Part shown: positions 1-64,000 of the stretch, piece after piece | Numbering within the stretch: the first letter of the stretch is position 1 | How the letters are laid out: each line of letters starts with the position of its first letter | Source of the DNA: Candidatus Omnitrophota bacterium | GTDB taxonomy: Bacteria > Omnitrophota > Gorgyraeia > Gygaellales > Profunditerraquicolaceae | Direction of reading: 5' to 3' | Assembly (NCBI GenBank): GCA_041663665.1 | Contig: JBAYMG010000005.1 | Coordinates: 1,354-65,353, forward strand | Length of the DNA: 64,000 nt | Translations under genes and position numbers: made by a program | Notes under the pieces: model-generated | What the model was told of the DNA's origin: nothing | The model's database searches: none | The model's input: only the letters and a program-made list of their open reading frames with translations

Positions 1-386
1 TTTATCGTCCGCTGCTTGAAACTGATATTACTAAAAAAGTAATTAACCGCTATCTTTTTGACGGTAATCTTAAGCCGGCGAAAGAGGCTCAAGCCGATCT
101 GGTGTTAAAAGGGGAATTGATTGAATACCGCAAAGATCCGTTAAGTTATAATTCGGATAATGACGAAGTTACTGAATACCGCATAAATGTTTATGTGAAT
201 TTGACTCTTTGGGATACTAAGGAAAATAAATTAATCTGGCAGGAAAATAACTTTAATGGTAATGTTTCTTATTTTACCAGTTTCGCTGCTGGAAATGTGC
301 TTAGGGTAACTGAAGATACGGCGGTAAACAATGCAATCGATGATTTGGCTCGCCGCATAGTCGAACGCACGGTCGAGCAATGGTAA
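1..386 (+). CDS. lptE: LPS-assembly lipoprotein LptE, C-terminal part (5' end outside window)
   Basis: ORF frame is open to the window edge. The alternating hydrophobic pattern (LVLKGELIEYR...YRINVYVNLTLWD...KLIWQ) resembles LptE, and it sits directly upstream of a holA-like gene as in the conserved lptE-holA synteny. Confidence 0.5.
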   Translation, partial: YRPLLETDITKKVINRYLFDGNLKPAKEAQADLVLKGELIEYRKDPLSYNSDNDEVTEYRINVYVNLTLWDTKENKLIWQENNFNGNVSYFTSFAAGNVLRVTEDTAVNNAIDDLARRIVERTVEQW

Positions 387-387
387 T

Positions 388-1026
388 ATGGTCTATTTAC
401 TTATCGGCCAGGATGTTTTGGCTAAAGAAGTTCAGCTTAAAAAGATAAAACAAGAATTCCTTCCCCGCCAGCTGCAGGATTTTAATCTGGACACGCTCTA
501 TGCTAAAGAAATAACTCTAAAAGACATCCAGGAACGTTTTTTAATTATTCCGTTAAAGAGCGTTAAAAGAATTATCGTAATTAAAGAAGCTGATTCTTTA
601 GATGAAGCATCCCGCAAATTTTTTCTAATTTATTCTAAGCATCCGCATAAACAATTAGTTCTGGTTCTAGATTTTGAACATTATGATTATAAAGATGAGT
701 TTATCCGCGGAATTTCTCCTCAGGCGCAGACATTGCGTTTTAAGGAGATAGTTAATCCGGATACATTCGCTTTAAGCCGGCAGATTGAGTTAAAAAAAAC
801 TGAGCTTTCCTTGCGCATACTGAATCAACTTCTTGGATCCGGCCAGGCGCCGGAACGAATTCTTGGTGGGCTACGTTACGCCTGGGAAAAACAGGGTATG
901 GCGGGGCAGCTTGCGCGTAAGAAGCTTAAATTACTTTTGGTTTGTGATATAGAAATAAAAACAGGCAGGCTTGCGCCTGCCTTTGCTTTGGAAAAATTAG
1001 TGGTTAGTTTATGCGGATTTGCTTAA
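388..1026 (+). CDS. holA: DNA polymerase III delta subunit-like (short HolA)
   Basis: Clamp-loader delta N-terminal domain pattern (LIGQDVLAKEVQLKKIKQ...), synteny with lptE, and a start codon overlapping the upstream stop. At 212 aa it is shorter than E. coli HolA. Confidence 0.5.
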   Translation: MVYLLIGQDVLAKEVQLKKIKQEFLPRQLQDFNLDTLYAKEITLKDIQERFLIIPLKSVKRIIVIKEADSLDEASRKFFLIYSKHPHKQLVLVLDFEHYDYKDEFIRGISPQAQTLRFKEIVNPDTFALSRQIELKKTELSLRILNQLLGSGQAPERILGGLRYAWEKQGMAGQLARKKLKLLLVCDIEIKTGRLAPAFALEKLVVSLCGFA

Positions 1027-1269
1027 TTTGCGCATAAGGCGCGATTTTCTACGGTTGGCAGTAGCCGGATGGATGATGTTTTTCTTAGCGGCTTTGTCTA
1101 ATTGCGAGAAAACCTTGGAAATAAAAGTTTTAGCTTCGGCGTCTTTTTTTTCGACTAACCCCTGGAATTTTTTAATTGCTCCTTTAAGTTGCACCTTTAC
1201 CTTGAGATTGCGAGTATGTTTTCTTTTGTTTACACGATTACTTTTTAATGATGTTCTGCGTCTTGGCAT
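1009..1269 (-). CDS. rpsT: 30S ribosomal protein S20
   Basis: 86-aa highly basic protein, KSA-terminal, with the helical S20 pattern (RNLKVKVQLKGAIKKF...ATANRRKSRLMRKL). Confidence 0.85.
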   Translation of the reverse strand: MPRRRTSLKSNRVNKRKHTRNLKVKVQLKGAIKKFQGLVEKKDAEAKTFISKVFSQLDKAAKKNIIHPATANRRKSRLMRKLSKSA

Positions 1270-1359
1270 ATATTCTCCTTATCCACGAGCTTGCACTCGT
1301 TAAACATGGGGTGTTTTAGTTAACTTACAGGTTAATATTATTAGCATAATTAATTATCC

Positions 1360-2910
1360 ATGTCAATAAGCAAATATCTTAAAAATAACCAAAATCAAAC
1401 AGTTGCCCGCTCGGCAACTATCATTAGTTTGGCTACCCTTGTTTCGCGTGTGCTTGGTTTTATCAGGGATGTAGTTATTGCCCGGCTGTTTGGAATTTAT
1501 GTTTACGCCCAGGCTTTTGTCATTGCCTTTCGTATACCCAATCTTTTTCGCGATTTAGTTGCTGAAGGGGCTGCGAATGCGGCAATTATCCCGGTTTTAA
1601 GCGAGTACAGCTTAAAACGCACTAAAGAAGAATTTTGGGAACTGGCTAACCTGTTGCTTAATATACTGTTGGTGGCCTTAAGTGTAATAACTATACTTGG
1701 GATAATCTTTTCTCCTTTACTGGTACGTTTAATTGCCCCGGGTTTTATTGCCTCTCCTGAAAAACTGCAAGCAACAATTAATCTAAATCGGATTATTTTT
1801 CCTTATATATTACTGGTTGGCCTTGCTGCTTATGCCATGGCGGTGCTTAATTCGTTAAAGAATTTTACTGTTTCTGCGTTTGCCCCTTGCCTTTTAAATA
1901 TTGCGATAATTGTTTGTGCGATTATTTTTGGAGAAAATGTAATTGGTCTGGCAAGCGGAGTTTTGCTTGGCGGCATATTACAGTTGGCCGTGCAGGTGCC
2001 TATTTTATATAAAAAAGGATTTCATCCGAAATTTGCTCTTGGTTTTAAACATCCGGCAGTTGTGCGGATTGGAAAATTAATGGTGCCGCGCCTGGTGAGC
2101 TCAAGTATTTATCAATTAAATAATTTTGTCGATTCAATTTTTGGTTCTTTTGCCTGGATTGTCGGCGATGGCGGGGTGGCGGTACTCTATTTTGCTTACC
2201 GGCTTATTCAGTTTCCTATTGGTATTTTTAGTAATGCCATTGCCCAGGCAATTTTACCGACTCTTTCCACCCAAGTGCTAGAGGAGGGTTATGACGAACT
2301 TAAAACTACTCTTTCCTGGGGGCTGCGCACAGTTTTTTTTGTGATGCTGCCGATTACCGCTATTTTTATGGTTCTTGGCGGGCCATTGGTTTTTGCTCTT
2401 TTTGGAGGAGGAAAATTTGATTTTAATTCCGGGGTTTTAACCGGTGATGCTTTGTTTTTTTATAGTATTGGCCTATGTGCTTATGGAGGGACTAAGATAC
2501 TGCAATGTTGTTTTTTTGCCCTGAAAGATACTGTTACTCCGACAAAGATAGCCGGTTTAGCTCTGGGGTTAAATATTGTTCTTAATGCGGCATTGATGTT
2601 TCCGCTTAAAATCAGCGGCTTGGCACTGGCTACTTCAATTTCAGGGACAATTTCTTTCTTCTTTTTATTTTTTATTTTAAAGAAGCGGCTGAATGGATTC
2701 GGAGAGCATAAAATATTAAAATCATTTTTACGCATCTTGCTGGCCTCTTTTTGTATGTCGGTAGTATGTTTTTTAGTCAATCGAGCGCTAAATTTTAGCT
2801 GGGCATTATTTTTTAGCGCGTTAGCTTATGTCGTTTTTTGTTTCATTTTTGGTGTTGCTGAATTTAAAGAGCTCATGCGGAAAATACTATGGAAAACCGG
2901 GAGAAGCTAA
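1360..2910 (+). CDS. murJ: Lipid II flippase MurJ (MviN)
   Basis: 516-aa polytopic protein with the canonical MurJ N-terminus (ISLATLVSRVLGFIRDVVIARLFG). Confidence 0.9.
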   Translation: MSISKYLKNNQNQTVARSATIISLATLVSRVLGFIRDVVIARLFGIYVYAQAFVIAFRIPNLFRDLVAEGAANAAIIPVLSEYSLKRTKEEFWELANLLLNILLVALSVITILGIIFSPLLVRLIAPGFIASPEKLQATINLNRIIFPYILLVGLAAYAMAVLNSLKNFTVSAFAPCLLNIAIIVCAIIFGENVIGLASGVLLGGILQLAVQVPILYKKGFHPKFALGFKHPAVVRIGKLMVPRLVSSSIYQLNNFVDSIFGSFAWIVGDGGVAVLYFAYRLIQFPIGIFSNAIAQAILPTLSTQVLEEGYDELKTTLSWGLRTVFFVMLPITAIFMVLGGPLVFALFGGGKFDFNSGVLTGDALFFYSIGLCAYGGTKILQCCFFALKDTVTPTKIAGLALGLNIVLNAALMFPLKISGLALATSISGTISFFFLFFILKKRLNGFGEHKILKSFLRILLASFCMSVVCFLVNRALNFSWALFFSALAYVVFCFIFGVAEFKELMRKILWKTGRS

Positions 2911-4154
2911 AAGAAAAAATATTACAAGCGCCGGATTCGCCCGGTGTTTATCTGATGCGCGATAGCCAGGGTCAGGTTCTTTATGTCGGTAAGGCTAATT
3001 CATTAAGAAAGCGCCTGCTTAGTTATTTAGGCGCAGGTTTATCTAATAAAACTATGGCTCTAGTGGATAAAATCGCTGATGTTGAGGTCAGGTTGTCGGC
3101 CAACGAGAGTATGGCTTTACTGCTTGAGGCCAACCTTATCCATGAATTTAAGCCAAGATATAATATTTCGCTCAAAGATGACAAAAGTTTTCCTTTTCTT
3201 AGGATTTCGCAGGAAAAATTTCCATCAATTTCTATTGTTCGCCGGAAGAAATATGCAGACGGCCAATATCTGGGGCCATATACTAATGCTAAGCTTCTAA
3301 AAAGTGCTCTTAAAATTATCCGGTATAGTTTTGCTTTTCGATCTTGCAGGAATATGCCCAAAAAGAGCTGTATTTACTTTAGGATTAATCTCTGCCCTGC
3401 TCCTTGTATTGGAAAAATCAGTGCTCGGGAATATAAGCTGGCCCTGGATAATATTATTCTAATTTTAGAAGGTAAAAATGACCGATTAGTTAGCAAGCTT
3501 ACAAAATTAATGCAGGATAAAGCTAAAGTAATGGATTTTGAGGCGGCAGCCAATTGTCGCGATCAGATTAGTGTTTTATCTGAGATGCCACTGGTTTATT
3601 CCGGAGATAATCGTAGAAAAGAGCTGTTGGATTTAAAAAATAGGCTGGGTTTAAAAAAACTTCCCGTAGTCATCGAAGGATTCGATATCTCTGACATTTT
3701 TGGTAAACTTGCGGTTGGCTCAATGGTCAGTTTTCGCGATGGTAGCCCGGATAAAAATAGTTACCGCAGGTATCGGATAAAAAGTTTTAATGGAATTGAC
3801 GATTATCGCATGCTAGCTGAGGTGGTCAGGCGGCGTTATAGACGTTTGCTTAAAGAAAATTTGCCTTTGCCGGATTTGTTGCTTATTGATGGTGGCAAGG
3901 GGCATCTTCTGACAGTTCAGGGAGTGCTTAAGGAATTAAATGTTTCTATTCCCCTGGTCAGTATTGCTAAAGAAAAAGAAAATATTTATAGCAATAAAAA
4001 TTTGTCCGCCTTAAACTTTCCTAAAGATGCCGTGGCTATGAATTTGATTCGCAGGATACGTGATGAAGCGCATAGGTTTGCTTTAAGCTACCATCATTTA
4101 TTACGGCGGCAAGAATTAATTGGGGCTAGTCGAAAAACAGGTAGATTAAATTGA
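2889..4154 (+). CDS. uvrC: UvrC-like excinuclease (GIY-YIG plus RNase H-like endonuclease domain; C-terminal HhH pair absent)
   Basis: GIY-YIG motif (PGVYLMRDSQGQVLYVGKANSLRKR) and the UvrC endonuclease-domain pattern (VVIEGFDISDIFG...GSMVSFRDGSPDKNSYRRYRI). The stop at 4154 falls where the (HhH)2 domain would begin. Confidence 0.75.
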   Translation: MENREKLKEKILQAPDSPGVYLMRDSQGQVLYVGKANSLRKRLLSYLGAGLSNKTMALVDKIADVEVRLSANESMALLLEANLIHEFKPRYNISLKDDKSFPFLRISQEKFPSISIVRRKKYADGQYLGPYTNAKLLKSALKIIRYSFAFRSCRNMPKKSCIYFRINLCPAPCIGKISAREYKLALDNIILILEGKNDRLVSKLTKLMQDKAKVMDFEAAANCRDQISVLSEMPLVYSGDNRRKELLDLKNRLGLKKLPVVIEGFDISDIFGKLAVGSMVSFRDGSPDKNSYRRYRIKSFNGIDDYRMLAEVVRRRYRRLLKENLPLPDLLLIDGGKGHLLTVQGVLKELNVSIPLVSIAKEKENIYSNKNLSALNFPKDAVAMNLIRRIRDEAHRFALSYHHLLRRQELIGASRKTGRLN

Positions 4155-4166
4155 GGATTTAAAATA

Positions 4167-5102
4167 ATGTTAAACTTTCAGAGAATAAGAAGTTTCCTAT
4201 TTTACTCAAGCGTAATCTTGTTTTTTAGCGCCTTACCTTTTATTATCGCTTCGGCTTTGGGGTATAAATTTAATCCGGATACTTTAAAGTTTTCTAAGAC
4301 AGGTTTAATTTATATAAAAACTCAGCCGGAAGGGGCCAGTATATATCTTAACGGTAAGAAAATAGCTGAAAAAACTCCGGCGAGCATTGCGGAGCTAGTT
4401 CCGGGTGTATATAAAATTGTTTTGGAGCTAGCTCAACATTATCCATGGCGGGAGGAGATAGATGTCGAAGCAGGTAAGGTTACTCGGGTTGATAAGGTTA
4501 TTCTTTTTCCTCTGCGGCCGAATTTAGAACAGTTAAATCAGGAAAGGTTTTCTTCTTTTCGCCTGGATACCGATAAAAATGTGATATATTATCTAGACCA
4601 GTTAAATAAAGTTGTCTATAAATCTAATTTAGACGGCAGCAATTTCGATGATGTGGCAAGCCTGCCGGATAAGTTTGTGCAAATTATCGGCTGGGATGTC
4701 TCACTAGATAAGAAAAAAATATTTATTTTTAATAATTCTCAAATTGGCGTGATTTTTTTCGATAATCAAGGTGAGCGTGATTATTCAGATTCACCGATAT
4801 TTTTTGATTATTCTCGAGAGAAGATAGTTAATGTTTTTTGGCATTCAGACAGTTATCATTTGATAGTGCTAACTAATAAGTATGTCCAAGTGATTGAAGC
4901 TAGGCCAAGGGCATTACCGATTAACCTGGTAAAATTAAATAAAGAGGAGTCACCGGCATTTTACGATGCCAGAAAAGATATTCTTTATTTCAGCGATACC
5001 CAAATAAGCCCGAGCGGATATTTTTATAATAATTTGTATAAATTAGAGCTTAATGCGGATCTATATCTATTAGGTATGTTAATGAATAAGACAAATGAAT
5101 AA
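4167..5102 (+). CDS. Membrane-anchored PEGA-domain protein
   Basis: N-terminal TM helix followed by a PEGA-like motif (TQPEGASIYLNGKKIAEKTPASIAELVPGVYKIVLEL). Confidence 0.55.
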   Translation: MLNFQRIRSFLFYSSVILFFSALPFIIASALGYKFNPDTLKFSKTGLIYIKTQPEGASIYLNGKKIAEKTPASIAELVPGVYKIVLELAQHYPWREEIDVEAGKVTRVDKVILFPLRPNLEQLNQERFSSFRLDTDKNVIYYLDQLNKVVYKSNLDGSNFDDVASLPDKFVQIIGWDVSLDKKKIFIFNNSQIGVIFFDNQGERDYSDSPIFFDYSREKIVNVFWHSDSYHLIVLTNKYVQVIEARPRALPINLVKLNKEESPAFYDARKDILYFSDTQISPSGYFYNNLYKLELNADLYLLGMLMNKTNE

Positions 5103-6588
5103 GGCTGTATTTTTAAAGCGCGTTCTGGAAATTATTCCCGGAGGGTTATCTTGGGGGATAATTATTACTTTGATTTTGTTGTCGATTCTGCATCCGATAG
5201 CCAGTGCAATTATAATTATTACTTTTGATTTTTATTGGATTATCCGTACAGTTTATTTAACTACACTTTTAATCTTGGCTCATCACCGGCTTTCCGCAGA
5301 AAAAAATAAAGATTGGTTTGCTAACTGCCTGGGGTTGCCGATTGGTAAAAGATTTAGGGATTTATATCAGCTGGTAATCTTTCCGGTTTACAATGAGGGG
5401 TTAGAAGTCTTGCGGCCGTCGTTAGAAGCTTTAAGCGCCAGCCGTTACTTGAATGAAAGGTTTATTGTAGTTATGGCTTTTGAAGAACGTAATATCCAGG
5501 CGCGTAATGTTGCGCAAAAACTCGAGGAAGAATTTGGCGCAAAATTTGGCGCCTATTTATCTACTTTTCATCCTGATGGTTTAGCCGGAGAAAGCCGGAC
5601 TAAAGGCGCAAATGCTACTTGGGCGGCTAAAGTGGCTAAGGACTATTTAGATTCCCGGGGGATTGCTCATGAACAGGTGGTAGTTTCTTGTTTTGATGCT
5701 GATACTTGTGTTGATCCGCAATATTTTGGTTGTTTAAGCTATCATTTTTTAACTTCCCCTAAACCCCATCAGGCAAGTTACCAGCCAATGCCGGTTTATA
5801 ATAATAATATTTGGCAGGCTCCATCTTTTGCTCGTTTGATCGAAATCAGTAGTTCGTTTTGTCAGTTAATCGAAAGTATGCGTTTGGAAAAATTTGTTAC
5901 ATTTTCAAGCCACAGTATGAGTTTTAAGACCCTGGTTGAAATTGATTATTGGCCGACAAACATGATTTCCGACGACTCGGTAATTTACTGGAAAGGTTAT
6001 CTGTATTATAATGGCGATTATCGTGTTCAGCCGCTGTATACTACTGTCTCGATGGATGTGGCATATTCTAATAATATTTGGCGCACAATTGTTGTACAGT
6101 ATAAGCAGAAGAGAAGATGGGCTTGGGGTGTAGAAAATTTTCCTTTTGTGGTGGCTGGGTTTATGAAGAATAAAAACATTTCCCTGTTTAATAAGCTAAG
6201 AAGGTCTTTTCAGCTCTTAGAAAGCCATGTAACTTGGGCTGTTTGGGCGGTTATCTTGGCAGTGATTGGATATCTGCCGATATTTTTTGGCGGGGTATTT
6301 TTTAACCAGACAGCCATTGCTTATAATCTACCCAGGATTGCCGGTTTATTATTTAAGTTTACCTTAGTAACAAGTTTAACCTGGATATTTTTAAGCTGGA
6401 CAATTTTGCCTGCGCGCCCTAAAGGGGTAAGCTGGTTTAAAAATATAATTTTTGTTTTAGAATGGTTTTTTGTGCCGATTATTATATTAATTATTGGTTC
6501 TTTGCCGGCAATAGATGCACAAACCCGGTTGATGCTGGCTAAATACATGGAATTTAATCCTACATTAAAAGGAAATAGGGTGATATAA
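5095..6588 (+). CDS. Processive family-2 glycosyltransferase (cellulose/chitin/NodC-synthase-like), integral membrane
   Basis: GT2 motifs: VYNEG, DAD (CFDADTCVDPQYF) and QxxRW (QKRRWAWG), with N- and C-terminal TM segments. Confidence 0.65.
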   Translation: MNKAVFLKRVLEIIPGGLSWGIIITLILLSILHPIASAIIIITFDFYWIIRTVYLTTLLILAHHRLSAEKNKDWFANCLGLPIGKRFRDLYQLVIFPVYNEGLEVLRPSLEALSASRYLNERFIVVMAFEERNIQARNVAQKLEEEFGAKFGAYLSTFHPDGLAGESRTKGANATWAAKVAKDYLDSRGIAHEQVVVSCFDADTCVDPQYFGCLSYHFLTSPKPHQASYQPMPVYNNNIWQAPSFARLIEISSSFCQLIESMRLEKFVTFSSHSMSFKTLVEIDYWPTNMISDDSVIYWKGYLYYNGDYRVQPLYTTVSMDVAYSNNIWRTIVVQYKQKRRWAWGVENFPFVVAGFMKNKNISLFNKLRRSFQLLESHVTWAVWAVILAVIGYLPIFFGGVFFNQTAIAYNLPRIAGLLFKFTLVTSLTWIFLSWTILPARPKGVSWFKNIIFVLEWFFVPIIILIIGSLPAIDAQTRLMLAKYMEFNPTLKGNRVI

Positions 6589-6594
6589 TCAAGA

Positions 6595-6622
6595 AACTAA
6601 ACTGCTTTAAAGCAGTTTAGTT
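6595..6622. terminator. Perfect 28-bp palindrome (hairpin; possible terminator or protein-binding site) between the GT2 gene and pilT
   Basis: aactaaactgcttt|aaagcagtttagtt is perfectly self-complementary. No U-tract follows. Confidence 0.35.
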
Positions 6623-6677
6623 CCGCAGCCCCGCATGTTTGTGCAGAAAAAGAGGGGAAGAGTAACTCGGGAGGAAT

Positions 6678-7751
6678 ATGGATATTAAAAAATTAATGCA
6701 TGAAATGGTGGATAGAAATGCTTCGGATCTTTTTTATCGTGCCGGAGGTGTGCCTCGCTTGCGTATCGATGGGAAAGTAATTCCTATGGATACTAAAATA
6801 TTAACCGTAGATGATGTCATGGTGGCAATTGAACAACTGGCTAACACCAAGCAGTTGGAAGTTTTTAGGAATGAAATGGATGTAGATTTTGGCGTGTATC
6901 TGGAAGAATTCCTGCGGCGTTTTCGAGTTAGCATCTTTATGCAGAGGAATTGGCCATCTATTGTTATCCGAAATGTGCATAACAATATAGCTAGTTTTGG
7001 GGAACTTAATCTTCCCGATGAAATATTAAAAAAACTATCAATGGAAACCCGGGGGATTGTGCTTTTGACCGGTACGATGGGTAGTGGGAAATCAACTACA
7101 ATTGCCAGTATGATGGAATATATAAATAATAATGCCAAAAAACATATTTTAACTGCGGAAGAGCCGATTGAGTTTACTTTTGAGGATAAGCAGGCAATTA
7201 TCAATCAGCGCGAACTGGGTATGGATGTTAAGAACTATCCGGTTGCTTTACGTGCTTTTACCTTACAGAGCCCCGACGTAATTTTTATCGGCAACATTCG
7301 TGATTATGAGACAGTATCAAGCGCTATGGCTGCTGCGGAAACAGGGGTTTTAGTTTTAAGTACCTTGCATACTATTAATGCTTCTCAGACCGTAGAAAGA
7401 TTAATCAATCTTTTTCCTCCGCACCAGCATCAAGAAGTAAGGAATCAATTGGCTTCTCTGTTGAAAGGGGTAATCTCTTTGCGGCTTGTACCTGCTAAGG
7501 ATGGGGTCGGACGTTTTCCTGCCTATGAGGTTATGCTTTTGACACCGACTATCAGCCGTTTGATCCGCGAGGGTAAAATCTGGGAGATTCCTCAATTTAT
7601 TGAAGAGGGCACAGTTTTTGGCATGCAGTCATTTAATCAATCTTTAGTTAAATTAGTTAATGAGGACAAGGTAAATTTAGAAGATGCGGCATTAGTCGCG
7701 GATAGCCGTGAAGAGTTTATGTTAGTTTACCGGGGAATTAAGAAAACATAA
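6678..7751 (+). CDS. pilT: Type IV pilus retraction ATPase PilT
   Basis: Walker A (GTMGSGKSTT) and a PilT-family N-terminus. At 357 aa it is typical of PilT/PilU. Confidence 0.85.
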   Translation: MDIKKLMHEMVDRNASDLFYRAGGVPRLRIDGKVIPMDTKILTVDDVMVAIEQLANTKQLEVFRNEMDVDFGVYLEEFLRRFRVSIFMQRNWPSIVIRNVHNNIASFGELNLPDEILKKLSMETRGIVLLTGTMGSGKSTTIASMMEYINNNAKKHILTAEEPIEFTFEDKQAIINQRELGMDVKNYPVALRAFTLQSPDVIFIGNIRDYETVSSAMAAAETGVLVLSTLHTINASQTVERLINLFPPHQHQEVRNQLASLLKGVISLRLVPAKDGVGRFPAYEVMLLTPTISRLIREGKIWEIPQFIEEGTVFGMQSFNQSLVKLVNEDKVNLEDAALVADSREEFMLVYRGIKKT

Positions 7752-7845
7752 AATTTGGCGCTAATAGGTATTGGGTCGCTGTATTCTGGAGGGTTGACAG
7801 TTGGCCTTAAAGGAGCCGCCGGCGTATCCCGGGCAAGGAGAAAAG

Positions 7846-8944
7846 ATGATTGATAAAATTACAACTAAACTTAGCGAAATCGGTGTGAGAATAGAAAATT
7901 TAAGAGGTTATCTTTGACGTTGAAAAAAGAAGCCAGCAGATCGAAGCTTTAGCTCGTCAGATGTCTTCTGAGGGGTTCTGGGATAGCGGTGAACAATCTA
8001 CTAGAATAGTTAAAGAATTAAAAAATCTTAAAATTATAGTTGAGCCTTGGAGCCAAGCTTATAAAAAATATCAGGAGCTTGCTGAGCTTGTTCCTTTACT
8101 TGAAGAAGATGATCAGGATCTTATTTTGGATTTAACGAAAAATATTGATTCTCTTCTAGTGGTCGTTGACAAACTTGAATTTCAAGTGCTTTTGGGCGGC
8201 CGGTTGGATAAGAACAGTGCGATTTTAAGTATTAATGCTGGTGCCGGCGGGACAGAATCATGCGATTGGGCGGGGATGCTTTTTAGGATGTATAGCCGTT
8301 TTGCACAAGCTCATGATTATAGTGTAAAAACAATCGATCTTTTAGATGGGGAAGAGGCAGGAATAAAAAATGTCACTATTTTAATCGAGGGTCCATATGC
8401 TTTCGGTTATCTAAAAGCAGAGCGCGGTGTACATCGGTTGGTGCGCATTTCTCCTTTTGATGCCAATAAACGCCGGCATACTTCTTTTGCTTCAGTAGAC
8501 GTGATTGCGGAGATAGAAGAGGATCTGGATATAAAAATTGATGAAAAAGATCTGCGTATCGATGTCTATCGTTCTAAGGGCGCAGGCGGGCAAAGCGTTA
8601 ATACTACGGATTCGGCAGTAAGGATTACGCATCTACCGACCGGTATCATAGCGCAATGCCAGAATGAGCGTTCGCAGTTTCAGAATAAGCAGACGGCGAT
8701 GAGAATCCTCAAGGCCCGTCTTTATGAAGCTGAGCAGGCAAAAAAAGAGGCAGAATTAAAAGAGCAAGATTCGGATAAAAAAAGAATTGAATGGGGCAGC
8801 CAGATCCGTTCGTATGTTTTGCATCCTTACAATTTAGTTAAAGATCATCGCACGGATTTTGAAACCGGGGATTCCGGGAAGGTTTTAGATGGTTTTCTGG
8901 ATGAGTTTATTGAGGCGTATTTAAAATTTATTGCTAAAAGATAA
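7846..8944 (+). CDS. prfB: Peptide chain release factor 2 (programmed +1 frameshift at 7912-7918)
   Basis: A short frame-0 ORF (MIDKITTKLSEIGVRIENLRGYL) ends at CTT TGA C. The +1 frame continues in phase with ORF 7961-8944, which carries the GGQ motif (GAGGQSVNTTDSAVRITHLPTGI) and the SPF-like motif. Confidence 0.9.
7903..7918 (+). promoter_or_regulatory. prfB: prfB autoregulatory +1 frameshift site (SD-like AGAGGT, 3 nt, then CTT TGA C)
   Basis: AGAGGTTATCTTTGAC matches the E. coli AGGGGGUAUCUUUGAC architecture. Confidence 0.85.
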
Positions 8945-8975
8945 GCCCTTATCGGGGGATCTAAAGGAAAATTAA

Positions 8976-11939
8976 ATGCTAGGATTAATTAGAAAAATTA
9001 TATTGAATAATAAGCAGGGTGCAATAATCAAAAGATACCCCAAGCTGAATATAGCATTGCATCCGGATATGCCAAGCCCTTCAATGAATAAGATGGTTGA
9101 GGTGGCTGGATTGGTTGACCGGGTTAATTCTTGTGAAAGCCGGATAAGCTTGCTTAGCGATCAAGAGTTAACCGCTAAATCCGAGGAATTTAAAAAACAT
9201 TTAAAAATTAAGTCTGAAGAAATTGCTCCGGAATTAGAGCAATTGCAGCAGGCTATGCAGAATGTCGCTATGCCTGAAGAAAAAGAAAAGTTAAAAGAAA
9301 AGTTAAAGAATAGCCGCAATAGAATTTTTGCTGATATTCTACCTGAGGCTTTTGCAGTGGTTCGCGAAGCATCCAAGCGCACGATTGGTTTAAGGCATTT
9401 TGATGTGCAAATCGCCGGAGGTATTATTTTACATGAAGGCAGAATCGCCGAGATGTCCACCGGAGAAGGAAAAACACTGGTGGCAACACTGGCAGCATAT
9501 CTTAATGCTTTGCTGGGCAAAGGTGTTCACGTTGTTACGGTTAACGACTATTTAGCCAAGCGCGACCGAGAGTGGATGGGGCCGATCTATGAATTTTTAG
9601 GTTTAAGTGTCGGTACTATCCAACATGACATGAGTGATGAGGAAAGGAAAATCGGTTATGCTTGCGATATAACTTATGGGACAAACAACGAATTTGGTTT
9701 TGATTACTTGCGCGATAACATGAAGTATTCTATTGATGACCTGGTGCAGAGGCCGTTCTATTATGCAATTGTTGATGAGGTTGACTCGATATTAATTGAT
9801 GAAGCCCGGACCCCTTTAATTATTTCCGGCCCGGCTGAAGAATCTACCGAGAAATATTATTTGGCTAAAAAAATAGTTGAACAATTAAAGGGGCGCCGCG
9901 TAACTGAGCATGATGAAATTGATGCAAAATACAAGGGAATAGACTTAGGTTTGGGGTTTGATTATGTAGCTGATGAGAAGGCCCAAACAGTAGCTTTAAC
10001 TGATGCCGGGGAAGTTAAAGCTTCTCAACTTTGGAATGTGGAAACATTGCATTCTTTAGAGACAATTGAATATCGGCACCATACTATTGCCGCTTTGCGG
10101 GCAAAAGAGTTTTTTAAGCGCGATGTGGATTATGTCATCAAAGACGGGCAGGTAATTATCGTCGATGAATTTACCGGAAGGCTTATGCCGGGCAGGCGTT
10201 GGTCAGACGGATTACATCAGGCAGCTGAAGCTAAAGAAGGATTAAAGATTGAGCGGGAAAACCAGACTTTGGCAACAGTGACCTTCCAGAATTATTTTCG
10301 TATGTATGAAAAATTGGCGGGTATGACCGGGACTGCTTTTACCGAAGCCAATGAATTTAAAAGTATTTATCAACTGGATGTGGTGGTTCTGCCGACTAAC
10401 CAGGCTTTGGTGCGCAAGAATTATCCGGATCGTATTTATAAAACTGAAGAAGAAAAATTTGCGGCAGTAGTTGAAGAAATTGTTGAGTTAAGCAAATTAG
10501 GTAAACCCGTATTAGTCGGGACAATTACTATTGATAAATCTGAAATGCTTTCTGAGATGCTTAAGCGCCGGGGGGTTATTCATCAGGTGTTGAATGCAAA
10601 ATATCATGAAATGGAAGCCCAGATTATCGCGCAAGCCGGTAGGTATAAAGGCGTAACTATTGCCACCAATATGGCTGGCCGCGGAACTGATATACTCCTT
10701 GGAGGGAATCCTGAATTTATTGCTCGGAGTGTAGCTAAACAAAAATTAAATCCGGAAGATCCAAATTATATTAGCGAACGTGAAGCAATTTTTAAGCATT
10801 ATAAGTCAGAGGCTCAGCTCGAACATAATAAAGTAGTGGAATTAGGCGGTTTACATGTTTTAGGGACAGAGCGGCATGAAGCAAGGCGTATTGATAACCA
10901 GCTGCGCGGCCGCTGCGGCCGCCAGGGTGATCCCGGATCTTCGCGTTTTTATGTGTCGTTAAAGGATGACCTTATGCGCTTGTTCGGTTCCGAGAGAATT
11001 ATCGGGTTAATGGATAAATTAGGATTAGAAGACGGGCAGGTTATCGAACATCCCTGGGTAAGCGGCTCGATTGAGATTGCTCAGCGCAGGGTAGAGCAGC
11101 ATAACTTTGAAATTAGAAAGCAGCTTCTAGAATACGATAATGTAATGAATAAACAAAGAGAGATTATTTATGGCCAGCGCCGGCAAATCTTGGGCGGGTT
11201 TTCTTTAAAAGAAAATATTATTGAGATCATTTCTAAACTAGCCGGTGATTATTTGAAAGTTTATAACAACGAAAATTCATCGGAAACAGATCTTGCAGGT
11301 TTAGTCAGTTTTACAGCTTTAAATTTTGGCTTAGAATTAGGTTCCCAAGTATTCACAAACCTCAGTATCCAGGATATGAAAGAAGAGTTAACTAAAGAAT
11401 TGCTTGCCGCCTATGAAAATAAAGAAAAATCAATGGGGGAAGAGTTGTTGCGTAATTTAGAGCGTATGGTTTTTTTACAGATTATCGATAGTAAATGGAA
11501 AGACCATCTTTATGCTATGGATAGCTTGCGTGAAGGCATTGGTTTGCGTGCCTATGGGCAAAAAGATCCTCTGATTGAGTATAAGCGCGAAGCTTTCGGG
11601 ATGTTCAGCCAGATGATTGCTGCCATTGAAGAAGATGCTGTACAGACTGTTTTTAAATTACAGCCGGCCAAACCGGATAAATTTCAAGGAGTTTTTAGTT
11701 CTTTACCTAAGGAGATGTCTCATCCGGTGGCTTTGGCTATTGGGAGCCAAACCACTGTTTCCCGGATTGAGACAGATCAGTTCCAAGCTTTTCCGCAACA
11801 AGATAGCGTTTCAGAAAATGCCGCTATTTCAGAAAAGCCCACAGTCAAAACTGTGCAATCAGATCATCCTAAGGTTGGGCGCAATGATTCTTGCCCATGC
11901 GGTTCCGGTAAGAAATATAAAAAGTGCTGTGGAAAATGA
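8976..11939 (+). CDS. secA: Preprotein translocase ATPase SecA
   Basis: DEAD-like motor motifs ([37 protein letters not shown]) and the C-terminal zinc finger [14 protein letters not shown]. Confidence 0.95.
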
Positions 11940-13399
11940 GTGCGGTAGCCCTTTCGATTATAACTGCAACTTTATTGTCGCTTTCATTATCTAGTTTTAA
12001 TTTTTGGCAATTTGCCTGGTTTGGTTTTATCCCCCTTTTTATTGCCTTAGAAAATAAATCTCTACGCCAATCTTTTGTTCTGGCGTATTTGTGCGGAATT
12101 ATTTTTTGGGCATTTACGGTTTATTGGCTTGTTCATGTTACGCTTTTGGGCACAGCTATTCTCGTTTTATACCTGGCTTTATATTTTGGCTTATTTGGTT
12201 TAGGTGCAGCATTTATAAAAAAACCTACAGCTAAGGGGATTATTTTTTTACCTTGTTTCTGGGTTTTGCTCGAATATACCCGAAGTTATTTATTTACCGG
12301 ATTTCCCTGGGCATTAATCGGCTTTTCGCAATCCACAAATTTACCGGTTATTCAGCTGGCGGATATTACCGGTGCCTGGGGAGTTTCTTTTTTGGTTGTT
12401 TTGGTTAACGTTACAGCCTATTCCATAATCCGCCGGCAATCAAAATTAAAAATTTATTTAATTCCCGCTGCAATTATTTTTTTATCCTTAGGCTATGGAG
12501 TTGTTAGATTAAGCTATAAACCCGATTTAGGAGCCAGCCGGAAGTTTAAAATATCAGTCATCCAGGGCAATATTCCGCAAAATTTAAAATGGAATAAGCA
12601 GGCAGTTAGTTTTATTCAAAATAACTATAATCAATTGACTGTTTTGGCAGCCAAGGATAATCCGGATTTAATTATTTGGCCGGAAGCCTCTGTCCCGGCT
12701 CTTTGGGGCCAGGATGATATAGAGTTTGAACAGGTTTATTCTCTTGCCCGCCGGGAAAAAATTAGTTTATTAGCCGGTGCAGTTAGGCTGCTTGAAAATA
12801 ACTATTATAACAGTGCTTTGTTTATCGATAGATCAGGTATTTTGCGCTCAACTTATAATAAATTACACTTAGTTCCTTTCGGCGAATTTGTGCCCCTTAA
12901 AAATATTTTTCCGTTTTTAGAGTCTATCGCTCCGATCGGAGATATAACACCGGGTCGGGAGTATACTATTTTTAAGTATCCGGCTGATTTCGGGGTGCTT
13001 ATCTGTTTTGAGGATTTATTTCCGGAATTATCCCGCCAGTTTGTGCAAAAAGGGGCAAGGTTCCTAGTTAATATTACCAATGATGCCTGGTATAAAAAGG
13101 GGAGTGCACCTTATCAGCATTTTGCGGCTTCAGTTTTTAGGGCAGTTGAGAATCGTGTATATCTGGCGCGTTCAGCTAATACCGGGATATCCGGTTTTAT
13201 TGACCCAAAGGGAAAAATTTTATCAGTAGTCAATGGCCTAAAAGGCAATAAAATATTTGTTGCCGGTTTTACCAGCCAGGATATCTATTTAGAACCGTTT
13301 AGGCGCACATTTTATAATCACTACGGTGATTTTTTTATCGTTTTTTGCCTGCTACTTGATGCAGGTGTTATAATATTTATATTAAAAAATAGAAAATGA
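11924..13399 (+). CDS. lnt: Apolipoprotein N-acyltransferase Lnt
   Basis: N-terminal polytopic membrane domain plus a C-terminal CN-hydrolase domain (WPE...[11 protein letters not shown]). Confidence 0.85.
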
Positions 13400-13881
13400 A
13401 AAAAATCTTATTAATTATTTTTATTTTATTGTCAACCTCTGTATTTCTGGGGATAGCTGCAATGGACAAACAGTATTTTATCTGTCCCATCGAATATAAG
13501 GGAGATATTGTTATCCGCAGTGATAATCACGGGAATGGTTTGTTTGCCTCAAGCAGATCCGGCAGGAGGTTTCATAAAGGGATTGATCTGTTAGCTTATA
13601 TTGGTACGCCGGTTTTGACTGCTAAAAGCGGTAAGGTGGTTTGTGCAACCGAGAATCGTGGCATGGGTAAATATGTCATCATCCGCCATCGTAATAATAT
13701 TATTACGATTTATGGGCATCTCTCGGAAATTTTTGTACGTAAAAATGATTATTTGCGTCAAGGACAGGTTGTTGGTAGTGTTGGCAAGACCGGTAATGCC
13801 AGATATCGCGATATGCTCCCCCATTTGCATTTTGAAATCAGGAAAAACGGCGTTCCCCAGGATCCTCTTGAATACATTTAA
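13396..13881 (+). CDS. M23 family metallopeptidase
   Basis: HKGIDL...G.PV and HLHFEI zinc-ligand motifs, with a signal peptide. Confidence 0.8.
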   Translation: MKKILLIIFILLSTSVFLGIAAMDKQYFICPIEYKGDIVIRSDNHGNGLFASSRSGRRFHKGIDLLAYIGTPVLTAKSGKVVCATENRGMGKYVIIRHRNNIITIYGHLSEIFVRKNDYLRQGQVVGSVGKTGNARYRDMLPHLHFEIRKNGVPQDPLEYI

Positions 13882-13921
13882 TTCTCTCGACTAGAAATTA
13901 TTTGAATGCTAAGATATAAGT

Positions 13922-15325
13922 ATGTATAAAAAAAGATTAACATTTATTTTGTTACTTTTATTGCTTAATGGATGCGCAAGCGCGCAGAAACTGCAGCTTG
14001 AGCGTAATTCTATATTACCGCTAGAGCCTTTTAAGAATGGCCAGCGGATTTTGATTTTAGCTCCACATCCGGATGATGAGGCTATTGCTTGTTCCGGAGT
14101 TATCCAGCAGGCACTTAAAGCCGGATCCAAAGTCAAGATAGTTTACCTGACTAATGGCGATCACAATGAATTGGCTTTTATTGTTTATGAAAAAAGAATT
14201 GTTATGCGCCAGAGCGAATTTATTCATATGGGCTTTTTACGTCAGCAAGAGTCAATTCGGGCGATGAAATTCTTAGGGCTGAATGAGGACGATCTGGTAT
14301 TTTTAGGATACCCGGATTACGGAACTTTTGAAATATTCTGTAAATACTGGCAGACCAAGAAACCATTCCGGGACCGGCTAACCCGTATATCTAATGTGCC
14401 GTATCCAGATAATTCTTCTTACGGAGCTCCCTATTACGGAGAAAGTATTTTAAAAGATTTAACTAATCAGCTTTTGGATTATCGGCCGGATCAAATATTT
14501 GTTTCGCATCCGGCTGATGTCAATGTTGACCATAAATCATTATATTTGTTTCTCCAGGTGGCTTTAAGCGATTTAGAGGAGGTGTTTCCTGCTCCCGAAA
14601 TTCATCCTTATCTTGTGCATTTTGTTGGTTGGCCCAAGCCAAGGCATTATCATCCGGAACTAGAGTTGTACCCGCCAGATAAATTTATTAATTCTAAAAT
14701 TAATTGGCAACGCCTGAATTTAAGTTTTGATGAGTTGGATAAAAAATATCAATCGATACTTTTTTATAAGAGCCAAACGCAAACCAGCGCTTTTTATTTA
14801 CTTTCTTTTGCTCGAGAAAATGAGCTTTTTGGTAATTATCCGGTTTTAGAGTTAAATCTTCAGTCGACATTGCAAGATAAGATGATTGCTTACTTTGGGG
14901 CTTCGGAGATGTTTAGTGAGGGGGATTATCCGTCAAGTTCAAGAGAAGTCGAAGTAATGGAAGAAAAAGGTTCAGTTAGCTATGCTCATGAAGATAACTA
15001 TTTGATCGTGCGTGTAGATAAGCCCCGGAAGCTTAGCAGCAGGTTCGGAACGTTGCTATATCTTTTTGGGTATAGCAAAAATAAAGCTTTTGCTCAAATG
15101 CCAAAAATTCGCATAATTACCTCATCGAGAAGATGTAAGGTGTTTAATGCCAAAGACAAGGTTATTGACCATGGGGTAATTTTAGATTTGGGTGCTAATT
15201 ATTTAATTTTAAAAATTCCGCTTAAGCTTTTAGGGGATCCGAATTATTTGCTTACTTCCTTGAAAGCTTATCATGGCAATCTGCCGGTTGATGTTGTTGG
15301 TTTTCGTAAAATTAAAATTAAATAG
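13922..15325 (+). CDS. Lipoprotein with N-terminal PIG-L/LmbE-family deacetylase domain and an uncharacterised ~200-aa C-terminal domain
   Basis: Lipobox (LLLLLNGCASA) and the PIG-L motif (ILILAPHPDDEAIACSG...HPADVNVDH). Confidence 0.7.
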   Translation: MYKKRLTFILLLLLLNGCASAQKLQLERNSILPLEPFKNGQRILILAPHPDDEAIACSGVIQQALKAGSKVKIVYLTNGDHNELAFIVYEKRIVMRQSEFIHMGFLRQQESIRAMKFLGLNEDDLVFLGYPDYGTFEIFCKYWQTKKPFRDRLTRISNVPYPDNSSYGAPYYGESILKDLTNQLLDYRPDQIFVSHPADVNVDHKSLYLFLQVALSDLEEVFPAPEIHPYLVHFVGWPKPRHYHPELELYPPDKFINSKINWQRLNLSFDELDKKYQSILFYKSQTQTSAFYLLSFARENELFGNYPVLELNLQSTLQDKMIAYFGASEMFSEGDYPSSSREVEVMEEKGSVSYAHEDNYLIVRVDKPRKLSSRFGTLLYLFGYSKNKAFAQMPKIRIITSSRRCKVFNAKDKVIDHGVILDLGANYLILKIPLKLLGDPNYLLTSLKAYHGNLPVDVVGFRKIKIK

Positions 15326-15409
15326 GGCGCAAGGTGGATAAAACAAGGCTAGATAAACCTATTGTAATTTTAGGGTAGTTTGGTATAATCTGAATTAACT
15401 TAAATTAAA

Positions 15410-16324
15410 ATGGATTTTAAAAAATTTCGTAAATTAATAAAACATTCTACGGCTAGGTTTGGAATAGGCCTTTGTTGTTCAATAGTGAAGGTTATGCCTG
15501 CTGGTTTTTTGTATGCTTTTGCCAGTAACCTTGCCGCTTTAGCCTATGTGTTTGCGCTAAAACAAAAGAAAATTGCTTTAAATAGTTTGAATATTGCTTT
15601 TGGCGGAGAAAAATCCTCCCAGGAGATTAATAAAATAGCCAAGACTTGTTTTACCTACATGGCCAAGAGCGCAGTCGAGCTCATGTTCTTTTTTGATAAG
15701 CCGCACGCTTTAAAGGACCGGGTGGAAATTATCGGCTGTCAGAATTTGGATAAGGCATTGGCTCGTGGGCATGGCGTGATTTTGGTTAGTGCTCATTTTG
15801 GTAATTTCCCTCTTCTCTTGGGCAGGCTGGCGGTAGCCGGGTATAAGGCCGGCGGGATCATGAAACCGATGCATGATGCTAAGATGGAAGAGATCTTTCG
15901 TAAGAAAAGAGAGAAATATGGAGTGCGTACGATTTATAGCCAACCGCGGAGTGAGTGTGTGAATAGCACCATTACTGCTCTGCGTAATAATGAACTGATT
16001 TTTACCCCGATCGATCAGAATTTTGGAACCGGAGGAGTATTCGTTAATTTCTTTGGAGAAAAGGCAGCTACTGCTACCGGTCCGGTAATTTTAGCTCAAA
16101 GAACTAAAGCTGCAATTGTCCCTTGTTTTATTCTCAGGCAGCCCAATGATAAGCATAGGATAGTGTTTGAACCGGAACTAGAGTTAGTTGAAGGTAAAGA
16201 TCCCCGGGATACAATATTGGTCAATATCCAGAGGCTTACTGATATCATTGAGTCTTATATACGGAAGTATCCCGCAGAGTGGGGATGGATTCATCGTCGC
16301 TGGAAGAGTAAGCCTCCCGCCTAA
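15410..16324 (+). CDS. Lipid A biosynthesis late acyltransferase (LpxL/LpxM/HtrB family)
   Basis: HX4-type catalytic region (SAHFGNFP) and the family C-terminal signature WIHRRWK. Confidence 0.7.
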   Translation: MDFKKFRKLIKHSTARFGIGLCCSIVKVMPAGFLYAFASNLAALAYVFALKQKKIALNSLNIAFGGEKSSQEINKIAKTCFTYMAKSAVELMFFFDKPHALKDRVEIIGCQNLDKALARGHGVILVSAHFGNFPLLLGRLAVAGYKAGGIMKPMHDAKMEEIFRKKREKYGVRTIYSQPRSECVNSTITALRNNELIFTPIDQNFGTGGVFVNFFGEKAATATGPVILAQRTKAAIVPCFILRQPNDKHRIVFEPELELVEGKDPRDTILVNIQRLTDIIESYIRKYPAEWGWIHRRWKSKPPA

Positions 16325-16431
16325 AATTATGCGGCGGGATAAAACTGCGCATGAGCTTACTTTTACTGTTAATCTATTTTTGCAGGCAAGTAGCAGTAAG
16401 CCAAGCGTTCATTTAAAAGGAGGGTTTTAAG

Positions 16432-16656
16432 ATGGGGCAAGACGAGAAGAAGTGTTGTGGTACAGAAAGTAAATGTTGTAATGGGAAGAAAACATTAGCT
16501 ACGCTTTTTAAAGTTATTTTAGGGTTAGTGTTTTTGGTTTTAGGTGGCTTGTCAATTTTAAAGTTTTGGCCTGAGCTTATTTCAATTATTAAAGGTGGTA
16601 TCGGTTTATTCTTGATTTTAGCTGGTATAATTACTTTAGCTATAGCTAAAGAATAA
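16432..16656 (+). CDS. Small Cys-rich two-TM membrane protein (hypothetical)
   Basis: Good SD (AAAGGAGGG). N-terminal KKCCGTESKCCNGKK is followed by two hydrophobic helices, and a strong terminator lies directly downstream. Confidence 0.5.
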   Translation: MGQDEKKCCGTESKCCNGKKTLATLFKVILGLVFLVLGGLSILKFWPELISIIKGGIGLFLILAGIITLAIAKE

Positions 16657-16681
16657 GCAAAAAGCTTTAAAATAATTAAAT

Positions 16682-16733
16682 AAGAGGAAGATTCTATCCG
16701 GTCAAAAGGATAGAATCTTCCTCTTATTTCTTT
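16682..16733 (+). terminator. Rho-independent terminator
   Basis: 18-bp perfect stem (aagaggaagattctatcc / ggatagaatcttcctctt) with an 8-nt loop, followed by a T-rich tract. Confidence 0.75.
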
Positions 16734-16864
16734 TGCTATTATTTAGTTTTCATATATAATATACAAATTATAAGAAAATAAAATAACACTTTGCGTGCAG
16801 GGGTGTAATCCTCGATCTTAATAGGGTAGTCGTTTATACCTTCGCGAGTTTTAAGGAGAATGAT

Positions 16865-17434
16865 ATGGAAAGTATTCTTAAGAAAGAATTGATTAGTGAC
16901 AGTCGAGTTTGCCGGATGATTGCTGTAGGGGTTTTCTTTACTCTTACTGTTTTATCTGCTTTTGTCCGGATACCTTTGCCTTTTACCCCGGTGCCGTTTA
17001 CTTTGCAGACACTCTTTGTTTTACTTTCCGGGGCATTACTGGGTAGAAAACTCGGCATGTTTACGCAGGCCTCATATATGTTTTTAGGTTTGATAGGCCA
17101 GCAGGTTTTTACCGGTTTGGGCAGTGGTAGTTTATACTTGCTCGGCCCCACCGGCGGTTATGTTGTCGGTTTTGTTTTAGCTTCTTTCTTAACCGGTAGC
17201 CTCTTTACAGACGAAAGGCAAAGCAGGCTTGCTATTTTTTCGAAACTCTTATTTGCGGATTTTATAATTTTATCTAGCGGCATGTTTTGGTTAAAATTCA
17301 GTTTATCCTGTTCGATGGCTCAGGCATTTTTGCTCGGGTTTCTACCGTTTGTATTTGGTGATTTATTAAAGATTATCCTGGCTGTGATTGTTTATCGCAA
17401 ACTTCATTTACGTATTAAAGCCAGCCTTTATTAA
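16865..17434 (+). CDS. bioY: Biotin transporter BioY
   Basis: BioY family motif (PFTPVPFTLQTLFVLLSGALLG) and a 189-aa size with 5-6 TM helices. Confidence 0.85.
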   Translation: MESILKKELISDSRVCRMIAVGVFFTLTVLSAFVRIPLPFTPVPFTLQTLFVLLSGALLGRKLGMFTQASYMFLGLIGQQVFTGLGSGSLYLLGPTGGYVVGFVLASFLTGSLFTDERQSRLAIFSKLLFADFIILSSGMFWLKFSLSCSMAQAFLLGFLPFVFGDLLKIILAVIVYRKLHLRIKASLY

Positions 17435-17545
17435 TTAAAGCTATTTTTTAGTTGTAATATTTAGGTCAGTTTCATTGGTTTTATAGGTAACTTGACAAAT
17501 ATTAAATACTATGATAATTTAAATTAAGCTTAAAAGGAGGGTAAG

Positions 17546-18139
17546 ATGCATTTTAAGAAAATTTTGTTTTTATCGGTATTTATTATTTCAAGCATAATGG
17601 TTAGTTGTGCTGTTTTTGCTGAAGAGGCTGCGGTTACGCCTACTGATTCCGTCGTTATTGCTCCAGTTGTTACTCCTAACCAGCAGGTTGCGGTTCCTCA
17701 GGAAAAAAGCGATACGCAGTGGGCTTGGGGAGAAGTAACAAATTTAGATAATCAGTCCAAAGCGCTTACCATTAAGTATCTTGATTATGAAACTGATCAG
17801 GAGAAAGAACTTATTTTAATTGTTGATGATAAAACAACTTTTGAGAATATTAATAGTTTTAATGAATTAAAGTTAAAAGATACTCTGAGCATAGATTATG
17901 CAATTAGCGCGGATAATAAAAATATTGCTAAAAACATAAGCCTTGAAAAGCCGGATGCTGTGCCGCCGGTTGCGGAATCTGCTAAAACAGGGGATAAAAC
18001 TGCTGAGGCGCCTGCAGCTAATGCTCCGCCAGTATTAGAAGATGCCACAGCAACGACGACGCAGCCAGCTGTCGTTGATGCTCCAGCAGAAGTTCTAGCG
18101 CCTGAATCAACGTCTGCTGTCAGCGCGCAAGCACAATAA
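17546..18139 (+). CDS. Secreted hypothetical protein with Ala/Pro/Thr-rich low-complexity C-terminal tail
   Basis: Signal peptide, SD AAAGGAGGG, and a biased-composition C-terminus. Confidence 0.5.
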   Translation: MHFKKILFLSVFIISSIMVSCAVFAEEAAVTPTDSVVIAPVVTPNQQVAVPQEKSDTQWAWGEVTNLDNQSKALTIKYLDYETDQEKELILIVDDKTTFENINSFNELKLKDTLSIDYAISADNKNIAKNISLEKPDAVPPVAESAKTGDKTAEAPAANAPPVLEDATATTTQPAVVDAPAEVLAPESTSAVSAQAQ

Positions 18140-18165
18140 TTGTTTATATAAATAAATTATTACCG

Positions 18166-18200
18166 ATAGGCAGGGCCTTAAAACCCTGCCTATATTTATT
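18166..18200 (+). terminator. Rho-independent terminator
   Basis: 10-bp perfect stem (ataggcaggg / ccctgcctat) with an 8-nt loop, followed by ATTTATT. Confidence 0.6.
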
Positions 18201-18842
18201 ATGAGAAATATAAAATTAATTATTTTTGATTTAGATGGTACATTAATTAATGCCTATGCAGCGATAGAAAAGAGCTTTAATTATGTGATGCGTACGTTGG
18301 AATTAAAAATACAAAATTCCGGCGTTATTCGTCGAGCAGTCGGCTGGGGCGATGGGAATTTGCTCAAGCCTTTTGTGCCCAGCGAAAATTTAGACCAAGC
18401 GTTGAGTCTTTACCGTAAACATCATAAACATAGTTTACTTAAGTATGCGCATCTTTATCCGTATGCCAAATCTCTTTTGCGCCAACTCAAGGCCAGGGGC
18501 TATAAGTTGGCAGTAGCCAGTAATCGGCCAACGGAGTTTTCTCTTATACTCTTAAGGCATTTACAGATATTTGACTATTTTGATTATGTGCTTTGTGCTG
18601 ATAAATTAAAGCATGGCAAACCAAATCCTGAAATACTAAATAAAATAGTTAAAAGGTTCGCCTTTAAGAAATCGCAGGTTTTGTATGTCGGGGACATGGT
18701 GATTGACGCTCAAGCAGCGAATCGGGCGAAGATTAATGCGATAATTGTCATGGGCGGCTCAAGTAGTAAAAGTGAGATTAAAAAAGAGAAGCCTTTTAAA
18801 ATTATTCCGGCAATTGGCAAGCTTATGCAGATGCTGGAGTAG
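18201..18842 (+). CDS. HAD-superfamily hydrolase (phosphoglycolate phosphatase-like)
   Basis: HAD motif I (IKLIIFDLDGTLINAY) and motif IV (VGDMVIDAQAA). Confidence 0.7.
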   Translation: MRNIKLIIFDLDGTLINAYAAIEKSFNYVMRTLELKIQNSGVIRRAVGWGDGNLLKPFVPSENLDQALSLYRKHHKHSLLKYAHLYPYAKSLLRQLKARGYKLAVASNRPTEFSLILLRHLQIFDYFDYVLCADKLKHGKPNPEILNKIVKRFAFKKSQVLYVGDMVIDAQAANRAKINAIIVMGGSSSKSEIKKEKPFKIIPAIGKLMQMLE

Positions 18843-18861
18843 CTTGTTAATTAGGTTTTCC

Positions 18862-18890
18862 TTGACAGTTAGGTTAATCGGTAATATATT
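18862..18890 (+). promoter_or_regulatory. Sigma70-type promoter TTGACA-17-TATATT (leaderless or near-leaderless start of the CsgG-like gene)
   Basis: cTTGACAgttaggttaatcggtaaTATATTaaaaATGagtATG. The predicted TSS falls at or within the first ATG. Confidence 0.5.
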
Positions 18891-18894
18891 AAAA

Positions 18895-19548
18895 ATGAGT
18901 ATGAAGAAATGCTTTGAGATATTTAGTTTCGCGGCAATGTTGTTGTGTTTAGCTGGATGTTTTTCAACCAAACCGCATTTTGCTTTAGATAAATCATTAA
19001 CCGGAGAGCCATTAAGTCAATATTCCGGTCCAAAAGCTAAAATCACAATTAATGATTTTGAACTGAAAACTTCGGGTGTTGATGTTGAGATTGGTTTAGC
19101 CCTGAAAGAATACTTTATCAGCATTTTGTCCGGCACTAAGCGTTTTATTGTAGTCGGCCCGCAAGAAGCAGACTTAATTGTTAGTGTTGCGGTTATTGAA
19201 TTTATACCTGAAAGTTCAGGCGGCAAAGCGGGTTTAGCTGGCGGAGGAAGCAGTGCCAGTAGTTTTATGGGTGGATTGTTAGGAGAAGCTTTAAATAAAG
19301 CAAATATGCAGTTGGGCCTGCGGATTATTGACCGGGCTACTTCTAATATTATAAGCAATAGAGATATTCAAAGTCAGGCAATAGAAAACCCTGGGAAGAA
19401 GAGTATAAAAACCCCTCATGACAAGGCTTTCAAAGCAGGTTTGAGTGAGTATTCCGGAAAGCCTATGGGTAAAGTTATTTATGATTGCTTGGTTGAAGCA
19501 GGGCGCTATATTGCGCAAAACGTACCGATGAATTACTACAAAAATTAA
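18895..19548 (+). CDS. CsgG/HfaB-family lipoprotein (curli-type secretion channel-like)
   Basis: Lipobox (LLCLAGCFS), a CsgG-like pattern (LKEYFISILSGTKRFIVVGPQ...GGKAGLAGGG...LGLRIIDRATSNII), and an in-frame ATG at 18895/18901 downstream of the promoter. Confidence 0.55.
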   Translation: MSMKKCFEIFSFAAMLLCLAGCFSTKPHFALDKSLTGEPLSQYSGPKAKITINDFELKTSGVDVEIGLALKEYFISILSGTKRFIVVGPQEADLIVSVAVIEFIPESSGGKAGLAGGGSSASSFMGGLLGEALNKANMQLGLRIIDRATSNIISNRDIQSQAIENPGKKSIKTPHDKAFKAGLSEYSGKPMGKVIYDCLVEAGRYIAQNVPMNYYKN

Positions 19549-19550
19549 CT

Positions 19551-19631
19551 ATGGGAAAAAGAAAACGTAGAGGAAAGCTTAACTGGCGTTCTAAGAAAGC
19601 CAATAAGGGCAGAAAACCTAATTTAGGTTAA
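19551..19631 (+). CDS. Small basic ORF (26 aa) resembling 30S ribosomal protein bTHX (absent from the provided ORF track)
   Basis: MGKRKRRGKLNWRSKKANKGRKPNLG resembles Thermus Thx ([26 protein letters not shown]). It starts 3 nt after the upstream stop and has no obvious SD. Confidence 0.4.
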   Translation: MGKRKRRGKLNWRSKKANKGRKPNLG

Positions 19632-19641
19632 ATTCCTGTAT

Positions 19642-20382
19642 ATGGTTTTATTTTGGATTATAGCCAGCACATTTTTGGTTAGCCTTATATCCTTAGTGGG
19701 TATTTTTACACTTGCCATAAAGGATAATTTGCTGCATAAGATTATTTTTTGCTTGATCGGTTTTTCTGCCGGTGCGCTTATTGGCAGTGCTTTTCTCTGT
19801 ATCCTTCCGGAAGCACTTCAAAAAACAAGTAGTACAATTGTCTTTTACTATCTAATCTTAGGCATAGTTTTATTTTTTCTGATGGAGAGGTATCTGCATT
19901 GGAGGCATTGCCACGATAAAGATTGTCACATTCATGCTTTTACCTATCTAAATCTTTTTGGGGAGGCTTTTCATAATTTTATTGATGGCATTGCTATTGC
20001 CGCAAGTTTTACTATCTCAATAAAATTAGGAATTGCTACAACCTTAGCGATAATTTTGCACGAAATACCTAAAGAATTGGGGAATTTTGGCGTGCTTATT
20101 TATGGTGGTTTCAGCCGGAAGCGAGCCTTATTTTATAATTTTATTTGCGGCTCAACTGCGATGATCGGGGCAATCGCTGGTTATTTTATTTCTGATTTTG
20201 CGTCTGGTTTTTCCAGTTTTATTATGCCTTTGACTGCCGGAGGGTTTATTTATATTGCCATGTCAGACCTCATTCCGGAGGTGCATAAAGAAAGCAATCA
20301 GAACCGCGCTACGCTGGCATTTATTGCTTTCTTATTTGGTATCCTGTTTATTGCATTCGCGAAGGTTTTCCTACCTGAATAG
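19642..20382 (+). CDS. zupT: ZIP-family zinc transporter ZupT
   Basis: HNFIDGIAIAASF and ILHEIPKELGNFGVL motifs. Confidence 0.8.
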   Translation: MVLFWIIASTFLVSLISLVGIFTLAIKDNLLHKIIFCLIGFSAGALIGSAFLCILPEALQKTSSTIVFYYLILGIVLFFLMERYLHWRHCHDKDCHIHAFTYLNLFGEAFHNFIDGIAIAASFTISIKLGIATTLAIILHEIPKELGNFGVLIYGGFSRKRALFYNFICGSTAMIGAIAGYFISDFASGFSSFIMPLTAGGFIYIAMSDLIPEVHKESNQNRATLAFIAFLFGILFIAFAKVFLPE

Positions 20383-20394
20383 TCAATTATTTTT

Positions 20395-21375
20395 ATGAAA
20401 ATAAAGGCGTTAGCTTTAATCTCTGGAGGCTTGGATAGTCTATTAGCCGCAAAACTTATCCAAAATCAGGGCGTAGAAATAATCGGCCTGCATTTTAAAA
20501 TACCATTCTGCAAATTAAATATAAGGGAAAAATTTTCTGATTTCCGGATGGAGATAATCGAAATTGATTTAGGAAGTGAATTTCTTAAATTAGTTCAAGA
20601 GCCGCGTTATGGGTTTGGATCAAATATGAATCCTTGTATTGATTGTAAAATTTTAATGTTTAGCAAAGCAAGAGAATTAATGCCTGAGTTAGGCGCCAGC
20701 TTTATCGTTACCGGAGAGGTGCTTGGCCAGCGGCCGATGTCCCAAAATAAACAGGCATTAAAGTTAATTAAAGAAAAAAGCGGGCTCGGTGATTTATTGC
20801 TGCGGCCGTTATCTGCACAGTTTTTTCCTCCAAGCTTAGCTGAAAAAGAGGGGTGGGTAGAAAGGGTTAAGCTGCTTAAGCTTAACGGCCGTAGGCGTAA
20901 ACCACAGATGCATTTGGCTGGAGATTTGGGTATTTTAAAGTATTCAACGCCTGCCGGAGGCTGTTTATTGACCGATCCCAGTTTTTCTAAAAGATTAAAA
21001 GAGCTTCTTGCGCATAATGAATTAAACCTGAATAATTTGGAGCTTTTAAAATTAGGCAGGCATTTTCGGATAGGAGAAAAATCCCGCCTTGTTTTGGGAA
21101 GAAACGAAAGTGAAAATAATTTGCTTATGCAGTTAACTGAGCCGGGAGATCACCTATTAAGTCCGCAGAAAAATTTAGCTGGTCCGATCTCCTTGATTAG
21201 GGGGCCGGTTAATCCGGAGATGGTTTCTTTATCGGCACAGATAATCTCCGGTTACACGGATACTATTGGTTTAAAAGAAATAGAAGTGTTCTATAGGCAG
21301 CTGCCGGTATTAAGTGATACTCTTTATAGAGTAACCTGTATGCCTAAAACCAGCTTTACCCACTTATTAATATGA
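20395..21375 (+). CDS. PP-loop ATP pyrophosphatase, MnmA/ThiI-like (sulfurtransferase-type)
   Basis: PP-loop (SGGLDS) and NPCIDCK, similar to the MnmA NPCVRCN catalytic-Cys region. At 326 aa it is distinct from the bona fide mnmA at 40877. Confidence 0.55.
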   Translation: MKIKALALISGGLDSLLAAKLIQNQGVEIIGLHFKIPFCKLNIREKFSDFRMEIIEIDLGSEFLKLVQEPRYGFGSNMNPCIDCKILMFSKARELMPELGASFIVTGEVLGQRPMSQNKQALKLIKEKSGLGDLLLRPLSAQFFPPSLAEKEGWVERVKLLKLNGRRRKPQMHLAGDLGILKYSTPAGGCLLTDPSFSKRLKELLAHNELNLNNLELLKLGRHFRIGEKSRLVLGRNESENNLLMQLTEPGDHLLSPQKNLAGPISLIRGPVNPEMVSLSAQIISGYTDTIGLKEIEVFYRQLPVLSDTLYRVTCMPKTSFTHLLI

Positions 21376-22388
21376 AAGAAGCTCAGCTGTATGTTCAATT
21401 AGAAGATCGGAAGGTAGGTTGTCAGCTTTGTGCGCATAATTGTAAAATTAAGGATGGTGCATTTGGTTTTTGTGGTGTAAGGCAGAATATTGACGGTATT
21501 CTCTATACGCTTAATTATGGCAAGTTGGTGGCAGCGAATGTAGATCCAGTTGAGAAAAAACCGTTGTATCACTTTTTCCCTGGATCGAGAGCCTTTTCTA
21601 TTGCCTCTGCTGGATGTAACTTCCGTTGCGGTTTTTGCCAGAACTGGCAGATTTCTCAGATTAATTATATCAATCAAAGTCCGGGGGAGTATTCTAGTGC
21701 GGATGATATTGTTGAATTGGCTAAGCAAAATAACTGTAAAGCAATAGCTTATACTTATACCGAGCCGACTATTTACTTCGAATTTGCTTTAGAAATAATG
21801 AAATTGGCCAAAGAGTCCGGTTTGTGCAATATATTTGTTACCAATGGTTATATGACCCGGGAAGCTGTTTTTTTACTTAAGCCATATTTAGGCGCGGCTA
21901 ATATTGATTTAAAGTTTTTTAAGGAAAGTTCTTATCAGAAAATATGTTCGGCTAAACTTCAGCCTGTTCTTGATTCCATTCGATTATTGTATGAATCCGG
22001 GGTTTGGGTTGAGGTTACTACTTTAGTGGTCCCCGGAGAGAACGATACGGAAGAGGAATTAATGGGGATTGCCAGGTTCATTGCTAGTGTTAACCGGGAT
22101 ATTCCATGGCATATTTCTTGTTTTCATCCGGATTATAAGTTTAGTTCTTACCTGGCTACCCCGGAGCGTACCTTAAGATCTGCTTATGAGTTAGGCAAGG
22201 CCCAAGGGTTGCATTATGTCTATGCCGGTAATTTCCGCGGTTGGGGGCAGGATACCTTTTGCACTTCCTGCCGGAAGGTCCTTATTAAAAGAGAGGGGTT
22301 TGATATTATAGAATCCCATCTTTCTGGAAATAAGTGTTTATTTTGCCAGGCAAGCCTCCCGGGGGTCTATAGCCCTAGGTTAATTTAG
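21372..22388 (+). CDS. Radical SAM enzyme, PFL-activase-related (AmmeMemoRadiSam-type)
   Basis: CNFRCGFCQNW (CX3CX2C) plus an N-terminal VGCQLCAHNCKI...GFCGVRQN cluster typical of that family. Confidence 0.7.
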   Translation: MKEAQLYVQLEDRKVGCQLCAHNCKIKDGAFGFCGVRQNIDGILYTLNYGKLVAANVDPVEKKPLYHFFPGSRAFSIASAGCNFRCGFCQNWQISQINYINQSPGEYSSADDIVELAKQNNCKAIAYTYTEPTIYFEFALEIMKLAKESGLCNIFVTNGYMTREAVFLLKPYLGAANIDLKFFKESSYQKICSAKLQPVLDSIRLLYESGVWVEVTTLVVPGENDTEEELMGIARFIASVNRDIPWHISCFHPDYKFSSYLATPERTLRSAYELGKAQGLHYVYAGNFRGWGQDTFCTSCRKVLIKREGFDIIESHLSGNKCLFCQASLPGVYSPRLI

Positions 22389-22487
22389 AGTTGACAGGTT
22401 TTAAGGTTAGGGTTAAAATAACAATAAGTAGTTAAAGTTTGCCTACCCCTTTTAACGCGATAGGGGTATATTTTTTAAGGATCTTAT

Positions 22488-23162
22488 ATGAAAGAAAAGA
22501 GTATTCAGCTGGATCCCAAAAAATGTATTGTTTTTTTTGATTTTGACAATACTATCGCCACTTGTGATGTTTTTGATAATATGCTTTTACTTTTTTCCAA
22601 AGATGACCGTTGGGTAGAGTTGGAAAAGAGATGGAAGAGTGGGAGAATCGGCTCAAAGACTTGCCTGGAAGGTCAGCTTCGGGGTATGGATTTAACTAAA
22701 AAATCCCTGGATGCCTATTTGCCTAAAATAAAACTAGATCCTTACTTCAAGCAGATTTATAAGCTCTTGCAGGCTAAAAAAGTTAAGACGATTATCTTAA
22801 GTGATAATTATGACTATGTGCTTAATCGCGTTTTAAAGATTAATGGGATCAATAAGTTAAAAGTTTATGCTAATAAGTTAATTTTCTCTAAAGGTAAGGT
22901 ACTTACGGAGTATCCCTTTAAAGATAAAGATTGTCAGATTTGCGCGCATTGTAAGACGAAAAATCTTTTGGTAAATTCTTTGAAAGATTACACAGTAATT
23001 TATGTTGGTGATGGTGAATCGGATGTCTGCCCGGCGAAATATGCGCATGTTGTGTTTGCCAAAGATCATCTGCTCAGGCATCTTAAGGATAGTAAGTTGG
23101 ATTATATGGCTTTTCATAATTTAAAAGACGTTTTTATCTATTTAAAGAGGAAATTAATATGA
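22488..23162 (+). CDS. HAD-IB family phosphatase (MtnX/PSP-like)
   Basis: DFDNTI motif I and a GDGESD motif. Confidence 0.5.
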   Translation: MKEKSIQLDPKKCIVFFDFDNTIATCDVFDNMLLLFSKDDRWVELEKRWKSGRIGSKTCLEGQLRGMDLTKKSLDAYLPKIKLDPYFKQIYKLLQAKKVKTIILSDNYDYVLNRVLKINGINKLKVYANKLIFSKGKVLTEYPFKDKDCQICAHCKTKNLLVNSLKDYTVIYVGDGESDVCPAKYAHVVFAKDHLLRHLKDSKLDYMAFHNLKDVFIYLKRKLI

Positions 23163-24571
23163 GCTCAAAGCAATTAACTAAAACTTCAAAAGGTAAGAAA
23201 AATTTTTCTCACGATGAACTACTGGAGTTAGAAGCAAAATATTGTTCCTGGGGGGACACGGTACACTATGCCGAGAAACTGAATATATTTAAGAGCGCAG
23301 AAGGAAGTTATCTTTATGACCGCAAAGGCGTGGAGTATTTAGATTTACAGATGTGGTATTCGGCAGTTAATTTTGGTTATAAAAATAAGCGTTTAAATGA
23401 TGCACTAAAAAATCAAATTGATACCTTGCCGCAGTTGGCCTGTCAATATCTCCATGAAGAAAAAATTCAATTGTCGGCAAAACTCGCACAGAAAAATCAG
23501 CGGACCTTTGAAGAAAAGGGGAGAATCCATTTTAATGTTGGTGGCTCAAGCGCTCTTGAAGATTCATTGAAATTAGTACGGAACAATACCGGGAGAAGCC
23601 TGGTTTTTGCTTTTATGGGCGGGTATCACGGCCGGACGTTAGCTGCCTCAGCAATTACCTCGAGCTTTAGATATCGTGAGCGTTTCGGCCATTTTGGTGA
23701 CCGGGCGATGTTTGTGCCTTATCCGTATTGTTTTAGATGCCCCTATGATAAGAAGAGGGATTTTTGTGATTTATATTGCTTGAAGCAGTTTGAGCGTCTT
23801 TTTGAAACTGAATATTACTCAGTAGTGAATAAGAAAAATAATAAATGTGAATTTGCCGCTTTCTACGCTGAAGCAATTCAGGGAACCGGAGGCTATATTG
23901 TCCCTCCGCAGGAATATTATTCAAGGTTAAAAGATATTTTGGATCAGTATGGCATTCTTTTTGTTGATGATGAAATCCAGATGGGATTCTTCCGTACTGG
24001 TAAATTCTGGGCGATTGAGCATTTTAATGTTACCCCGGATATTATTGTTTTTGGTAAGGCTTTAACTAATGGGTTAAATCCTATAAGCGGAGTTTGGGCA
24101 AAAGAGAAGTTAATTTCTCCGGATGTTTTTCCCCCGGGTTCAACTCATGCTACCTTCTCTAGTAATCCTTTGGGCACTGCCGCAGGCCTTGAAGTGATGA
24201 AGCTAATTGAGGAATCAGATTTTGCGATATCTGTCCCTAAGAAAGGCCAATATTTTGTTTCCCAGCTTAAGAAATTGCAGAAGAAGTATCCGCAAATTGG
24301 CGATGTTGATGGCCTTGGCCTTGCCTTGAGAATAGAAATATGCGAAAAAGACGGGTATACTCCGAATAAAGAACTTACGGATAAGATTGTTAATTTAGGC
24401 TTAAGCGGTTCCTTAAACGTCGCCGGAAAACGTCGCGGGTTGATTTTGGATGTCGGAGGGTATTATAAAAACGTCTTTACTATTGCCCCTTCTTTTTATA
24501 TTACTGAAGAAGAAATTGATTTAGGCGTGAATCTTTTTGAGGAAGCGCTAAATAGGGCACTAAAGAAATAA
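23159..24571 (+). CDS. Class III (omega) PLP-dependent aminotransferase
   Basis: DEIQMGFFRTGKFWAIEHF and FGKALTNG (PLP-Lys) motifs. Confidence 0.7.
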   Translation: MSSKQLTKTSKGKKNFSHDELLELEAKYCSWGDTVHYAEKLNIFKSAEGSYLYDRKGVEYLDLQMWYSAVNFGYKNKRLNDALKNQIDTLPQLACQYLHEEKIQLSAKLAQKNQRTFEEKGRIHFNVGGSSALEDSLKLVRNNTGRSLVFAFMGGYHGRTLAASAITSSFRYRERFGHFGDRAMFVPYPYCFRCPYDKKRDFCDLYCLKQFERLFETEYYSVVNKKNNKCEFAAFYAEAIQGTGGYIVPPQEYYSRLKDILDQYGILFVDDEIQMGFFRTGKFWAIEHFNVTPDIIVFGKALTNGLNPISGVWAKEKLISPDVFPPGSTHATFSSNPLGTAAGLEVMKLIEESDFAISVPKKGQYFVSQLKKLQKKYPQIGDVDGLGLALRIEICEKDGYTPNKELTDKIVNLGLSGSLNVAGKRRGLILDVGGYYKNVFTIAPSFYITEEEIDLGVNLFEEALNRALKK

Positions 24572-24645
24572 TTAAATTTCTCAATCTGCGAACTTAATAC
24601 TTTAGAATTAGATTTAATTGTTTAGGTGTGCCAGAAGCCCGTTTT

Positions 24646-25509
24646 TTAACTTTGATACTTTTTAAAAAACTCTACAGTCATTTCTGCAACTTTATCTCTT
24701 TCTTGATCTGCGGTAATAATGTGGTAGGAATTTTCTAAAAAGATAATCTCTTTATCTTTAGAGCTGATGTGATTATAGATATAGCAAGAGTTTTTGGGGC
24801 TAGTTACATCATCTTCTCTGGCTTGCATTAACTGTATAGGTGTTTTTATTTCTTTAAGTATTGAGATCACTTTTTTAGCTAATAATTCATTTTGCTGCAT
24901 GTTTGATACCGGGATTACCGGATAGCCATAAAGATGAACTTTGCTGTAATCAAAAAGTTCAGCAGTTTTATAGAAGCTTCCTATTTTTGCCCTCAGGCGT
25001 TCATTTTTAATCCCATAGGGATACCCTTCCTTAAAATACAGCCAATCTTTTAGCGGAGTTTTGTAGATCAGAGGAAGAAGAACCCTGGATTTGGGATTGC
25101 TCCAGCCATCGAAAAATAAGGTAGGAGAGAAACAATTTAGTGCCTTTATTTTGTCAGGAAATTCACGTGCCAGCAGGATACTGATCAGTGAGCCGAAAGA
25201 TAGTCCGGCCACAAAAATATTTTCATAACTGCTTGAGTATTTAATAAATTCATCGCGTATAGAATTGTAAATTTGCTTCCAGGATGTTCTTTTAAGGCAG
25301 GATATAGATTTGTCATGATTTAACAATAAGGGGGCGGCTACAGAATATCCCTGTTTATTTAATCGTTTGGCAATTGAGCTCATCTCTTTGGCAGTACCGG
25401 TAAGCCCGTGAATTAAAAAACAGAGATTTTTGTCTCCGGGTAAAAAAAAGCTGGTATTAGGTATTTCAGTAATTAAACGCTTATCTTCTTTTAATGAGAA
25501 TATTATCAT
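24646..25509 (-). CDS. Alpha/beta-hydrolase (esterase/lipase-like)
   Basis: HGLTGTAKEM oxyanion region and a GLSFGS nucleophile elbow. Confidence 0.65.
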   Translation of the reverse strand: MIIFSLKEDKRLITEIPNTSFFLPGDKNLCFLIHGLTGTAKEMSSIAKRLNKQGYSVAAPLLLNHDKSISCLKRTSWKQIYNSIRDEFIKYSSSYENIFVAGLSFGSLISILLAREFPDKIKALNCFSPTLFFDGWSNPKSRVLLPLIYKTPLKDWLYFKEGYPYGIKNERLRAKIGSFYKTAELFDYSKVHLYGYPVIPVSNMQQNELLAKKVISILKEIKTPIQLMQAREDDVTSPKNSCYIYNHISSKDKEIIFLENSYHIITADQERDKVAEMTVEFFKKYQS

Positions 25510-25677
25510 GTTTCCCTTAAGTGATGTTTTTTAGAAAAATGGAAGGAACTTTGTTTATGAGAGCTGGATATGATTTCTTTTCTATTATTTATTTTACTTA
25601 TTTTATGCTAAAATAGCTGCAAATGCAAGCACTCTCGATGTTTTAGATTAGCCGTAAACTATTAGAGAATAAAATAT

Positions 25678-26094
25678 ATGTTTAAAAAGAAAGTTACGCT
25701 TAAAGTATTTTTACTGCTTATTGCCAGTGATGTCCTTGAGACCGTAATTCAGTTCTTTTTTAAGAAAAGTGCTTTGACCCAAAGCAACTTTGCCGTAGTT
25801 AATTTGGCTACTGCTCTGGGGTTCCTTAAGGCAGTTTTTGCTTCGCCATTTTTGTGGGCAGGATTGTTTACTGTGGCGGTTGTCTTTATTATTTGGTCTT
25901 TAATCCTTTCTAAAATAGACTTAAGCGTTGCTGTACCGATTGCCAGCTTTAGTTATATTTTTGTCCCTTTAGTTTCGATTATCTTCTTAGGCGAGAAGAT
26001 TACTATTCTAAGATGGGCTGGAATATTGTTTGTCCTTGTCGGGGTTGTTCTGGTTTCTTTGAGCAGCAAAGAAAGGACTGTACAGGTAGAATGA
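25678..26094 (+). CDS. 4-TM EamA-like/DMT half-transporter (ArnE-like)
   Basis: 138 aa and four hydrophobic helices. It overlaps the next gene as ATGA. Confidence 0.55.
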   Translation: MFKKKVTLKVFLLLIASDVLETVIQFFFKKSALTQSNFAVVNLATALGFLKAVFASPFLWAGLFTVAVVFIIWSLILSKIDLSVAVPIASFSYIFVPLVSIIFLGEKITILRWAGILFVLVGVVLVSLSSKERTVQVE

Positions 26095-26474
26095 GAGAAG
26101 GCCTGTTGTTAATTCTTATTTTGATTGCTTTGACCAGTTTGTGCGACACTGTCAATCAGTTATTTTTAAAATCAGCAATTAACTCTTTGAATTTTACGCC
26201 CACTCTGGATGTCGTAAAAATTTTTAAGTTTATTTCTGCACTGCTAGTTAAGCCCCGGCTTTGGTTAGGCCTTGTTTTTAGTTTAGTATCTTTATCTATT
26301 TGGCTGCTGGTGCTTTCGAAGGTGGACCTAAATTTTGCTTTTTCTGCTGACAGCATGCATTATATTTTTATTGCTTTAGCATCAAAATTGATTTTAAAAG
26401 AAAAATTCGGTTCTCTGCGTTGGGTGGGTACTGGTTTAATTGTTTTTGGAATAGTTATTGTTAGTTTAAGTTAA
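26091..26474 (+). CDS. 4-TM EamA-like/DMT half-transporter (ArnF-like); start refined to the ATG at 26091
   Basis: Paralogous to the previous gene, with ATGA stop/start coupling. Confidence 0.5.
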   Translation: MREGLLLILILIALTSLCDTVNQLFLKSAINSLNFTPTLDVVKIFKFISALLVKPRLWLGLVFSLVSLSIWLLVLSKVDLNFAFSADSMHYIFIALASKLILKEKFGSLRWVGTGLIVFGIVIVSLS

Positions 26475-26477
26475 AAT

Positions 26478-27746
26478 ATGAGCCCTAAAATAATATCTTT
26501 AACCATTTTTTTGCTTGCCTACATATTCTTTATTCTCTTGCCACATAGGCGTACGGTTGTAGCTTTAATCGGCAGCTTGCTGCTTATTTTAACCCAGGCG
26601 GTATCCTTAAAAGAAGCATTTTTTGCAGTTAATTGGAACGTTATGGGTATTTTTGTCGGTACTTTGATTATTGCTGATGTTTTCATGGAAAGCCGCGTTC
26701 CGGCTTATGTTGCTGAGATAATTGTTGATCGGGCTAAAAATACGGCTTGGGCGATTTTATTTATTTGTCTTTTAACCGGGTTTATTTCTGCTTTTGTAGA
26801 GAATGTGGCTACGGTATTGATTGTTGCTCCGATTGCTTTAGCTTTAGCTAAGAAACTTAAAATAAATCCCACTAGGATGATGATTGCTATTGCTATTTCA
26901 AGCAATATACAGGGTACAGCTACTTTAATTGGGGATCCTCCAAGCATGCTTCTCGGTGGGTTTGCTAAAATGAACTTTGGAGACTTCTTTTTTTATCAAG
27001 GACGGCCGAGCATATTTTTTGCAGTAGAACTTGGTGCTTTTTTCTCCTTTTTTGTACTCTATTTTATATTTAAGCAGAATAAAGAAAAAGCGCAGCTTGT
27101 GGCGGTCGAGAAAGTGAAGAGTTGGGTGCCGACAGTTTTGTTAGTCAGTTTGATTGTTTTATTGGCGTTGTCCTCATTTTTTGATACTGAGTTTAGCTTT
27201 ATGGCTGGAATAATTTGTATGGTTTTCGGTATAGTTGCTTTGTTTTGGGAAAAATTTATAAATAAAGTTTCAATTATTTCCGGGATGAAGAAGTTGGACT
27301 GGGATACTACTTTTTTCCTTTTAGGAATTTTTATTATTGTCGGAGGGATTTCGCTTACCGGCTGGATTGGCGTGCTGGCCGATTATTTAGCTAGTTTAGT
27401 TGGGTCAAATATATTCTTAGGGTTTACGGCGATAGTGTTCCTATCTGTAATTTTATCCGCGTTTATTGATAACGTTCCTTTCTTAGCAGCGATGCTTCCG
27501 GTAGCTATAATTATGGCAAATAAACTGCAAATCAATCCTTCTTTGTTTCTTTTTGGTTTGCTTATTGGCGCAAGCTTAGGCGGTAACATTACTCCTATTG
27601 GGGCTTCAGCTAACATTGTCGCCTGTGGTTTGCTTAAAAAAGAAGGGCATCCGGTTAAGTTTGGCGAATTTATGAAGATTGGTGTTCCCTTTACCTTAGT
27701 TGCGGTTATTGCTGCTTATTTATTTATCTGGTTTGTTTGGAGTTAG
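26478..27746 (+). CDS. ArsB/NhaD-superfamily anion permease
   Basis: 422 aa and polytopic. The pattern (VENVATVLIVAPIALALAKKL...GDPPSML) is typical of this family. Confidence 0.6.
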   Translation: MSPKIISLTIFLLAYIFFILLPHRRTVVALIGSLLLILTQAVSLKEAFFAVNWNVMGIFVGTLIIADVFMESRVPAYVAEIIVDRAKNTAWAILFICLLTGFISAFVENVATVLIVAPIALALAKKLKINPTRMMIAIAISSNIQGTATLIGDPPSMLLGGFAKMNFGDFFFYQGRPSIFFAVELGAFFSFFVLYFIFKQNKEKAQLVAVEKVKSWVPTVLLVSLIVLLALSSFFDTEFSFMAGIICMVFGIVALFWEKFINKVSIISGMKKLDWDTTFFLLGIFIIVGGISLTGWIGVLADYLASLVGSNIFLGFTAIVFLSVILSAFIDNVPFLAAMLPVAIIMANKLQINPSLFLFGLLIGASLGGNITPIGASANIVACGLLKKEGHPVKFGEFMKIGVPFTLVAVIAAYLFIWFVWS

Positions 27747-27998
27747 CTATGCCTGATAACCCTGTTTGTTGCCGGAAAACATAAAGGGTTGTGAGGGAAT
27801 AGATTATTTTTAGTTACAGTTTTTACTCTTGTTTTAGTGCTGTTTTCGTATTTTTTTCCTGCGTTAATAACTTTCCGTAAAGTCTTATTTCAATATTTTA
27901 AATCAATCTGGGTTGCAGTAACTTTAGGTTTTTAATGAGTGCCTGCAGCCCTGGGTATATTTTTAACTTATTTATAAGATAGAAATTCCGCGAAAGAT

Positions 27999-28190
27999 GA
28001 TTTTCGCTAGACAAAAGCTTAAGGTGCCTATCCTGCCTCACTATGTTCGACAGGATTTCGCTAGACAAAAGCTTAAGGTGTCTATCCTGCCTCACTATGT
28101 TCGACAGGATTTCGCTAGACAAAAGCTTAAGGTGTCTATCCTGCCTCACTATGTTCGACAGGATTTCGCTAGACAAAAGCTTAAGGTGCT
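27999..28190. repeat. Tandem direct repeat array, 54-bp unit, about 3.5 copies (first unit 55 bp)
   Basis: ATTTCGCTAGACAAAAGCTTAAGGTG(C/T)CTATCCTGCCTCACTATGTTCGACAGG repeats at 27999, 28055, 28109 and 28163 (the last partial). The only variation is one SNP and one extra T in unit 1. Confidence 0.95.
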
Positions 28191-28199
28191 TAATTTTAC

Positions 28200-28234
28200 T
28201 TGACAAATGATACTTATATGGTATCATTAATGAT
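28200..28234 (+). promoter_or_regulatory. Promoter TTGACA-16-TATCAT overlapped by the operator-like palindromes ATGATAC-N7-GTATCAT and ATCATTAATGAT
   Basis: TTGACA is at 28200-28205. The inverted repeat spans 28207-28227 and overlaps -10, and a 12-bp perfect palindrome lies at 28223-28234. Confidence 0.55.
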
Positions 28235-28255
28235 GTATGAAGGAGGTGATTAGAT

Positions 28256-28333
28256 ATGGAAGTAACGATTAAGTATATGCTTAGGCCGGTAGCCCACTGT
28301 AAAGAAGGCTGCAGTAGATTGTCCCGGGCATGA
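28256..28333 (+). CDS. 25-codon ORF with a perfect 10-nt Shine-Dalgarno (leader peptide or small protein)
   Basis: AAGGAGGTGAttagatATG; the peptide is MEVTIKYMLRPVAHCKEGCSRLSRA. Confidence 0.35.
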   Translation: MEVTIKYMLRPVAHCKEGCSRLSRA

Positions 28334-28384
28334 CGATAAACTACCCACCGTTTTTATAAAATATGATTAGGAGAAGAAGTAGTT

Positions 28385-28783
28385 ATGAAATTGATTACCA
28401 GGAATACCGATTATGCGCTGCGCGCAATTTGTTATATTTCCAAACAGAAGGGGATAGTTGCTGTTGATGAGTTGGTCCGCAAGCTTGATGTGCCTGGTCC
28501 GTTTATGCGCAAAATTCTGCAGCAGCTAAGTAAAGAAAAAATTTTAGAATCTTACAAAGGCCAATCTGGAGGTTTTAAATTAAGAGTCTCACCTTTAAAA
28601 ATTTACGTAATTGATATTATGCGTATTTTCCAGGGCCGTTTCAATTTAAGTGAATGTTTTCTGAAAAAAAATATCTGTCCGGATAAGGGCAAATGTGCCT
28701 TGAGTAAGAAAATACACGCTATTGAAGAGAATGTATTTAAGCAACTTAAACAAATCAGTATTGCTTCTTTAACCGCTGGATAA
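28385..28783 (+). CDS. Rrf2-family transcriptional regulator (NsrR/IscR-like, three conserved Cys)
   Basis: wHTH (TRNTDYALRAICYIS) and a C-x6-C-x5-C cluster (ECFLKKNICPDKGKCA). Confidence 0.85.
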   Translation: MKLITRNTDYALRAICYISKQKGIVAVDELVRKLDVPGPFMRKILQQLSKEKILESYKGQSGGFKLRVSPLKIYVIDIMRIFQGRFNLSECFLKKNICPDKGKCALSKKIHAIEENVFKQLKQISIASLTAG

Positions 28784-28806
28784 TCATATGTTTGAAAGGG
28801 GAATTG

Positions 28807-29037
28807 ATGTTGAATAAATGTCCGGGCCAAGATGAACGTAAAGCCAGGGCCGAAAATATAATTTGTTCTAATTGTGGTTATTTAGCTGAAATTTTTTCTG
28901 ATGAAATTCAGGTTAATTGTCCGAAATGCAAGAATCTAATTTCTAAGGAACTGCTTCCTTCTTGCATTGATTGGTGTAAGGCAGCCAGGGAATGTATTGG
29001 AGAACAAAGGTGGCGTAAACTTCAAGGGGGTGTGTAA
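28807..29037 (+). CDS. Small Cys-rich zinc-ribbon-like protein, translationally coupled to hcp
   Basis: CSNCGY...CPKC plus a CIDWC...C cluster. SD AAAGGGGA, and the stop overlaps the hcp start. Confidence 0.45.
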   Translation: MLNKCPGQDERKARAENIICSNCGYLAEIFSDEIQVNCPKCKNLISKELLPSCIDWCKAARECIGEQRWRKLQGGV

Positions 29038-30326
29038 TGTTTTGTTACCAATGTGAGCAGACAGCTCTAGGCACGGGTTGCACAAAATCCGGTGTATGCG
29101 GTAAAAATGAGGATATCCAAAGCTTGCAAGATACGCTTTTGTACGGTTTAAAAGGTATCGCTGCTTATGCGTTTCATGCCCGCCAATTAGGTTTTCGCGA
29201 TGAACAGGTAGATGCTTTTCTGCACGAAGCACTTTTTAAGACTATAACTAATGTAAGTTTTGACTTAAATCAATATCTTGAGTTGGTTTTGAGATGCGGA
29301 GAAATGAATTTAAAGATAATGGAGGTGTTGGATAAAGCGCATACACAAAAATTTGGTAATCCTGTACCCACACAGGTTGAAACCGGAACAAAAGCCGGCC
29401 CGGGTATTTTAATTACCGGGCATGATTTGTTGGATCTTTATGAACTGCTTAAGCAAACTGAAGGCACAGGGATAAATGTTTATACGCATGGGGAAATGCT
29501 TCCGGCACACGGTTATCCGGAGTTGAAAAAGTTTAAGCACTTAGCAGGTAACTACGGTGGGGCTTGGCAGGAGCAGAAAAAAGAGTTTAACACTTTTAGC
29601 GGTGCTTTGTTAGCAACGACAAACTGTGTGTTAATTCCTCCGGAAAATACGTATTTGGACAGGCTTTTTACGATAGGTATTACCGGTGTGGCAGGGGCAA
29701 CGCATTTAAAAAATCGTGATTTTAAGGCTCTGATGGGAAAAGCTAAATCATTACCTCCTTTGCCGGATGCACCGGGCAAAAAGATTTTAACCGGGTTTCA
29801 TCATACGGCAATTTTAGGCTTAGCAGATAAAATTATTCTAGCGATTAAAGCCGGGAAAATTAAGCATTTCTTTTTGATTGGCGGATGCGATGGTGCAAAG
29901 CCGGGCCGCAATTATTACACAGAGTTTGCCGAAAGAGTGCCTCAGGATTGCATAATTCTCACTTTGGCTTGTGGTAAATATCGTTTTAACAAGCTTGATT
30001 TTGGTGAGATAGAGGGTATTCCCAGGTTAATTGATATTGGACAGTGCAATAATGCTTATTCTGCCATTCAAGTAGCAGTGGCATTGTCTAAGGCATTTAA
30101 TTGTACAGTAAGCCAGCTTCCTTTGACCCTGGTGCTTTCCTGGTTTGAGCAAAAAGCAGTTGCCATTCTATTATCTTTATTGTATCTTAATATTAAAGGT
30201 ATCTATATCGGGCCAACTCCACCGGCATTTATCAGTAAAAATGTTTTTGGCCTCTTACAAGAAAAATTTGACCTGAAACTAATTAGTACTCCAGAGAGTG
30301 ATTTAAAAAAGATATTGGGAAAATAG
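29037..30326 (+). CDS. hcp: Hybrid-cluster protein (hydroxylamine reductase), short class-3 type
   Basis: N-terminal MFCYQCEQT...GCTKSGVCGK cysteine motif. 429 aa. Confidence 0.85.
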   Translation: MFCYQCEQTALGTGCTKSGVCGKNEDIQSLQDTLLYGLKGIAAYAFHARQLGFRDEQVDAFLHEALFKTITNVSFDLNQYLELVLRCGEMNLKIMEVLDKAHTQKFGNPVPTQVETGTKAGPGILITGHDLLDLYELLKQTEGTGINVYTHGEMLPAHGYPELKKFKHLAGNYGGAWQEQKKEFNTFSGALLATTNCVLIPPENTYLDRLFTIGITGVAGATHLKNRDFKALMGKAKSLPPLPDAPGKKILTGFHHTAILGLADKIILAIKAGKIKHFFLIGGCDGAKPGRNYYTEFAERVPQDCIILTLACGKYRFNKLDFGEIEGIPRLIDIGQCNNAYSAIQVAVALSKAFNCTVSQLPLTLVLSWFEQKAVAILLSLLYLNIKGIYIGPTPPAFISKNVFGLLQEKFDLKLISTPESDLKKILGK

Positions 30327-30340
30327 CGAGGAGGCGGATA

Positions 30341-30736
30341 ATGGCAGATTTTAAAGATTTATTGCAGAGTGCAGACTGGAAAACTGAAAAACACGCCCCG
30401 GTTATTGATGTGCCGGACAAGATAAGCAAGGGTGACATTTTAAAGATCGATGTCAGTGTCGGTAAACAAATAGCCCATCCGAATACTACTGATCATCATA
30501 TTAAATTTATCGAAGTATATTTTTTAGCAACCGGGGAGAAATTTCCTTATCAGGTGGCTCGTTTTGAGTTTACTGTGCATGGAGAGTCTACTCAAGGGCC
30601 AAATACCAGTACTATATTCTCTGAGCCTAAGATAACCACATCTTTTAAGACTGAAAAAAGTGGCGTAATTATGGCTGTTTCTTATTGTAATATTCATGGG
30701 CTTTGGAAGAGCGAGAAAGAAGTTAAGGTAGAATAA
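30341..30736 (+). CDS. Superoxide reductase (1Fe-SOR/neelaredoxin-type)
   Basis: EKHAPVIDV motif and His/Cys ligand spacing in a 131-aa protein. Confidence 0.8.
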   Translation: MADFKDLLQSADWKTEKHAPVIDVPDKISKGDILKIDVSVGKQIAHPNTTDHHIKFIEVYFLATGEKFPYQVARFEFTVHGESTQGPNTSTIFSEPKITTSFKTEKSGVIMAVSYCNIHGLWKSEKEVKVE

Positions 30737-30758
30737 GGGGCGAAAAAAGGAGGTCAGT

Positions 30759-31142
30759 ATGTGTTGTATTTTTTTGTTTACAGCTTTAAAAGCGATTGTT
30801 CCGATTGCGATATTATTGACAATAAGTTTCTTTGTTCTTTTGTCGATGCGCAAAGTAGAAGAGAAAGGTTTAAGGGCTTTTGGTTATGTGGCGGTAAGTT
30901 TTCTTTGGCTGGCAATTTTAGTAGTCTTTTCAGGGGCAATTTATAAAACGGCTGCCGGTCCTTTTGGGGAGAGGCGTACAGCGCAGCAAAAGATGAGAAA
31001 TTGCGATATGCCGCAGATGATGCAGCAAAACAGAATGCCGAACATGGTTATGCCGGATAAAGGTATGTCGGTTAAGGATGAAAGAAATTTTAAGGCTCCT
31101 AAGTGTGGTGGGAATAAAGGGATGGTGTTTAAAGCAGAATAA
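30759..31142 (+). CDS. Hypothetical membrane protein with Met-rich C-terminal tail
   Basis: TM helices followed by a QKMRNCDMPQMMQQNRMPNMVMPDKGM tail. Confidence 0.4.
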   Translation: MCCIFLFTALKAIVPIAILLTISFFVLLSMRKVEEKGLRAFGYVAVSFLWLAILVVFSGAIYKTAAGPFGERRTAQQKMRNCDMPQMMQQNRMPNMVMPDKGMSVKDERNFKAPKCGGNKGMVFKAE

Positions 31143-31175
31143 ATTATTGATTAGGATTTTATGCCAGGAGGGAAA

Positions 31176-31337
31176 ATGGGTAAATACAAATGTTTGGTCT
31201 GCGGTTATATTTACTACCCTAGTGCCGGAGATCCGGAGAATGGAATTGCCCCGGGTACAAGTTTTGAAGATTTACCAGATACCTGGGTTTGTCCCGAATG
31301 CGGCGTCGGTAAAGACCAATTTGAAAAAGTAGTTTAG
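31176..31337 (+). CDS. Rubredoxin (53 aa; absent from the provided ORF track)
   Basis: [53 protein letters not shown], with the two CxxCG knuckles. Confidence 0.85.
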
Positions 31338-31362
31338 TTTCTAGCTAGAGTATTAAGTTAAA

Positions 31363-32067
31363 ATGCCTCAGGAGATTCAGGTAAAAGTAAAAGAAATTAT
31401 CCAGCGTAATTATAATGTTAAGAGCGTTCGACTGGACCTTGCCGGTAATTTAGATTTTAAAGCCGGACAATTTCTTTCTGTTTCCATTGGCAGTGGACCG
31501 GGGATGAAAAAATACCTTTCTATTTCCAGTTCTCCGACCGAAAAATGTTATTTAGAATTTACTAAGAAATTAAGCGCAAGTGATTTTTCTAAGGCGCTGG
31601 ATAATTTAAAAGCCGAGGATGAAGTAACTATCCAATATCCTTTCGGTAAGTTTGTTTTGGATGAGGTTTCCCCTAAGATTGCTTTTTTATCCGGCGGGAT
31701 TGGGATTACTCCTATCCGCAGCATGATCAAATATGTAGTCGATAAAAATTTAGGCACTGATGTAGTGTTGGTTTATTCAAATCGAGCCGTGCGGGATATA
31801 GTTTTTAAAGAAGACCTTGAAGGGATGCAAAAGAAATATCCTCTTTTAAAAGTTTCACATATATTGTGTGAAGCCGAACCGAAATTTAATTGTATTGTCG
31901 GTTTAATTAACAGCAGGATAATCAGAGATGAAATTCCAGATTACCAGGAAAGAAAGTTTTATCTTTGTGGCCCGCCGTTGATGGTTGAAGCAATGCACAA
32001 AATACTGTCTGATGATTTAAATTTAACTGAAGAAAAAATAATTAGAGAAAACTTCCAGGGTTATTAA
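31363..32067 (+). CDS. FNR-like FAD/NAD(P)-binding oxidoreductase (candidate NAD(P)H:rubredoxin reductase partner)
   Basis: FAD-binding six-stranded barrel plus a NAD-binding pattern (GQFLSVSIG...LSGGIGITP). Confidence 0.6.
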   Translation: MPQEIQVKVKEIIQRNYNVKSVRLDLAGNLDFKAGQFLSVSIGSGPGMKKYLSISSSPTEKCYLEFTKKLSASDFSKALDNLKAEDEVTIQYPFGKFVLDEVSPKIAFLSGGIGITPIRSMIKYVVDKNLGTDVVLVYSNRAVRDIVFKEDLEGMQKKYPLLKVSHILCEAEPKFNCIVGLINSRIIRDEIPDYQERKFYLCGPPLMVEAMHKILSDDLNLTEEKIIRENFQGY

Positions 32068-32093
32068 TTTGTTTTAAGTCAGGGGGGGGCTTA

Positions 32094-33278
32094 ATGGCAG
32101 CTACAAAGATATTACCGGATATATATTCAGTCGGGGTTGTTGATTGGAATGTACGTAATTTTCACGGGCATACGTATACTACGCAGAGAGGCTCTAGCTA
32201 TAATGCTTATTTGATAATTGATGAAAAGATTACGCTGGTTGATACTGTTCATGGTGCGTTCGCTCAAGAATTAATTGACAACATTAAGGAAGTTATCCCT
32301 CTTGAAAAGATCGATTATATTATTGTCAACCATGTGGAATCTGATCATTCTGGGGCGCTGCCTGATATTATGCCGCTTTGCCCTAGAGCTAAAATTTTGG
32401 GCACTGCTAAGTGTAAAGAAGGCCTGTATAGGCATTATTATAAGGATTGGGATTTTCAGGTTGTTAAGACAGGGGATGAGTTGAAGCTGGGCAGGCGCAC
32501 CCTTTCCTTTATTGAAGCTCCGATGATTCATTGGCCGGACAGCATGTTTACTTACTGTCTGCAAGATGCCTTGCTTATGCCTAATGATGCTTTTGGCCAG
32601 CATTTTGCTGCAAGCGAACTTTTTGATGACCAGGTTGATCAGTGTGTTTTAATGGATGAGGCTGAAAAATATTACGCTAACATTCTTTGGCCGTTGGGAT
32701 CAGTAATCCTGAGGAAAATCCAGGAAGTTCAGAAATTAAATATACCGATTAAGATAATCGCACCCAGCCATGGAATTATCTGGCGTAAAGATCCGAATAA
32801 AATAATTAATGCTTATGTTTCCTGGGCTAAAGGTGAAACTAAAAATAAAGTAGTTATAGCTTATGAGACGATGTGGGGAGCAACTGAGAAAATGGCTAAG
32901 AAGATTGCCCTGGGCATCCAGTCTCAAGGGGTAGAGGTTAAGCTTTATGATGTAGCTGGCAGTGATCGTACCGAAATAATTACTCAAATGTTGTCTTCCA
33001 GTGGTTTTCTTTTTGGCTCTTCTACCCACGACAATGATATGCTGCCGAATATCGCCGGTTTCTTGGAAATTGTTAAAGGCCTTAAACCTAAAGGCCGGCA
33101 AATAAGTTTTTTTGGTTCATACGGCTGGGCCGGCGGAGCAGTCAAGGAAATGCAGGAAATGCTTGTTAATAGCGGAGCTAACTTTAATCTTCCGGGGGTG
33201 TCTTTTAAATATGTCCCCGACAAGGCTGAGTTAGAAAACTGTTTTAAATTTGGCGTCAATTTTGCCAAACTTTTATAA
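32094..33278 (+). CDS. Flavodiiron protein (rubredoxin:O2/NO oxidoreductase, FprA/ROO)
   Basis: Metallo-beta-lactamase-like HVESDHSG diiron motif plus a C-terminal flavodoxin domain. Confidence 0.85.
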   Translation: MAATKILPDIYSVGVVDWNVRNFHGHTYTTQRGSSYNAYLIIDEKITLVDTVHGAFAQELIDNIKEVIPLEKIDYIIVNHVESDHSGALPDIMPLCPRAKILGTAKCKEGLYRHYYKDWDFQVVKTGDELKLGRRTLSFIEAPMIHWPDSMFTYCLQDALLMPNDAFGQHFAASELFDDQVDQCVLMDEAEKYYANILWPLGSVILRKIQEVQKLNIPIKIIAPSHGIIWRKDPNKIINAYVSWAKGETKNKVVIAYETMWGATEKMAKKIALGIQSQGVEVKLYDVAGSDRTEIITQMLSSSGFLFGSSTHDNDMLPNIAGFLEIVKGLKPKGRQISFFGSYGWAGGAVKEMQEMLVNSGANFNLPGVSFKYVPDKAELENCFKFGVNFAKLL

Positions 33279-33757
33279 TGAAGCAAATTTCCCCGGAACT
33301 AATTAGTTTTTTACATCTCCAAAGTTTTGTGATAGTTACTTCAATAGATAAGGGGGGTTTTCCCCATAGTTCATGTAAAGCCATAGCCAAGATTGATTCG
33401 GTTGGTTTGATTTATCTAATTGATGTTTATCGCGGATTGACCGGTGAGAATATAAAACGTAATCCGTTAGCTGGCATTAGCGTTGTTGATGAGCATAAAT
33501 TTATAGGCTATTGTTTTAAGGGTAAAGCTAGAATTTTGCCTGATGATAACATAAGTCAGGAGATGATTAAGAAATGGGAGGATAATATTACCTCTCGTTT
33601 GGCAAAAAGATTATTGGTAAACTTATCTGCTGATAAAACTTTACGGCATCATCCTGAGGCTAGCTTGCCAAAACCCCAGCAGCTTATTGTTTTTGAGGTT
33701 GAGGATGTAGTTGATCTTGCTCCGCGTCACTTAAAAAAGGAGGTAACACATGGCTAA
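33278..33757 (+). CDS. Split-barrel FMN-binding protein (pyridoxamine 5'-phosphate oxidase-like), tentative
   Basis: Size and hydrophobic pattern only. Confidence 0.35.
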   Translation: MKQISPELISFLHLQSFVIVTSIDKGGFPHSSCKAIAKIDSVGLIYLIDVYRGLTGENIKRNPLAGISVVDEHKFIGYCFKGKARILPDDNISQEMIKKWEDNITSRLAKRLLVNLSADKTLRHHPEASLPKPQQLIVFEVEDVVDLAPRHLKKEVTHG

Positions 33758-33986
33758 AAGTGTAAAAGTTTACAGTACTCCTACTTGCCCCTGGTGCCTT
33801 CGGGTTAAAGGTTTTTTAAAGGAAAATAATATTGAATTTAAGAATTTTGATGTTGCAGTTGATTCCGGCGCAGCAGACGAAATGGTTAAAATCAGCGGAC
33901 AAATGGGTGTACCGGTTTTAGATATTGAAGGTGAAATTATTGTTGGGTTTGACAAAGAAAAAATAAAGCAGTCGCTAAATTTATAA
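33750..33986 (+). CDS. Glutaredoxin-like protein (CPWC active site)
   Basis: YSTPTCPWC thioredoxin fold at 78 aa, directly upstream of trxB. Confidence 0.65.
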   Translation: MAKSVKVYSTPTCPWCLRVKGFLKENNIEFKNFDVAVDSGAADEMVKISGQMGVPVLDIEGEIIVGFDKEKIKQSLNL

Positions 33987-34000
33987 TTTTTCGGGTCGCC

Positions 34001-34918
34001 ATGCAAATCTACGATTTGATTATTATCGGCGCAGGTCCAGCGGGAATTACAGCCAGTATTTATGCGGCTAGAAAAAAGCTGAATTTTTTAGTGATTAGCT
34101 TAAATATCGGCGGGCAAGCTGCCTGGAGCGGGGATATTGAAAATTATACCGGTTATCAATTTATTACCGGACCGGATTTGGCGCAGAAATTTGAAGAGCA
34201 TATTCGTAAATACGGTATTGAGCTTAAAGAAAATGAAGCGGTTCTTGCGCTTAAGAAGTCCGGCGAAACAATTTTCGTAAAAACCAATAAGGCAGATTAT
34301 CAGGCAAGATGTGTAATTATTGCTTCGGGGAAGAAATCAAAAGAACTGGCAGTCCCGGGAGAAAACGAATTTAAGAATCATGGTTTAACCTATTGCGCAA
34401 CTTGTGATGGGCCATTGTTTTCAGGCAGGGACGTAGCCGTAATCGGCGGCGGTAATTCTGCACTAGATGCTGCTTTGCAGTTAATTAAAATCGCCAGGTT
34501 TATTTATATAGTAAATAGCGCAGACCAGCTCCTCGGGGATATGGTAATGCGTCAGAAGATAGAAGAAGCTGGCAATGTTAAGATTTTAAATAATTCCCAA
34601 GTTTTAGCTGTGCTTGGTGATAAATTTGTTAAGGCGATTAAAATAAAGTATGGGGGAATAGAAAAAGAATTGGCAGTTAGTGGTGTTTTTGTTGAGATCG
34701 GGCTTTTTCCCAATTCCGAATTCGTAGAGGGAGTTGAAAAAAATCAAAAAAAGGAAATTGTCGTTAATTTGCATAACCAAACGAATATTCCAGGGATTTT
34801 TGCCGCGGGGGATGTTACCGATGTCCCGGAGAAACAGATTATTATTGCTGCCGGAGAAGGTTCAAAAGCTGCCCTAAGTGTTTTTCGTTATTTGGCTAAG
34901 ACAAGGTTTTCGGGATAA
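34001..34918 (+). CDS. trxB: Thioredoxin-disulfide reductase
   Basis: GAGPAG FAD motif and the CATCDG redox-active disulfide. Confidence 0.8.
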   Translation: MQIYDLIIIGAGPAGITASIYAARKKLNFLVISLNIGGQAAWSGDIENYTGYQFITGPDLAQKFEEHIRKYGIELKENEAVLALKKSGETIFVKTNKADYQARCVIIASGKKSKELAVPGENEFKNHGLTYCATCDGPLFSGRDVAVIGGGNSALDAALQLIKIARFIYIVNSADQLLGDMVMRQKIEEAGNVKILNNSQVLAVLGDKFVKAIKIKYGGIEKELAVSGVFVEIGLFPNSEFVEGVEKNQKKEIVVNLHNQTNIPGIFAAGDVTDVPEKQIIIAAGEGSKAALSVFRYLAKTRFSG

Positions 34919-34979
34919 ATATGTTGTCAGTATTTTTTGCGATGGTACAATAAAACAAAATTAACCAGAGGAGGATAAG

Positions 34980-35201
34980 ATGAGAGAGAGAATCGAAAAA
35001 GCTTTAGATAAAGTCAGGCCGATGTTAGCTGCGGATGGTGGTAATGTTGAATTAGTTGATGTAACAGCTGACGGGGTGGTTAAATTAAAGTTAAAAGGAA
35101 GCTGCGGATGCTGTCCGATGAGCTCGATGACCTTAAAGAACGGCATTGAGAAAATCTTAAGGCAGGAAGTTCCGGAAATAAAAGAAGTAGTCGCGTTATA
35201 A
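34980..35201 (+). CDS. NifU-like (Nfu) Fe-S cluster carrier domain protein
   Basis: [11 protein letters not shown] motif. Confidence 0.75.
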
Positions 35202-35217
35202 TTGAGTTTTAGCCGTA

Positions 35218-36021
35218 ATGCTTACGAAGAATTTAGCTGTTCTTAAAAGTATAATTTCTAAGTATCAATCGTGTTTAGTAGCCTTCTCCGGAGGACAGGA
35301 CAGCGCGTTTTTACTTAAGGTTTGTTCATTAGTGCTTCCCCCGGATAAAATCCTGGCAGTAACAGCTGTTTCAGCTACTTATCCTGAATCGGAATTAGCC
35401 AAGGCGAAAATCCTGGCAGAAAATATAGGGGTAGGGCTTAAAGTAATCAGGACTGCCGAATTAAGTAATAAAAAGTTTACGGTGAATTCAATCCGGCGCT
35501 GTTATTTCTGTAAAAAAGAGCTTTTTACAAAATTGATTAAGATTGCAAAACAAAATAAGTTAAATTTTGTTTTGGAAGCAAGCAGTCTGACTGATACAAA
35601 AGATTACCGGCCGGGAAGTATTGCTAAAAAAGAGCTCAAAATAAAATCGCCGTTGTTGGAAGCTGGTTTTAGTAAGCCGGATATATGTAAATTAAGTAAG
35701 AAGTTAAAATTGTCTAGCTGGAATAAGCCGAGTTTAGCCTGCTTGGCTTCGCGGGTGCCCTATGGCACAAAAATTACCAGTGATTTATTAAAACGCATTG
35801 ATCGAGCAGAAGTATATTTAAACGGCTTAGGTTTTAAACAAGTGCGCTTGCGCCATTATCATGGGCTTTGCCGGATTGAGGTAGAAAAAAAAGAAATTCC
35901 CCGTCTATTGAGTTACCGTCAGGCAATAATTAAGCGCTTAAAAAGTTTGGGTTATTATTATATTACTTTAGATTTAGAAGGGTATCGAACTGGCAGTTTA
36001 AATGAGGTGATTAATAAATGA
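35218..36021 (+). CDS. PP-loop ATPase, LarE-like/TIGR00268-type
   Basis: SGGQDS PP-loop. The gene sits adjacent to a cysteine desulfurase. Confidence 0.6.
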   Translation: MLTKNLAVLKSIISKYQSCLVAFSGGQDSAFLLKVCSLVLPPDKILAVTAVSATYPESELAKAKILAENIGVGLKVIRTAELSNKKFTVNSIRRCYFCKKELFTKLIKIAKQNKLNFVLEASSLTDTKDYRPGSIAKKELKIKSPLLEAGFSKPDICKLSKKLKLSSWNKPSLACLASRVPYGTKITSDLLKRIDRAEVYLNGLGFKQVRLRHYHGLCRIEVEKKEIPRLLSYRQAIIKRLKSLGYYYITLDLEGYRTGSLNEVINK

Positions 36022-37187
36022 AAAAAGTATATTTAGATTATGCGGCAACTACGCCGACTGATCCGGAAGTCTTAATGGCTATGGAACCCTATTTTTTTGA
36101 GAAATTCGGTAATGCCTCGAGTTTGCATGCCTATGGGCAGGAAGCCAAAAAAGCTCTCGAGGATAGCCGTCAAAGCATTGCGGAGTTTATTGGCGCGCAT
36201 CCCGAGGAAATTGTTTTTACCTCAGGTGGAACAGAGTCGGACAACTTTGCGCTTTTAGGCGTTGCCTATGCTTTGGAAAGTAAGGGTAATCACATCATTA
36301 CTTCTGAGATTGAGCATCATGCTATCAGTGAACCGGCAAAACTTTTAGAAAAAAGAGGTTTTAAAGTAACTTATCTGCCTGTAGATAAAAATGGCATGGT
36401 TTTAGCTGAAGACTTAAAGAAGGCGATTACTGATAAAACTATTTTAATTAGTATTATGCATGCTAATAACGAGATTGGTACTTTGCAGCCGATTGCCCGG
36501 CTGGCCAGCTTGGCTAAAGAAAAGGGAGTTTATTTTCATACTGATGCTGTGCAGACATTCGGGCATATTCCTATAGATGTCAATGAACTTAATGTTGATC
36601 TTTTATCTCTCTCTGCACATAAGTTCTATGGGCCAAAAGGAGTGGGAGCTTTATATATTAAAAAAGGTACCCGAATTGAAACATTTATGCGTGGCGGTGA
36701 TCAGGAAAGAGGCAGGCGTGCATCTACACATAATATTCCCGGAATATTCGGTTGTGCTCAGGCAGTCGGGCTTTGCCAAAAAAATATGGAAAGCGAGATT
36801 AGGTTTCAAACTATTTTGCGCGATAGGTTGATTAAAGAAATCCCTCTTAAAATCCCCGAAGTCAGGCTTAACGGGCACCCTACAGAAAGATTGCCGAATA
36901 ATGTAAATTTTTCTATTAAATACATAGAAGGGGAGTCGATGCTTTTAAGCTTGGATATGCTGGGAATTGCAATTTCTACAGGTAGTGCTTGTACTTCGAG
37001 CTCTCTTGAGCCATCGCATGTTTTATTAGCAATTGGTTTAGATCATGAAACTGCGCATGGATCTTTAAGAATAACTCTTGGCCGGTGGACTTGCGAAAGC
37101 GATATTAATTATTTACTGGAAAAATTGCCTTTAGTTGTGCAGAAGTTACGCGCAATGAGCCCACTCTATGAAAGAAAAGATACTTGA
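36018..37187 (+). CDS. Cysteine desulfurase (NifS/IscS)
   Basis: PLP-Lys motif SAHKFYGPKGVGALY and the C-terminal active-site loop GSACTS. Confidence 0.85.
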   Translation: MKKVYLDYAATTPTDPEVLMAMEPYFFEKFGNASSLHAYGQEAKKALEDSRQSIAEFIGAHPEEIVFTSGGTESDNFALLGVAYALESKGNHIITSEIEHHAISEPAKLLEKRGFKVTYLPVDKNGMVLAEDLKKAITDKTILISIMHANNEIGTLQPIARLASLAKEKGVYFHTDAVQTFGHIPIDVNELNVDLLSLSAHKFYGPKGVGALYIKKGTRIETFMRGGDQERGRRASTHNIPGIFGCAQAVGLCQKNMESEIRFQTILRDRLIKEIPLKIPEVRLNGHPTERLPNNVNFSIKYIEGESMLLSLDMLGIAISTGSACTSSSLEPSHVLLAIGLDHETAHGSLRITLGRWTCESDINYLLEKLPLVVQKLRAMSPLYERKDT

Positions 37188-38124
37188 TTGTTTAAATAAA
37201 GAACACGATTATGTTTCCGGGGATCAAATTAGTAAACATCTGGGCATCAGCCGGCAGGGTTTATGGAAACATATACAGGAGTTAAAAGATTCCGGTTATG
37301 AGATAGTTGCTGTTCCGCATTTAGGTTACCGTTTAGAATCTTGTCCTGACCGGCTTTTTCCTTTCGAAATTTCCCGCAGGCTTAGTACAAAATTCGTTGG
37401 TAAAAAAATCTATTATTTTGATTATCTGGCTTCGACGATGGATCTGGCTATGCAGTTGGGCATGCAGTTGGCCCCCCATGGGACGCTTGTGTTGGCCGAG
37501 TCGCAAACCAAAGGCCGCGGCCGGTTAGGCCGAAGCTGGTTTTCACCGAAATACAAAGGAATTTATTTATCTTTAATTTTAAGGCCGCTTATTCCTCCGG
37601 CAGTTTCTCCTGTACTTACGCTTTTGGCTGCGGTAAGTATCTGTGAGGCGGTAAAAAAAGTCTTGGATTTGGATGTGCAGATTAAATGGCCGAATGATGT
37701 TTTTATCCATAATAAAAAATTTACCGGCATTTTGACTGAGATGAACGCCGAAGTGGATAAAATTAATTTTGTGGTGATCGGTATCGGTTTAAATGTCAAT
37801 AACGATAAAAAATCTTTAATTGCCCAGGCTACTTCTTTAAAAGAACAATCCGGACAGCCGGTAAACCGCGTTGTATTGCTGCAGGAGCTTTTAAGAAAAA
37901 TAGAAAATAATTATTTTTTATTGGAAGATAAGGGGGCTGGGCCGATAATTGATAAATGGCGTAATTTTAGTCTTACTTTGGGCAAGCGGGTTAAAGTCTA
38001 TTGTCAAAATAAGCATATTGAAGGCCAGGCTGTGGATATTGATCAGGATGGCAGCCTGCTTATCCGTAAAGATTCCGGGCTTATCCAAAAAGTTTCAAGC
38101 GGCGATGTTATGCATTGCCGTTAA
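37168..38124 (+). CDS. birA: Bifunctional biotin-protein ligase/biotin operon repressor BirA (with N-terminal HTH)
   Basis: GRGRLGRSWFSP biotin-binding loop and an N-terminal wHTH. Confidence 0.85.
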   Translation: MKEKILDCLNKEHDYVSGDQISKHLGISRQGLWKHIQELKDSGYEIVAVPHLGYRLESCPDRLFPFEISRRLSTKFVGKKIYYFDYLASTMDLAMQLGMQLAPHGTLVLAESQTKGRGRLGRSWFSPKYKGIYLSLILRPLIPPAVSPVLTLLAAVSICEAVKKVLDLDVQIKWPNDVFIHNKKFTGILTEMNAEVDKINFVVIGIGLNVNNDKKSLIAQATSLKEQSGQPVNRVVLLQELLRKIENNYFLLEDKGAGPIIDKWRNFSLTLGKRVKVYCQNKHIEGQAVDIDQDGSLLIRKDSGLIQKVSSGDVMHCR

Positions 38125-38149
38125 TTGTAAACTAAATATAAATTATAGG

Positions 38150-38177
38150 TTGACAGTTAGGCCGCAGGCTTTATAAT
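38150..38177 (+). promoter_or_regulatory. Promoter TTGACA-16-TATAAT with ATG 6 nt downstream (leaderless TonB-receptor mRNA)
   Basis: TTGACAgttaggccgcaggcttTATAATtattccATG. It shares TTGACAGTTAGG with the promoter at 18862. Confidence 0.5.
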
Positions 38178-38183
38178 TATTCC

Positions 38184-39971
38184 ATGTTAGGAATAAGGCT
38201 GAGCGGTTTTTTTGTTGCGGTTTTTTTGTTTTCCTCCGGGGTGTCTTTTGCTTCTGAAGATAAGGCTCTAGATTTAGAGACTTTGGTAATTTCCAAACAA
38301 AGGCAGTTTCTTCTAAATACCTATGTTGCAGATTCAGGACAGAGCAAAGCTTTTAATTATCAATCCAGTGTAGAAGATTTGAGTATAGCTCCGGTAGATT
38401 TACAAAGCCGATCCTTGAGGAGCGCAATTCAGACTGACTTTTCACTGCGTGGCTCTACTTTTCAACAGGTTCTAATTTTACTTAACGGCCAGAGGATAAA
38501 TGATCCTCAGACTGCCCACCATAATTCTGATATTCCTTTTACTAAGGAAGATATTAAAAAAATACAGGTTATTCCCGGGGCAAGCTCATCATTATTCGGC
38601 TCGGATGCTATCGGTGGGGCAATAAATTTTACTTTGGAAAAACCGGAAAAGAGAAAAATGCTTTGGGAATTTGCATCCGGTAATAATCGTAACGGTTGTG
38701 GGCTATTTAGCGTAAGTGATAAATTCAAAAGTTTGGGTTTTCGGTTTTCGGTCGAAGATGCCCAGTCAAAAGGGTTTCGTTATGACACTGATTTTAAGAA
38801 ATTTACCACTTCCTTCGGCGGTTCTTTGGATTTGCCTTTAGGCAGTTGGGAAAATAATTTTGGTTATCAAGAAAAAGAGTTTGGCGCCTATGATTTTTAT
38901 ACTCCGGGGATGGGTTATCCTTCCTGGGAAAAGACAAAAACCTATTTAATAAATAGCGGTATTACTTTAAATAAAGATAATTTATTGATCAAGCCGAATT
39001 TTCTTTGGCGTAGGCATTTTGATAAATTTGCTTTAAAAAGAACGGTGGATAGTTTTAATGATCACCGAAACGATATTTATACTCCCAGTATTTATTTACA
39101 AAAAGAAGCCGGGTTTTTGGGAAAAGTGGGGTTGGGTTTAGAGTGGGGGCAGGAGAAAATTACTTCGACTAGTTTAGGCAATCATAGCCGAGAACATAAA
39201 AGCATATTTTTAGATGATAGCTTGGAAATCGGCGAGCAATTGGATTTGGGTTTTTCTTTGCGCAGGGATGATTTTTCTGTTTTTGATCGGGTTTATACCG
39301 GATCAAGCAGCGTAAAATTTGCCTTAACCGAACGGGCAGATCTAAATCTTGGCATTTCAAGGAGCATGCGCGTTCCATCATTCACCGAGCTTTATTATAG
39401 CGACTCGACTACAATCGGCAATGAGGGCTTAGCTGCCGAGAAAGCCTGGAATTATCAGGCAGGATTTGAATATAAAGACGGGGGTTTCTCTTCGGGGCTT
39501 GTTTTCTTTTTGCGCCAGGAACATCAAATGATTGATTGGGTCAGATCAGATGTAAGTCAAAAGTGGCAGGCTAGGAATTTTACGCAAGATAGTGTTTTTG
39601 GTGTTGAATGCTCTCTGCATAAAAAAATTAATAAATTAGTCAGTTTAGATGTTAATTATGCCTATACCAATAAAAATATTGATAACCAGGGGTATCTCTA
39701 TAAATACGGCCCAAATTATGCCAAGCATTTAGTAAACACAGTTTTTAATTTTGACCTTCCCTTTGGCCGGCAGGAACTGGGGCTTAGCTATAAAAAACGG
39801 CCCCAAAGGAATGGATGGTTATTAATGAATGCTGGATTAAATTACAATTTAAATCCCAATTCCAAGGTTTTTTTAAACTCAACCAATGTCTTAAACGTTG
39901 AATATCAGGATATTGCGGGTATTCCTTGCCCGGGTAGATATTTTGAAGCAGGCCTAAGATTAGAGTGGTAG
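38184..39971 (+). CDS. TonB-dependent outer-membrane receptor
   Basis: Signal peptide, plug-domain motif (LRGSTFQQVLILLNGQRINDP) and a C-terminal aromatic terminus (LRLEW). Confidence 0.7.
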   Translation: MLGIRLSGFFVAVFLFSSGVSFASEDKALDLETLVISKQRQFLLNTYVADSGQSKAFNYQSSVEDLSIAPVDLQSRSLRSAIQTDFSLRGSTFQQVLILLNGQRINDPQTAHHNSDIPFTKEDIKKIQVIPGASSSLFGSDAIGGAINFTLEKPEKRKMLWEFASGNNRNGCGLFSVSDKFKSLGFRFSVEDAQSKGFRYDTDFKKFTTSFGGSLDLPLGSWENNFGYQEKEFGAYDFYTPGMGYPSWEKTKTYLINSGITLNKDNLLIKPNFLWRRHFDKFALKRTVDSFNDHRNDIYTPSIYLQKEAGFLGKVGLGLEWGQEKITSTSLGNHSREHKSIFLDDSLEIGEQLDLGFSLRRDDFSVFDRVYTGSSSVKFALTERADLNLGISRSMRVPSFTELYYSDSTTIGNEGLAAEKAWNYQAGFEYKDGGFSSGLVFFLRQEHQMIDWVRSDVSQKWQARNFTQDSVFGVECSLHKKINKLVSLDVNYAYTNKNIDNQGYLYKYGPNYAKHLVNTVFNFDLPFGRQELGLSYKKRPQRNGWLLMNAGLNYNLNPNSKVFLNSTNVLNVEYQDIAGIPCPGRYFEAGLRLEW

Positions 39972-40040
39972 AAATAAATATTTATTTTTAACCGCAAAAA
40001 GCATATAATGGCATAGTTTTAAATTAACCAGAAAGGGCCT

Positions 40041-40331
40041 ATGTTTACGCATGTAGTTTTATTTGAAATAAAGCCGAAAGAAGTGGCTAAGTATCGTAAG
40101 GACAGCCTGATGTGGGCGCGTTATACCAAATGCTCTAACGGGTTTTTAGCCTATTACACTATGCAGCGTTTTGGTTTTAAAAATCAATATGCCTCGGTGT
40201 ATCAGTGGGTAAAAAAGGCTAATCATGATAATTTTATGCGTAAATATCATGATTGGTTAGTTAGTAAATCCAGCGCCGAAGTTAAAGTTATAGATTATTA
40301 CAATCTTAAAGTAATTGATAAATTAATCTAG
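40041..40331 (+). CDS. ABM-domain (antibiotic biosynthesis monooxygenase-like) small protein, tentative
   Basis: HVVLFEIKP ferredoxin-like fold pattern in a 96-aa protein. Confidence 0.4.
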   Translation: MFTHVVLFEIKPKEVAKYRKDSLMWARYTKCSNGFLAYYTMQRFGFKNQYASVYQWVKKANHDNFMRKYHDWLVSKSSAEVKVIDYYNLKVIDKLI

Positions 40332-40350
40332 TTTTTGATATAAAAAATTT

Positions 40351-40447
40351 ACTACGTTCGACAGGATTTCGCTAGATAAAAGCTTAAGGTGCCTATCCTG
40401 CCTCACTATGTTCGACAGGATTTCGCTAGACAAAAGCTTAAGGTGCT
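40351..40447. repeat. Second locus of the 54-bp repeat family (about 1.8 copies)
   Basis: actacGTTCGACAGG + ATTTCGCTAGATAAAAGCTTAAGGTGCCTATCCTGCCTCACTATGTTCGACAGG + ATTTCGCTAGACAAAAGCTTAAGGTGCT. It is near-identical to the 27999-28190 units. Confidence 0.95.
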
Positions 40448-40457
40448 CAAAAAATAG

Positions 40458-40485
40458 TTGACAAATTCAAGAAATATTATAAAAT
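40458..40485 (+). promoter_or_regulatory. cspA promoter TTGACA-16-TAAAAT with about 120-nt 5'UTR
   Basis: TTGACA lies 10 bp after the last repeat unit. Long 5'UTRs are typical of cold-shock genes. Confidence 0.55.
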
Positions 40486-40614
40486 ATTTAACGTAGTGAG
40501 CAAGGGAGTTGAAGTCTTAAGCCGTTTGGTGAAAGAATAATACACCTTACGGTTTTTTGTTTTTATACTTCTTTTGTCCGCTATAATTATAGTGGAAAGG
40601 AGGAAGCAGAGAAA

Positions 40615-40815
40615 ATGGCAAAAGGTAAAGTAAAATGGTTTTCTAATCAAAAGGGATATGGTTTTATCACTCCTGAGAATGGTGCTGATGTCTTCGTACA
40701 TCATACCGCAATTCAGGGCGAAGGCTATAAGACCTTAGAGGAGGGCCAAGAGGTTGAATTTGAAATTGAAAAAGGTCCCAAAGGTGAACAAGCTACTAAA
40801 GTAGTGAAGTTATAA
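40615..40815 (+). CDS. cspA: Cold-shock protein CspA family
   Basis: [19 protein letters not shown]1 and VFVHH RNP2 motifs in a 66-aa protein. Confidence 0.9.
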
Positions 40816-40832
40816 CCTGTAAGGAGCAACGA

Positions 40833-40865
40833 AAAGGCCCGGCATAACCTGCTGGGCCTTTTTCA
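40833..40865 (+). terminator. Rho-independent terminator after cspA
   Basis: aaaGGCCCGGCataacctGCTGGGCCttttt. Confidence 0.65.
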
Positions 40866-40876
40866 TAATAAAGCAT

Positions 40877-41944
40877 ATGAAAAAAATTGTAGTGGTGGCG
40901 ATGAGTGGAGGGGTGGATTCTTCGGTTGCGGCAGCCTTATTAAAAGAACAGGGCTATGAAGTAATCGGGTTAACCATGTGTTTTAATCTGGCTGAGAAAG
41001 ACGGTAAGAAGCCTGCTTGTTGCGGGTTAGCCGGGATTGAAGATGCCCGCCGCGTAAGCCATAAGTTGGGTATCCGGCATTATGTTATAAATCTGGATAA
41101 AGATTTCTACCGGGATGTAATCCAGAATTTTTATCAGGAATATCTTTCCGGGAGGACACCAAATCCTTGCGTTAGATGCAATCAATTCATAAAATTTGAT
41201 CTTTTACTTAAGAAAGCAATTAATTTAGGTGCACAGTTTTTAGCTACCGGCCATTATGCCAGGATTGTAAAGTCAAAACAGGGTTACTTGCTTAAAAAAG
41301 CTAAGGATTTAAAAAAAGACCAATCTTATTTTCTTTATCGTTTAACTCAAAGTAAGCTTAAGCATATAATTTTCCCTTTGGATGGTTTAACTAAACCTAA
41401 AGTAAGGCAGATAGCTCTTAGCCTTGGGCTGACTGTGGCTAATAAGCAAGACAGCCAAGAAATTTGTTTTTTGCCCGATGGGAAATATCGGGATCTGCTT
41501 AAAGCTAAAGGGCTGGGCTCTGTTAAACCGGGTAATTTAGTGAATAAAGACGGCAATATTCTTGGTCTGCATCAGGGAATATCCGCTTATACTATAGGCC
41601 AGCGCCATGGATTAGGAGTTGCTAAAGGTTATCCCCTATATGTAACTGCAATTGATGCTAAGAATAACCAGGTTACAGTTGGCAGCCGGGAGGACAGTTG
41701 TAAAAGTGAATTCATAGTTCAAGATCAGCATTTTATAGCTAAACCTTTTAAAAAGAAGGTTGAGATTAAGGTAAGGATACGTTATAATCATAAAGAAATG
41801 CCGGCAGTTATTATCCCGGCGGGTAGAAAATTAAGAGTGATTTTTAAAAAACCGCAATTTGCTATAACGCCCGGACAATCGGCGGTTTTTTTCGCTAAGG
41901 ACACAGTTTTGGGTGGGGGAATAATCGAGAAAGTAATTAATTAA
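40877..41944 (+). CDS. mnmA: tRNA-specific 2-thiouridylase MnmA
   Basis: PP-loop VAMSGGVDSS and NPCVRCNQFIKF motifs. Confidence 0.9.
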   Translation: MKKIVVVAMSGGVDSSVAAALLKEQGYEVIGLTMCFNLAEKDGKKPACCGLAGIEDARRVSHKLGIRHYVINLDKDFYRDVIQNFYQEYLSGRTPNPCVRCNQFIKFDLLLKKAINLGAQFLATGHYARIVKSKQGYLLKKAKDLKKDQSYFLYRLTQSKLKHIIFPLDGLTKPKVRQIALSLGLTVANKQDSQEICFLPDGKYRDLLKAKGLGSVKPGNLVNKDGNILGLHQGISAYTIGQRHGLGVAKGYPLYVTAIDAKNNQVTVGSREDSCKSEFIVQDQHFIAKPFKKKVEIKVRIRYNHKEMPAVIIPAGRKLRVIFKKPQFAITPGQSAVFFAKDTVLGGGIIEKVIN

Positions 41945-41945
41945 A

Positions 41946-42863
41946 ATGATTAATGAAGATAAAAAAATAGCTGCAAAAATTAAAGAGTTAAAGAAAAAAC
42001 GCAGTGCTATAGTTTTAGTGCATAATTATCAACTGCCGGAAGTGCAGGATATAGCAGATTTTCGCGGAGACTCCTTGGAGCTTTCGCGGGCAGCCGCAAA
42101 AACCGATGCTAAGGTGATTGTCTTTTGTGGAGTTTATTTTATGGCCGAGACCGCTTCTATTCTTTCGCCGGATAAATTAGTTATTATGCCGGATACATTA
42201 GCCGGTTGCCCGATGGCCAGCATGATGAATGCTGAGGATTTAAGGAAACTTAAAAGCCAACATCCTGATGCTGTGTCCGTAGGTTATGTAAATACTTCAG
42301 CCGAGGTAAAGGCAGAGTTAGATTATTGCTGTACTTCGACAAATGCCGTGGCGGTAATTAATGCGCTTAGTGATAAGAAAGAAATAATTTTTGTTCCGGA
42401 TAAATATCTAGCTGATTATGTTACTAAGAAGACCGGCCGGAAATTAATTACTTGGCACGGTTTTTGTCCAACTCATGTTAAGATTTTGCCGGAGGATTTA
42501 TTACGGGAGAAAAAGTTCCATCCCAAAGCTAAGATTATGGTTCATCCTGAGTGCCTGCCAGCTGTAGTTGCTCTAGCTGATTGTGTATTGTCGACTAGCC
42601 AGATGGCGAAATTTGCTAAAGAAAGTACTGCGAAAGAATTTATTATTGGTACGGAAGCGGGATTGGTTTACCGGTTAAAACAGGATAACCCGGATAAAGA
42701 ATTTTATTTAGCCAGTGAACGTGCCGTATGCCCAAATATGAAACGCACTACACAGGAAAAAGTTCTTTGGGCATTAGAAGAGCTTAAAGAAGAAGTCCGG
42801 GTGCCTGAGAAGGTTAGAAAAAATGCGCTTCTGGCTATTGGACGGATGTTAAAGATTATTTAA
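41946..42863 (+). CDS. nadA: Quinolinate synthase NadA
   Basis: Family N-terminus (VLVHNYQLPEVQDIADFRGDSLELSRAA) and conserved Cys residues. Confidence 0.85.
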   Translation: MINEDKKIAAKIKELKKKRSAIVLVHNYQLPEVQDIADFRGDSLELSRAAAKTDAKVIVFCGVYFMAETASILSPDKLVIMPDTLAGCPMASMMNAEDLRKLKSQHPDAVSVGYVNTSAEVKAELDYCCTSTNAVAVINALSDKKEIIFVPDKYLADYVTKKTGRKLITWHGFCPTHVKILPEDLLREKKFHPKAKIMVHPECLPAVVALADCVLSTSQMAKFAKESTAKEFIIGTEAGLVYRLKQDNPDKEFYLASERAVCPNMKRTTQEKVLWALEELKEEVRVPEKVRKNALLAIGRMLKII

Positions 42864-43489
42864 TGAATATTCCGGTTGTTTTCGAAGATGATTGGTTTTT
42901 GGTGGTGAATAAGCCGGCAGGATTATTAAGTGTTCCGACTCCCAAGAACGAGTCACGGACTTTAAGCAGTATTTTAAATCAGGATGCCGAAGAGAGGAAA
43001 TTAAACTACCGTTTTTATCCTTGTCATCGGCTTGACCGTCAAACTTCCGGGCTTATAATATATGCTAAGTCCAAAGGTATTGAAGAAAAAATGGCGGATG
43101 CTTTTCGGAATAGGGAAATAAGTAAAAAATATATTGCTTTCGTGCAGGGGAAATTATCTCAAGTTCAGGGGCAGATTAATTCTCCCATTGAAGGGAAAAG
43201 CGCTCTGACAAAATACAAAGTTATAGAAGAAAAAAGCAACTATAGCGTTGTTGAAATATCCCCGGTTACCGGAAGGACCAATCAGATTCGCATCCACTTT
43301 AAGAGCATTCAACATCCTTTGGTTGGAGAAGATAAATTTGCTTTTCGTAAAGATTTTGCTTTACGTTTTAAGCGCGTTTGCCTGGAAGCCAAAGAACTTA
43401 ATTTCAAACATCCGGTAAGCGGGAAGGATTTAACTATCAGTATTGATTTAGCGCAGGATCTCAAACATTTTTTAGCTACTCATGATTAA
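42863..43489 (+). CDS. RluA-family pseudouridine synthase
   Basis: Catalytic HRLDRQTSGLIIYAKS motif. Confidence 0.8.
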   Translation: MNIPVVFEDDWFLVVNKPAGLLSVPTPKNESRTLSSILNQDAEERKLNYRFYPCHRLDRQTSGLIIYAKSKGIEEKMADAFRNREISKKYIAFVQGKLSQVQGQINSPIEGKSALTKYKVIEEKSNYSVVEISPVTGRTNQIRIHFKSIQHPLVGEDKFAFRKDFALRFKRVCLEAKELNFKHPVSGKDLTISIDLAQDLKHFLATHD

Positions 43490-44225
43490 ATACGTATTCT
43501 TAGGGATAATTCAAGGTTTAACTGAATTTTTACCGGTTAGCTCCTCCGGGCATTTAGTTGTTATGCAGAATATCTTAAGTATTACTGCTGACCATGTGGC
43601 AGTATCGGTTGTTCTGCATTTAGGAACGCTTCTGGCTGTGGTTTTATTTTTTCGCAAAGATATTTTAAGTTTATTAAAAAATCCAAAACTGCTTGGTTTA
43701 TCAGCTGTAGTTGTAGTGATTACCGGTATTATTGGAGTATTAGGTAAGGATTTCTTCGAAAGTTTGTTTAGTTCGGTTAAGTTGGTAGGGGTAGCTTGGA
43801 TTTTTACCGGTCTGCTGCTTATCAGTACTAAAAATTTTACTCAAGGCAATAAGGACAAGTTTGGAGTCGTTGATGCGCTTATTTTGGGGCTGACTCAAGG
43901 GTTGGCAATTATTCCTGGGGTCTCCCGCTCGGGGATAACTATATCTACCTTGTTTTTTAGAGGGATCCAACGCCAGCTAGCTTTTGTTCTTTCGTTCCTT
44001 ATATCTATTCCTATAATTTTGGGGGCAGCATTGCTAGAAGCCAAAAAGATAGGGGCAGTTTCAGCTGCAGATAGCATAAATTTGGCAGTAGGTTTTCTGG
44101 TTAGTTTTATTACCGGTTTATTTGCGCTTTTATTACTAAGGTTAGTTATTAATAAAGCCAAATTTTATTATTTTGGATATTACTGTCTCTTTATGGCAAT
44201 AATTACATTACTATTTATAAAATGA
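43482..44225 (+). CDS. uppP: Undecaprenyl-diphosphatase UppP (BacA)
   Basis: FLPVSSSGHL and PGVSRSG motifs. Confidence 0.85.
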   Translation: MIKYVFLGIIQGLTEFLPVSSSGHLVVMQNILSITADHVAVSVVLHLGTLLAVVLFFRKDILSLLKNPKLLGLSAVVVVITGIIGVLGKDFFESLFSSVKLVGVAWIFTGLLLISTKNFTQGNKDKFGVVDALILGLTQGLAIIPGVSRSGITISTLFFRGIQRQLAFVLSFLISIPIILGAALLEAKKIGAVSAADSINLAVGFLVSFITGLFALLLLRLVINKAKFYYFGYYCLFMAIITLLFIK

Positions 44226-45124
44226 GCATAATTGTCTTAGGTACAGTGGCGTTAGATAGTGTTAAGACCCCCTTTGGCAAGCGTAAAGAACTATTAGGAG
44301 GTTCAGCTGCGCATTTTTCTATGGCCGCCCGCCTTTTTACTAAGGTTAATTTGATTGCTATTGTCGGAAACGATTTTCCTAAAAAGCATATTACTTTTTT
44401 AAGGAGTAAGGGGCTTGACCTTAGCTCTCTAGTTGTGGATCAGGGGAAAACTTTTCGTTGGGAAGGTGAATACAAAGGTGATTTAAATTCCGCATTGACT
44501 CTTAATACCGAATTAGGCGTACTTTCAGCCTTTAAGCCTCAAATCTCCGAGGAACAGCGCAAAATTGAAAATATATTTTTAGCCAATGTTGATCCGGATA
44601 TCCAGGAACATTTATTGTCTAAAATGCATTCTCCCAAGCTGGTTGGTTTAGACAGTATGAATTACTGGATTAATACGAAACGAAAAGAACTAATCAAACT
44701 GCTTAAGCATATCGATATCTATGTGGCTAATGACCAGGAAGCCAGGGATTTATCAGAAGAAAACAATTTAATTAAGGCGGCAAAACGGTTATGTTCTTTT
44801 GGCCCTAAAATGGCGTTGATCAAAAAAGGCGAACACGGAGTTTTATTTTATGCTAAGAGCGGTTTTCTTTTTTCTCTTCCGGCTTATCCTGTGGAAACAG
44901 TAATTGACCCAACCGGTGCCGGGGATACGTTTGCCGGGGGTTTTATGGGGTATCTGGCGAAGAGCGCAAGAATTAACTCTTTAACAATAAAAAAGGCGTT
45001 AGCCTATGGGACAGTGGCAGCTTCTTTTAATGTTGAAGATTTTGGTTTGAAGAGAACCAGTGAATTGGTGCCCGGTGATTTAGAAAAACGTTTAATCAAA
45101 TTCAAAGATTGTTTTTTATTTTAA
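44222..45124 (+). CDS. PfkB-family carbohydrate/nucleoside kinase
   Basis: DPTGAGDTFAGGF anion-hole motif. Confidence 0.7.
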   Translation: MSIIVLGTVALDSVKTPFGKRKELLGGSAAHFSMAARLFTKVNLIAIVGNDFPKKHITFLRSKGLDLSSLVVDQGKTFRWEGEYKGDLNSALTLNTELGVLSAFKPQISEEQRKIENIFLANVDPDIQEHLLSKMHSPKLVGLDSMNYWINTKRKELIKLLKHIDIYVANDQEARDLSEENNLIKAAKRLCSFGPKMALIKKGEHGVLFYAKSGFLFSLPAYPVETVIDPTGAGDTFAGGFMGYLAKSARINSLTIKKALAYGTVAASFNVEDFGLKRTSELVPGDLEKRLIKFKDCFLF

Positions 45125-45185
45125 TCTTTTAATACGAATCCAGGAAAAGAGTACGGTAAATACAACCAACGACAGGAAGGTAGTA

Positions 45186-45494
45186 ATGAAAGAACTTCGG
45201 GAAGAATTTTTACAGTTTATTAAATCTTATGGTGTTATTGGGGTAGCTATTGGTATTGTTATGGGGCAGGCAGTAGCTAAAATCATCACGGTTATTGTCG
45301 AAGGTTTGGTTATGCCGGTCTTAGAAGTCTTGCTGCCTGGAAATAAATGGCAGGAAGCAGTTTTGCATTTATGGAGAATAAACTTTAAGATAGGCTTGAT
45401 TATTGCAGCATTCATTGATTTTTTTATAATTTCGGCGGTAGTTTTTCTTTTCTTTAAATATATATTAAAAGTTAATCCGGAGAGCAAAAAATAG
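45186..45494 (+). CDS. mscL: Large-conductance mechanosensitive channel MscL
   Basis: FIKSYGVIGVAIGIVMG TM1 signature in a 102-aa protein. Confidence 0.8.
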   Translation: MKELREEFLQFIKSYGVIGVAIGIVMGQAVAKIITVIVEGLVMPVLEVLLPGNKWQEAVLHLWRINFKIGLIIAAFIDFFIISAVVFLFFKYILKVNPESKK

Positions 45495-45551
45495 CGCCAG
45501 GCGTTTATAAGCTGCTCTAGCCGGTGTACCTTTTTAGATAAGGAGGGTGTT

Positions 45552-46004
45552 ATGTTGGTAGATAGTATTTTTAATGATTATAAAGCGGCAATGAAATCCA
45601 GGGATGTTCTTAAGAGTTCGGTTTTAAGTTTTTTGCGTGCAGAGATGCTTAATCAGGCAACGGCTAAGAAAAAGGATAAACTTGATGATGCAGAAATATT
45701 TGTTGTAATAAAGAAACAGATAAAACAGCGCCAGGATTCTATCGAGCAGTTTACTAAAGGCGGCCGAATAGAAGCAGCGGATAAAGAGAAAAAAGAATTA
45801 GAGATTTTAAAATGTTATTTGCCTGCGGAAATGCCTCAGGAACAAATAAAAAGTTTAATTGAAGAGTTAATTGTTGTTACCGGCGCAAGCAGTATGAAGG
45901 ATATGGGTAAGTTGATGAAAGAGCTGACGGAAAAAATAGCCGGTAAGGCCGACGGTAAATTGGTCAGCGATTTAGTCAGGCAAAGGTTAAGTATTCCTTC
46001 CTAA
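45552..46004 (+). CDS. GatB/YqeY-domain protein
   Basis: YqeY-family pattern at 150 aa. Confidence 0.65.
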   Translation: MLVDSIFNDYKAAMKSRDVLKSSVLSFLRAEMLNQATAKKKDKLDDAEIFVVIKKQIKQRQDSIEQFTKGGRIEAADKEKKELEILKCYLPAEMPQEQIKSLIEELIVVTGASSMKDMGKLMKELTEKIAGKADGKLVSDLVRQRLSIPS

Positions 46005-46017
46005 AAGAAAGCCCGAA

Positions 46018-47211
46018 ATGTTCTCTTCATTAAAGATTAAATATTTTCGTATATATTGGCTGGGTATGTTTGTGTCTTTAGTCGGTACGTGGATACAGAG
46101 CGTAGCCCAAGGCTGGCTGGTATTTCAGCTGACTAATTCCGCCTTTCTTCTTGGAGTAGTGGGTTTCTTGGGCTCAATACCTATATTCGTATTTTCTTTG
46201 TTTGGCGGGGTACTTGCAGACAGGGTGAATAAAAGGAACATACTTATTTTCACCCAAGTTTTTTTTATGCTTTTGGCATTTCTATTAGCGGTTTTAACTC
46301 AATTCAAAATTATCACGCCATTGCAGATTATGTTTATCGCTTTATTTAATGGGATAATTATGGCTTTTGATGCCCCGGCGAGACAGTCAATAGTAGTGGA
46401 GTTAGTAGGTAGAGAGCATCTTTTTAATGCTATTACTTTGAATTCAGTAGCTTTTAATTCATCACGCATCATTGGCCCTACCATCGCTGGTGTTTTAATT
46501 TCGGTAATTGGAATGAGCGGATGTTTTTATTTAAATGGAATTAGTTTTTTAGCGGTAATTATTGCGCTTTTTTATATTAGGCTTGGGCGGGGAGTTGAAA
46601 AAAATAATAATTCAGCCTTAAGAGACCTTAAAGAAGGGCTGATTTTTATCAGTTGCAACCGTCTAATTTTAGCCTTAGTTAGCACGGTGGCTTCAGTTAG
46701 CCTCTTTGGTGTCTCTTATGTTATTCTTATGCCAGTTTTTGCTGAGCATGTGCTTGGTGTGGGAGTTAGGGGTTTAGGGGTGTTGATGTCCAGCGCCGGA
46801 CTGGGTGCCTTAATCGGGGCTTTGGGTTTAGCCCGCCTGGGGGATTTTAAATATAAGGGCAGGCTTTTAATCGGCTCGGTATTTCTTTTCGCTATTTCCC
46901 TTATATCTTTTTCATTAACTAAAAATTATTCATTAGCTCTCCTTATTTTGGTTTTTATCGGCTGTACAAGCGTTGTTCCAATTGCCTTAATTAATACTTT
47001 ATTGCAGGTTAATGTCCCGGATAAGTTTCGCGGCAGAATAATGAGTATTTTTATGATTACTTTTGCCGGAATTATGCCTTTTGGGAATTTGATTTCCGGT
47101 AGCCTTGCGCAAGCCTTTGGTGTGTCAACAGCTCTTTTTTTCTCAGGAATAGCTTGTTTAATATTATTTATGCTGATTAATTTTTTCTTTAGCGGCTTAC
47201 GAAGGCTCTAA
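46018..47211 (+). CDS. MFS transporter
   Basis: 12-TM MFS pattern with a motif A-like GGVLADRVNKR. Confidence 0.7.
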   Translation: MFSSLKIKYFRIYWLGMFVSLVGTWIQSVAQGWLVFQLTNSAFLLGVVGFLGSIPIFVFSLFGGVLADRVNKRNILIFTQVFFMLLAFLLAVLTQFKIITPLQIMFIALFNGIIMAFDAPARQSIVVELVGREHLFNAITLNSVAFNSSRIIGPTIAGVLISVIGMSGCFYLNGISFLAVIIALFYIRLGRGVEKNNNSALRDLKEGLIFISCNRLILALVSTVASVSLFGVSYVILMPVFAEHVLGVGVRGLGVLMSSAGLGALIGALGLARLGDFKYKGRLLIGSVFLFAISLISFSLTKNYSLALLILVFIGCTSVVPIALINTLLQVNVPDKFRGRIMSIFMITFAGIMPFGNLISGSLAQAFGVSTALFFSGIACLILFMLINFFFSGLRRL

Positions 47212-47393
47212 CAAATATCATTTGATTTATTAATTAAATTTGATAGAATTATTATCAGTAAGTTGCCGCGTTTTGAGGTAGTAGTTGCGCGGGTGCGCCT
47301 TGCGTGGTAAGGAGGTGAGAGGAAGTTTTTAGTAACACCAGATATAATAACCGTCATAATAGAATAATTTTAAATTTTAGAGAGGAGAGCAAG

Positions 47394-47828
47394 ATGAAAA
47401 GGTTGTTAGGTTTAATGGTTGTGGTTTTAGTATTAGCAGGGTTATCTGGCTGCGGGAAAAAACAGGAAGCGGAAGAGTTACAGCCAATTACTATGGAATC
47501 TTTAGGTGCGGCTAATTCTCTATCTGTAGCTACTGCGGATACTAAGGCTCCGGTTGTTGAAGCGGCATCTGTGCCAGCGGCTAAAGAGGTATTACCTTTA
47601 CCGCCACAGGGTCCGTATAAGCCCACAGGTATTGAAATTCAGACTGCTTTAAAGAATGCCGGATTCTATACTGGAAGCGTCGACGGTAAAGTCGGTCCAA
47701 AAAGCAAAAAAGCGATTGAAGATTTTCAGTCCGCAAATGGTTTAAAAGCTGATGGAAAAGTTGGCCCAAAAACTTGGGAAGCATTGGCTAAGCATTTAAC
47801 TGCTGCCCCGGTTTCAGCTAAAAGATAA
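47394..47828 (+). CDS. Lipoprotein with C-terminal peptidoglycan-binding (PG_binding_1) domain
   Basis: Lipobox LAGLSGCGKK and a PG-binding motif (IQTALKNAGFYTGSVDGKVGPKSKKAIEDFQSANGLKADGKVGPKTWEAL). Confidence 0.65.
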   Translation: MKRLLGLMVVVLVLAGLSGCGKKQEAEELQPITMESLGAANSLSVATADTKAPVVEAASVPAAKEVLPLPPQGPYKPTGIEIQTALKNAGFYTGSVDGKVGPKSKKAIEDFQSANGLKADGKVGPKTWEALAKHLTAAPVSAKR

Positions 47829-47859
47829 ATAAAGAGGCTCTAGACTGATTTATATTTTG

Positions 47860-47902
47860 TTTAAAGAGGATCCCAGCATTTTATGTTGGGATTTTCTTTT
47901 TT
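47860..47902 (+). terminator. Probable rho-independent terminator (imperfect hairpin plus T-run)
   Basis: ggATCCCAgcattttatgtTGGGATtttcttttttc. Confidence 0.4.
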
Positions 47903-47923
47903 CGGGTGCTATAATAAGGCCAT

Positions 47924-49141
47924 ATGAAAAAATTTCCGCATAATTTTTTTTGGGGTGCGGCTACTAGCGCGCATCAGGTCGAAGGGAACAACATCTATAA
48001 TGACTGGTGGAACGCTGAACAGAATGGTTCTTTAAAAGCAGTTTCTGGCCAGGCCTGTTGTCATTATGAGCTATACCAGGAGGATTTTGAAATTGCCAAA
48101 GAACTTAATCATAATTGCCATCGTTTCTCTATCGAATGGAGCCGGATTGAGCCGCAAGAAGGTAAATTCGACCAGTCGGAAATTGAGCATTATCGTAAAG
48201 TCCTTGTTGAATTAAAAGATAAGGGGCTTGAGCCGGTGGTTACCCTGCATCATTTTACTAGCCCTCTCTGGTTTAGCCAAAAAGGCGGTTGGACTAAATT
48301 TAAACTGCAGAAATATTTCCTGCGATTTGTTGAAAGGATAGTTGAGGAGTTTGCCCCCCAAGTAAAATTCTGGATAACAATAAATGAACCGTTAATTTAT
48401 TCATCGCATTCTTATCTTTTGGGAGTTTGGCCGCCTAAACAATGTTCACTATTTAAGACTGCCAAGGTAACCTTGAATATGGCCAAGGCTCATATTCAAG
48501 CCTATCAAATTATACATAAAATTTATCAGGATAAATTGTTAGAGAAGCCAATGGTCAGTATTGCTGCTAATCTTCAGGCATTCGAGATTTGCCAGCCGAC
48601 TTTAAAAAATAAATTAGCACTTTATCTCCGGCATAAATTCTATAATCTTTATTTTATTGAGATGCTTTTGCGTAAGAAAACTTTGGATTATATCGGAATC
48701 AATTATTACGGTAGGAATTTAGCGGATGTACGTAGCTGGGGGATAAAGCACTTGCTGTTAGATACTTGTATGCAGAATCATCATCCGTTACGCAAGAATT
48801 CCTTAGGCTGGGATATTTACCCGCAGGGATTATATAAACTGGCGATTGCACTTAAGAGATATAAGCTTCCGATTTTTATTACTGAAAACGGCATATGTAC
48901 CGAGGATGATAACTTAAGATGGGATTATATACGGGAGCATTTGGAAGAATTACATAAGGCAATGCAGGAAGGATCCGGTATTTTAGGTTATATTTACTGG
49001 TCGCTGATTGATAACTTTGAATGGGATAAAGGGTTTGGGCCCCGGTTCGGCCTGGTTTATGTGGATTATCAAAATCAAAAACGGACCATTAAACCAAGCG
49101 CAAAAAGGTTTGCTGCCATCGCCAAAAGCGGTGAAATTTAA
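47924..49141 (+). CDS. Family-1 glycoside hydrolase (beta-glucosidase)
   Basis: FFWGAATSAHQVEGN N-terminus, with the acid/base NEP and nucleophile ITENG motifs. Confidence 0.85.
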   Translation: MKKFPHNFFWGAATSAHQVEGNNIYNDWWNAEQNGSLKAVSGQACCHYELYQEDFEIAKELNHNCHRFSIEWSRIEPQEGKFDQSEIEHYRKVLVELKDKGLEPVVTLHHFTSPLWFSQKGGWTKFKLQKYFLRFVERIVEEFAPQVKFWITINEPLIYSSHSYLLGVWPPKQCSLFKTAKVTLNMAKAHIQAYQIIHKIYQDKLLEKPMVSIAANLQAFEICQPTLKNKLALYLRHKFYNLYFIEMLLRKKTLDYIGINYYGRNLADVRSWGIKHLLLDTCMQNHHPLRKNSLGWDIYPQGLYKLAIALKRYKLPIFITENGICTEDDNLRWDYIREHLEELHKAMQEGSGILGYIYWSLIDNFEWDKGFGPRFGLVYVDYQNQKRTIKPSAKRFAAIAKSGEI

Positions 49142-51154
49142 ATGAATCTTAAAGATAAAGAATTTATAATCAAAGAGATGCCTTTTTTTGCCGGATTAAG
49201 CAAGTCAGAGCTTGCAGCCGTTTGCGCAAAAAGCCAGATTATCGAATGTTCCAAGGGGCAGGTTATTTACGAGGAGGGGTCTGCCCCAAGTGCTTTTTAT
49301 TGTATTATTTCAGGACGGGTGCAAATTTATACCAAGGGTAAAGATGGCAACCAGCTAATTCTAGAGTATCTTCACCGGGGTAAATATTTTGGGATCATTT
49401 CTCTTTTGACTAATGAGCCGCATTCGGTTTCAAGTGTGGCGATCAATGATTGCTCAATTTTAGTAATTAGAAAAGATGATTTTGATGTTGTATTGCAGGA
49501 TATCCCGCATTTAGCTATTGACTTAAGCCGTACATTAAGCCGCCGGCTTAAACGGAAAGATATACATCAGAAGAAGATATTTGAAAGCATGGTTATTTCT
49601 ATTTTTAGTTCTTATGCTCAGGCAGGTAAAACCGTTTATGCCCTGAATCTCGCTTTAAGTTTAAATCGCGAGACACATAAATCTGTAATCATTCTTGATA
49701 TCCTGCCTAAAGATAAAATACACACTTTACCTGCTAAATTAGAAATTCAGCCGCCGCCAATATTGAATTTATCTTCTGTCCTGGATATCTATACTTTACC
49801 AAAAGATTATATTTTAAAAAGTAATTTTGGCGTAGACTTGTGCTGTTTTTACTATGAAGAAAATAATGCTCTATGCCTTAAAAGGTTAATTGAGATGTTA
49901 AGTCTCTTGGTTAACGACTATCACTACATTGTTCTTGATTTGCCGGCAGCTATGGATTCTTCGATTATTAGCATGCTTAATCAATCGGATCTTATTCATA
50001 TATTAACCAGCCCTGATTCAGTAGACTTGAAACGCACCAATAATCTTATCAGCCGGTTAAGAACAGATTACAATTTTGATCTTAAAAAAATAAAAACTAT
50101 TGTTAATGAGTATAAGCTCGCTAAGATTAATTACAGTAATCAGATTGAGATCCTGGGCCAGGATATTTTTGCGACAATCCCGAGGATTGAATTTGATGCG
50201 TCCCAGCGTTTGATTATTGATGATCCTGACTGTGAATATGCTAAAACAGTCAGGAGGATTGCCCGTCAGTTAGGGGATTGTCTTGTGGGATTGGTTTTAG
50301 GAGTAGGAGTGGGTTATGGATTTTGTCATATCGGGGTACTCAAGGTTATTGAAGAAGAAAATATCCCGATTGACGTTATTGTGGGTTCGAGTATGGGATC
50401 TCTAATTGCCAGCCTTTGGGCGATTGGTAAAAGCAGCAGTGAGATCTTAGAGATTACCCGGGATTTCAGAGAACCTAAACATATTTGGGGTTTAATTGAT
50501 GTAACTTTTCCGAGAGTAGGTTTTATCAAGGGTAATAAGCTGTATCGTTTTTTGAAGAAACATCTCGGGGACAAAACTTTTTATGATACCAAACTTCCTT
50601 TAAAGATCATTGCTAGTGATGTGCGCAGGAAGGAACCAAAGATTTTAGATAAAGGTTATTTGGTTGATGCTATAATGGCCAGTTGTTCTATGCCGGGGGT
50701 CTTTGCGCCTTTCAATTTTAAAGGAGATATACTTTTTGACGGAGGGGTTACTTATCCCCTGCCTACCGAACCATTGGTGCAGATGGGAGTAAGAAAGATT
50801 ATTGCGGTAAACGTTACTCCTTCCCGGGAGGATATTTTAAAACAGCTAAAAAAAATTAAAAAAGAAATTTCTTTAGAGCCGGTAGGGCAAGCCTTAATTA
50901 AAAAACCGTTCAGTTTATTACAGCGGTTAAAAAGTATTTTTAATCTTAATATCGTTGAGATTATCTTTAGCAGTGTTGAGGTTTTACAATCGGAAGTTGC
51001 TCAAAGTGAAGGCGAATTAGCCGATATAGTTTTGCATCCAGATACTACCGGTTTATTTTGGCTGGAGCTGTATAAGGCCGATGAGTTCGCCCAACGCGGA
51101 GAGGATGAAGCGCGTAAACATTTGGATCAGATTCGACAATTAGTTAATGAATAA
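49142..51154 (+). CDS. Three-domain protein: cNMP-binding (CAP effector) domain, degenerate ParA/MinD-like domain and patatin-like phospholipase
   Basis: cNMP-binding pattern (FAGLSKSELAAVCAKSQIIECSKGQVIYEEGS...RTLSRRL). Middle ParA-like domain with a deviant P-loop (ISIFSSYAQAGKTVYALNLALSL ... HYIVLDLPA). Patatin GxGxxG (GLVLGVGVGYGFCHIGVL) and GxSxG (GSSMGS) motifs. Confidence 0.7.
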   Translation: MNLKDKEFIIKEMPFFAGLSKSELAAVCAKSQIIECSKGQVIYEEGSAPSAFYCIISGRVQIYTKGKDGNQLILEYLHRGKYFGIISLLTNEPHSVSSVAINDCSILVIRKDDFDVVLQDIPHLAIDLSRTLSRRLKRKDIHQKKIFESMVISIFSSYAQAGKTVYALNLALSLNRETHKSVIILDILPKDKIHTLPAKLEIQPPPILNLSSVLDIYTLPKDYILKSNFGVDLCCFYYEENNALCLKRLIEMLSLLVNDYHYIVLDLPAAMDSSIISMLNQSDLIHILTSPDSVDLKRTNNLISRLRTDYNFDLKKIKTIVNEYKLAKINYSNQIEILGQDIFATIPRIEFDASQRLIIDDPDCEYAKTVRRIARQLGDCLVGLVLGVGVGYGFCHIGVLKVIEEENIPIDVIVGSSMGSLIASLWAIGKSSSEILEITRDFREPKHIWGLIDVTFPRVGFIKGNKLYRFLKKHLGDKTFYDTKLPLKIIASDVRRKEPKILDKGYLVDAIMASCSMPGVFAPFNFKGDILFDGGVTYPLPTEPLVQMGVRKIIAVNVTPSREDILKQLKKIKKEISLEPVGQALIKKPFSLLQRLKSIFNLNIVEIIFSSVEVLQSEVAQSEGELADIVLHPDTTGLFWLELYKADEFAQRGEDEARKHLDQIRQLVNE

Positions 51155-51167
51155 TCAAGGGGGTATT

Positions 51168-51638
51168 ATGAAAAGCAAGGCGCGGTTATTTTCTTCTTTT
51201 TTATTATGTTTATTAATTCCTGTTTTTTTGGGATGCTCGACGGCTAAAGAGATGGGAAAAGGTTTTATCGGCGTATCAACTCAAGTCTTAGAACAAAAGC
51301 GCAATGCTGCCTTGAGCAAATCTTTTGCTTTGGGTTATAATGATTGCTATGCGAAGGTTAAGGATATCTTAAATGAGAAAGATAAAGAATCCTATATTTA
51401 TTCCGAGGATCTTAAAAAGAAAATGATTGCCTTTTATCTTACTCCGTCAGACACTACTCCTGTGGGAATATTTTTTACTGAGCAAACCGGGGGGAATACC
51501 TTGATTGAAGTGTCCAGCCCGAGTACTTATGCTAAAGAAGAAATCGCCAATAGAATTTTTAGCGGGATTAATGTTTTAATTAAATCTAAAATAACTAAGG
51601 AGAATCCGACTGATGTTAAAGAAAAAGCTGGGAATTAA
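51168..51638 (+). CDS. Hypothetical lipoprotein (start probably at MKSKARL)
   Basis: Lipobox LLCLLIPVFLGCST. Confidence 0.45.
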   Translation: MKSKARLFSSFLLCLLIPVFLGCSTAKEMGKGFIGVSTQVLEQKRNAALSKSFALGYNDCYAKVKDILNEKDKESYIYSEDLKKKMIAFYLTPSDTTPVGIFFTEQTGGNTLIEVSSPSTYAKEEIANRIFSGINVLIKSKITKENPTDVKEKAGN

Positions 51639-51921
51639 AGATTTAATCAAAGAGTGCCATAGTGTTGCTAAAAGTAAGGGTTGGTGGGATACTGAGCGTA
51701 ATGATGGAGAGTTGATTGCGTTGATGCATTCTGAACTATCTGAGGCTTTGGAAGCTATGCGCAAACACGATGAAGAGAATAATCTGGCGGAAGAGCTGGC
51801 TGATTGCTGTATTCGTATATTTGATTATTGCGGTTCGCGTAAGATAGATTTAGAGGAAGCTTTATTGAAGAAGATTGCATATAATAAGACCCGGCCTTAT
51901 CGCCACGGGAAGAAGTTTTAA
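51613..51921 (+). CDS. MazG-like nucleoside triphosphate pyrophosphohydrolase (small all-alpha type)
   Basis: ELIALMHSELSEALEAMRK and EELADCCIRIFDYCG motifs (EExxE/D metal sites). Confidence 0.6.
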   Translation: MLKKKLGIKDLIKECHSVAKSKGWWDTERNDGELIALMHSELSEALEAMRKHDEENNLAEELADCCIRIFDYCGSRKIDLEEALLKKIAYNKTRPYRHGKKF

Positions 51922-51936
51922 AAGGGAGGAACAGCA

Positions 51937-52170
51937 ATGCCATATGATAGCAGCTTGGATGCACAGCAATTCAGCCGTTTTTGGGAAAATGATTCGGGTA
52001 AAATTGTGGTCAGCGTTTATTCTTATAACAACGGCCCTAAGAAAATTCAAATTGTTAGAGAGATTAAAGATAAAAATGGGGAGTATGCTTTTGCAAAACT
52101 CGGCCGTTTGACCAAAGATGAGGCTCAAGGAGTATTGCCATTAATTCAGGAAGCCCTGAAGAATATGTAA
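51937..52170 (+). CDS. Hypothetical small protein (77 aa)
   Basis: ORF with upstream SD AAGGGAGGAACAG; no recognisable motif. Confidence 0.35.
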   Translation: MPYDSSLDAQQFSRFWENDSGKIVVSVYSYNNGPKKIQIVREIKDKNGEYAFAKLGRLTKDEAQGVLPLIQEALKNM

Positions 52171-52173
52171 GGT

Positions 52174-53748
52174 ATGGCACAAGGGACAAAAAGGGATAGT
52201 TGGGGGTCGCGTTTAGGAATTATTATGGCTGTTGCCGGTTCAGCTATCGGCTTGGGTAATTTTTTACGTTTTCCGGCTAAGGCGGCATCCAATGGCGGCG
52301 GGGCCTTTATGATCCCGTATTTTATTTCTCTGCTTCTTTTAGGCATACCTCTGATCTGGATTGAATGGACCCTGGGCCGTTACGGCGGAGGATTTGAGCA
52401 TGGCACAGCACCCGGGATATTCCATAGCCTTTGGCAAAAAAACCGCTTTATAAAATATTTTGGAATAATTGGGATATTTGGGCCGCTGGTTATTTTTATT
52501 TACTATGTTTTTATTGAGTCTTGGACTTTAGCTTACAGTTTTTTTGCTTTAACCGGTAAATATACTGTTCTTACTGATCAAAATTCACTGCATAATTTTT
52601 TAATCGGTTTTCAGGGATTAGAGAAGAATCAGTATTTTAATGGTATTGGGACAGCTTATTCCTTTTTTTTGATTACTTTCCTAATAAATGTCGGAGTTGT
52701 CTATTACGGAATAAGAGGGGGGATAGAGAAATTTTGTAAATGGGCAATGCCGCTTTTATTTATTTTTGGTATAGTCCTGATGATCAGGGTGTTGACCTTA
52801 GGCGCCCCGGATTTAAGTAAGCCTGCTTGGAATATTAATAATGGTTTTGGTTTTTTATGGAATCCAGATTTTTCCGCGTTAAAATCAGCTAAGGTCTGGT
52901 TGGAAGCTGCCGGACAAATATTTTTTACTTTAAGCGTGGGTATTGGAGTAATTCTTACTTATGCCAGTTACTTAAAGAAAGCTGATGATGTTGTGCTCTC
53001 CGGCCTTACTGCTGCAATTACTAATGAATTTGCTGAAGTTGTACTCGGAGCAAGTATAATCATTCCGGCAGCATTTGTATTTCTCGGCCCGGTAGATATA
53101 AAATCTATTGCCCAATCGGGAGTATTTAATTTAGGTTTTGTAACTATGCCGTTAGTTTTAAATAAGCTGCCTTTACCTGAGCTTTTCGGATTTTTCTGGT
53201 TCTTTTTATTATTTTTAGCCGGGATAACTTCTTCAGTTTCGCTGGCGCAACCGGCAGTGGCTTTTTTAGAGGATGAATTTAATATTAATCGTAAGCGCGC
53301 TGTTTCTATTTTTAGCATAGTTTCATTTATTTTATGCCAACCGGCGGTATTTTTTCTAGGCAGAGGAGTAGTTGACGAGCTTGATTTTTGGGGTGGAACT
53401 TTCTTTCTGGTAGTTTTCGCAACGATTGAGACAATATTATTTGCCTGGGTATTTGGTATGGACCGGGCATGGGAAGAAATACATAAAGGTGCGGATATGT
53501 CTGTTCCAAAAATTTATAAATTCATTATTAAATATATTACTCCTTTATTTTTGTTTATTATATTAGGAATGTGGTTTGTGCAAGAATGGCTGCCAATAAT
53601 CATGATGAAGAATGTGCCTAGCGCAGATAAGCCGTTTATTTTTGGCACACGTTTGGGGTTATTGCTGTTATTTATGATTTTAGCAGTTTTAGTAAAAATT
53701 GCCTGGAAACAGAGGGCTCAGGAAGTATCAAAAGAAAGGCTAAAGTGA
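52174..53748 (+). CDS. Neurotransmitter:sodium symporter (SNF/NSS) family transporter
   Basis: NSS TM1 motif (AVAGSAIGLGNFLRFP) and TM6 motif. Confidence 0.85.
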   Translation: MAQGTKRDSWGSRLGIIMAVAGSAIGLGNFLRFPAKAASNGGGAFMIPYFISLLLLGIPLIWIEWTLGRYGGGFEHGTAPGIFHSLWQKNRFIKYFGIIGIFGPLVIFIYYVFIESWTLAYSFFALTGKYTVLTDQNSLHNFLIGFQGLEKNQYFNGIGTAYSFFLITFLINVGVVYYGIRGGIEKFCKWAMPLLFIFGIVLMIRVLTLGAPDLSKPAWNINNGFGFLWNPDFSALKSAKVWLEAAGQIFFTLSVGIGVILTYASYLKKADDVVLSGLTAAITNEFAEVVLGASIIIPAAFVFLGPVDIKSIAQSGVFNLGFVTMPLVLNKLPLPELFGFFWFFLLFLAGITSSVSLAQPAVAFLEDEFNINRKRAVSIFSIVSFILCQPAVFFLGRGVVDELDFWGGTFFLVVFATIETILFAWVFGMDRAWEEIHKGADMSVPKIYKFIIKYITPLFLFIILGMWFVQEWLPIIMMKNVPSADKPFIFGTRLGLLLLFMILAVLVKIAWKQRAQEVSKERLK

Positions 53749-53903
53749 AATTTGCCGGTTGGTTCTTTTTAATTCTTTCTTGGGGTTTAATTCTTGGTTT
53801 GGTTTTTTTCTGTTTTTTTAAGGTTTTTTCAAAAAGCATCCGGAGTTAATGTGTATTTCTTCGGCGTGTCTTTTTGAGGCTGCCCTTTAGGTAAGGAGAA
53901 GAG

Positions 53904-54287
53904 ATGAAAAAAGTTTTAGCATTAAGCCTGATCCTAGGTTCTTTGGTATCAATTTGCGGGTGTGCACCTTTGATAATTGGGGCAGCAGCAGGAGGGCTGG
54001 GGGCGTATGGGGTAAGCAGGGATACTGTGCAAGGCGATACGGATAAAAATTATGAAGAGCTTTGGGCTTCAGCTTTGAATGTTTCCTCAGCCTGCGGTTT
54101 GATTCAGCAGGAAGATGCTGCAGGTGGTTATATTGAACTAGGTACTCAATCTAGTAAGGTTTGGATAAAGTTGGTCCGTTTAACTCAAACTGCTACCCGG
54201 GTTAAGGTGTCTGCGCGTAAGTATCATTTTCCAAATATGGAACTGGCGCAGGATATTTTTGTTAAGATTATTACCGGGGTTAAGTAG
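53904..54287 (+). CDS. Hypothetical lipoprotein (glycine-zipper-like)
   Basis: Lipobox LILGSLVSICGC and a GAAAGGLGAYG segment. Confidence 0.45.
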   Translation: MKKVLALSLILGSLVSICGCAPLIIGAAAGGLGAYGVSRDTVQGDTDKNYEELWASALNVSSACGLIQQEDAAGGYIELGTQSSKVWIKLVRLTQTATRVKVSARKYHFPNMELAQDIFVKIITGVK

Positions 54288-54290
54288 ACG

Positions 54291-54483
54291 CTCTAGATAC
54301 TTGATCTTACTATCGTTCGATCAAGTATTTCGCTGGATAAAACCTTTGGGGTGCTCTAGATACTTGATCTTACTATCGTTCGATCAAGTATTTCGCTGGA
54401 TAAAATCTTTGGGGTGCTCTAGATACTTGATCTTACTATCGTTCGATCAAGTATTTCGCTGGATAAAATCTTTGGGGTGCTCA
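54291..54483. repeat. Tandem direct repeat array, 63-bp unit, 3 copies; diverged member of the same family with an internal 10-bp inverted repeat
   Basis: CTCTAGATACTTGATCTTACTATCGTTCGATCAAGTATTTCGCTGGATAAAA(C/T)CTTTGGGGTG repeats at 54291, 54354 and 54417. Each unit contains ATACTTGATC-N12-GATCAAGTAT, and the core ACTAT.GTTCGA...ATTTCGCT.GA.AAAA.CTT..GGTG is shared with the 54-bp units. Confidence 0.95.
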
Positions 54484-54547
54484 ATATTTTCTCTTTCTTT
54501 TTTAAGGAATTTGTGTACAATATAACAAAAGCTTGAAAAGTTATTTA

Positions 54548-54619
54548 GCCGAGATAGCTCAGTGGTAGAGCGCGGCCCTGAAAAGGCCGGCGTGGGGGGT
54601 CCGATTCCCTCTCTCGGCA
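54548..54619 (+). tRNA. tRNA-Phe (anticodon GAA), no encoded CCA
   Basis: Manual fold: acceptor GCCGAGA/TCTCGGC, D-arm GCTC-AGTGGTA-GAGC, anticodon arm CGGCC-CTGAAAA-GGCCG, T-arm GGGGG-TCCGATT-CCCTC. The T-loop reads TCC instead of the canonical TTC. Confidence 0.8.
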
Positions 54620-54620
54620 T

Positions 54621-54665
54621 AAAAAATAAAAAAGCCAGTTCTAAAAACGGAACTGGCTTTTTTAT
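54621..54665. terminator. Bidirectional rho-independent terminator shared by tRNA-Phe (+) and cspA paralog (-)
   Basis: A-run, then GCCAGTTC-taaaaacg-GAACTGGC, then a T-run. Confidence 0.75.
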
Positions 54666-54674
54666 TGCTTGAAC

Positions 54675-54875
54675 TTATATCTTTTTTACGTTGGTTGCTT
54701 GGTCGCCTTTTGGTCCTTGTGTAACTTCAAATTCAACTTCATCGCCTTCTGCTAAAGATTTATATCCATCTCCAGTGATAGCGCTGAAGTGGATGAATAC
54801 ATCCTTGCCATCTTCAGAAGTAACAAAGCCATAACCTTTTTGATTACTGAACCACTTTACTTTGCCTCTTGCCAT
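54675..54875 (-). CDS. cspA: Cold-shock protein CspA family (second paralog)
   Basis: [18 protein letters not shown]...VFIHF motifs. SD GGAGGAGGTGAG. Confidence 0.9.
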
Positions 54876-55054
54876 TTTTGTATCTCACCTCCTCCAAGAA
54901 TAAAAAAAATCCGCAAAGCAGGTTAATTTCTATTGCTGCCTTACGGTTTGTCGATAAAACTAATCAATTTCTTGTTTCTCCTCTTAAATCTACTTTTATT
55001 TAATTTATCATGAATTATCAGTTTGTCAACATCTTTCTGTTCATAAGTGAGTGG

Positions 55055-55082
55055 TTGACTATTGGTTAGGAATTGCTATAAT
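55055..55082 (+). promoter_or_regulatory. Consensus promoter TTGACT-16-TATAAT for tRNA-Thr
   Basis: The tRNA begins about 13 nt downstream of -10. Confidence 0.6.
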
Positions 55083-55094
55083 ATTGGACAAATT

Positions 55095-55167
55095 GCCGAT
55101 GTAGCTCAGTTGGTAGAGCAAATGTTTCGTAAACATTAGGTCGAGGGTTCGATTCCCCCCATCGGCT
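55095..55167 (+). tRNA. tRNA-Thr (anticodon CGU)
   Basis: Manual fold: acceptor GCCGATG/CATCGGC, anticodon arm AATGT-TTCGTAA-ACATT, T-loop GGTTCGATTCC. Confidence 0.8.
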
Positions 55168-55184
55168 CATATTGCTTTAAATCT

Positions 55185-56438
55185 ATGGCCCAATTCCGCA
55201 ATATTCTAAAGAATCGTAATTTTTTCTTATTATGGCTTGGACAAATTATCTCTCAATTAGGGGATAGGCTTGGCCAGATGGCCTTAATTGCTTTTGTTTA
55301 TTTGCGCGCTCCCGGTTCAACTCTGCAAATAGCTAAAATATTGTCTTTTACTATTATTCCTGTATTTCTTATCGGGCCTTTAGCCGGAGTCTATGTTGAC
55401 CGTTGGAATAGGCGCAGGACGATGTATGTTTGTGATTTTGTGCGCAGTTTACTGGTCTTAGCTATTCCTTTGTTTTTATTCTATACTAAGAATTTGACTC
55501 CGATTTATTTACTGATTTTTGTTACTTTTTCCATCGGCAGATTTTTTGTACCCGCGAAACTTTCAATTATTCCGGATTTAGTAGATAATGATGAATTACT
55601 CATAGCCAATTCCTTGATTAATACATCGGGGATGATTGCCGCAGTCTTAGGGTTTGGAATAAGCGGTGTTTTGGTTGAAAAGTTGGGAGCTAAAAGTGGT
55701 TTTTATTTGAACTCTCTGACTTTTTTAATTTCAGCCGCATTTATCTTCTTTATTTCGAAGAAGTTTACTGCCCGGGTGAGTTTTGAAGAAGTAGGTAAAG
55801 AGATCGTTGATGTAATTAAAAAATCAGTTTTTCAGGAAATCAAAGAAGGGGTCCTTTATTTTATCCACAAGAAGGATATTCGTTTTACTGCCGGGATAAT
55901 CTTTGCCCTTTGGTCAGCATTAGGCTCAGTTTATGTCGTGATTATCGTGTTTGTGCAAAATACGCTGCATTCGGCAACCAAGGACCTTGGGCTATTGGTG
56001 ATGTTCTTGGGCATCGGTTTATTCCTGGGCTCTTTGGTTTACGGTAAATTTGGCCAACGTATCTCGCATTACAAAATTATTTTTATTTCGCTGGTTTTAG
56101 CCGGCATAATGCTGGTAATATTTGCTTTAGGGATACATTACTTTCCTATCTTTTTTCTGGCGGCACTTTTAGCTTTATTTTTGGGTTTAATTGTTGCTCC
56201 GATTATGATTGCCTCCAATACTATAATTCATAGTGTCAGTAATAATGAGATGCTGGGTAAAGTATTTAGTTCTCTGGAAATAGTTATGCATTTAGGTTTT
56301 CTTTTGTTCATGTTTATTAGCAGTTTTCTTGCGGAAAGATTTTCGCATTTATTAATTTTAGTGGTGGTGGGTTGTTTGTTGAGTTTACTGGGTTTAGCCA
56401 GCCTATTTTTAAATCGGAAGGTAGAATGGTCAGATTAA
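55185..56438 (+). CDS. MFS transporter
   Basis: 12-TM MFS pattern with a GVYVDRWNRRR motif A-like loop. Confidence 0.7.
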   Translation: MAQFRNILKNRNFFLLWLGQIISQLGDRLGQMALIAFVYLRAPGSTLQIAKILSFTIIPVFLIGPLAGVYVDRWNRRRTMYVCDFVRSLLVLAIPLFLFYTKNLTPIYLLIFVTFSIGRFFVPAKLSIIPDLVDNDELLIANSLINTSGMIAAVLGFGISGVLVEKLGAKSGFYLNSLTFLISAAFIFFISKKFTARVSFEEVGKEIVDVIKKSVFQEIKEGVLYFIHKKDIRFTAGIIFALWSALGSVYVVIIVFVQNTLHSATKDLGLLVMFLGIGLFLGSLVYGKFGQRISHYKIIFISLVLAGIMLVIFALGIHYFPIFFLAALLALFLGLIVAPIMIASNTIIHSVSNNEMLGKVFSSLEIVMHLGFLLFMFISSFLAERFSHLLILVVVGCLLSLLGLASLFLNRKVEWSD

Positions 56439-57694
56439 CCGAGAATAAGCACTACTCAGAAAAAAAGATAATTGAAAAGTTGCCGCTTCCTTCGAGAGTA
56501 TACCTGCCTTTAATTCAACATTTAGGAAAAATTTGTAATCCGGAAGTAAAGGTTGGCGATTTAGTTAAGCTTGGCCAAAGGATTGCCAGTATCGAAGCCC
56601 ATGTTTATGCTCCGATTCATGCTTCAATATCCGGTAAAGTGGCTTCTATCCAGGATTATCCGCATCCTGTTTTAGGCAGGGCTAAAGCCATTGTTATTGA
56701 AGGAGACGGCCAGAATGAGGAAGCATCATTTATTCAAAAAACCCAACAGGAAATAGACCGGCTTACGGCAGGAGAGCTAAGAAAAATTGTTTTAGATTCA
56801 GGGATAGTCGGTATGGGTGGAGCAAGTTTTCCGACACATATAAAGCTTAATCCTCCAAAGCCGGTAACTACTTTAATTATTAATGGCGCAGAGTGTGAGC
56901 CGTACTTAACCGCAGACAGCCGGTTAATGGTTGAAAAGGCCAGCCAGATTTATGCCGCCGGCACATTAGTCGCCCGGTGTTTGAATATAAAAGAAATTTA
57001 TATCGGGATAGAGGAGAATAAGCCCGAAGCGATAAGTGTTTTTTCTAAATTTCCCGGGATTAAGGTTAGAGTTTTAAAATCAGACTATCCGCAGGGCGGA
57101 GAAAAGCAACTGATTCAGAATGTGCTCGGTAGGCAAATACCCCGCGGGAAGCTGCCCTTTGATATCGGAGTTATAGTGCAAAATGTAGCTACGTTTTATG
57201 CAATTTATGAGGCTGTTTACCGGGGCAAGCCTCTAATTGAAAGGATAGTTACGGTTACCGGAAGCTGTGTAGAAAACCCAAAAAATCTATTAGTGCGTTT
57301 AGGTACGCCAATAAAAAATTTGATTGAATTTTGCGGGGTGCTTAAGTCTAGCCCGGTTAAGATTATTATCGGAGGGCCGATGATGGGCCTGGCTCAGTAT
57401 ACAGACCAGGTTCCGATAATAAAATCAAGCAACGGGGTGTTGCTGATGGATAAAATCGAAGCTAAAATTTTAGATGAGGATCCTTGTATTCGCTGTGCAG
57501 CATGTGTACGTAATTGTCCGGTTGGGCTTATGCCTTGTCAGATTAATTTAGCATCCGAGAGGTCACTTTGGACTTTAACTAAAGAATATGGAGCTAGTGA
57601 TTGTATTGAATGTGGTATATGTAATTATGTCTGCCCATCTAACCGCAGGTTGTTGCAGACAATTAAGAGAGCAAAGTTAGAGGGAGCTAAATAA
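56426..57694 (+). CDS. rnfC: Rnf complex subunit C (start refined to the ATG at 56426 with SD GGAAGG)
   Basis: RnfC/NqrA N-terminal domain, the GMGGASFPTHIKL NADH-binding motif, and two C-terminal 4Fe-4S CxxCxxCxxxCP motifs. Confidence 0.85.
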   Translation: MVRLTENKHYSEKKIIEKLPLPSRVYLPLIQHLGKICNPEVKVGDLVKLGQRIASIEAHVYAPIHASISGKVASIQDYPHPVLGRAKAIVIEGDGQNEEASFIQKTQQEIDRLTAGELRKIVLDSGIVGMGGASFPTHIKLNPPKPVTTLIINGAECEPYLTADSRLMVEKASQIYAAGTLVARCLNIKEIYIGIEENKPEAISVFSKFPGIKVRVLKSDYPQGGEKQLIQNVLGRQIPRGKLPFDIGVIVQNVATFYAIYEAVYRGKPLIERIVTVTGSCVENPKNLLVRLGTPIKNLIEFCGVLKSSPVKIIIGGPMMGLAQYTDQVPIIKSSNGVLLMDKIEAKILDEDPCIRCAACVRNCPVGLMPCQINLASERSLWTLTKEYGASDCIECGICNYVCPSNRRLLQTIKRAKLEGAK

Positions 57695-57695
57695 T

Positions 57696-58220
57696 ATGAA
57701 AGAGATGGCTCGTTACGGTTTTATCTTGGCGCTTATTTGTATAGTTGCTGCCGGACTTTTAGCTGGAGTTAATGCACTTACTCGCACAAAGATAGCTGGT
57801 CAGGCTATTGCTTCGGAGCAAAGTGCGCTTAGAGAAGTCATGCCCTTAGCAGTTAGATTTAGCGAGATTAAGTCGGGTGAGGAGATATTATATTATAAAG
57901 CATTTGATAGCCAGGATAAATTGATTGGTTTTGTTTTTAAAGCTAGTGGAAAAGGATATTCTAGTGTGGTTGTAACTTTAGCCGGAATCTTTCTTGATTT
58001 AAAAATTAGTGCGATAAAAGTTATTTCTCAAAATGAAACTCCGGGCTTAGGGGTGCGTGTAACTGAAGATCAATTCCAGAATCATTTCAATAATCAGAAT
58101 TGTTTAGATTTATCCGGTGTTGAGGCAATTACTGGAGCGACAATTTCTAGTCGAGCAGTAATAAATTCAGTAATGAAAAAAGCACAGGAAATAAGTGAGT
58201 TAATAAAAAATGAAAGATAA
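57696..58220 (+). CDS. rnfG: Rnf complex subunit G (FMN-binding)
   Basis: FMN_bind motif ITGATISSRAV with an N-terminal TM anchor. Confidence 0.8.
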   Translation: MKEMARYGFILALICIVAAGLLAGVNALTRTKIAGQAIASEQSALREVMPLAVRFSEIKSGEEILYYKAFDSQDKLIGFVFKASGKGYSSVVVTLAGIFLDLKISAIKVISQNETPGLGVRVTEDQFQNHFNNQNCLDLSGVEAITGATISSRAVINSVMKKAQEISELIKNER

Positions 58221-59151
58221 ATTATTAGTTTCTGGTTCACCGCATATCCATAAAGATGAATCTATATCCCGCATTATGTGGGCGGTGGTAATTAGTTTAA
58301 TTCCTGCTGGAATTGCGGGCGTAATTATTTTTGGACTTGATGCTTTATGGGTTACGCTAATTGCGATATTTGCTGCAGTATTAACTGAATTGACTATCCA
58401 GGTAATTACTAAGAAAAAAATAACTATCCTTGATGGTTCAGCTGTAATTACCGGAATATTGTTAGCCTATAATCTTCCACCAAATGTACCTTTATGGCTT
58501 CCGGTAATTGGTGCAGTATTTTCTATTGCTATCGGCAAACAGGTTTTTGGTGGCATAGGACAGAATATTTTTAATCCAGCTTTAGTTGGCCGCGTATTTT
58601 TAATGGCTAGCTGGCCAAAATATATGACTACTTTTGTCAAACCATTTAGTCTTGATGCGGTAACTGCGGCTACTCCTTTGGCTGCACTGCGTGAAGGAAA
58701 AATCTTGGAACATATTTCATATTTGGATTTATTTTTAGGTAAGCGCGGCGGTTGTATCGGGGAAGTATGTATTTTGGCATTATTGCTTGGTGCGGCATTT
58801 CTTTTTTTAAGAGGTTATATTACCTGGCATATACCGGTAACTTATATCTTAACCACTGCGGTATTTATGTATATTTTTGGCGGTACTGGGCTTTTCCACG
58901 GGGATTGGTTATTTCAGGTATTAAGCGGCGGGTTAATTCTGGGTGCATTTTTTATGGCTACAGATTATGTGGCAACTCCTTTGACTGCTAGTGGTCAGTT
59001 AATTTTCGGCTTAGGATGCGGTTTGCTTACTGCAGTTATCCGGATTTGGGGCGGGTATCCTGAGGGGGTTTCATACGCTATATTAATGATGAATGGAGCA
59101 ACACCATTTATTGATCGCTATACTAAAAATAGAATTTACGGAACAAAATGA
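58210..59151 (+). CDS. rnfD: Rnf complex subunit D
   Basis: SGSPHIH N-terminus and a VTAATPL flavinylation motif; NqrB-like polytopic protein. Confidence 0.85.
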   Translation: MKDKLLVSGSPHIHKDESISRIMWAVVISLIPAGIAGVIIFGLDALWVTLIAIFAAVLTELTIQVITKKKITILDGSAVITGILLAYNLPPNVPLWLPVIGAVFSIAIGKQVFGGIGQNIFNPALVGRVFLMASWPKYMTTFVKPFSLDAVTAATPLAALREGKILEHISYLDLFLGKRGGCIGEVCILALLLGAAFLFLRGYITWHIPVTYILTTAVFMYIFGGTGLFHGDWLFQVLSGGLILGAFFMATDYVATPLTASGQLIFGLGCGLLTAVIRIWGGYPEGVSYAILMMNGATPFIDRYTKNRIYGTK

Positions 59152-59741
59152 AAAATTTAATCAAAGAATTTACCAAAGGCATAATTAAAGAAAATCCTAC
59201 ATTTGTTTTAGTTCTAGGTTTATGCCCGACATTGGCAGTTTCAGTGACCGTGGCTAATGGCATTGGTATGGGCATAGCCGCTACTTTTGTGCTTTTAGGG
59301 TCAAGCCTAATTATTTCCTTGGTTAGGGATTTTATCCCTGATAAGGTCCGTATACCTTGTTATATCGTTATTATCGCTACTTTTGTTACTGTCGTTGAAT
59401 TGTGTATGAAGGCTTATAGCCCGGTATTGGATCGTGCTTTAGGCATTTATGTTCCGTTAATTGTTGTTAATTGTATAGTCTTGGGGCGAGCTGAGGCGTT
59501 TGCTTGTAAAAATAATTTCTCCCGTTCATTTTTTGACGGCTTAGGAATGGGCTTAGGTTTTACTCTGGCTTTAATCTTAATTTCGGCAATCAGGGAATTT
59601 TTAGGCTCAGGCCAGATCTTGGGTATTAGTTTAATTAAAGGATTTGAACCGATATTTGTTTTTGGTATGCCTTCAGGCGCATTGTTAGTGATTGGATTGT
59701 TGCTGGGATTTTTTAATTTATTAAAGAATAAAAAAATATGA
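59148..59741 (+). CDS. rnfE: Rnf complex subunit E
   Basis: LVLGLCPTLAV and NCIVLGRAEAFA motifs. Confidence 0.85.
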   Translation: MKNLIKEFTKGIIKENPTFVLVLGLCPTLAVSVTVANGIGMGIAATFVLLGSSLIISLVRDFIPDKVRIPCYIVIIATFVTVVELCMKAYSPVLDRALGIYVPLIVVNCIVLGRAEAFACKNNFSRSFFDGLGMGLGFTLALILISAIREFLGSGQILGISLIKGFEPIFVFGMPSGALLVIGLLLGFFNLLKNKKI

Positions 59742-60346
59742 ACTTACAAGAATTCCTAACCATATTTATTTCTGCGGTATTTATCTACAATGTCATACTT
59801 TCCCGTTTTTTAGGGCTATGTTCTTTTATTGCTATTTCTAAGGAAACCAAGCCGGCTTTGGCGATGAGCTCGGCGGTAATGTTTGTCATTGTTGCTTCAA
59901 GTGCAATCACCTGGTTTGTTTATCGCTTTCTTCTTGTGCCATTTAATTTAACTTACCTGCGTACGATTTCGTTTATTTTAGTTATTGCTACTTTTGTCCA
60001 GCTGGTAGAGATGGTGATTAAAAAAGTAAGCCCACAGATCTACCGGGCATTTGGAATTTATCTGCCTTTAATTACGGTAAATTGCGCGGTATTAGGCGTT
60101 GCAGTATTAAATATTGATATGTTTTTTGTAAACGGGAAGGCACTTGCCGGGAGTTTTTATTATTCTGTTTTTCAGGGAGTGTGCGTAGGTTTAGGGTATA
60201 CTTTGGCAATGCTTTTAATGAGCGGGATAAGGGAAAGGCTTGAGCTCTGTAATGCTCCCAAGGCTTTTAAAGATTTTCCTTTAGCTTTTATTATTGCTTC
60301 AATTTTAAGTTTAAGTTTTATGGGTTTTAGCGGGTTTAGGTTCTAG
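59738..60346 (+). CDS. rnfA: Rnf complex subunit A
   Basis: NVILSRFLGLCSF and NCAVLGVA motifs. Confidence 0.85.
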   Translation: MNLQEFLTIFISAVFIYNVILSRFLGLCSFIAISKETKPALAMSSAVMFVIVASSAITWFVYRFLLVPFNLTYLRTISFILVIATFVQLVEMVIKKVSPQIYRAFGIYLPLITVNCAVLGVAVLNIDMFFVNGKALAGSFYYSVFQGVCVGLGYTLAMLLMSGIRERLELCNAPKAFKDFPLAFIIASILSLSFMGFSGFRF

Positions 60347-60462
60347 GGGTAATCCCCCGCGTAACGGCTTAAAAATTCATTTGGAATTTTTTCGCACGCT
60401 CGGGATAAATTCGCGCACTGATTTATTTTCACTGTCGTGTTCGTAAGTCAAGCGCTCATTTA

Positions 60463-61251
60463 ATGGAAATCTTAATTGCTATCTTAATCTTAGGTTCACT
60501 TGGCTTGTTGTTTGGGGTAGGACTAGCTATTGCCTCAAAAAAATTAGCTGTTGCTGTCGATTTAAAATTAGAAGAAGTGCAGCATTTGCTTCCCGGGGCA
60601 AATTGCGGGGCTTGCGGCAACCCCGGATGTTTTGGCTTTGCTGAGAGCTTGCTTAGCGGGAAAAGTAAAGTAGATGCTTGTCGAGTTTGTAGTCAGGAGA
60701 TTCAGGAGAAGATTGCTAAGGTTATGGGACAGACTGTTGATAAACAAATCAAAAAAATTGCTACTTTGCACTGTAATGGTGGTCTAAAGGTTCAAGATAA
60801 ATATCGATATAATGGAGTCGATGATTGTATCGCAGCAAATCAAGTTTTAGGTGGGCAAAAGGAATGTGTTTTTGCTTGTCTTGGTTTCGGTACCTGCGAG
60901 AAAGCCTGTCCATTTGGTGCAATTATTATGTCAGCTAATCGTTTACCTATAATTGATAAAATAAAATGTCGCTCTTGTAATAAATGTGCATTAGCTTGTC
61001 CTAAAAAAATATTATCACTTGTTTCTACGGCCCACCCTGTTTATGTGGCTTGTAGTTCACATGATTCAGGCCGGGATGTAAAGGCGATTTGCTCGGTTGG
61101 TTGTATTGCCTGTAAACTATGTGAGAAGGCTTGTAAGTATGATGCTATCCATGTAGTTGATAATTTAGCAGTAATTGATTATAATAAATGTACATCTTGT
61201 AAGGCATGCGTGGAAGTATGTCCTGCTAAAACAATCTTGGTGAGAGCATGA
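60463..61251 (+). CDS. rnfB: Rnf complex subunit B (polyferredoxin)
   Basis: N-terminal TM, a CGACGNPGC cluster, and several CxxCxxCxxxCP ferredoxin motifs. Confidence 0.8.
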   Translation: MEILIAILILGSLGLLFGVGLAIASKKLAVAVDLKLEEVQHLLPGANCGACGNPGCFGFAESLLSGKSKVDACRVCSQEIQEKIAKVMGQTVDKQIKKIATLHCNGGLKVQDKYRYNGVDDCIAANQVLGGQKECVFACLGFGTCEKACPFGAIIMSANRLPIIDKIKCRSCNKCALACPKKILSLVSTAHPVYVACSSHDSGRDVKAICSVGCIACKLCEKACKYDAIHVVDNLAVIDYNKCTSCKACVEVCPAKTILVRA

Positions 61252-61853
61252 ATTTAGCTATATTTGCTTCAGGTAGCGGGAGTAATTTTTCGGCAATCGC
61301 GAGAAAGATAAAGCAAGATAAAATTAAAGTAAGATTAGTGATTTTGGTTTGTGACCAACCAAATGCTTTTGTAATTAAGCGTGCAGAAAAAGCTGGAATT
61401 AAGGCAATTTTAGTCAGCAGGGAAGATTTCAAAAATCGGGCTGATTTTGAAGTAGCGATAATCCAGAGATTGAAAGCTTATAAAATTAATTTAATTGCGT
61501 TGGCCGGATTTATGCGGCTACTTAGCCCGGATTTTGTGAAGCTTTACCGTAATCGTATTATAAATATCCATCCTTCATTATTACCGGCATTTAAGGGGGC
61601 TAGTGCGATAAAAGATGCTTTTAATTGCCAGGTTGGGTCAACCGGAGTTACGGTGCATTTTATTGATGAAGAGGTTGATCATGGCCCGATTATTTTGCAG
61701 CAAGAAGTGAAAATTAAAAGTCAGGATACTTTAGCTTCGCTTGAGAAAAAAATACATGCTGTTGAACACAAGCTTTATCCGGAGGTAATCAAGTTATTTG
61801 TCGGCGGTAAAATTAAGGTAAGAGGCAGGAAGGTATCAATTTCTACTCTTTAG
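61248..61853 (+). CDS. purN: Phosphoribosylglycinamide formyltransferase PurN
   Basis: IFASGSGSNFSAI N-terminus and the NIHPSLLP catalytic motif. Confidence 0.85.
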   Translation: MNLAIFASGSGSNFSAIARKIKQDKIKVRLVILVCDQPNAFVIKRAEKAGIKAILVSREDFKNRADFEVAIIQRLKAYKINLIALAGFMRLLSPDFVKLYRNRIINIHPSLLPAFKGASAIKDAFNCQVGSTGVTVHFIDEEVDHGPIILQQEVKIKSQDTLASLEKKIHAVEHKLYPEVIKLFVGGKIKVRGRKVSISTL

Positions 61854-62742
61854 AATCAGCCAAGACCGCTTTTTGATTAAGAATAGACTTTTTCCCGGTT
61901 GCTTGATTCCAAATCTCTACCAGTGTAATATCTTTAAATCCGTAAGTATTCAGGGTATAAGTGATTATTTTTAAAACCTCTTTATCAATGTCTGCATTTT
62001 TTTCTACTTCCGGTTTTTGGAATTTTAATTTTATGCGGCCCTGGATTTGATCGGCAATAAATTCTTCCAAGCCTATCTTATGGTAATCTAAGTGGTTGCC
62101 GTCTTTGTCTCCAATAATTTGTGCTGAAACTGTTGTATCTTGAATAATGCGATGCATATATTCGGCTTGGGAAATAAAGCCGTAGGAAAGTTTTTTCAGG
62201 TCCATTAAATGAAAAATCTGTTTTATCTCGAAACCATTTTTAATATCCGCAGTAACGATGCAGAAGAATAAGGGCCTATCTTCTTTTGAATTATCGATAC
62301 TAAAGAGTACCCGGCGGATGACCTGCAGCAGGTAAAATATTTTCTCATTAACCGTTTTATCTAAAATCATATCCTGTTGTTTTTCTTTTTCAGCTGTTGG
62401 AGTTATAAAATAATTAATTTTTAACACCTTTTCATTAAGTGAATTTTTTTTGTCTTCTAATAGAAATCTTTCGATATATTTTTCCGGTTTGGGGGGTTTA
62501 GTGACAATATCTTCAAGCGGCATGTATACCCAGAGGGTATTGTCGGTTAGCTTGGCAGAGATATCAAGTTTGTACTCTGCCTTGGCAATATCCTTGACAG
62601 CTTGAGCGATATTCTCTCTTAAGAATGATGGTGAAGTAGAAGAGGTGCAGGCGGATAAAAATAGAATAAGCGGAAAAAGTTTAAGGGCGGCTTTTGCCAA
62701 ATTCTTTGAAGATAGCTTCAATCTCATCGTAGTTAAGTTCAC
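61843..62742 (-). CDS. Hypothetical lipoprotein
   Basis: Lipobox LILFLSACTSS; no recognised domain. Confidence 0.45.
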   Translation of the reverse strand: MNLTTMRLKLSSKNLAKAALKLFPLILFLSACTSSTSPSFLRENIAQAVKDIAKAEYKLDISAKLTDNTLWVYMPLEDIVTKPPKPEKYIERFLLEDKKNSLNEKVLKINYFITPTAEKEKQQDMILDKTVNEKIFYLLQVIRRVLFSIDNSKEDRPLFFCIVTADIKNGFEIKQIFHLMDLKKLSYGFISQAEYMHRIIQDTTVSAQIIGDKDGNHLDYHKIGLEEFIADQIQGRIKLKFQKPEVEKNADIDKEVLKIITYTLNTYGFKDITLVEIWNQATGKKSILNQKAVLADSKE

Positions 62743-64000
62743 TTTTAGCTACTAGTTCTTTGGCCAGCCGGTCCATAAGCGGTTCCTCTTTTTTAAGCAG
62801 GGCAGTTACTTCGCAAAGGCAGGAATTTAGTATGTCTTGAACATCAGCATCAAGCTTTGCTTTAATGTCTTCGGAAATTTTATCGAGCATTTCCCAATTA
62901 CCTAAAAATCCGCTTTTACCCATGCCGCAAGACCAAACCATGCTATGGGCATGGTGCATGGCGCTGGAGAAATCTCCGTATACGCCGCTGGTTGTGGCAT
63001 TATATTTAATTTTTTCAGCCGCGTATGAACCAAGGCTGATTTTAATTTTACTTAACAGCTCATTAGAGTCCTCAATAAAAGTATCTTCTCTTTCCGGGAT
63101 CCAGGTTGCTCCGCCGGTTGGCCCGCGGGGGGTAATAGTTATTTTAAAGACATCTTTAGAGGGAGCTAAGAGGTAAGTGGTAATGGCGTGCCCGGCTTCA
63201 TGGTAAGCGGTTTGCAATTTTTCCTTGTCGCTTAATTTAATCCTGCGTTTTATACCTAAGGCAATTCTTTCTCTGGCTTCATCAATTTCTTTCATGGAAA
63301 TTGATTCATTTTGATTACGCACAGTAATCAGCGCTGCTTCTCGGACGATATTGGCAATATCTGCCGGGCTTTGGCCGACAGTAATGCGTGCCAGGCGGTC
63401 AATTTTTACATCTGCCGGATCGTATTTTACTTTTGTAAGATAGTAGGCAAAAAGTTTGGCCCGATCCTCAAGGTTAGGTTTATCTACGATGATTTTACGG
63501 TCAAATCTTCCCGGCCTAAGCAGGGCTTGATCAAGATAAGTTTCCGGGGCGTTGGTTGCACCAATTAAAACAATGTTATAATCTTTGTCTTTTAAGCCAT
63601 CCATTTCAACCAGCAGCTGATTTAAGGTAGTGTTGTGTTCAGTAGTTCCGCCAAATCCGCGGTCCATGGAACGTTGAGCGCCGACAGCGTCAATTTCATC
63701 AATAAAGATTATGCAGCCGCCTTCAAGTTCCGCTAACTGTTGAGCTCTTTTAAACAGCGAGCGCACGCGGCCGGCTCCAACGCCGACAAACATTTCAACA
63801 AATTCCGATCCTGACATAGAGATAAAGGGAAGCTTGGTTTCTGTGGCGATTGCTTTAGCTAAATAAGTTTTACCGCAGCCCGGAGGGCCGAGCATCAGGA
63901 TGCCTTTAAGAATCTTCCCGCCAATGCGCTGAAGGCTGGCGCGGTCAGTAATTAATTTAACTATTTCCAGGGCTTCTTGTTTGGCCTCGTCCATGCCAAT
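62681..64000 (-). CDS. ftsH: ATP-dependent zinc metalloprotease FtsH, C-terminal two-thirds (N-terminus beyond window)
   Basis: AAA Walker A ([15 protein letters not shown]), SRH, and the M41 HEAGHAI zinc motif. The ORF is open to the window edge. Confidence 0.9.

Follow-up and report, generated by a model that had tools for sequence, protein, structure and literature searches.

Three tandem arrays of one repeat family

The window, the whole stretch of 64,000 nucleotides of Candidatus Omnitrophota DNA that was analysed, contains three head-to-tail arrays with a common core, which consist of 54-bp units (3.5 copies in array 1 and 1.8 in array 2) or 63-bp units (3 copies in array 3). Array 1 is flanked by a CitMHS transporter gene (end at 27746) and the promoter of the Rrf2-hcp operon, and array 2 by a 96-aa ORF (end at 40331) and the cspA promoter. 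Array 3 begins 2 nt past the stop codon of a DUF3568 gene (54287), with a tRNA-Phe gene downstream. The features are as follows:

27999..28190, + strand, array 1 (CM R1, 47.2 and 36.6 bits)
28001-28028, + strand, first unit of array 1, 5'-degenerate, tail only
28029-28082, 28083-28136 and 28137-28190, + strand, three 54-bp units of array 1
28030-28056, 28084-28110 and 28138-28164, + strand, hairpins of array 1, ATCCTG-N15-CAGGAT
28200..28227, + strand, sigma-70-type promoter TTGACA-16-TATCAT with TG (11/12), not part of the repeat
40351..40447, + strand, array 2 (CM, 44.2 bits)
40351-40393, + strand, first unit of array 2, 5'-truncated, beginning within the hairpin loop
40394-40447, + strand, full 54-bp unit of array 2, with its hairpin at 40395-40421
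40458..40485, + strand, cspA promoter TTGACA-16-TAAAAT (11/12), context only
54290..54484, + strand, array 3, three 63-bp units of the canonical type (type A; CM, 90.7 and 85.0 bits)
~54297-54328, 54360-54391 and 54423-54454, + strand, hairpins of array 3, GATACTTGATC-loop-GATCAAGTATC
54512-54521, + strand, extended -10 promoter TGTG-TACAAT, context only, kept in relatives without the repeat
54548-54619, + strand, tRNA-Phe(GAA), context, 3' of array 3

Arrays 1 and 3 were detected by TRF (28002-28188, period 54, 3.5 copies, 99% matches, score 367; and 54290-54482, period 63, 3.1 copies, 99% matches, score 379), and array 2 (40351-40447, ~1.8 × 54 bp) was read from the sequence. The core ATTTCGCTRGAYAAAAKCTT has nine matches on the + strand, all within the three arrays (chance expectation 0.11), and the 54-bp and 63-bp units are homologous in alignment. 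Moreover, the full unit of array 2 shows 52 nt of identity with a unit of array 1, at loci 12 kb apart. The unit tail is TTTCGCTAGACAAAAGCTTAAGGTG(C/T)(C/T) in array 1 and TTTCGCTGGATAAAAYCTTTGGGGTGCT in array 3, which is closed by CAA, and GGTGCT(C/T)AA forms the 3' end of all three arrays. These results confirm the proposal of the initial annotation that the arrays belong to one dispersed, homologous family. It was also right that the arrays are not CRISPR, that they lack terminators with a U-tract and that genes of mobile elements are absent from their surroundings. The Pfam tables of the window contain no cas, transposase or integrase genes.

Structure of the repeat unit

One unit consists of a variable hairpin followed by a conserved tail of ~33 nt, and measures 54-63 bp, or more with nested inserts. 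The tail comprises ATTTCGCTRGAYAAAA, 6-8 variable nucleotides and GGTGCT, after which CAA and a run of A/T usually follow. In the hairpin, which occurs in at least three loop/stem types, conservation is limited to the fold and to the bases that close it, AT(C/A)C...G(G/T)AT. Paired bases occupy 97% of the stem cells, compared with 16-41% when the partner is slid, and compensatory changes are found at two stem pairs (CG<->AU in six sequences and AU<->GC in four). The hairpin abuts the tail in 26/26 folded units, including types B and C, which have unrelated stem sequences. No covariation was detected within the tail or for the tested loop-tail pseudoknot. There are 21 G.U pairs on the hairpin-to-tail strand and 3 on the other, and the mean folding energy favours the opposite strand.

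Tails in the same array are identical even for rare variants, and the hairpins between them differ (L026, 18580-18690; L028, 8273-8385). Degeneration and truncation affect the distal units of an array, and the unit nearest the promoter is intact. No hairpin-less solo repeat was found in 340 kb. A clear terminal inverted repeat was seen at one locus only (L004), and no target-site duplication was discernible. Units of 55 and 62 bp occur at other loci and the reading frame of the tail differs between the 54-bp and 63-bp arrays, so the unit lengths that had been read as multiples of 3 and as integral helical turns are coincidences.

Distribution in Candidatus Omnitrophota

The element was found at 20 independent loci, and every identifiable locus belongs to Candidatus Omnitrophota; the taxonomic basis is four named GTDB MAGs and the window lineage, and 11 genuine metagenome contigs carry no taxonomic label. 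No Rfam family matches the element, even at E ≤ 10, no match was found in phages, plasmids or viral contigs, and no description of this repeat family was found in the literature. The arrays are a previously undescribed small interspersed hairpin repeat found only in Candidatus Omnitrophota, and the family had rightly been called uncharacterised. The tail is almost invariant across lineages with 25% protein difference and unalignable intergenic DNA. The density is 7 loci in ~82 kb of the window genome versus 0 in ~147 kb of relatives, and 6/7 copies in the window genome are carried by the + strand, which is the leading strand (GC skew +0.15 to +0.19). The contigs examined revealed no candidate for an enzyme that could mobilise the element, be it a transposase, a RAYT or another protein.

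A CM search at E ≤ 1 found no element in seven 21-kb syntenic loci of relatives, which span the orthologous CitMHS/Rrf2, ORF/csp, DUF3568/tRNA-Phe, divIC/tRNA-fMet and ftsH/eno sites. In these relatives (proteins 75-88% identical) the element is missing at 5/5 orthologous sites compared, namely upstream of Rrf2 and csp (L032, L033) and upstream of tRNA-Phe, tRNA-fMet and eno (L019-L024). The promoter beside array 1, which begins 9 nt past GGTGCT, keeps its native TAATTTTAC-TTGACA in relatives without the repeat, and the cspA promoter, 10 nt past the GGTGCT of array 2, is kept in L032, which also lacks the repeat. The converse is also evident. A three-unit array lies between the -35 boxes of csp and tRNA-Thr in L011 (MFS protein 74% identical), where the window has 25 nt only, and one unit lies upstream of eno in L004, where none is present in the window genome or its relatives. 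In a second assembly of the same organism, array 1 has 2.5 units (3.5 in the window) and array 3 has one (three in the window). Because the element is missing at these promoters in relatives, the converse occurs and copy numbers differ, it is not a fixed part of the promoter.

Position relative to promoters and genes

Nine of the 20 arrays end 8-12 nt before a -35 box (promoter match 9-11/12) against a background of 2.6%, so the distance of ~10 bp noted earlier holds across genomes; in a tenth case the promoter that follows is a conserved one of the extended -10 type. Copies are strongly enriched beside tRNA genes, with six of the 20 at most 70 nt upstream of one, and beside strong promoters (csp, eno). 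Among 18 copies, 14 are co-oriented with the downstream gene and 4 are antisense to their neighbours. The element also lies between the promoter and tRNA-Leu, in the tRNA leader (L001, L009), between divIC and tRNA-fMet, directly at the 5' end of tRNAs, and antisense between genes (L002, L003, L006/7). In a leuD-leuB operon two units are located between the genes, with the ATG 3 nt past CAA, and in L014 the AGGTG of the tail is 5 nt before the leuB ATG. Given these copies in tRNA leaders, in an operon and in antisense, the element is not a terminator, nor is it an activator site that promoters require; a terminator is also rejected by the missing U-tract and by the operon sites, which require read-through. 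Homology to the empty sites resumes exactly with the A/T-rich stretch of 9-12 nt before the -35 box, and the same slot in relatives holds unrelated filler or only 7 nt, so the constant spacing to the -35 box marks the boundary of promoter constraint.

Origin and possible functions

On balance, we lean towards a new REP/BOX/MITE-like non-autonomous repeat, selfish or near-neutral and amplified locally, which would behave as an insertion-prone "junk" repeat in the free gap upstream of promoters and tRNA genes and not as a dedicated regulatory site. Whole units may be copied between loci, as the unit common to two window loci suggests, probably by a trans-acting enzyme that, as in REP/RAYT or IS200/IS605-type HUH systems, would recognise the hairpin and tail of a folded single strand. 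Arrays would gain and lose units locally via slippage or unequal recombination between tails, and hairpin modules may be swapped between otherwise identical tails. Copies would survive only in the few non-essential gaps of compact genomes, from the upstream stop codon to the UP/-35 region of the next promoter, in tRNA leaders and occasionally between operon genes, and such survival would explain the regular position ~10 nt before -35 boxes. Against a selfish repeat, no mobilising enzyme was identified on the contigs, no target-site duplications were seen and clear terminal inverted repeats were seen in L004 alone. The near-invariant tail in diverged lineages points to strong selection, which makes a host function equally possible, and the enrichment by tRNA genes and strong promoters together with the co-orientation would also suit a role in expression.

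One such function, which we regard as unlikely, is that of host cis-regulatory DNA, in which a nucleoid-associated or activator protein would bind the hairpin and/or the tail, whose two conserved blocks are about two helical turns apart. From ~-47 and further upstream, arrays might enhance strong promoters (tRNA, csp, eno) or insulate them, in analogy to the upstream activating regions of the FIS/UP-element kind. The promoter spacing above background, the tenth array before an extended -10, the tRNA proximity, the conserved tail and the prevailing co-orientation are all consistent with this. However, the same promoters work in close relatives that have no element there, and the reverse is also seen. 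The element also occurs in tRNA leaders, at tRNA 5' ends, within an operon and in antisense, and the point fixed by the constant spacing is where conserved native promoter sequence begins. The compensatory stem changes suggest a folded single strand and not a duplex palindromic operator, and units of 54, 55, 62 and 63 bp give no single helical phase. The family, promoter spacing and novelty claimed in the initial annotation stand, but a dedicated cis-regulatory or architectural array is not supported and the helical-phase argument fails; the fallback offered there, a REP-like element family, is better supported.

It is also improbable that the unit is a functional RNA module, in which hairpin and tail, transcribed by read-through or as leaders, would stabilise the 3' end of the upstream mRNA, be processed by an endonuclease at the junction GGUGCUC|UAGAU, yield unit-length small RNAs, or aid RNase P as a tRNA leader. 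The hairpin covariation, the G.U excess on the hairpin-to-tail strand and the co-orientation of most copies with flanking genes fit such a role, as does the Shine-Dalgarno-like AAGGUG of the tail, placed before leuB in L014. Inspection by eye showed no canonical terminator separating the array from the gene upstream, and the element is certainly transcribed in L001, L009, L014 and at tRNA-fMet. On the other hand, Rfam is blank, neither tail nor tested pseudoknot covaries, the folding energy favours the opposite strand, 4/18 copies are antisense, and presence/absence between close relatives speaks against an essential role.

An array built by an integrase, akin to CRISPR adaptation, is very improbable. 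Here a ~24-nt repeat (CTAGAYAAAA..GGTGCTC) would be duplicated with each hairpin cassette integrated at the promoter-proximal end, in agreement with the R-H-R-H-R order, the identical repeats with differing hairpins, and the intact promoter-proximal unit beside degenerate or truncated distal ones. The "spacers", however, are palindromes of a few types common to genomes and identical within the window arrays, cas/integrase genes were not found in the 64 kb plus flanks, no solo repeat was found in 340 kb, and tandem duplication followed by hairpin gene conversion gives the same pattern. An artefact of short-read metagenome assembly is hardly credible: assemblies disagree on copy number and several short contigs end at or near the repeat (L012, L013, L015, L018, L029), but at least 15 samples and studies, each assembled independently, contain the element, with unique flanks and locus-specific hairpin and tail variants.

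Comparison with known repeat systems

REP/BIME and REPINs are short extragenic hairpin repeats mobilised by RAYT Y1 transposases (PMC2817692, PMC3733652, PMC3116915). Like these, the Omnitrophota element is intergenic, has many copies per genome and a structure-conserved stem, varies between related genomes and is tolerated in transcripts, with no transposase nearby. Unlike in REP, the foot of its hairpin carries neither a GTAG nor a CGTC tag and no RAYT gene was identified, its units are head-to-tail and not alternating or inverted, and its most conserved part is the 33-nt non-palindromic tail, the hairpin sequence being interchangeable. The pneumococcal BOX is a modular composite repeat, boxA-boxB(n)-boxC, and is likewise intergenic, with stem-loops and a tandem internal module of variable number; it is sometimes co-transcribed, can give rise to spurious ORFs and may affect neighbouring genes (PMC3049150). 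The Omnitrophota element differs from BOX in phylum and sequence, with no similarity between them, and lacks A/C end modules forming terminal inverted repeats; its repeated unit is hairpin plus tail and its array closes in GGTGCT(CAA). As with MITEs (e.g. Correia elements), it is small, AT-rich, structured and non-autonomous, is inserted close to promoters and can be transcribed (PMC3049150). Its units are shorter than MITEs and tandem, with terminal inverted repeats in one copy only (L004) and no discernible target-site duplication.

IS200/IS605 elements depend on the recognition of a subterminal hairpin in one of the DNA strands; their orientation is biased relative to replication, and insertion takes place beside a short fixed motif without duplication. 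The location of 6/7 copies on leading-strand sequence recalls the ends of these elements and their ORF-less derivatives (PATEs), and the array end similarly abuts (C/T)AA + A/T, with units ending in ...TCAA; we infer this putative target motif from four filled/empty comparisons only. Unlike IS200/IS605, each Omnitrophota unit has one hairpin and not a left and a right end, and TnpA was not found. Finally, like the FIS/UP-element upstream activating regions of stable-RNA promoters, the Omnitrophota element is located from ~-47 upstream and is associated with tRNA and other strong promoters. Unlike them, it can be missing from orthologous promoters, is also present downstream of promoters and in antisense, and has a structure that covaries like a folded single strand.

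Arrays and Unit Anatomy

Three tandem arrays built on one common core had been proposed in the initial annotation, and both Tandem Repeats Finder and a count of the core agree with this. The arrays are located as follows.

27999-28190 (+): array 1, 54-bp units; Tandem Repeats Finder gives 28002-28188, period 54, 3.5 copies, 99% matches
40351-40447 (+): array 2, the third array found, about 1.8 units of the 54-bp type
54290-54484 (+): array 3, 63-bp units; Tandem Repeats Finder gives 54290-54482, period 63, 3.1 copies, 99% matches

The core ATTTCGCTRGAYAAAAKCTT occurs nine times on the plus strand, always inside these three arrays (0.11 occurrences expected by chance), and a search of the window with R1, a covariance model of the element, found no copy beyond them. 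Whole units are identical within the window arrays, and every array is strictly head-to-tail, with 1 to 3.5 units. Near-consensus promoters (11/12 each) are found 3' of arrays 1 and 2, at 28200 and 40458; downstream of array 3 come a conserved extended -10 promoter and, at 54548, tRNA-Phe.

In each unit a variable hairpin is directly followed on its 3' side by a tail consisting of ATTTCGCTRGAYAAAA, 6-8 variable nucleotides and GGTGCT, and the final unit of an array leads into (C/T)AA and an A/T run. All 26 units tested by folding give a hairpin, with stems of 7-14 bp, and the hairpin feet read (CTAG)AT(C/A)C...G(G/T)ATTTCGC in the unit alignments A1 and A2. The 10-bp stem is 97% paired in the alignment of 17 canonical (type A) units and only 16-41% paired once the 3' partner is slid; compensatory changes are present at two stem positions (CG/AU exchanges in six sequences and AU/GC exchanges in four). 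Type B, type C and nested-palindrome hairpins abut the tail too.

Type B hairpin: CCTGCC-TCGTAAACTC-GGCAGG
Type C hairpin: variable stem surrounding the loop TTCGCTNNGCTC
Nested palindromes, GC-rich and perfect, within the first units of arrays at loci of other genomes or metagenome contigs: L002/L016 ~4975-5035, L003 ~4055-4075, L012 ~135-165

The nested palindromes are located at CGC^TAG of the tail or within the hairpin loop, which suggests a second tiny palindromic insert or hot-spot positions.

ORFs run across arrays 1 and 3; a coding repeat was rejected because the tail frame differs between these two arrays and units of 55 and 62 bp exist at other loci. A sigma-70 promoter in the tail was also rejected for both strands: the scan gave a single weak 9/12 site, and the best candidates (TAGACA...ATTTTA and TTGAGC...TAGCGA) have no usable -10. 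Likeness to IHF sites or DnaA boxes is partial in type A hairpins and missing in types B and C.

Distribution and Copy Dynamics

Omnitrophota are uncultured, ultra-small bacteria with compact genomes, and we know of no interspersed repeat family so far described for them; a literature search found no description of this element. An exact-pattern scan with one genome per species matched at least four contigs, the matches listed all being Candidatus Omnitrophota MAGs, and a metagenome scan matched at least 11 genuine contigs. One further metagenome match (L005) fits the search pattern but has no tail and was therefore set aside as fortuitous. No copy turned up among the viral contigs, plasmids and phages searched. 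Rfam covariance models, a check proposed in the initial annotation, returned nothing at gathering thresholds and only chance-level matches at E<=10 (mir-26, 17.8 bits; IMES-3, 15.8 bits). The window belongs to an Omnitrophota MAG as well, its MFS protein matching a protein of an NCBI MAG at 100% identity, and the window organism is also represented in ENA assembly ERZ27247350.

R1 finds four further loci in 18 kb of flanking sequence from the window genome.

divIC / one unit / tRNA-fMet
GH94 gene / two units / promoter / hisG
comEC / two units / promoter / bamD
one degenerate copy, antisense, near tRNA-Ala and tRNA-Leu

The window genome thus has seven loci in ~82 kb, all seven intergenic. Some 7 kb before the window begins (2400-2680 of the flank L028), the interval from tRNA-Ala(GGC) to an AP-endonuclease gene contains two other families of direct repeats, of 40 nt and 38 nt with two copies each, intermixed with a degenerate copy of the element in antisense orientation, and the 3' end of this tRNA-Ala(GGC) is part of a 15-bp inverted repeat.

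A 52-nt unit is identical in arrays 1 and 2, which are 12 kb apart with unrelated flanks, indicating recent copying between loci. Within arrays, rare-variant tails are duplicated (ATTGTTATGGG twice in the flank L026 and AAAAACTTTAGG twice in L028), and in both cases the hairpins between identical tails differ in type. The unit nearest the promoter is intact; degeneration or truncation affects the distal one. Arrays 1 and 3, with 3.5 and 3 units in the window, have 2.5 and 1 in another assembly of this organism, and several short contigs end at or close to the repeat; the element is real, and its copy numbers in short-read assemblies are uncertain. No hairpin-less solo tail was found in 340 kb, and the possibility that solo tails are an ancestral cis-element parasitised by hairpins was rejected on this count. 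The plus strand is the leading strand, with a GC skew of +0.15 to +0.19, and six of the seven window-genome copies are on it. Over 1-64000 of the window, this skew and the location of nearly all genes on the plus strand fit a single replichore with extreme gene-strand bias.

Genomic Context of 20 Loci

The initial annotation had placed the array ends about 10 bp before a -35 box. This holds for 9 of the 20 independent arrays, where a promoter-like site (9-11/12) has its -35 starting 8-12 nt past GGTGCT, compared with 2.6% of random positions. Six arrays are located within 70 nt upstream of tRNA genes (Phe, fMet, Leu x2, Ala and Thr), a 15-fold enrichment, and three of these six directly adjoin the 5' end of the mature tRNA. 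Two loci from outside the window genome, L001 and L009, have a good promoter 5' of the element, so that the element forms the tRNA leader. In L014 two units separate leuD from leuB, whose ATG is 3 nt past CAA. Copies antisense to both neighbours are found in L002/L016, L003 and L006/7 (secE-nusG) and once in the window genome; of 18 copies that could be scored, 14 point in the same direction as the downstream gene. A position like that of an UP element or FIS site fits 9-10 of the 20 arrays; three arrays are downstream of a promoter or abut a tRNA, and four are antisense. The element is not tied to one promoter-relative position.

A scan of the arrays found no intrinsic terminator, the hairpin being followed by AUUUCGCU without a U-tract, and transcription of leuB (in L014) and of tRNA-fMet must pass through the element. 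The leader, operon and tRNA contexts therefore indicate that the element is read through, and the terminator reading was rejected, in line with the lack of terminator-like U-tracts noted initially. A link to Rrf2 regulators was likewise rejected because the element precedes two Rrf2 genes (in the window and in L008) that are only 22% identical and not orthologous.

Two kinds of leader were observed in passing. A leader of ~170 nt, running from the promoter at 28200 to Rrf2 in an Rrf2-hcp-desulfoferrodoxin-rubredoxin cluster, contains a micro-ORF of 25 amino acids (28256-28333, plus strand; MEVTIKYMLRPVAHCKEGCSRLSRA) with a strong Shine-Dalgarno sequence. It is kept in two relatives at 80% and 88% identity with YMLRPVAHCKEGCSRLS invariant, the nucleotide differences being, as judged by eye, apparently mostly at synonymous sites, and it may encode a Cys-x3-Cys leader or regulatory peptide. 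The cold-shock protein genes at 54675-54875 (minus strand) and 40615-40815 (plus strand) each have a long 5' UTR (54876-55000, conserved across relatives, and 40490-40614, conserved with the relative L032), and the Rfam cspA-thermoregulator model matches neither leader.

Comparison with Relatives

Seven 21-kb loci of relatives were compared, with gene order conserved and 75-88% identity to the window in their MFS or oxidoreductase proteins; jointly they span the orthologues of all three array sites and of the tRNA-fMet and eno sites. R1 finds zero copies in these seven loci at E<=1. At the array 3 site, the relatives have 75 nt from the DUF3568 gene to tRNA-Phe with the same TGTG-TACAAT promoter, and the window has this sequence plus an array of ~190 bp. 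At the array 1 site, the CitMHS stop codon of one relative is separated from an identical promoter by only 7 nt, and another relative has ~200 nt of unrelated filler here; at the array 2 site a relative has other filler with GAGCTAT heptamers. Conversely, in L011 (MFS 74% identical) an array of three units separates the divergent -35 boxes of csp and tRNA-Thr, a gap of 25 nt in the window. L004 bears a single unit ahead of the eno -35, a position without the element in the window genome and in five relatives; the relative L024 has another hairpin-rich insert at the eno spot. The slot 5' of conserved promoters is itself hypervariable among related genomes (L032 16420-16575 and 4726-4925, L024 ~19195-19330, L033 3720-3727), containing GAGCTAT x3, terminator-like filler, a different hairpin-rich insert of ~130 bp ahead of the eno -35, or just 7 nt.

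In alignable comparisons, homology restarts either with the A/T-rich stretch of 9-12 nt that precedes the -35 or with the A/T run just 5' of the tRNA. Judged from these alignments, the constant -35 distance probably marks the edge of the constrained promoter rather than a functional phasing of the repeat. Filled and empty sites place the 3' junction before a native (C/T)A and A/T run, and degenerate first units obscure the 5' junctions.

The element is not conserved with the promoter at orthologous Rrf2, csp, tRNA-Phe, tRNA-Thr or eno genes. The regulatory role suggested by the initial annotation is thus upheld as to promoter proximity but not by the orthologous promoters, from which the element is absent, nor by the other contexts.

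Downstream of divIC, the tRNA-fMet gene of some relatives is split just after the anticodon loop by a group I intron-like start; ARAGORN calls no tRNA at these sites. The window genome (L026 14914-14990) and the relatives L019 and L022 have an uninterrupted gene.

L020 ~20848-20900, minus strand: split tRNA-fMet
L024 ~21010-21150, minus strand: split tRNA-fMet
L004 ~740-790, minus strand: split tRNA-fMet

Interpretation

A small non-autonomous interspersed repeat is most likely, being the sole reading compatible with all contexts, and the element is most likely an ordinary genomic parasite or filler. The REP-like alternative raised initially is thereby favoured over the regulatory one. The element would spread between loci, arrays would then grow and shrink locally, and copies would survive in what few gaps a compact genome leaves unconstrained. 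In its structure-kept hairpin, near-invariant asymmetric tail, (C/T)AA and A/T junction and strand bias it resembles elements that HUH/Y1 enzymes process in folded, single-stranded form (REP-RAYT, IS200/IS605), and it may be handled in the same way; no Y1 transposase is encoded in the ~82 kb of window genome.

A host function is kept as a less likely reading; the conserved tail and the tRNA enrichment call for explanation. That the element acts as host regulatory DNA is unlikely in view of its absence from orthologous promoters; if it does modulate tRNA, csp or eno expression, it would be mobile regulatory DNA in a streamlined genome. A role as RNA seems equally improbable. The strand running from hairpin to tail has 21 G.U pairs compared with 3 for the other, the mean folding energy favours the opposite strand, and a pseudoknot between loop CUAGCG and tail CGCUAG was rejected for want of covariation, since the middle loop positions vary while their partners are invariant.

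It is very unlikely that the arrays are built by, or feed, dedicated machinery recognising the folded hairpin and 33-nt tail. In one version a single-strand integrase or HUH enzyme would insert interchangeable hairpin cassettes by a duplicated ~24-nt repeat, promoter-proximally and in a growth mode like that of CRISPR adaptation; in the other, arrays would be transcribed and cleavage at GGUGCUC/UAGAU would release small RNAs one unit long, each ending in a 3' tail conserved across the phylum. Either version, if true, would be a new Omnitrophota-specific nucleic-acid system.

The near-invariant 33-nt tail implies a trans-acting partner, which may be an enzyme that mobilises the element or else a protein or RNA of the host. 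The element is useful as a marker of strain-level variation, flags non-essential slots beside promoters and tRNA genes, and may add to contig breaks in short-read MAGs.

Comparison with Known Systems

CRISPR arrays have identical repeats, unique spacers of similar length, and cas genes or a leader nearby. In the element the intervening segments are instead palindromic hairpins of few types common to several genomes, and the Pfam tables, which cover the full window plus 18 kb of flanking sequence, list housekeeping genes only and no cas genes; together with the lack of unique spacers, this confirms the initial view that the arrays are not CRISPR. The toxI-like arrays of type III toxin-antitoxin systems are ~36-nt tandem repeats just upstream of a toxN-like endoribonuclease gene. 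The genes downstream of the element are instead Rrf2, cspA, tRNAs, eno, hisG, bamD and leuB, and a toxI array was rejected, no toxN-like gene being among them.

REP/BIME sequences are extragenic imperfect palindromes of 20-40 bp in many copies (PMC2817692, PMC3733652, PMC3116915), and the element likewise has a hairpin in every unit and seven intergenic loci in ~82 kb. However, the REP palindrome carries a GTAG or CGTC tag at one end (PMC3733652), neither of which is conserved in the element on either strand (A1, A2), and REPs alternate in orientation within clusters (PMC2817692), whereas the element's arrays run head-to-tail without alternation. BOX elements are composites of distinct modules, the internal one in tandem arrays of variable number (PMC3049150); the element similarly has hairpin and tail modules with unit numbers varying between assemblies, but by inspection, with no comparison to boxA/B/C sequences, its arrays have no distinct paired end modules. 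As to MITEs, terminal inverted repeats (TTGAGCACTCCTTG...CAAGGAGCTCAA) are found only in L004, the other copies having unrelated 5' and 3' ends, and no target-site duplication is evident, though degenerate first units obscure the 5' junctions. The element works like REP/BIME, BOX and MITE sequences but lacks defining features of each, for BOX as far as inspection shows; it is a new, Omnitrophota-specific family of small interspersed hairpin repeats with an unusual modular hairpin-plus-tail architecture.

Follow-up and report, generated by a model that had tools for sequence, protein, structure and literature searches.

The REP units of enterobacteria, which are associated with RAYT transposases, begin with a 5' GTAG, alternate in orientation where they are assembled into BIMEs, and are thought to be recognised as single-stranded hairpins. 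In E. coli, UP elements and the sites of Fis and other activators are found upstream of the promoters for rRNA, tRNA and cspA. The MIRU-VNTR loci of Mycobacterium tuberculosis, which Supply and co-workers are said to have described in 1997 and 2000, reportedly consist of 50-60-bp tandem units whose short ORFs couple translation. The BOX elements of Streptococcus pneumoniae have the modular architecture boxA-boxB(n)-boxC and are regarded as non-autonomous mobile elements with incidental regulatory effects, and MITEs are defined as IS-derived miniature inverted-repeat elements (PMC3049150).

Here we analyse array 2, which comprises 1.8 units of a 54-bp repeat on the + strand at positions 40351-40447 of a 64,000-nucleotide stretch of Candidatus Omnitrophota DNA (the window). 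A sequence-only reading of the window had seen the same junction between repeat and -35 hexamer at two promoters, that of cspA and that downstream of array 1, and had proposed that the repeat is positioned functionally, as an UP element or activator site. We replace this regulatory reading of two similar promoter junctions with an alternative that we tested. With a probability of roughly 0.6, array 2 is a structured repeat that is mobile and amplifies in tandem, much as BOX, MIRU or MITE elements do. Its closest analogues are the enterobacterial BIMEs, the mycobacterial MIRU and the pneumococcal BOX elements (PMC3049150). It belongs to an interspersed repeat family that is, as far as we searched, restricted to Candidatus Omnitrophota and previously undescribed. 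We describe this structured family with two covariance models, R1 for the canonical arrays and R2 for a divergent subfamily. The comparison sequences, cited by L number, are all metagenome assemblies.

Array 2 and the structure of the repeat unit

Array 2 is a real, non-chance feature. It is made up of a 5'-truncated copy (40351-40393) and a full copy (40394-40447; Table 1), in agreement with the earlier description of about 1.8 units of 54 bp, and the full copy matches model R1 at E=4.7e-8. The junction measurements of the sequence-only reading were equally accurate. Identity to array 1 (28002-28190), put at more than 95%, is 96% over 100 nt; the copy said to carry the variant-like GATAAAAG is the first one (40375-40382); the terminal GGTGCT ends at 40447, leaving a gap of 10 bp before TTGACA (40458-40463), which is followed by a 16-nt spacer and TAAAAT; and array 1 ends 9 bp before its own TTGACA. 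On the other side, 19 bases separate the TAG of the upstream 96-aa gene (40329-40331) from the start of the array at 40351. This gene has a 3' end unlike the one found in relatives whose stop codon directly adjoins the -35. Beyond its first bases, the spacer CAAAAAATAG (40448-40457) is similar to AAAATATAG, an A/T tract found before the -35 of repeat-free relatives.

Table 1. Members of the repeat family, empty sites and features of the cspA locus in the window
Feature	Position	Strand	Details
Weaker divergent-subfamily member	16341..16419	+	ends GCGTTCATTTAAAAGGAGG, before 74-aa ORF (16432); R2 E=0.004
Array 1	28002..28190	+	3.5 units, derived 54-bp type; 9 bp upstream of promoter of leader ORF-Rrf2-hcp operon
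Upstream 96-aa gene	40041..40331	+	no Pfam match; TAG stop 40329-40331
First unit of array 2, 5'-truncated	40351..40393	+	starts within loop ACTACGTTCGA, then 3' arm CAGGAT (40362-40367), tail TTTCGCTAGATAAAAGCTTAAGGTGC
Full 54-bp unit of array 2	40394..40447	+	arms ATCCTG (40395-40400) / CAGGAT (40416-40421), 15-nt loop CCTCACTATGTTCGA, tail TTTCGCTAGACAAAAGCTTAAGGTGCT
Spacer, array 2 to -35	40448..40457	+	CAAAAAATAG; first bases are the usual element end CAA
cspA promoter, TTGACA-16-TAAAAT	40458..40485	+	TAAAAT 40480-40485; 11/12 consensus positions; kept in relatives without repeat
cspA 5' leader, conserved	40486..40614	+	terminator-like hairpin 40522-40552, then T run 40553-40558
cspA CDS	40615..40815	+	66 aa, CSD domain
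Empty site	40860..40876	.	between cspA terminator and mnmA ATG
Array 3	54290..54484	+	three 63-bp units, 10-bp stem ATACTTGATC/GATCAAGTAT
Empty site	55030..55054	.	25 nt between divergent -35 hexamers of csp2 (- strand) and tRNA-Thr
Divergent-subfamily unit, rnfA-rnfB spacer	60407..60462	+	AAATTCGCGCAC, stem, loop TTTTCACTGTCGTGTTC, stem, GCGCTCATTTA; R2 E=5e-15

The canonical unit is 62-63 bp long, with a G+C content of 0.44, and consists of a hairpin with a 6-10-bp stem, a loop and a tail. The stem sequence varies among copies, yet its arms stay complementary (ATCCTTGATC, ATACTTGATC, CCTTGGTC, ATACTTGACC and ATCCTG). The loop is invariant (T..CT...GTTC, with the conserved form TCACTAGCGTTC), and so is the tail of about 30 nt (ATTTCGCT.GA.AAA....GG.GCT, also written ATTTCGCTRGAYAAAA-N7-8-AAGGTGCT), which hardly changes between genomes whose MFS proteins are only 74% identical. 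Within arrays the next unit joins as CTAG plus hairpin. All arrays end in GGTGCT-CAA followed by A/T-rich bases; their 3' ends are always intact and their 5' ends ragged.

In a hand-built alignment of 15 units, 98.7% of stem cells pair and three of the ten pairs show compensatory changes. A 24-unit alignment, which was fitted to the model and hence leans towards structure, gave 95.9% paired cells and compensatory changes in five of the ten pairs. Slid controls paired in only 14-44% of cells. The 63-bp unit folds well, at -17.7 kcal/mol (z=-2.9). Four stem pairs have been lost from the 54-bp unit of arrays 1 and 2, and its fold of -8.5 kcal/mol (z=0.05) is no better than that of shuffles. Because the stem covaries while loop and tail are fixed, the pattern points to a folded single strand and not to a duplex protein-binding site. 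A covarying hairpin with an invariant loop and tail also implies a partner acting in trans; if that partner were a host RNA factor, the repeat would give access to post-transcriptional control in a phylum that has no cultured model.

The motif formed by loop, 3' arm and tail has eight matches in the window, all on the + strand and all within the three arrays, where 100 shuffles of the window lead one to expect none. Array 3 begins right after the stop codon of a DUF3568 lipoprotein gene, and 63 nt lie between its terminal CAA (54484) and tRNA-Phe (54548-54619). The divergent-subfamily unit at 60407..60462 ends at the rnfB ATG (60463). Since arrays 1 and 2 share the derived 54-bp architecture, the deletions would have come first and the copying later, whether from one array to the other or to both from a shared source.

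How widely is the family distributed? We scanned 185,579 species-representative genomes, and among the 75 stretches returned the family was present only in four Omnitrophota MAGs; the other returns were chance matches, many of them to tRNA 3' halves. A stricter pattern added ten further metagenome contigs that carry the family. Running R1 over about 680 kb of Omnitrophota DNA yielded no more canonical copies except for a diverged unit (L106) and a unit with a variant hairpin (L120). The viral, plasmid and phage collections searched held no match to the family. Rfam at the gathering threshold returned tRNAs only, and nothing relevant, small ribozymes and the cspA thermoregulator included, was returned for arrays 1 and 3 up to E=10. 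Look-ups with the proteins that flank the repeats in the window matched only the same genome; the source names of an identical Rrf2 protein give Candidatus Omnitrophota as the organism. We found no description of the repeat family in the literature searched.

In several respects the family is similar to BOX. Both are small, non-coding, interspersed and intergenic with predicted stem-loops; both are modular, with an internal module in variable tandem number (here 1 to 3.5 units); and both often lie near the 5' ends of genes and can be co-transcribed with them. They differ in that their sequences are unrelated and that the Omnitrophota repeat has no boxA or boxC terminal modules: only its 3' end is defined (GGTGCT-CAA). 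Moreover, its stem covaries while loop and tail stay fixed across genera, and it occurs in a candidate phylum, where it is enriched before tRNA genes. The likeness to MIRU lies in direct tandem units of 50-60 bp with a variable copy number, in the intergenic or intercistronic position, and in the mostly shared orientation with the operon, the ends touching the stop and start codons of the neighbours. Unlike MIRU, the Omnitrophota units have periods of 54, 62 and 63 bp that keep no frame, their hairpin is constrained, and their sequence is unrelated. Array 3, when translated, matched no protein homologues.

Filled and empty orthologous sites

If the units belonged to the cspA promoter, they should accompany it in related genomes. 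We made the comparison of orthologous cspA upstream regions that the sequence-only reading had proposed, and the units are absent from relatives that have an identical CspA with the same promoter and leader. The CspA protein is identical in at least eight related genomes, in which the gene order is also the same, and the promoter (TTGACAAA...TATAAAAT) and the leader of about 130 nt are conserved in these relatives. In four of them (L088, L089, L091 and L093) the promoter stands without units, and the stop codon of the upstream gene touches the -35 or is separated from it by no more than 12 bases. Others carry unrelated inserts upstream of cspA (L086/L092, L090, L094 and L106), and these inserts are not repeated elsewhere in the DNA compared. 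Among the assemblies compared, only a second assembly of the same genome (L087/L099/L118) has array 2 at cspA. We regard array 2 as probably a lineage-specific insertion, with the cspA promoter and leader ancestral and independent of the units. On this comparison, any influence of the units would be accessory at most, bearing on cspA or on the transcript 3' end of the gene upstream.

Other members of the family gave the same picture. At the site of array 1, L108 has no repeat: the upstream stop codon is followed by 14 nt and then by the promoter, which keeps the ATGATACT...ATGGTATCAT palindrome together with a conserved 25-aa leader ORF. Conversely, a csp gene and tRNA-Thr diverge in L080, and an array of three units fits exactly between their -35 hexamers; the counterpart in the window, where the MFS protein is 74% identical, is 25 unrelated bases (55030-55054). 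The mnmA site holds a divergent-subfamily unit in L105 and is empty in the window (40860-40876). A composite element in L121 interrupts a terminator that is uninterrupted at the orthologous site of L129. Filled and empty orthologous sites, as looked for in MITEs, are thus present at cspA, at array 1 (L108), in L080, in L105 and in the L121/L129 pair. Since the element is missing at orthologous sites whose genes are intact, it is dispensable.

Proposed addition of units and relation to mobile elements

The spacer between leuD and leuB gave a view of unit addition. The LeuB proteins of L083 and L120 are 97% identical; L083 has two units in front of leuB and L120 has one. The L120 unit has the hairpin ATCCTGCC/GGCAGGAT. 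L083 has this same unit and, in addition, one with a second hairpin, TACTTGATC, inserted exactly at GGTGCT^CAA-ATG. Because the hairpin of the extra unit is different, the unit is not a simple slippage duplicate. The more distant L121 and L129 have other, perfectly paired hairpins at the leuD-leuB site, and the L123 clade has no element before leuB and an ordinary AAGGAG.

The divergent subfamily, which we reached via the end motif GYGCTCAW, has the form AATTCGCGCA, stem, loop TCGCACTnnCGTGTTC, stem, GYGCTCATTWAA. It also occurs as composites of about 171 bp, in which two inverted modules surround a central palindrome (L083 993-1160; L121 14015-14185). The composites are flanked by direct duplications of a terminator half, 17 nt long and 94% identical in L083, 16 nt long and 100% identical in L121. 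Judged by sequence, these duplications of 16-17 nt and the empty orthologous site are a MITE-like insertion signature, and the composites behave like MITEs. They resemble MITEs in their inverted terminal modules, their high degree of pairing, the direct duplication of the target and the existence of filled and empty sites; they differ in that their duplications are unusually long and lie in terminator halves. We know of no cognate IS or transposase for this Omnitrophota family.

Are the canonical arrays related to these composites? Both have a 12-13-nt loop (TTCACTATCGTTC), a junction of GGAT with WWTTCGC and the GYGCTCAW end, and from these three features we infer that they are kin; the cross-match of R1 to the composite hairpin is weak (E about 1). 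Canonical arrays differ from MITEs in being one-ended direct tandem repeats without duplications. The longest word shared by their two flanks was no better than in shuffles: for AAAAAAT, the word of array 2, 91 of 300 shuffles did as well. An inverted left end is possible in L071 only (TTTGAGCAC ... GAGCTCAA), and arrays 1, 2 and 3 have none. With no duplication and, L071 apart, no inverted left end, evidence of classical transposition is confined to the divergent composites. Transposase, reverse transcriptase and HUH (single-strand DNA nuclease/transposase) genes were absent among the window ORFs checked and the locus annotations, and no RAYT gene was seen there. The canonical arrays have features of REP/BIME, namely extragenic palindromic units and conserved linkers in mosaic clusters, with a structure that is kept while the stem can vary. 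They differ from REP/BIME in that all units within an array are direct and that a conserved GTAG is lacking.

We propose the following course of events for array 2 as a mobile, tandemly amplifying repeat. The family would be non-autonomous and would be moved or copied in trans, a step supported by the composite relatives with their target duplications and their absence from an orthologous site. Units would be added at the conserved junction GGTGCT^C, and arrays would expand and contract by slippage or unequal recombination. The shortened 54-bp derivative would have been copied between the loci of arrays 1 and 2, which are 12 kb apart. Insertions would survive only in a stretch of a few A/T-rich bases, bounded on one side by the stop codon or terminator of one gene and on the other by the -35, start codon, transcription start or tRNA 5' end of the next. 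This restriction would make the repeats seem phased with the -35: where a genome is compact, mobile repeats that survive only in the few free bases by promoters and start codons look phased. Finally, the covarying stem and the fixed loop and tail suggest that some conserved factor recognises the element in a folded, single-stranded form, as RNA or single-stranded DNA; a mobilising enzyme and a host RNA-binding or processing protein are candidates for this factor. An incidental effect of the units on cspA expression may accompany these events.

RNA, duplex-DNA and other readings

Perhaps the repeat is instead a cis-acting RNA module, a hairpin transcribed in sense, possibly with a loop-tail pseudoknot, whose mobility is secondary? 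It might stabilise the 3' end of the upstream cistron, serve as a processing site before tRNAs and cistrons, or provide a context for translation initiation, in which case AAGGTG, GAGGTG or AAGGAG in the tail could be the Shine-Dalgarno sequence. The genomic contexts favour this reading in part. Canonical arrays lie in sense with the downstream gene in 12 contexts and antisense in 3, and 4 of the 16 arrays immediately precede tRNA genes. L001 and L079 each have a consensus promoter (TTGACA-17-TATACT and TTGAGT-17-TATAAT) whose end lies 7-10 nt ahead of the element, and a tRNA-Leu that begins 4 nt beyond GCTCAA; with the promoter just before it and the tRNA just after, the element is the whole tRNA leader. 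In L083 and L120 it fills the leuD-leuB spacer, with the leuB ATG directly after AAAGGTGCTCAA and no other Shine-Dalgarno sequence, and the hairpins at this site stay perfectly paired while their sequence changes. Members of the divergent subfamily end 3-8 nt before the ATG of rnfB (window), leuB (L121, L129), mnmA (L105) and fabF (L129). Single-sided changes that preserve pairing yield G.U on the + strand at six pair positions and on the - strand at one, an excess that is suggestive only as an RNA-level sign.

However, orthologous sites with intact genes lack the element. Its position in L071 and L080, with promoters diverging on either side, gives no reason to expect a sense transcript, and the three antisense contexts (L028/L085, from an flp-like to a tadB-like gene; L039; and L076/77, in secE-nusG) likewise argue against a module that acts in the transcript. 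The proposed pseudoknot, CUAGCG/CGCUAG, keeps five of its six pairs, but the central one does not form in 8 of the 15 sequences, and none of the pairs shows a compensatory change. The 54-bp units of array 2 itself, moreover, fold like shuffles. We consider this reading unlikely. More doubtful still is a domesticated portable RNA module, which would spread by an unusual mechanism and be kept in sense directly 5' of tRNAs, csp, leuB, rnfB and the like, where a conserved Omnitrophota factor would set RNA 5' or 3' ends or translation. The mechanism would combine one-ended addition at GGTGCT^C, copies that are ragged at the 5' end and intact at the 3' end, and the duplication of 16-17 nt in terminator halves, a combination that hints at an enzyme recognising single strands or hairpins. 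If true, this would mean that an uncultured phylum has a post-transcriptional regulon that is mobile.

The sequence-only reading had favoured a site in duplex DNA, UP-element-like or bound by an activator or nucleoid protein, that tunes strong promoters such as those of cspA and tRNAs. We examined the context of 16 independent arrays, which a search with the conserved motif had turned up in the window and in further Omnitrophota contigs. In eight of them a strong sigma-70-like -35 starts between -1 and +12 bp after the final GCT, whereas the background density of promoter-like sites predicts about 0.3 such arrays. The adjacency to promoters seen at two junctions is thus no two-case coincidence, and this part of the functional claim stands. 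Genes with high expression (csp, four tRNAs and enolase) are among the neighbours, a period of 63 bp corresponds to six helical turns, and it is the promoter-facing 3' end that is always intact while the 5' end is ragged. Like the UP elements and Fis sites of E. coli, the repeat lies just upstream of the -35 of strong promoters.

The UP-element or activator part of the claim was not supported, nor was the identical phasing to the -35. The eight gaps between final GCT and -35 are -1, 8, 9, 10, 11, 11, 12 and 12 bp, and such a spread, of 13 bp, argues against strict helical phasing and against the fixed helical position of an UP element or class I activator site. Such a site should also be conserved with its promoter, and the cspA and Rrf2 promoters are kept unit-free in L088, L089, L091, L093 and L108. 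The empty ancestral spacers measure only 0-25 nt; hence an insertion that spares both neighbours must end within about a dozen bases of the -35, and adjacency is unavoidable. The element is found downstream of promoters, at start codons and antisense in operons as well, and these transcribed and antisense positions set it apart from UP and Fis sites. Its stem is free to vary as long as it pairs, the opposite of what is expected of a half-site recognised by a protein. Lastly, a unit with 44% G+C does not fit the A/T-rich alpha-CTD consensus of UP elements; only the ancestral 10-bp spacer at the -35, CAAAAAATAG, is A-rich. We conclude that a duplex-DNA site is improbable, more so than either of the RNA readings.

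Independent small-RNA genes, or a decoy or sponge array, with promoters of their own are very improbable: the units are tandem, structured and conserved, and a weak promoter-like match (TAGACA-17-AAAAAT, 9/12) overlaps the last unit of array 2, but there is no consistent internal promoter or terminator in any orientation, arrays start with 5'-truncated units, leaders and operons contain single units, and Rfam has no match.

Several further candidates were rejected. Sigma-70, sigma-54 and ECF promoters within the unit were not consistent in either orientation. An intrinsic terminator does not fit a unit without a U tract, in which a loop of 12-15 nt is followed by TTTCGCT, and a scan of 39900-40900 gave no terminator-like site. 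GTTCGA recalls a tRNA T-arm, but its flanks form none and the tRNA matches were due to chance; TGCTCT recalls a boxA/boxB nut-like antiterminator, but the resemblance covers only 6 nt. A CsrA-type GGA sponge was set aside since the 54-bp and 63-bp types do not have their GGA positions in common. A coding array is contradicted by periods of 54, 62 and 63 bp, which break the frame, and by an ORF through array 3 without homologues. A CRISPR array would have identical repeats with unique spacers between them; here the whole unit repeats, with a hairpin part conserved between genomes, and no cas genes are present in the annotated neighbours. Orientation is not set by the replication strand either: the GC skew, which follows the gene strand, is opposed by 5 of the 14 independent contexts (L028/L085 and L076/L077 each being counted once).

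The repeat also leaves its mark on the assemblies. Where the window has three units in array 3, another assembly of this genome has one, and the 3.5 units of array 1 likewise compare with 2.5 in an assembly of the same genome; these copy-number differences may be collapse artefacts of short-read assembly. The left junction of array 2 recurs in a third assembly, a Logan contig that breaks off within the repeat. The family breaks short-read assemblies and varies in copy number, and it could be used as a strain marker.

The leuD-leuB stems remain perfect across lineages whose LeuB proteins are 89-100% identical. This feature would also fit an RNA function selected by the host, as would the sense bias (12 versus 3), the intact 3' ends and the enrichment of arrays before tRNA genes (4/16).

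Leaders of the csp genes and of the Rrf2 operon

The 5' leader of cspA is kept in eight relatives in the orthologue comparison. Within it, a terminator-like hairpin, CCGTAAGG...CCTTACGG, leads into a run of six to eight T residues, and the Shine-Dalgarno sequence lies well downstream. The hairpin and T run may act as a leader attenuator. A comparable hairpin and T run is seen in the leaders of the second csp gene and of the csp gene in L080. An Rfam scan of the window at the gathering threshold matched two tRNAs and nothing else.

Downstream of the array-1 promoter and ahead of the Rrf2 gene, we found a conserved, Cys-containing leader ORF of 25 aa (28257-28334; MEVTIKYMLRPVAHCKEGCSRLSRA), whose counterpart in L108 is MDITIKYMLRPIAHCKEGCSRLSWA. 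The palindrome ATGATACT-N5-ATGGTATCAT covers the spacer and -10 of this promoter and is probably the Rrf2 operator.

In L081 (262-305), 6 nt separate TATAAT from the start codon (ATG) of the DUF3786 gene, which has no Shine-Dalgarno sequence; its mRNA may be leaderless. Nor was a Shine-Dalgarno sequence recognisable at several genes behind units of the divergent subfamily: rnfB, mnmA and leuB (L121 and L129).

Features and their coordinates (L-numbers: DNA of other assemblies, all of them metagenomic)
Feature	Location	Detail
Array-1 promoter to Rrf2 gene	window 28200-28384	holds leader ORF and palindrome
Inserts before cspA -35	L086/L092 2659-2870; L094 2680-2860; L090 2773-2850; L106 4281-4335	
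cspA 5' leader	window 40486-40614	hairpin 40522-40552, T run 40553-40558
Leader of second csp gene	window, about 54876-54960	- strand
Nested palindromes	L039 about 4060-4075; L084 about 195-210 (- strand); L105 10305-10325	
Composites with flanking duplications	L083 976-1177; L121 13999-14201	

Gene neighborhoods of arrays 1 and 2

In relatives, the interval that separates the 96-aa gene from the cspA -35 carries differing inserts, unrelated to one another, and behaves as an insertion hot spot. Inside one of these inserts, GAGCTATG is repeated 3.5 times. A similar octamer repeat, TTCATAGY, was noted downstream of rpsI in L121 and L129.

Adjoining array 1, the non-coding stretch 27747-28000 retains the 3'-terminal ~20 bases of a gene for an ArsP_1 permease; the relative L108 has this gene intact. 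Compared in this way, the sequences indicate local gene decay beside the repeat.

Nested palindromes, composites and copy number

Short G+C-rich palindromes (CTGCCGGCCGGCAG, CCCGCGCAGCGGG and CTGCCTGCCTTCCGGCAGG) lie within degenerate or divergent repeat units, two of the three at a common position, ATTT^CGCT. They may represent a second, tiny palindromic element with the unit as its target.

Direct duplications of unusual length (16-17 nt) border the composites, which are inverted pairs of units; every duplication is made up of one half of an intrinsic terminator's stem together with the T or A run that belongs to it. The length and makeup of these duplications suggest that composites would target terminators with widely staggered cuts, or else use a different insertion chemistry.

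Array sizes differ between assemblies of the same genome: array 1 has 3.5 units in the window (28002-28190) versus 2.5 in L095 (1160-1312), and array 3 has three (54290-54484) versus one in L097 (1885-1955). These differences reflect either real copy-number variation or collapse of repeats during assembly. In a third assembly, contig L119 ends within array 2.

Follow-up and report, generated by a model that had tools for sequence, protein, structure and literature searches.

The gene considered here lies in a 64-kb stretch of DNA, called the window below, and encodes a single chain that joins a sensor of the cyclic-nucleotide-binding (cNMP) type, a domain with the fold of partition ATPases and a patatin lipase. 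The pairing of a nucleotide sensor with a potential killing domain recalls the CBASS effectors CapV and CapE, which are patatins, and the Pycsar effectors, which carry a cNMP-binding domain. An earlier note on this locus, made from the sequence, had drawn that comparison. The question is whether the protein is an immune effector gated by a cyclic nucleotide or a lipase with some other duty, and what the domain inserted between sensor and lipase contributes.

The three-domain lipase is a genuine protein. An identical sequence has been deposited from a Candidatus Omnitrophota MAG (database entry P0001), it aligns end to end with over 100 clusters at 50% identity, and the architecture is not rare. 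The make-up read from the sequence in the earlier note (cNMP-binding, ParA/MinD-like, patatin) is borne out by Pfam, by profile searches and by AlphaFold and Foldseek. Modelled from a 78-sequence alignment, the full chain reaches a pLDDT of 84 and a pTM of 0.80, the latter suggesting defined packing between the domains. A previous model, built from a shallow alignment of 22 sequences at 66-84% identity, succeeded for the sensor and the ParA-like domain and failed for the patatin part (pLDDT 57), and was used solely for the fold search with the middle domain. A hydropathy scan of the whole protein in 19-residue windows detected no signal peptide and no transmembrane segment; the top windows are core patatin strands, with a maximum of 1.86. 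The features of the locus are collected in Table 1.

Table 1. Features of the gene and its neighbours, with positions in the window
Feature	Residues	Position	Strand	Basis or remark
GH1 glycoside hydrolase, upstream		47924-49141	+	PF00232, E 2.4e-85
Whole gene: cytoplasmic protein with CNB-like sensor, ParA/MinD-fold probable pseudo-ATPase and patatin lipase	670 aa	49142-51154	+	ORF, Pfam, AlphaFold
CAP/CRP-type cyclic-nucleotide-binding fold	1-140 (C-helix 122-138)	49142-49561	+	PF00027, Foldseek, AlphaFold
Phosphate-binding cassette FGIISLLTNEPHSVSS	83-98	49388-49435	+	HMMER alignment to PKG/PKA cNMP sites
Non-canonical Ile85 in the place of Glu	85	49394-49396	+	
Non-canonical His94 in the place of Arg	94	49421-49423	+	
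ParA/MinD-fold (SIMIBI class) domain	149-378	49586-50275	+	Pfam, profile against PDB, Foldseek; closest PDB entry 3ea0
Degenerate P-loop FSSYAQAGKT	155-164	49604-49633	+	Alignment to MinD motif SGKGGTGKTT
Walker-B-like strand YIVLD266LP and Q281-S-D283 motif	262-283	49925-49990	+	Alignment conservation
RssA/PlpD-type patatin lipid acyl-hydrolase domain	382-670	50285-51154	+	PF01734, NCBIfam RssA, Foldseek
GVGVGYG	387-393	50300-50320	+	Oxyanion Gly-rich loop
GSS417MG	415-419	50384-50398	+	Predicted catalytic Ser417
D533GG	533-535	50738-50746	+	Predicted catalytic Asp533
DUF3568-like lipoprotein		51168-51638	+	Lipobox FLGC; downstream, tightly packed
MazG-domain protein	102 aa	51613-51921	+	PF03819, E 1.7e-5, 25.4 bits against a cut-off of 22
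77-aa protein (p77)	77 aa	51937-52170	+	Downstream, in the tightly packed block 51168-52170

Sensor and lipase domains

The N-terminal domain is a clear member of the cNMP_binding family in Pfam (PF00027; aa 35-119, E 2.8e-22, 78.9 bits against a cut-off of 27.5). In Foldseek searches it matched CRP, GlxR and PKA-R at E values of about 1e-11 to 1e-12, and it is modelled at a pLDDT of 85-93 in the 78-sequence prediction. When its phosphate-binding cassette is aligned by HMMER with the cNMP sites of PKG and PKA, FG-I stands opposite FG-E and P-H-S opposite P-R-T/S. Both canonical contacts to cAMP and cGMP, the Glu that meets the ribose 2'-OH and the Arg that meets the cyclic phosphate, are thus missing from this sensor. 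The histidine is invariant in the family alignment (78 of 78), and position 85 is occupied by Ile in 33 members, Glu in 19, Thr in 12, Met in 9 and Val in 5. Among 119 representatives at 50% identity, the position equivalent to the Arg holds His in 95 and Arg in 15. Because the canonical contacts have been lost, the Omnitrophota sensor probably binds some small molecule other than a cNMP, or no ligand at all. His94 could contact a phosphate, whether that of a cyclic nucleotide or of another phosphorylated ligand.

The C-terminal domain matches Patatin in Pfam (PF01734; aa 384-545, E 2.6e-29, 103.2 bits against a cut-off of 27.7). RssA is the best-matching NCBIfam model (NF007623; aa 382-669, E 7e-31, model positions 6-298 of 301), at 107.5 bits against an equivalog cut-off of 272, which is not reached. 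In Foldseek the domain matches PlpD (5fya) at E 5.7e-18 and a TM of 0.84, and the CBASS patatin CapE at a TM of about 0.6-0.66. RssA (E. coli YchK) and PlpD are thus its best matches in sequence and structure; however, RssA is a stand-alone domain and PlpD the passenger of a secreted type Vd autotransporter, whereas the patatin described here is fused to two other domains. The patatin motifs that the earlier note had called intact (GxGxxG, GxSxG and the Asp of the dyad) are present as GVGVGYG, GSSMG and DGG. Ser417 and Asp533 occur in 119 of 119 representatives, and by this predicted dyad the domain is catalytically intact. The basic residue of the GGGx[RK]G motif, typical of phospholipase-type patatins, is replaced by Tyr392; across the 78 family members the position is Leu in 37, Phe in 16, Tyr in 12, Met in 11 and Arg in one. 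Among PNPLA families, phospholipases retain this basic residue, whereas triglyceride lipases such as ATGL lack it.

Distant relatives differ at both sites. Full-length alignments of the query with Desulfobacteraceae proteins, those of Desulfobacter curvatus and D. latus among them, show 25-26% identity, and the middle domain is shared (hhalign probability 95.6%). These proteins combine a canonical FGE...R cNMP pocket and a basic oxyanion-motif residue with a fully degenerate ParA-like domain, unlike the Omnitrophota proteins with their His at the Arg position and hydrophobic oxyanion residue. Chloroflexota cNMP-patatin proteins (~560 aa) also keep the FGE...R pocket and the basic residue; their linker is shorter and holds at most a doubtful vestige of the ParA-like domain (hhalign probability 16%). 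Since these distant relatives keep both features, the ancestor was probably regulated by a cNMP. Loss of the pocket Arg and loss of the basic oxyanion residue co-occur across the sequences (Fisher p 4e-9, with their kinship ignored).

These comparisons bear on whether the protein is a bacterial (lyso)phospholipase like NTE/PNPLA6, serving membrane phospholipid homeostasis and still under the control of cAMP or cGMP by way of a variant pocket. Eukaryotic NTE (PNPLA6, Swiss cheese) likewise carries regulatory domains of the cNMP-binding fold ahead of a patatin esterase that has a Ser-Asp dyad, JGI names members of the family 'NTE family protein', and the window encodes the envelope-lipid proteins Lnt, lipid A acyltransferase, MurJ and LptE. 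The Desulfobacteraceae and Chloroflexota relatives, with both features in place, also speak for such a role. In the Omnitrophota family, however, both the pocket Arg and the GGGxRG basic residue that distinguishes phospholipases from ATGL-type lipases have been replaced, and the two changes go together. NTE, moreover, is anchored by an N-terminal transmembrane segment and carries three cNMP-like domains but nothing resembling ParA. In the query a single sensor domain is followed by the ParA-fold insert, and membrane segments are lacking. An NTE-like phospholipase is accordingly an unlikely identity for it.

The ParA/MinD-fold domain

The domain between sensor and lipase is absent from most database annotations of family members and unannotated in the records examined. 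It is nevertheless recognisable. Within the whole protein, Pfam reports CbiA (aa 160-349, E 4.4e-5) and AAA_31 (aa 151-306, E 0.0027). The Pfam model ParA matches the domain as well. Scanned alone, the domain passes the CbiA gathering cut-off (27.0 bits against 25.4), and AAA_31 is matched by all 22 family middle domains tested, with a best E of 3.6e-12. A profile of the domain run against the PDB matches ParA/MinD proteins over the full length (3ea0 at 3.2e-18, MinD 1ion at 1e-13, and also Soj and FlhG). The AlphaFold models show alternating strands and helices that superpose on 3ea0 at a TM of 0.73-0.76, with a Foldseek E of 1.2e-11 at a TM of 0.76, and the ParA fold that the earlier note had put up for a structural check therefore holds. 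The fold and motif order are those of 3ea0 of Chlorobium tepidum and of archaeal MinD: a P-loop strand, a switch-I Asp, an hhhhD-x-P Walker B and a C-terminal helix.

The nucleotide-binding loop is another matter. Aligned to MinD by HMMER, Tyr158 occupies the position of the signature Lys and Ala159-Gln160 that of the Gly-Gly, while Gly162-Lys163-Thr164 is kept. The deviant Walker A motif KGGxxGK[ST], with its signature lysine, is thus lacking in SSYAQAGKT, and the P-loop is as aberrant as the earlier note had described it. The ParA motifs quoted there, namely FSSYAQAGKT, HYIVLDLPA (aa 261-269) and HILTSPDSVDLKRTNNLISRL (aa 286-306), all lie where they were said to lie. In addition to the missing KGGxxGK[ST], the domain departs from ParA and MinD in being embedded between two others rather than acting as a free partition or positioning ATPase.

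Conservation of the motifs falls away with distance. The P-loop is invariant within the close clade, as are Gly162-Lys163-Thr164, Asp186 and Asp266 in the clade at 66-84% identity. In the mid-range family of 78, Gly162 is found in 76, Lys or Arg at position 163 in 64 (Arg 37, Lys 27, others 14) and Thr or Ser at position 164 in 76; D266, Q281 and D283 are each present in all 78. Among the 119 representatives, the loop reads GK[ST] in 25 (~21%), GR[ST] in seven and something else in 87, with D266 in 58 and D283 in 94. That the lipase dyad is universal, whereas GK[ST] survives in 25 of 119 and the Walker B Asp in 58, argues for selection on the lipase and not on ATPase chemistry. The middle domain is, on its motifs, a probable pseudo-ATPase.

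It may be that in the window's own clade this domain is still a working nucleotide switch, in which ATP/ADP or CoA/acyl-CoA at the GKT loop gates the lipase. The residues invariant in that clade and the near-constant Gly and Thr/Ser of the mid-range family are consistent with this, as is the KGGDGGS loop of 3ea0, the nearest relative of solved structure. However, the deviant Walker A motif has lost both its signature Lys and its Gly-Gly, Arg stands in for Lys in roughly every second member of the mid-range family, no such loop can be recognised in 87 of the 119 representatives, all of which keep the lipase dyad, and the equivalent in Desulfobacteraceae is GLS or GVS. We consider a functional switch improbable.

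Some Omnitrophota members lack the sensor and retain the ParA-like and patatin domains, with FadB encoded next to them. Because both these variants and the Desulfobacteraceae proteins with their canonical pocket keep the ParA-like domain, it is the constant partner of the lipase. The most likely function of the middle domain is structural, as an adaptor or a scaffold for oligomerisation that links sensor and lipase.

Genomic context

The family spans Candidatus Omnitrophota at 28-84% identity; its named members and its GTDB loci come, with few exceptions, from Omnitrophota MAGs. It is vertically inherited, housekeeping in character and conserved across the phylum. In the close clade the gene order is YqeY-MFS-PG_binding-GH1-target-lipoprotein-MazG-p77-SNF. 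The lipoprotein and MazG-domain genes follow the target in loci L001 and L003-L007 (L002 ends within the lipoprotein gene), and the 77-aa gene is found only in L001, L003 and L005. The lipoprotein and the small MazG-like protein that the earlier note had seen downstream are supported by a lipobox and an above-threshold Pfam match, respectively (Table 1). Apart from GH1, no neighbour of the window gene is conserved next to homologs beyond the clade of at least 55% identity, and the MazG, lipoprotein and SNF genes thus represent clade-level synteny rather than partners of the family. The MazG-like gene, previously read as a hint of defence, belongs to this vertically conserved block and not to a defence island.

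The GH1 gene is more closely tied to the target. Its TAA stop abuts the target ATG (junction TAAATG), and it lies directly upstream in the close-clade loci whose contigs reach that far (L001-L006 and L008-L011) and in the distant locus L028; in another distant locus, L023, it is 5.5 kb upstream. The operon may, tentatively, start upstream of GH1. A promoter-like site is present at 47886-47915, upstream of GH1; such sites are no commoner than in shuffles, and the promoter and terminator scan of the region gave no enrichment over shuffled sequence. The pairing raises the idea of a clade-specific breakdown of glycoglycerolipids, in which GH1 would strip off the sugar head group and the patatin would cleave the acyl chains. 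Patatins are galactolipases, and the non-basic oxyanion motif speaks against phosphate-bearing substrates. Adjacency alone is weak evidence, however, GH1 substrates are very broad, and most of the divergent family members have no GH1 neighbour, so that this scheme seems quite unlikely.

A different association is seen among divergent family members. In 21 of 31 divergent loci, counted without regard to their kinship, genes for beta-oxidation (acyl-CoA dehydrogenase, thiolase, 3-hydroxyacyl-CoA dehydrogenase, enoyl-CoA hydratase or acyl-CoA ligase) occur within 7 kb on the same strand, mostly as the adjacent gene. There are none in the 64-kb window, nor are any adjacent to the target in the window's own clade, and a role in lipid catabolism there is drawn from homology to these distant relatives.

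The same context bears on the immune reading. No cyclase, mobile element or integrase, or defence gene was found among the Pfam hits of genes called over ~1-61 kb of the window, and no cyclase within ±10 kb of the target or in the homolog loci examined, in agreement with the earlier observation that none is encoded nearby. The adjacent CD-NTase cyclase of a CBASS operon is therefore missing from the ~61 kb and from those loci, and the protein has neither the TIR domain nor the transmembrane segment of Pycsar effectors, nor a PycC cyclase. The NCBIfam CBASS lipase model (NF041079) scores 16 bits against a cut-off of 200 (E 0.0054), the DS2_1 anti-phage phospholipase model is far below its cut-off (E 1.4e-6), and PADLOC returns weak domain-level hits alone, at most 36 bits for a phospholipase effector and 29 bits for the PycTIR cNMP domain. 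Membership of a defence system was rejected on these sub-threshold, domain-level hits and on genomic context.

An abortive-infection effector of the Pycsar or CBASS type could in principle respond to a distant cyclase, whose cyclic nucleotide would bind the N-terminal domain and release the patatin to destroy the membrane. The weak PADLOC and NCBIfam matches and the resemblance to CapE are what such a model has in its favour. Set against it are the missing Glu and Arg contacts, the lack of a cyclase beside the target or any examined homolog, the conserved housekeeping synteny of the close clade and the vertical, phylum-wide distribution, the predominance of beta-oxidation neighbours in divergent loci, and a patatin fold nearer to PlpD and RssA than to CapV or CapE. 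An anti-phage function is very improbable, and the cNMP-gated effector suggested in the earlier note is not supported. Two of the features that the note had regarded as telling against its proposal, a pocket without the conserved Arg and Glu and homologs in a housekeeping or lipid-metabolism setting, are found here, the latter in the clade synteny and the beta-oxidation loci.

Probable function and significance

The explanation we favour, with moderate confidence, is a regulated cytoplasmic patatin acyl-hydrolase with a sensor that has lost its canonical contacts and a pseudo-ATPase adaptor, which has a housekeeping role in fatty-acid release. The enzyme would be a soluble lipid acyl-hydrolase using Ser417 and Asp533 for catalysis, preceded by a two-part regulatory module of CAP-fold sensor and ParA/MinD-fold domain. 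The latter no longer has what catalysis by an ATP-sandwich dimer requires and most likely serves as adaptor or scaffold. We infer that the signal passes allosterically from sensor to adaptor to lipase. Its likely physiological role would be to free fatty acids from lipids in a controlled way, for beta-oxidation or the turnover of lipids, and not to destroy membranes in abortive infection.

On the best reading, the protein belongs with the "NTE-like" cNMP-patatin esterases of bacteria, as a new variant whose pseudo-ATPase adaptor had escaped annotation. Like those 'NTE family' proteins, of which M. tuberculosis Rv2565 is presumably an example, it joins a CAP-type cNMP-binding fold at the N-terminus to an RssA-type patatin within a single cytoplasmic polypeptide. 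The annotations of these bacterial relatives never mention a ParA-like domain, and no description of the three-domain architecture was found in full-text searches of the literature on patatin, cNMP and ParA proteins, Omnitrophota, Desulfobacter or Rv2565. A broader proposal is more doubtful and is put forward tentatively: that the ParA/MinD-fold pseudo-ATPase is the obligate regulatory partner, unrecognised so far, of a whole patatin lineage that includes Omnitrophota and Desulfobacteraceae and may reach further, and that in Omnitrophota the sensor was retuned through the invariant His, away from cyclic nucleotides and towards another ligand, as the lipase switched from phospholipids to neutral lipids or glycolipids. 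If true, this would be a new kind of metabolite-gated lipase switch controlling the supply of fatty acids to beta-oxidation.

The locus also carries the lesson that a fusion of a cNMP domain with a patatin need not be an immune effector. A dead partition-type ATPase that couples a sensor to a lipase would, if shown, be a new example of regulation by a pseudo-enzyme. The family offers a natural series, from Arg pocket and basic motif to His pocket and hydrophobic motif, for studying the co-evolution of sensor specificity and substrate class, and its cultured Desulfobacter members are open to bench study. It is large, uncharacterised and conserved in a poorly understood phylum whose members are suspected of host-dependent lifestyles, and the operon link to beta-oxidation provides a testable handle on how Omnitrophota use lipids.

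Domain architecture and the middle domain

The target product is identical to a deposited Candidatus Omnitrophota MAG protein (P0001), annotated as a 'patatin-like phospholipase family protein', and its start residue is the same in homologues. The earlier note had described a cyclic-nucleotide-binding (cNMP) sensor, a degenerate ParA/MinD-like domain and a patatin lipase in one chain; Pfam, profile and fold matches agree with this architecture, and every motif quoted there lies at its stated position. Since neither a signal peptide nor a hydrophobic segment beyond the core patatin strands was found in the target, the protein is predicted to be soluble and cytoplasmic. The full-length AlphaFold model, based on the 78-sequence alignment of the mid-range family, has a pLDDT of 84 and a pTM of 0.80, and so high a pTM for a three-domain chain would fit a defined inter-domain packing.

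The middle domain has the ParA/MinD fold, because three independent lines, Pfam scans, profile comparison with solved structures and AlphaFold superposition, concur. Taken by itself, this domain of the target exceeds the CbiA gathering score, and AAA_31 is matched by all 22 family middle domains tested (best E 3.6e-12). The middle-domain profile matches 3ea0, a ParA-family protein of Chlorobium tepidum, over its whole length (3.2e-18), as it does the archaeal MinD structures 1ion (1e-13) and 1g3q (2e-13); Soj and FlhG rank next and polysaccharide tyrosine kinases below them. AlphaFold models of the domain superpose on 3ea0 with TM 0.73-0.76 (E ~1e-11). The loop of 3ea0, annotated as a 'ParA family ATPase', reads KGGDGGS and lacks the Walker lysine, and this nearest structural relative may likewise be a pseudo-ATPase.

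The deviant Walker A motif that is a hallmark of the ParA/MinD superfamily is absent from the target. In HMMER alignments to the MinD motif SGKGGTGKTT, Tyr158 takes the place of the signature lysine and Ala159-Gln160 that of Gly-Gly, while Gly162-Lys163-Thr164 are kept; the P-loop had thus been fairly described as deviant and probably inactive. Decay of this loop in the wider family strengthens that prediction: of the 119 cluster representatives (50% identity), 25 have GK[ST], seven GR[ST] and 87 no recognisable P-loop, and the Walker B Asp is present in 58. Asp266, Gln281 and Asp283 are each found in 78 of 78 mid-range sequences, and Arg375 in 114 of the 119 representatives. By this measure, what selection has kept is the fold with these few residues, at the surface or in the core, and not ATPase chemistry. 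It seems unlikely that the domain is a working nucleotide or CoA sensor. Within the window's own clade (66-84% identity), GKT, Asp186 and Asp266 are invariant, and leftover nucleotide binding is conceivable there.

Coordinates of the target, its domains and features discussed in the text (L-handles denote homologue loci)
Feature	Location	Strand	Remarks
Target ORF	window 49142-51154	+	670 aa
cNMP_binding	target aa 35-119		Pfam E 2.8e-22
AAA_31	target aa 151-306		Pfam E 0.0027, weak
CbiA	target aa 160-349		Pfam E 4.4e-5, weak
Patatin	target aa 384-545		Pfam E 2.6e-29
MazG-domain ORF	window 51613-51921		
63-bp tandem repeat	window 54290-54482		3.1 copies, 99% identical
Spurious repeat ORF	window 54259-54525		88 aa
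Stress cluster	window ~28400-35000		Rrf2 regulator, hybrid-cluster protein (Prismane), desulfoferrodoxin, rubredoxin, flavodiiron-type protein (Lactamase_B + flavodoxin), glutaredoxin, pyridine-nucleotide disulfide reductase
Sensor-less variant	L032 3365-4915		
Sensor-less variant	L034 4991-6538		directly downstream of FadB-like gene
Sensor-less variant	L035 1748-3346		directly downstream of FadB-like gene
Sensor-less variant	L036 6911-8479		
Chloroflexota cNMP + patatin	L041 4326-6005		
Chloroflexota cNMP + patatin	L043 6977-8656		
Chloroflexota cNMP + patatin	L058 6950-8686		
PilZ-domain gene(s)	L014 4010-4387		~2.6 kb from family member
PilZ-domain gene(s)	L019 3449-4069		abutting family member
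PilZ-domain gene(s)	L024 6534-6890		abutting family member
PilZ-domain gene(s)	L085 4043-4417		~2.6 kb from family member
PilZ-domain gene(s)	L086 4840-6990		abutting family member
MMPL + DUF1329 genes	L083 1-4490		
MMPL + DUF1329 genes	L090 11272-17977		

Sensor pocket and lipase domain

The cNMP-contacting Glu and Arg that mark CAP-fold cNMP binders are absent from the target. HMMER alignments to the PKG and PKA sites place FG-I85 at FG-E and P-H94-S at P-R-T/S, so that neither the ribose 2'-OH contact nor the cyclic-phosphate contact has its usual residue; the sensor is predicted not to be a canonical cNMP binder. His94 is found in 78 of 78 mid-range sequences, in which position 85 varies (I33, E19, T12, M9, V5), and among the 119 representatives the Arg position is His in 95 and Arg in 15. 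Because the canonical FGEMALL...R[SN]A cassette survives in relatives from Desulfobacteraceae and Chloroflexota, the family probably began as a genuine cNMP-regulated lipase whose specificity was retuned or lost in the Omnitrophota branch. In trypanosome PKA-R, replacement of the cassette Arg changes the ligand from cAMP to nucleosides; one such structure, 6h4g, is among the Foldseek matches of the target, and the parallel is an analogy only.

The C-terminal region (aa 382-670) spans nearly the whole RssA model (6-298 of 301, E 7e-31), and membership of RssA was rejected on its score of 107.5 bits, far under the equivalog cut-off of 272. Its top structural match is PlpD (TM 0.84, E 5.7e-18), which clearly outdoes the CBASS lipase CapE (TM ~0.6-0.66) and plant patatin. 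The catalytic dyad (Ser417/Asp533) is present, its Ser and Asp being retained in all 119 representatives, but the basic oxyanion residue of the superfamily is not: where phospholipase-type patatins have Arg or Lys in GGGxRG, the target has Tyr392. This position is hydrophobic in the Omnitrophota family (L37, F16, Y12 and M11 of 78) and remains Arg in the Desulfobacteraceae and Chloroflexota relatives. A His-type pocket and a non-basic oxyanion motif co-occur (82 + 23 concordant, 13 + 10 discordant; Fisher p 4e-9, uncorrected for phylogeny). Mammalian PNPLA triglyceride lipases, such as ATGL, also lack the basic residue, and by this analogy the substrate may be one without phosphate.

The closest known kind of protein is the bacterial 'NTE family' cNMP-binding and patatin esterase, with eukaryotic NTE/PNPLA6 more remote. 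A classical NTE-like role in phospholipid homeostasis, with the nucleotide pocket still functional, is rather doubtful.

Distribution and genomic context

At E <= 1e-30, an exhaustive profile-free search with the target returned 1358 cluster representatives, and end-to-end alignments at 28-43% identity were obtained for more than 100. Source names of close matches are all Candidatus Omnitrophota/Omnitrophica or an unspecific 'bacterium', and mid-range names likewise, except for one 'Candidatus Eisenbacteria'. Among GTDB contigs, surveyed at one genome per species, full-length matches occur in Omnitrophota MAGs, in some MAGs labelled uncultured Planctomycetales or Verrucomicrobiia and in two Desulfobacteraceae; Chloroflexota versions are shorter (~560 aa). 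A search seeded from a Desulfobacteraceae protein recovers a broad clade that includes the cultured Desulfobacter curvatus and D. latus, whose proteins are annotated only as cNMP-binding and patatin. Even so, hhalign identifies the Desulfobacteraceae middle region as a homologue of the Omnitrophota ParA-like domain (probability 95.6%, E 1.2e-8), although the P-loop there is gone (GLS or GVS). Four Omnitrophota loci encode sensor-less variants (~490-520 aa) of ParA-like domain plus patatin. Since both groups retain the ParA-like region, it appears to be the constant partner of the lipase and the sensor a variable addition. Three Chloroflexota proteins (559-578 aa) combine a canonical FGE...R pocket with a linker of ~130 aa, which may be what is left of a much-shortened ParA-like domain (hhalign probability only 16%).

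The 64-kb window is core genome. The + strand carries nearly all its genes (1-64000), and all 2-kb bins show positive GC skew, a pattern consistent with the leading strand of one replichore in a compact genome. Within 10 kb upstream of the target lie, in order, MnmA, NadA, a pseudouridine synthase, BacA, a PfkB kinase, MscL, YqeY, an MFS transporter, a peptidoglycan-binding lipoprotein and GH1; downstream follow a DUF3568-like lipoprotein, a 102-aa MazG-domain protein, a 77-aa protein, an SNF transporter, DUF3568, a cold-shock protein, another MFS transporter and the Rnf complex. SecA, MurJ, UvrC, Lnt, a lipid A acyltransferase and an oxidative-stress cluster are found elsewhere in the window, the last co-directional and including nitrosative-stress genes.

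A long ORF from window 51147 overlaps the target stop; in the public assembly the lipoprotein gene starts at 51168 (MKSKARLF..., lipobox FLGC). The last 26 nt of the lipoprotein gene also belong to the MazG-domain ORF, an overlap that points to tight co-translation of this block. The 63-bp tandem repeat, each unit of which carries the inverted repeat AGATACTTGATC...GATCAAGTATTT, separates the DUF3568 lipoprotein gene from the minus-strand cold-shock gene; it generates a spurious repeat ORF.

The earlier note had set the protein beside NTE-like proteins and nucleotide-second-messenger immune effectors, and had remarked that no cyclase lay nearby. The remark is borne out: the Pfam matches recorded for genes in ~1-61 kb of the window include no nucleotide cyclase, integrase, restriction, toxin-antitoxin or other defence family. 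The immune-effector reading is unsupported, and an anti-phage role is very improbable, because a cyclase partner, the cNMP pocket residues, an island context and a patchy distribution are all missing; sub-threshold domain similarity is all that speaks for it. CBASS and Pycsar membership was rejected too, as the matches stayed below threshold and a cyclase partner was missing.

Relatives of at least 55% identity keep most of the PG-binding-GH1-target-lipoprotein-SNF block, with members missing in some loci, and distant family members (25-38% identity) have lost it. Of 31 distant loci, 21 have co-directional beta-oxidation genes no more than 7 kb away, mostly immediately next to the family gene: ten have an acyl-CoA dehydrogenase directly upstream, and nine have a thiolase, 3-hydroxyacyl-CoA dehydrogenase, enoyl-CoA hydratase or acyl-CoA ligase directly downstream. 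FadB adjoins sensor-less variants too. Fatty-acid beta-oxidation enzymes are best read as the ancestral operon partners of the family. The two Desulfobacteraceae contexts examined hold ordinary housekeeping or envelope genes. In the window's clade, GH1 stands in place of the beta-oxidation neighbours and its stop abuts the target start (TAAATG); the hypothesis that follows, a clade-specific glycolipid role for the GH1-target pair, is distinctly improbable.

Five distant family members are preceded, on their own strand, by one or more small genes encoding a PilZ domain. PilZ domains are c-di-GMP receptors, and these genes may represent a second-messenger link. MMPL transporter and DUF1329 genes occur near family members in two phyla, at one Omnitrophota locus (L083) and one Desulfobacteraceae locus (L090), with DUF1302 only at the former.

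Proposed role

The target belongs to the patatin, CAP-fold and ParA/MinD-fold superfamilies, and is probably a lipid acyl-hydrolase that works in the cytoplasm under allosteric control, from an Omnitrophota family passed on by vertical descent. With less confidence, a mechanism can be proposed in which the CAP-fold domain would sense a small ligand, no longer cAMP or cGMP, the ParA-fold pseudo-ATPase would pass the signal on as a rigid adaptor or oligomerisation platform, and the patatin domain would then set fatty acids free. Full-text searches found no description of the ParA-like insert or the family. What is new here is an unannotated pseudo-ATPase adaptor inside sensor-patatin lipases, together with a retuned sensor pocket, in a family that is large, conserved across its phylum and linked to lipid catabolism.
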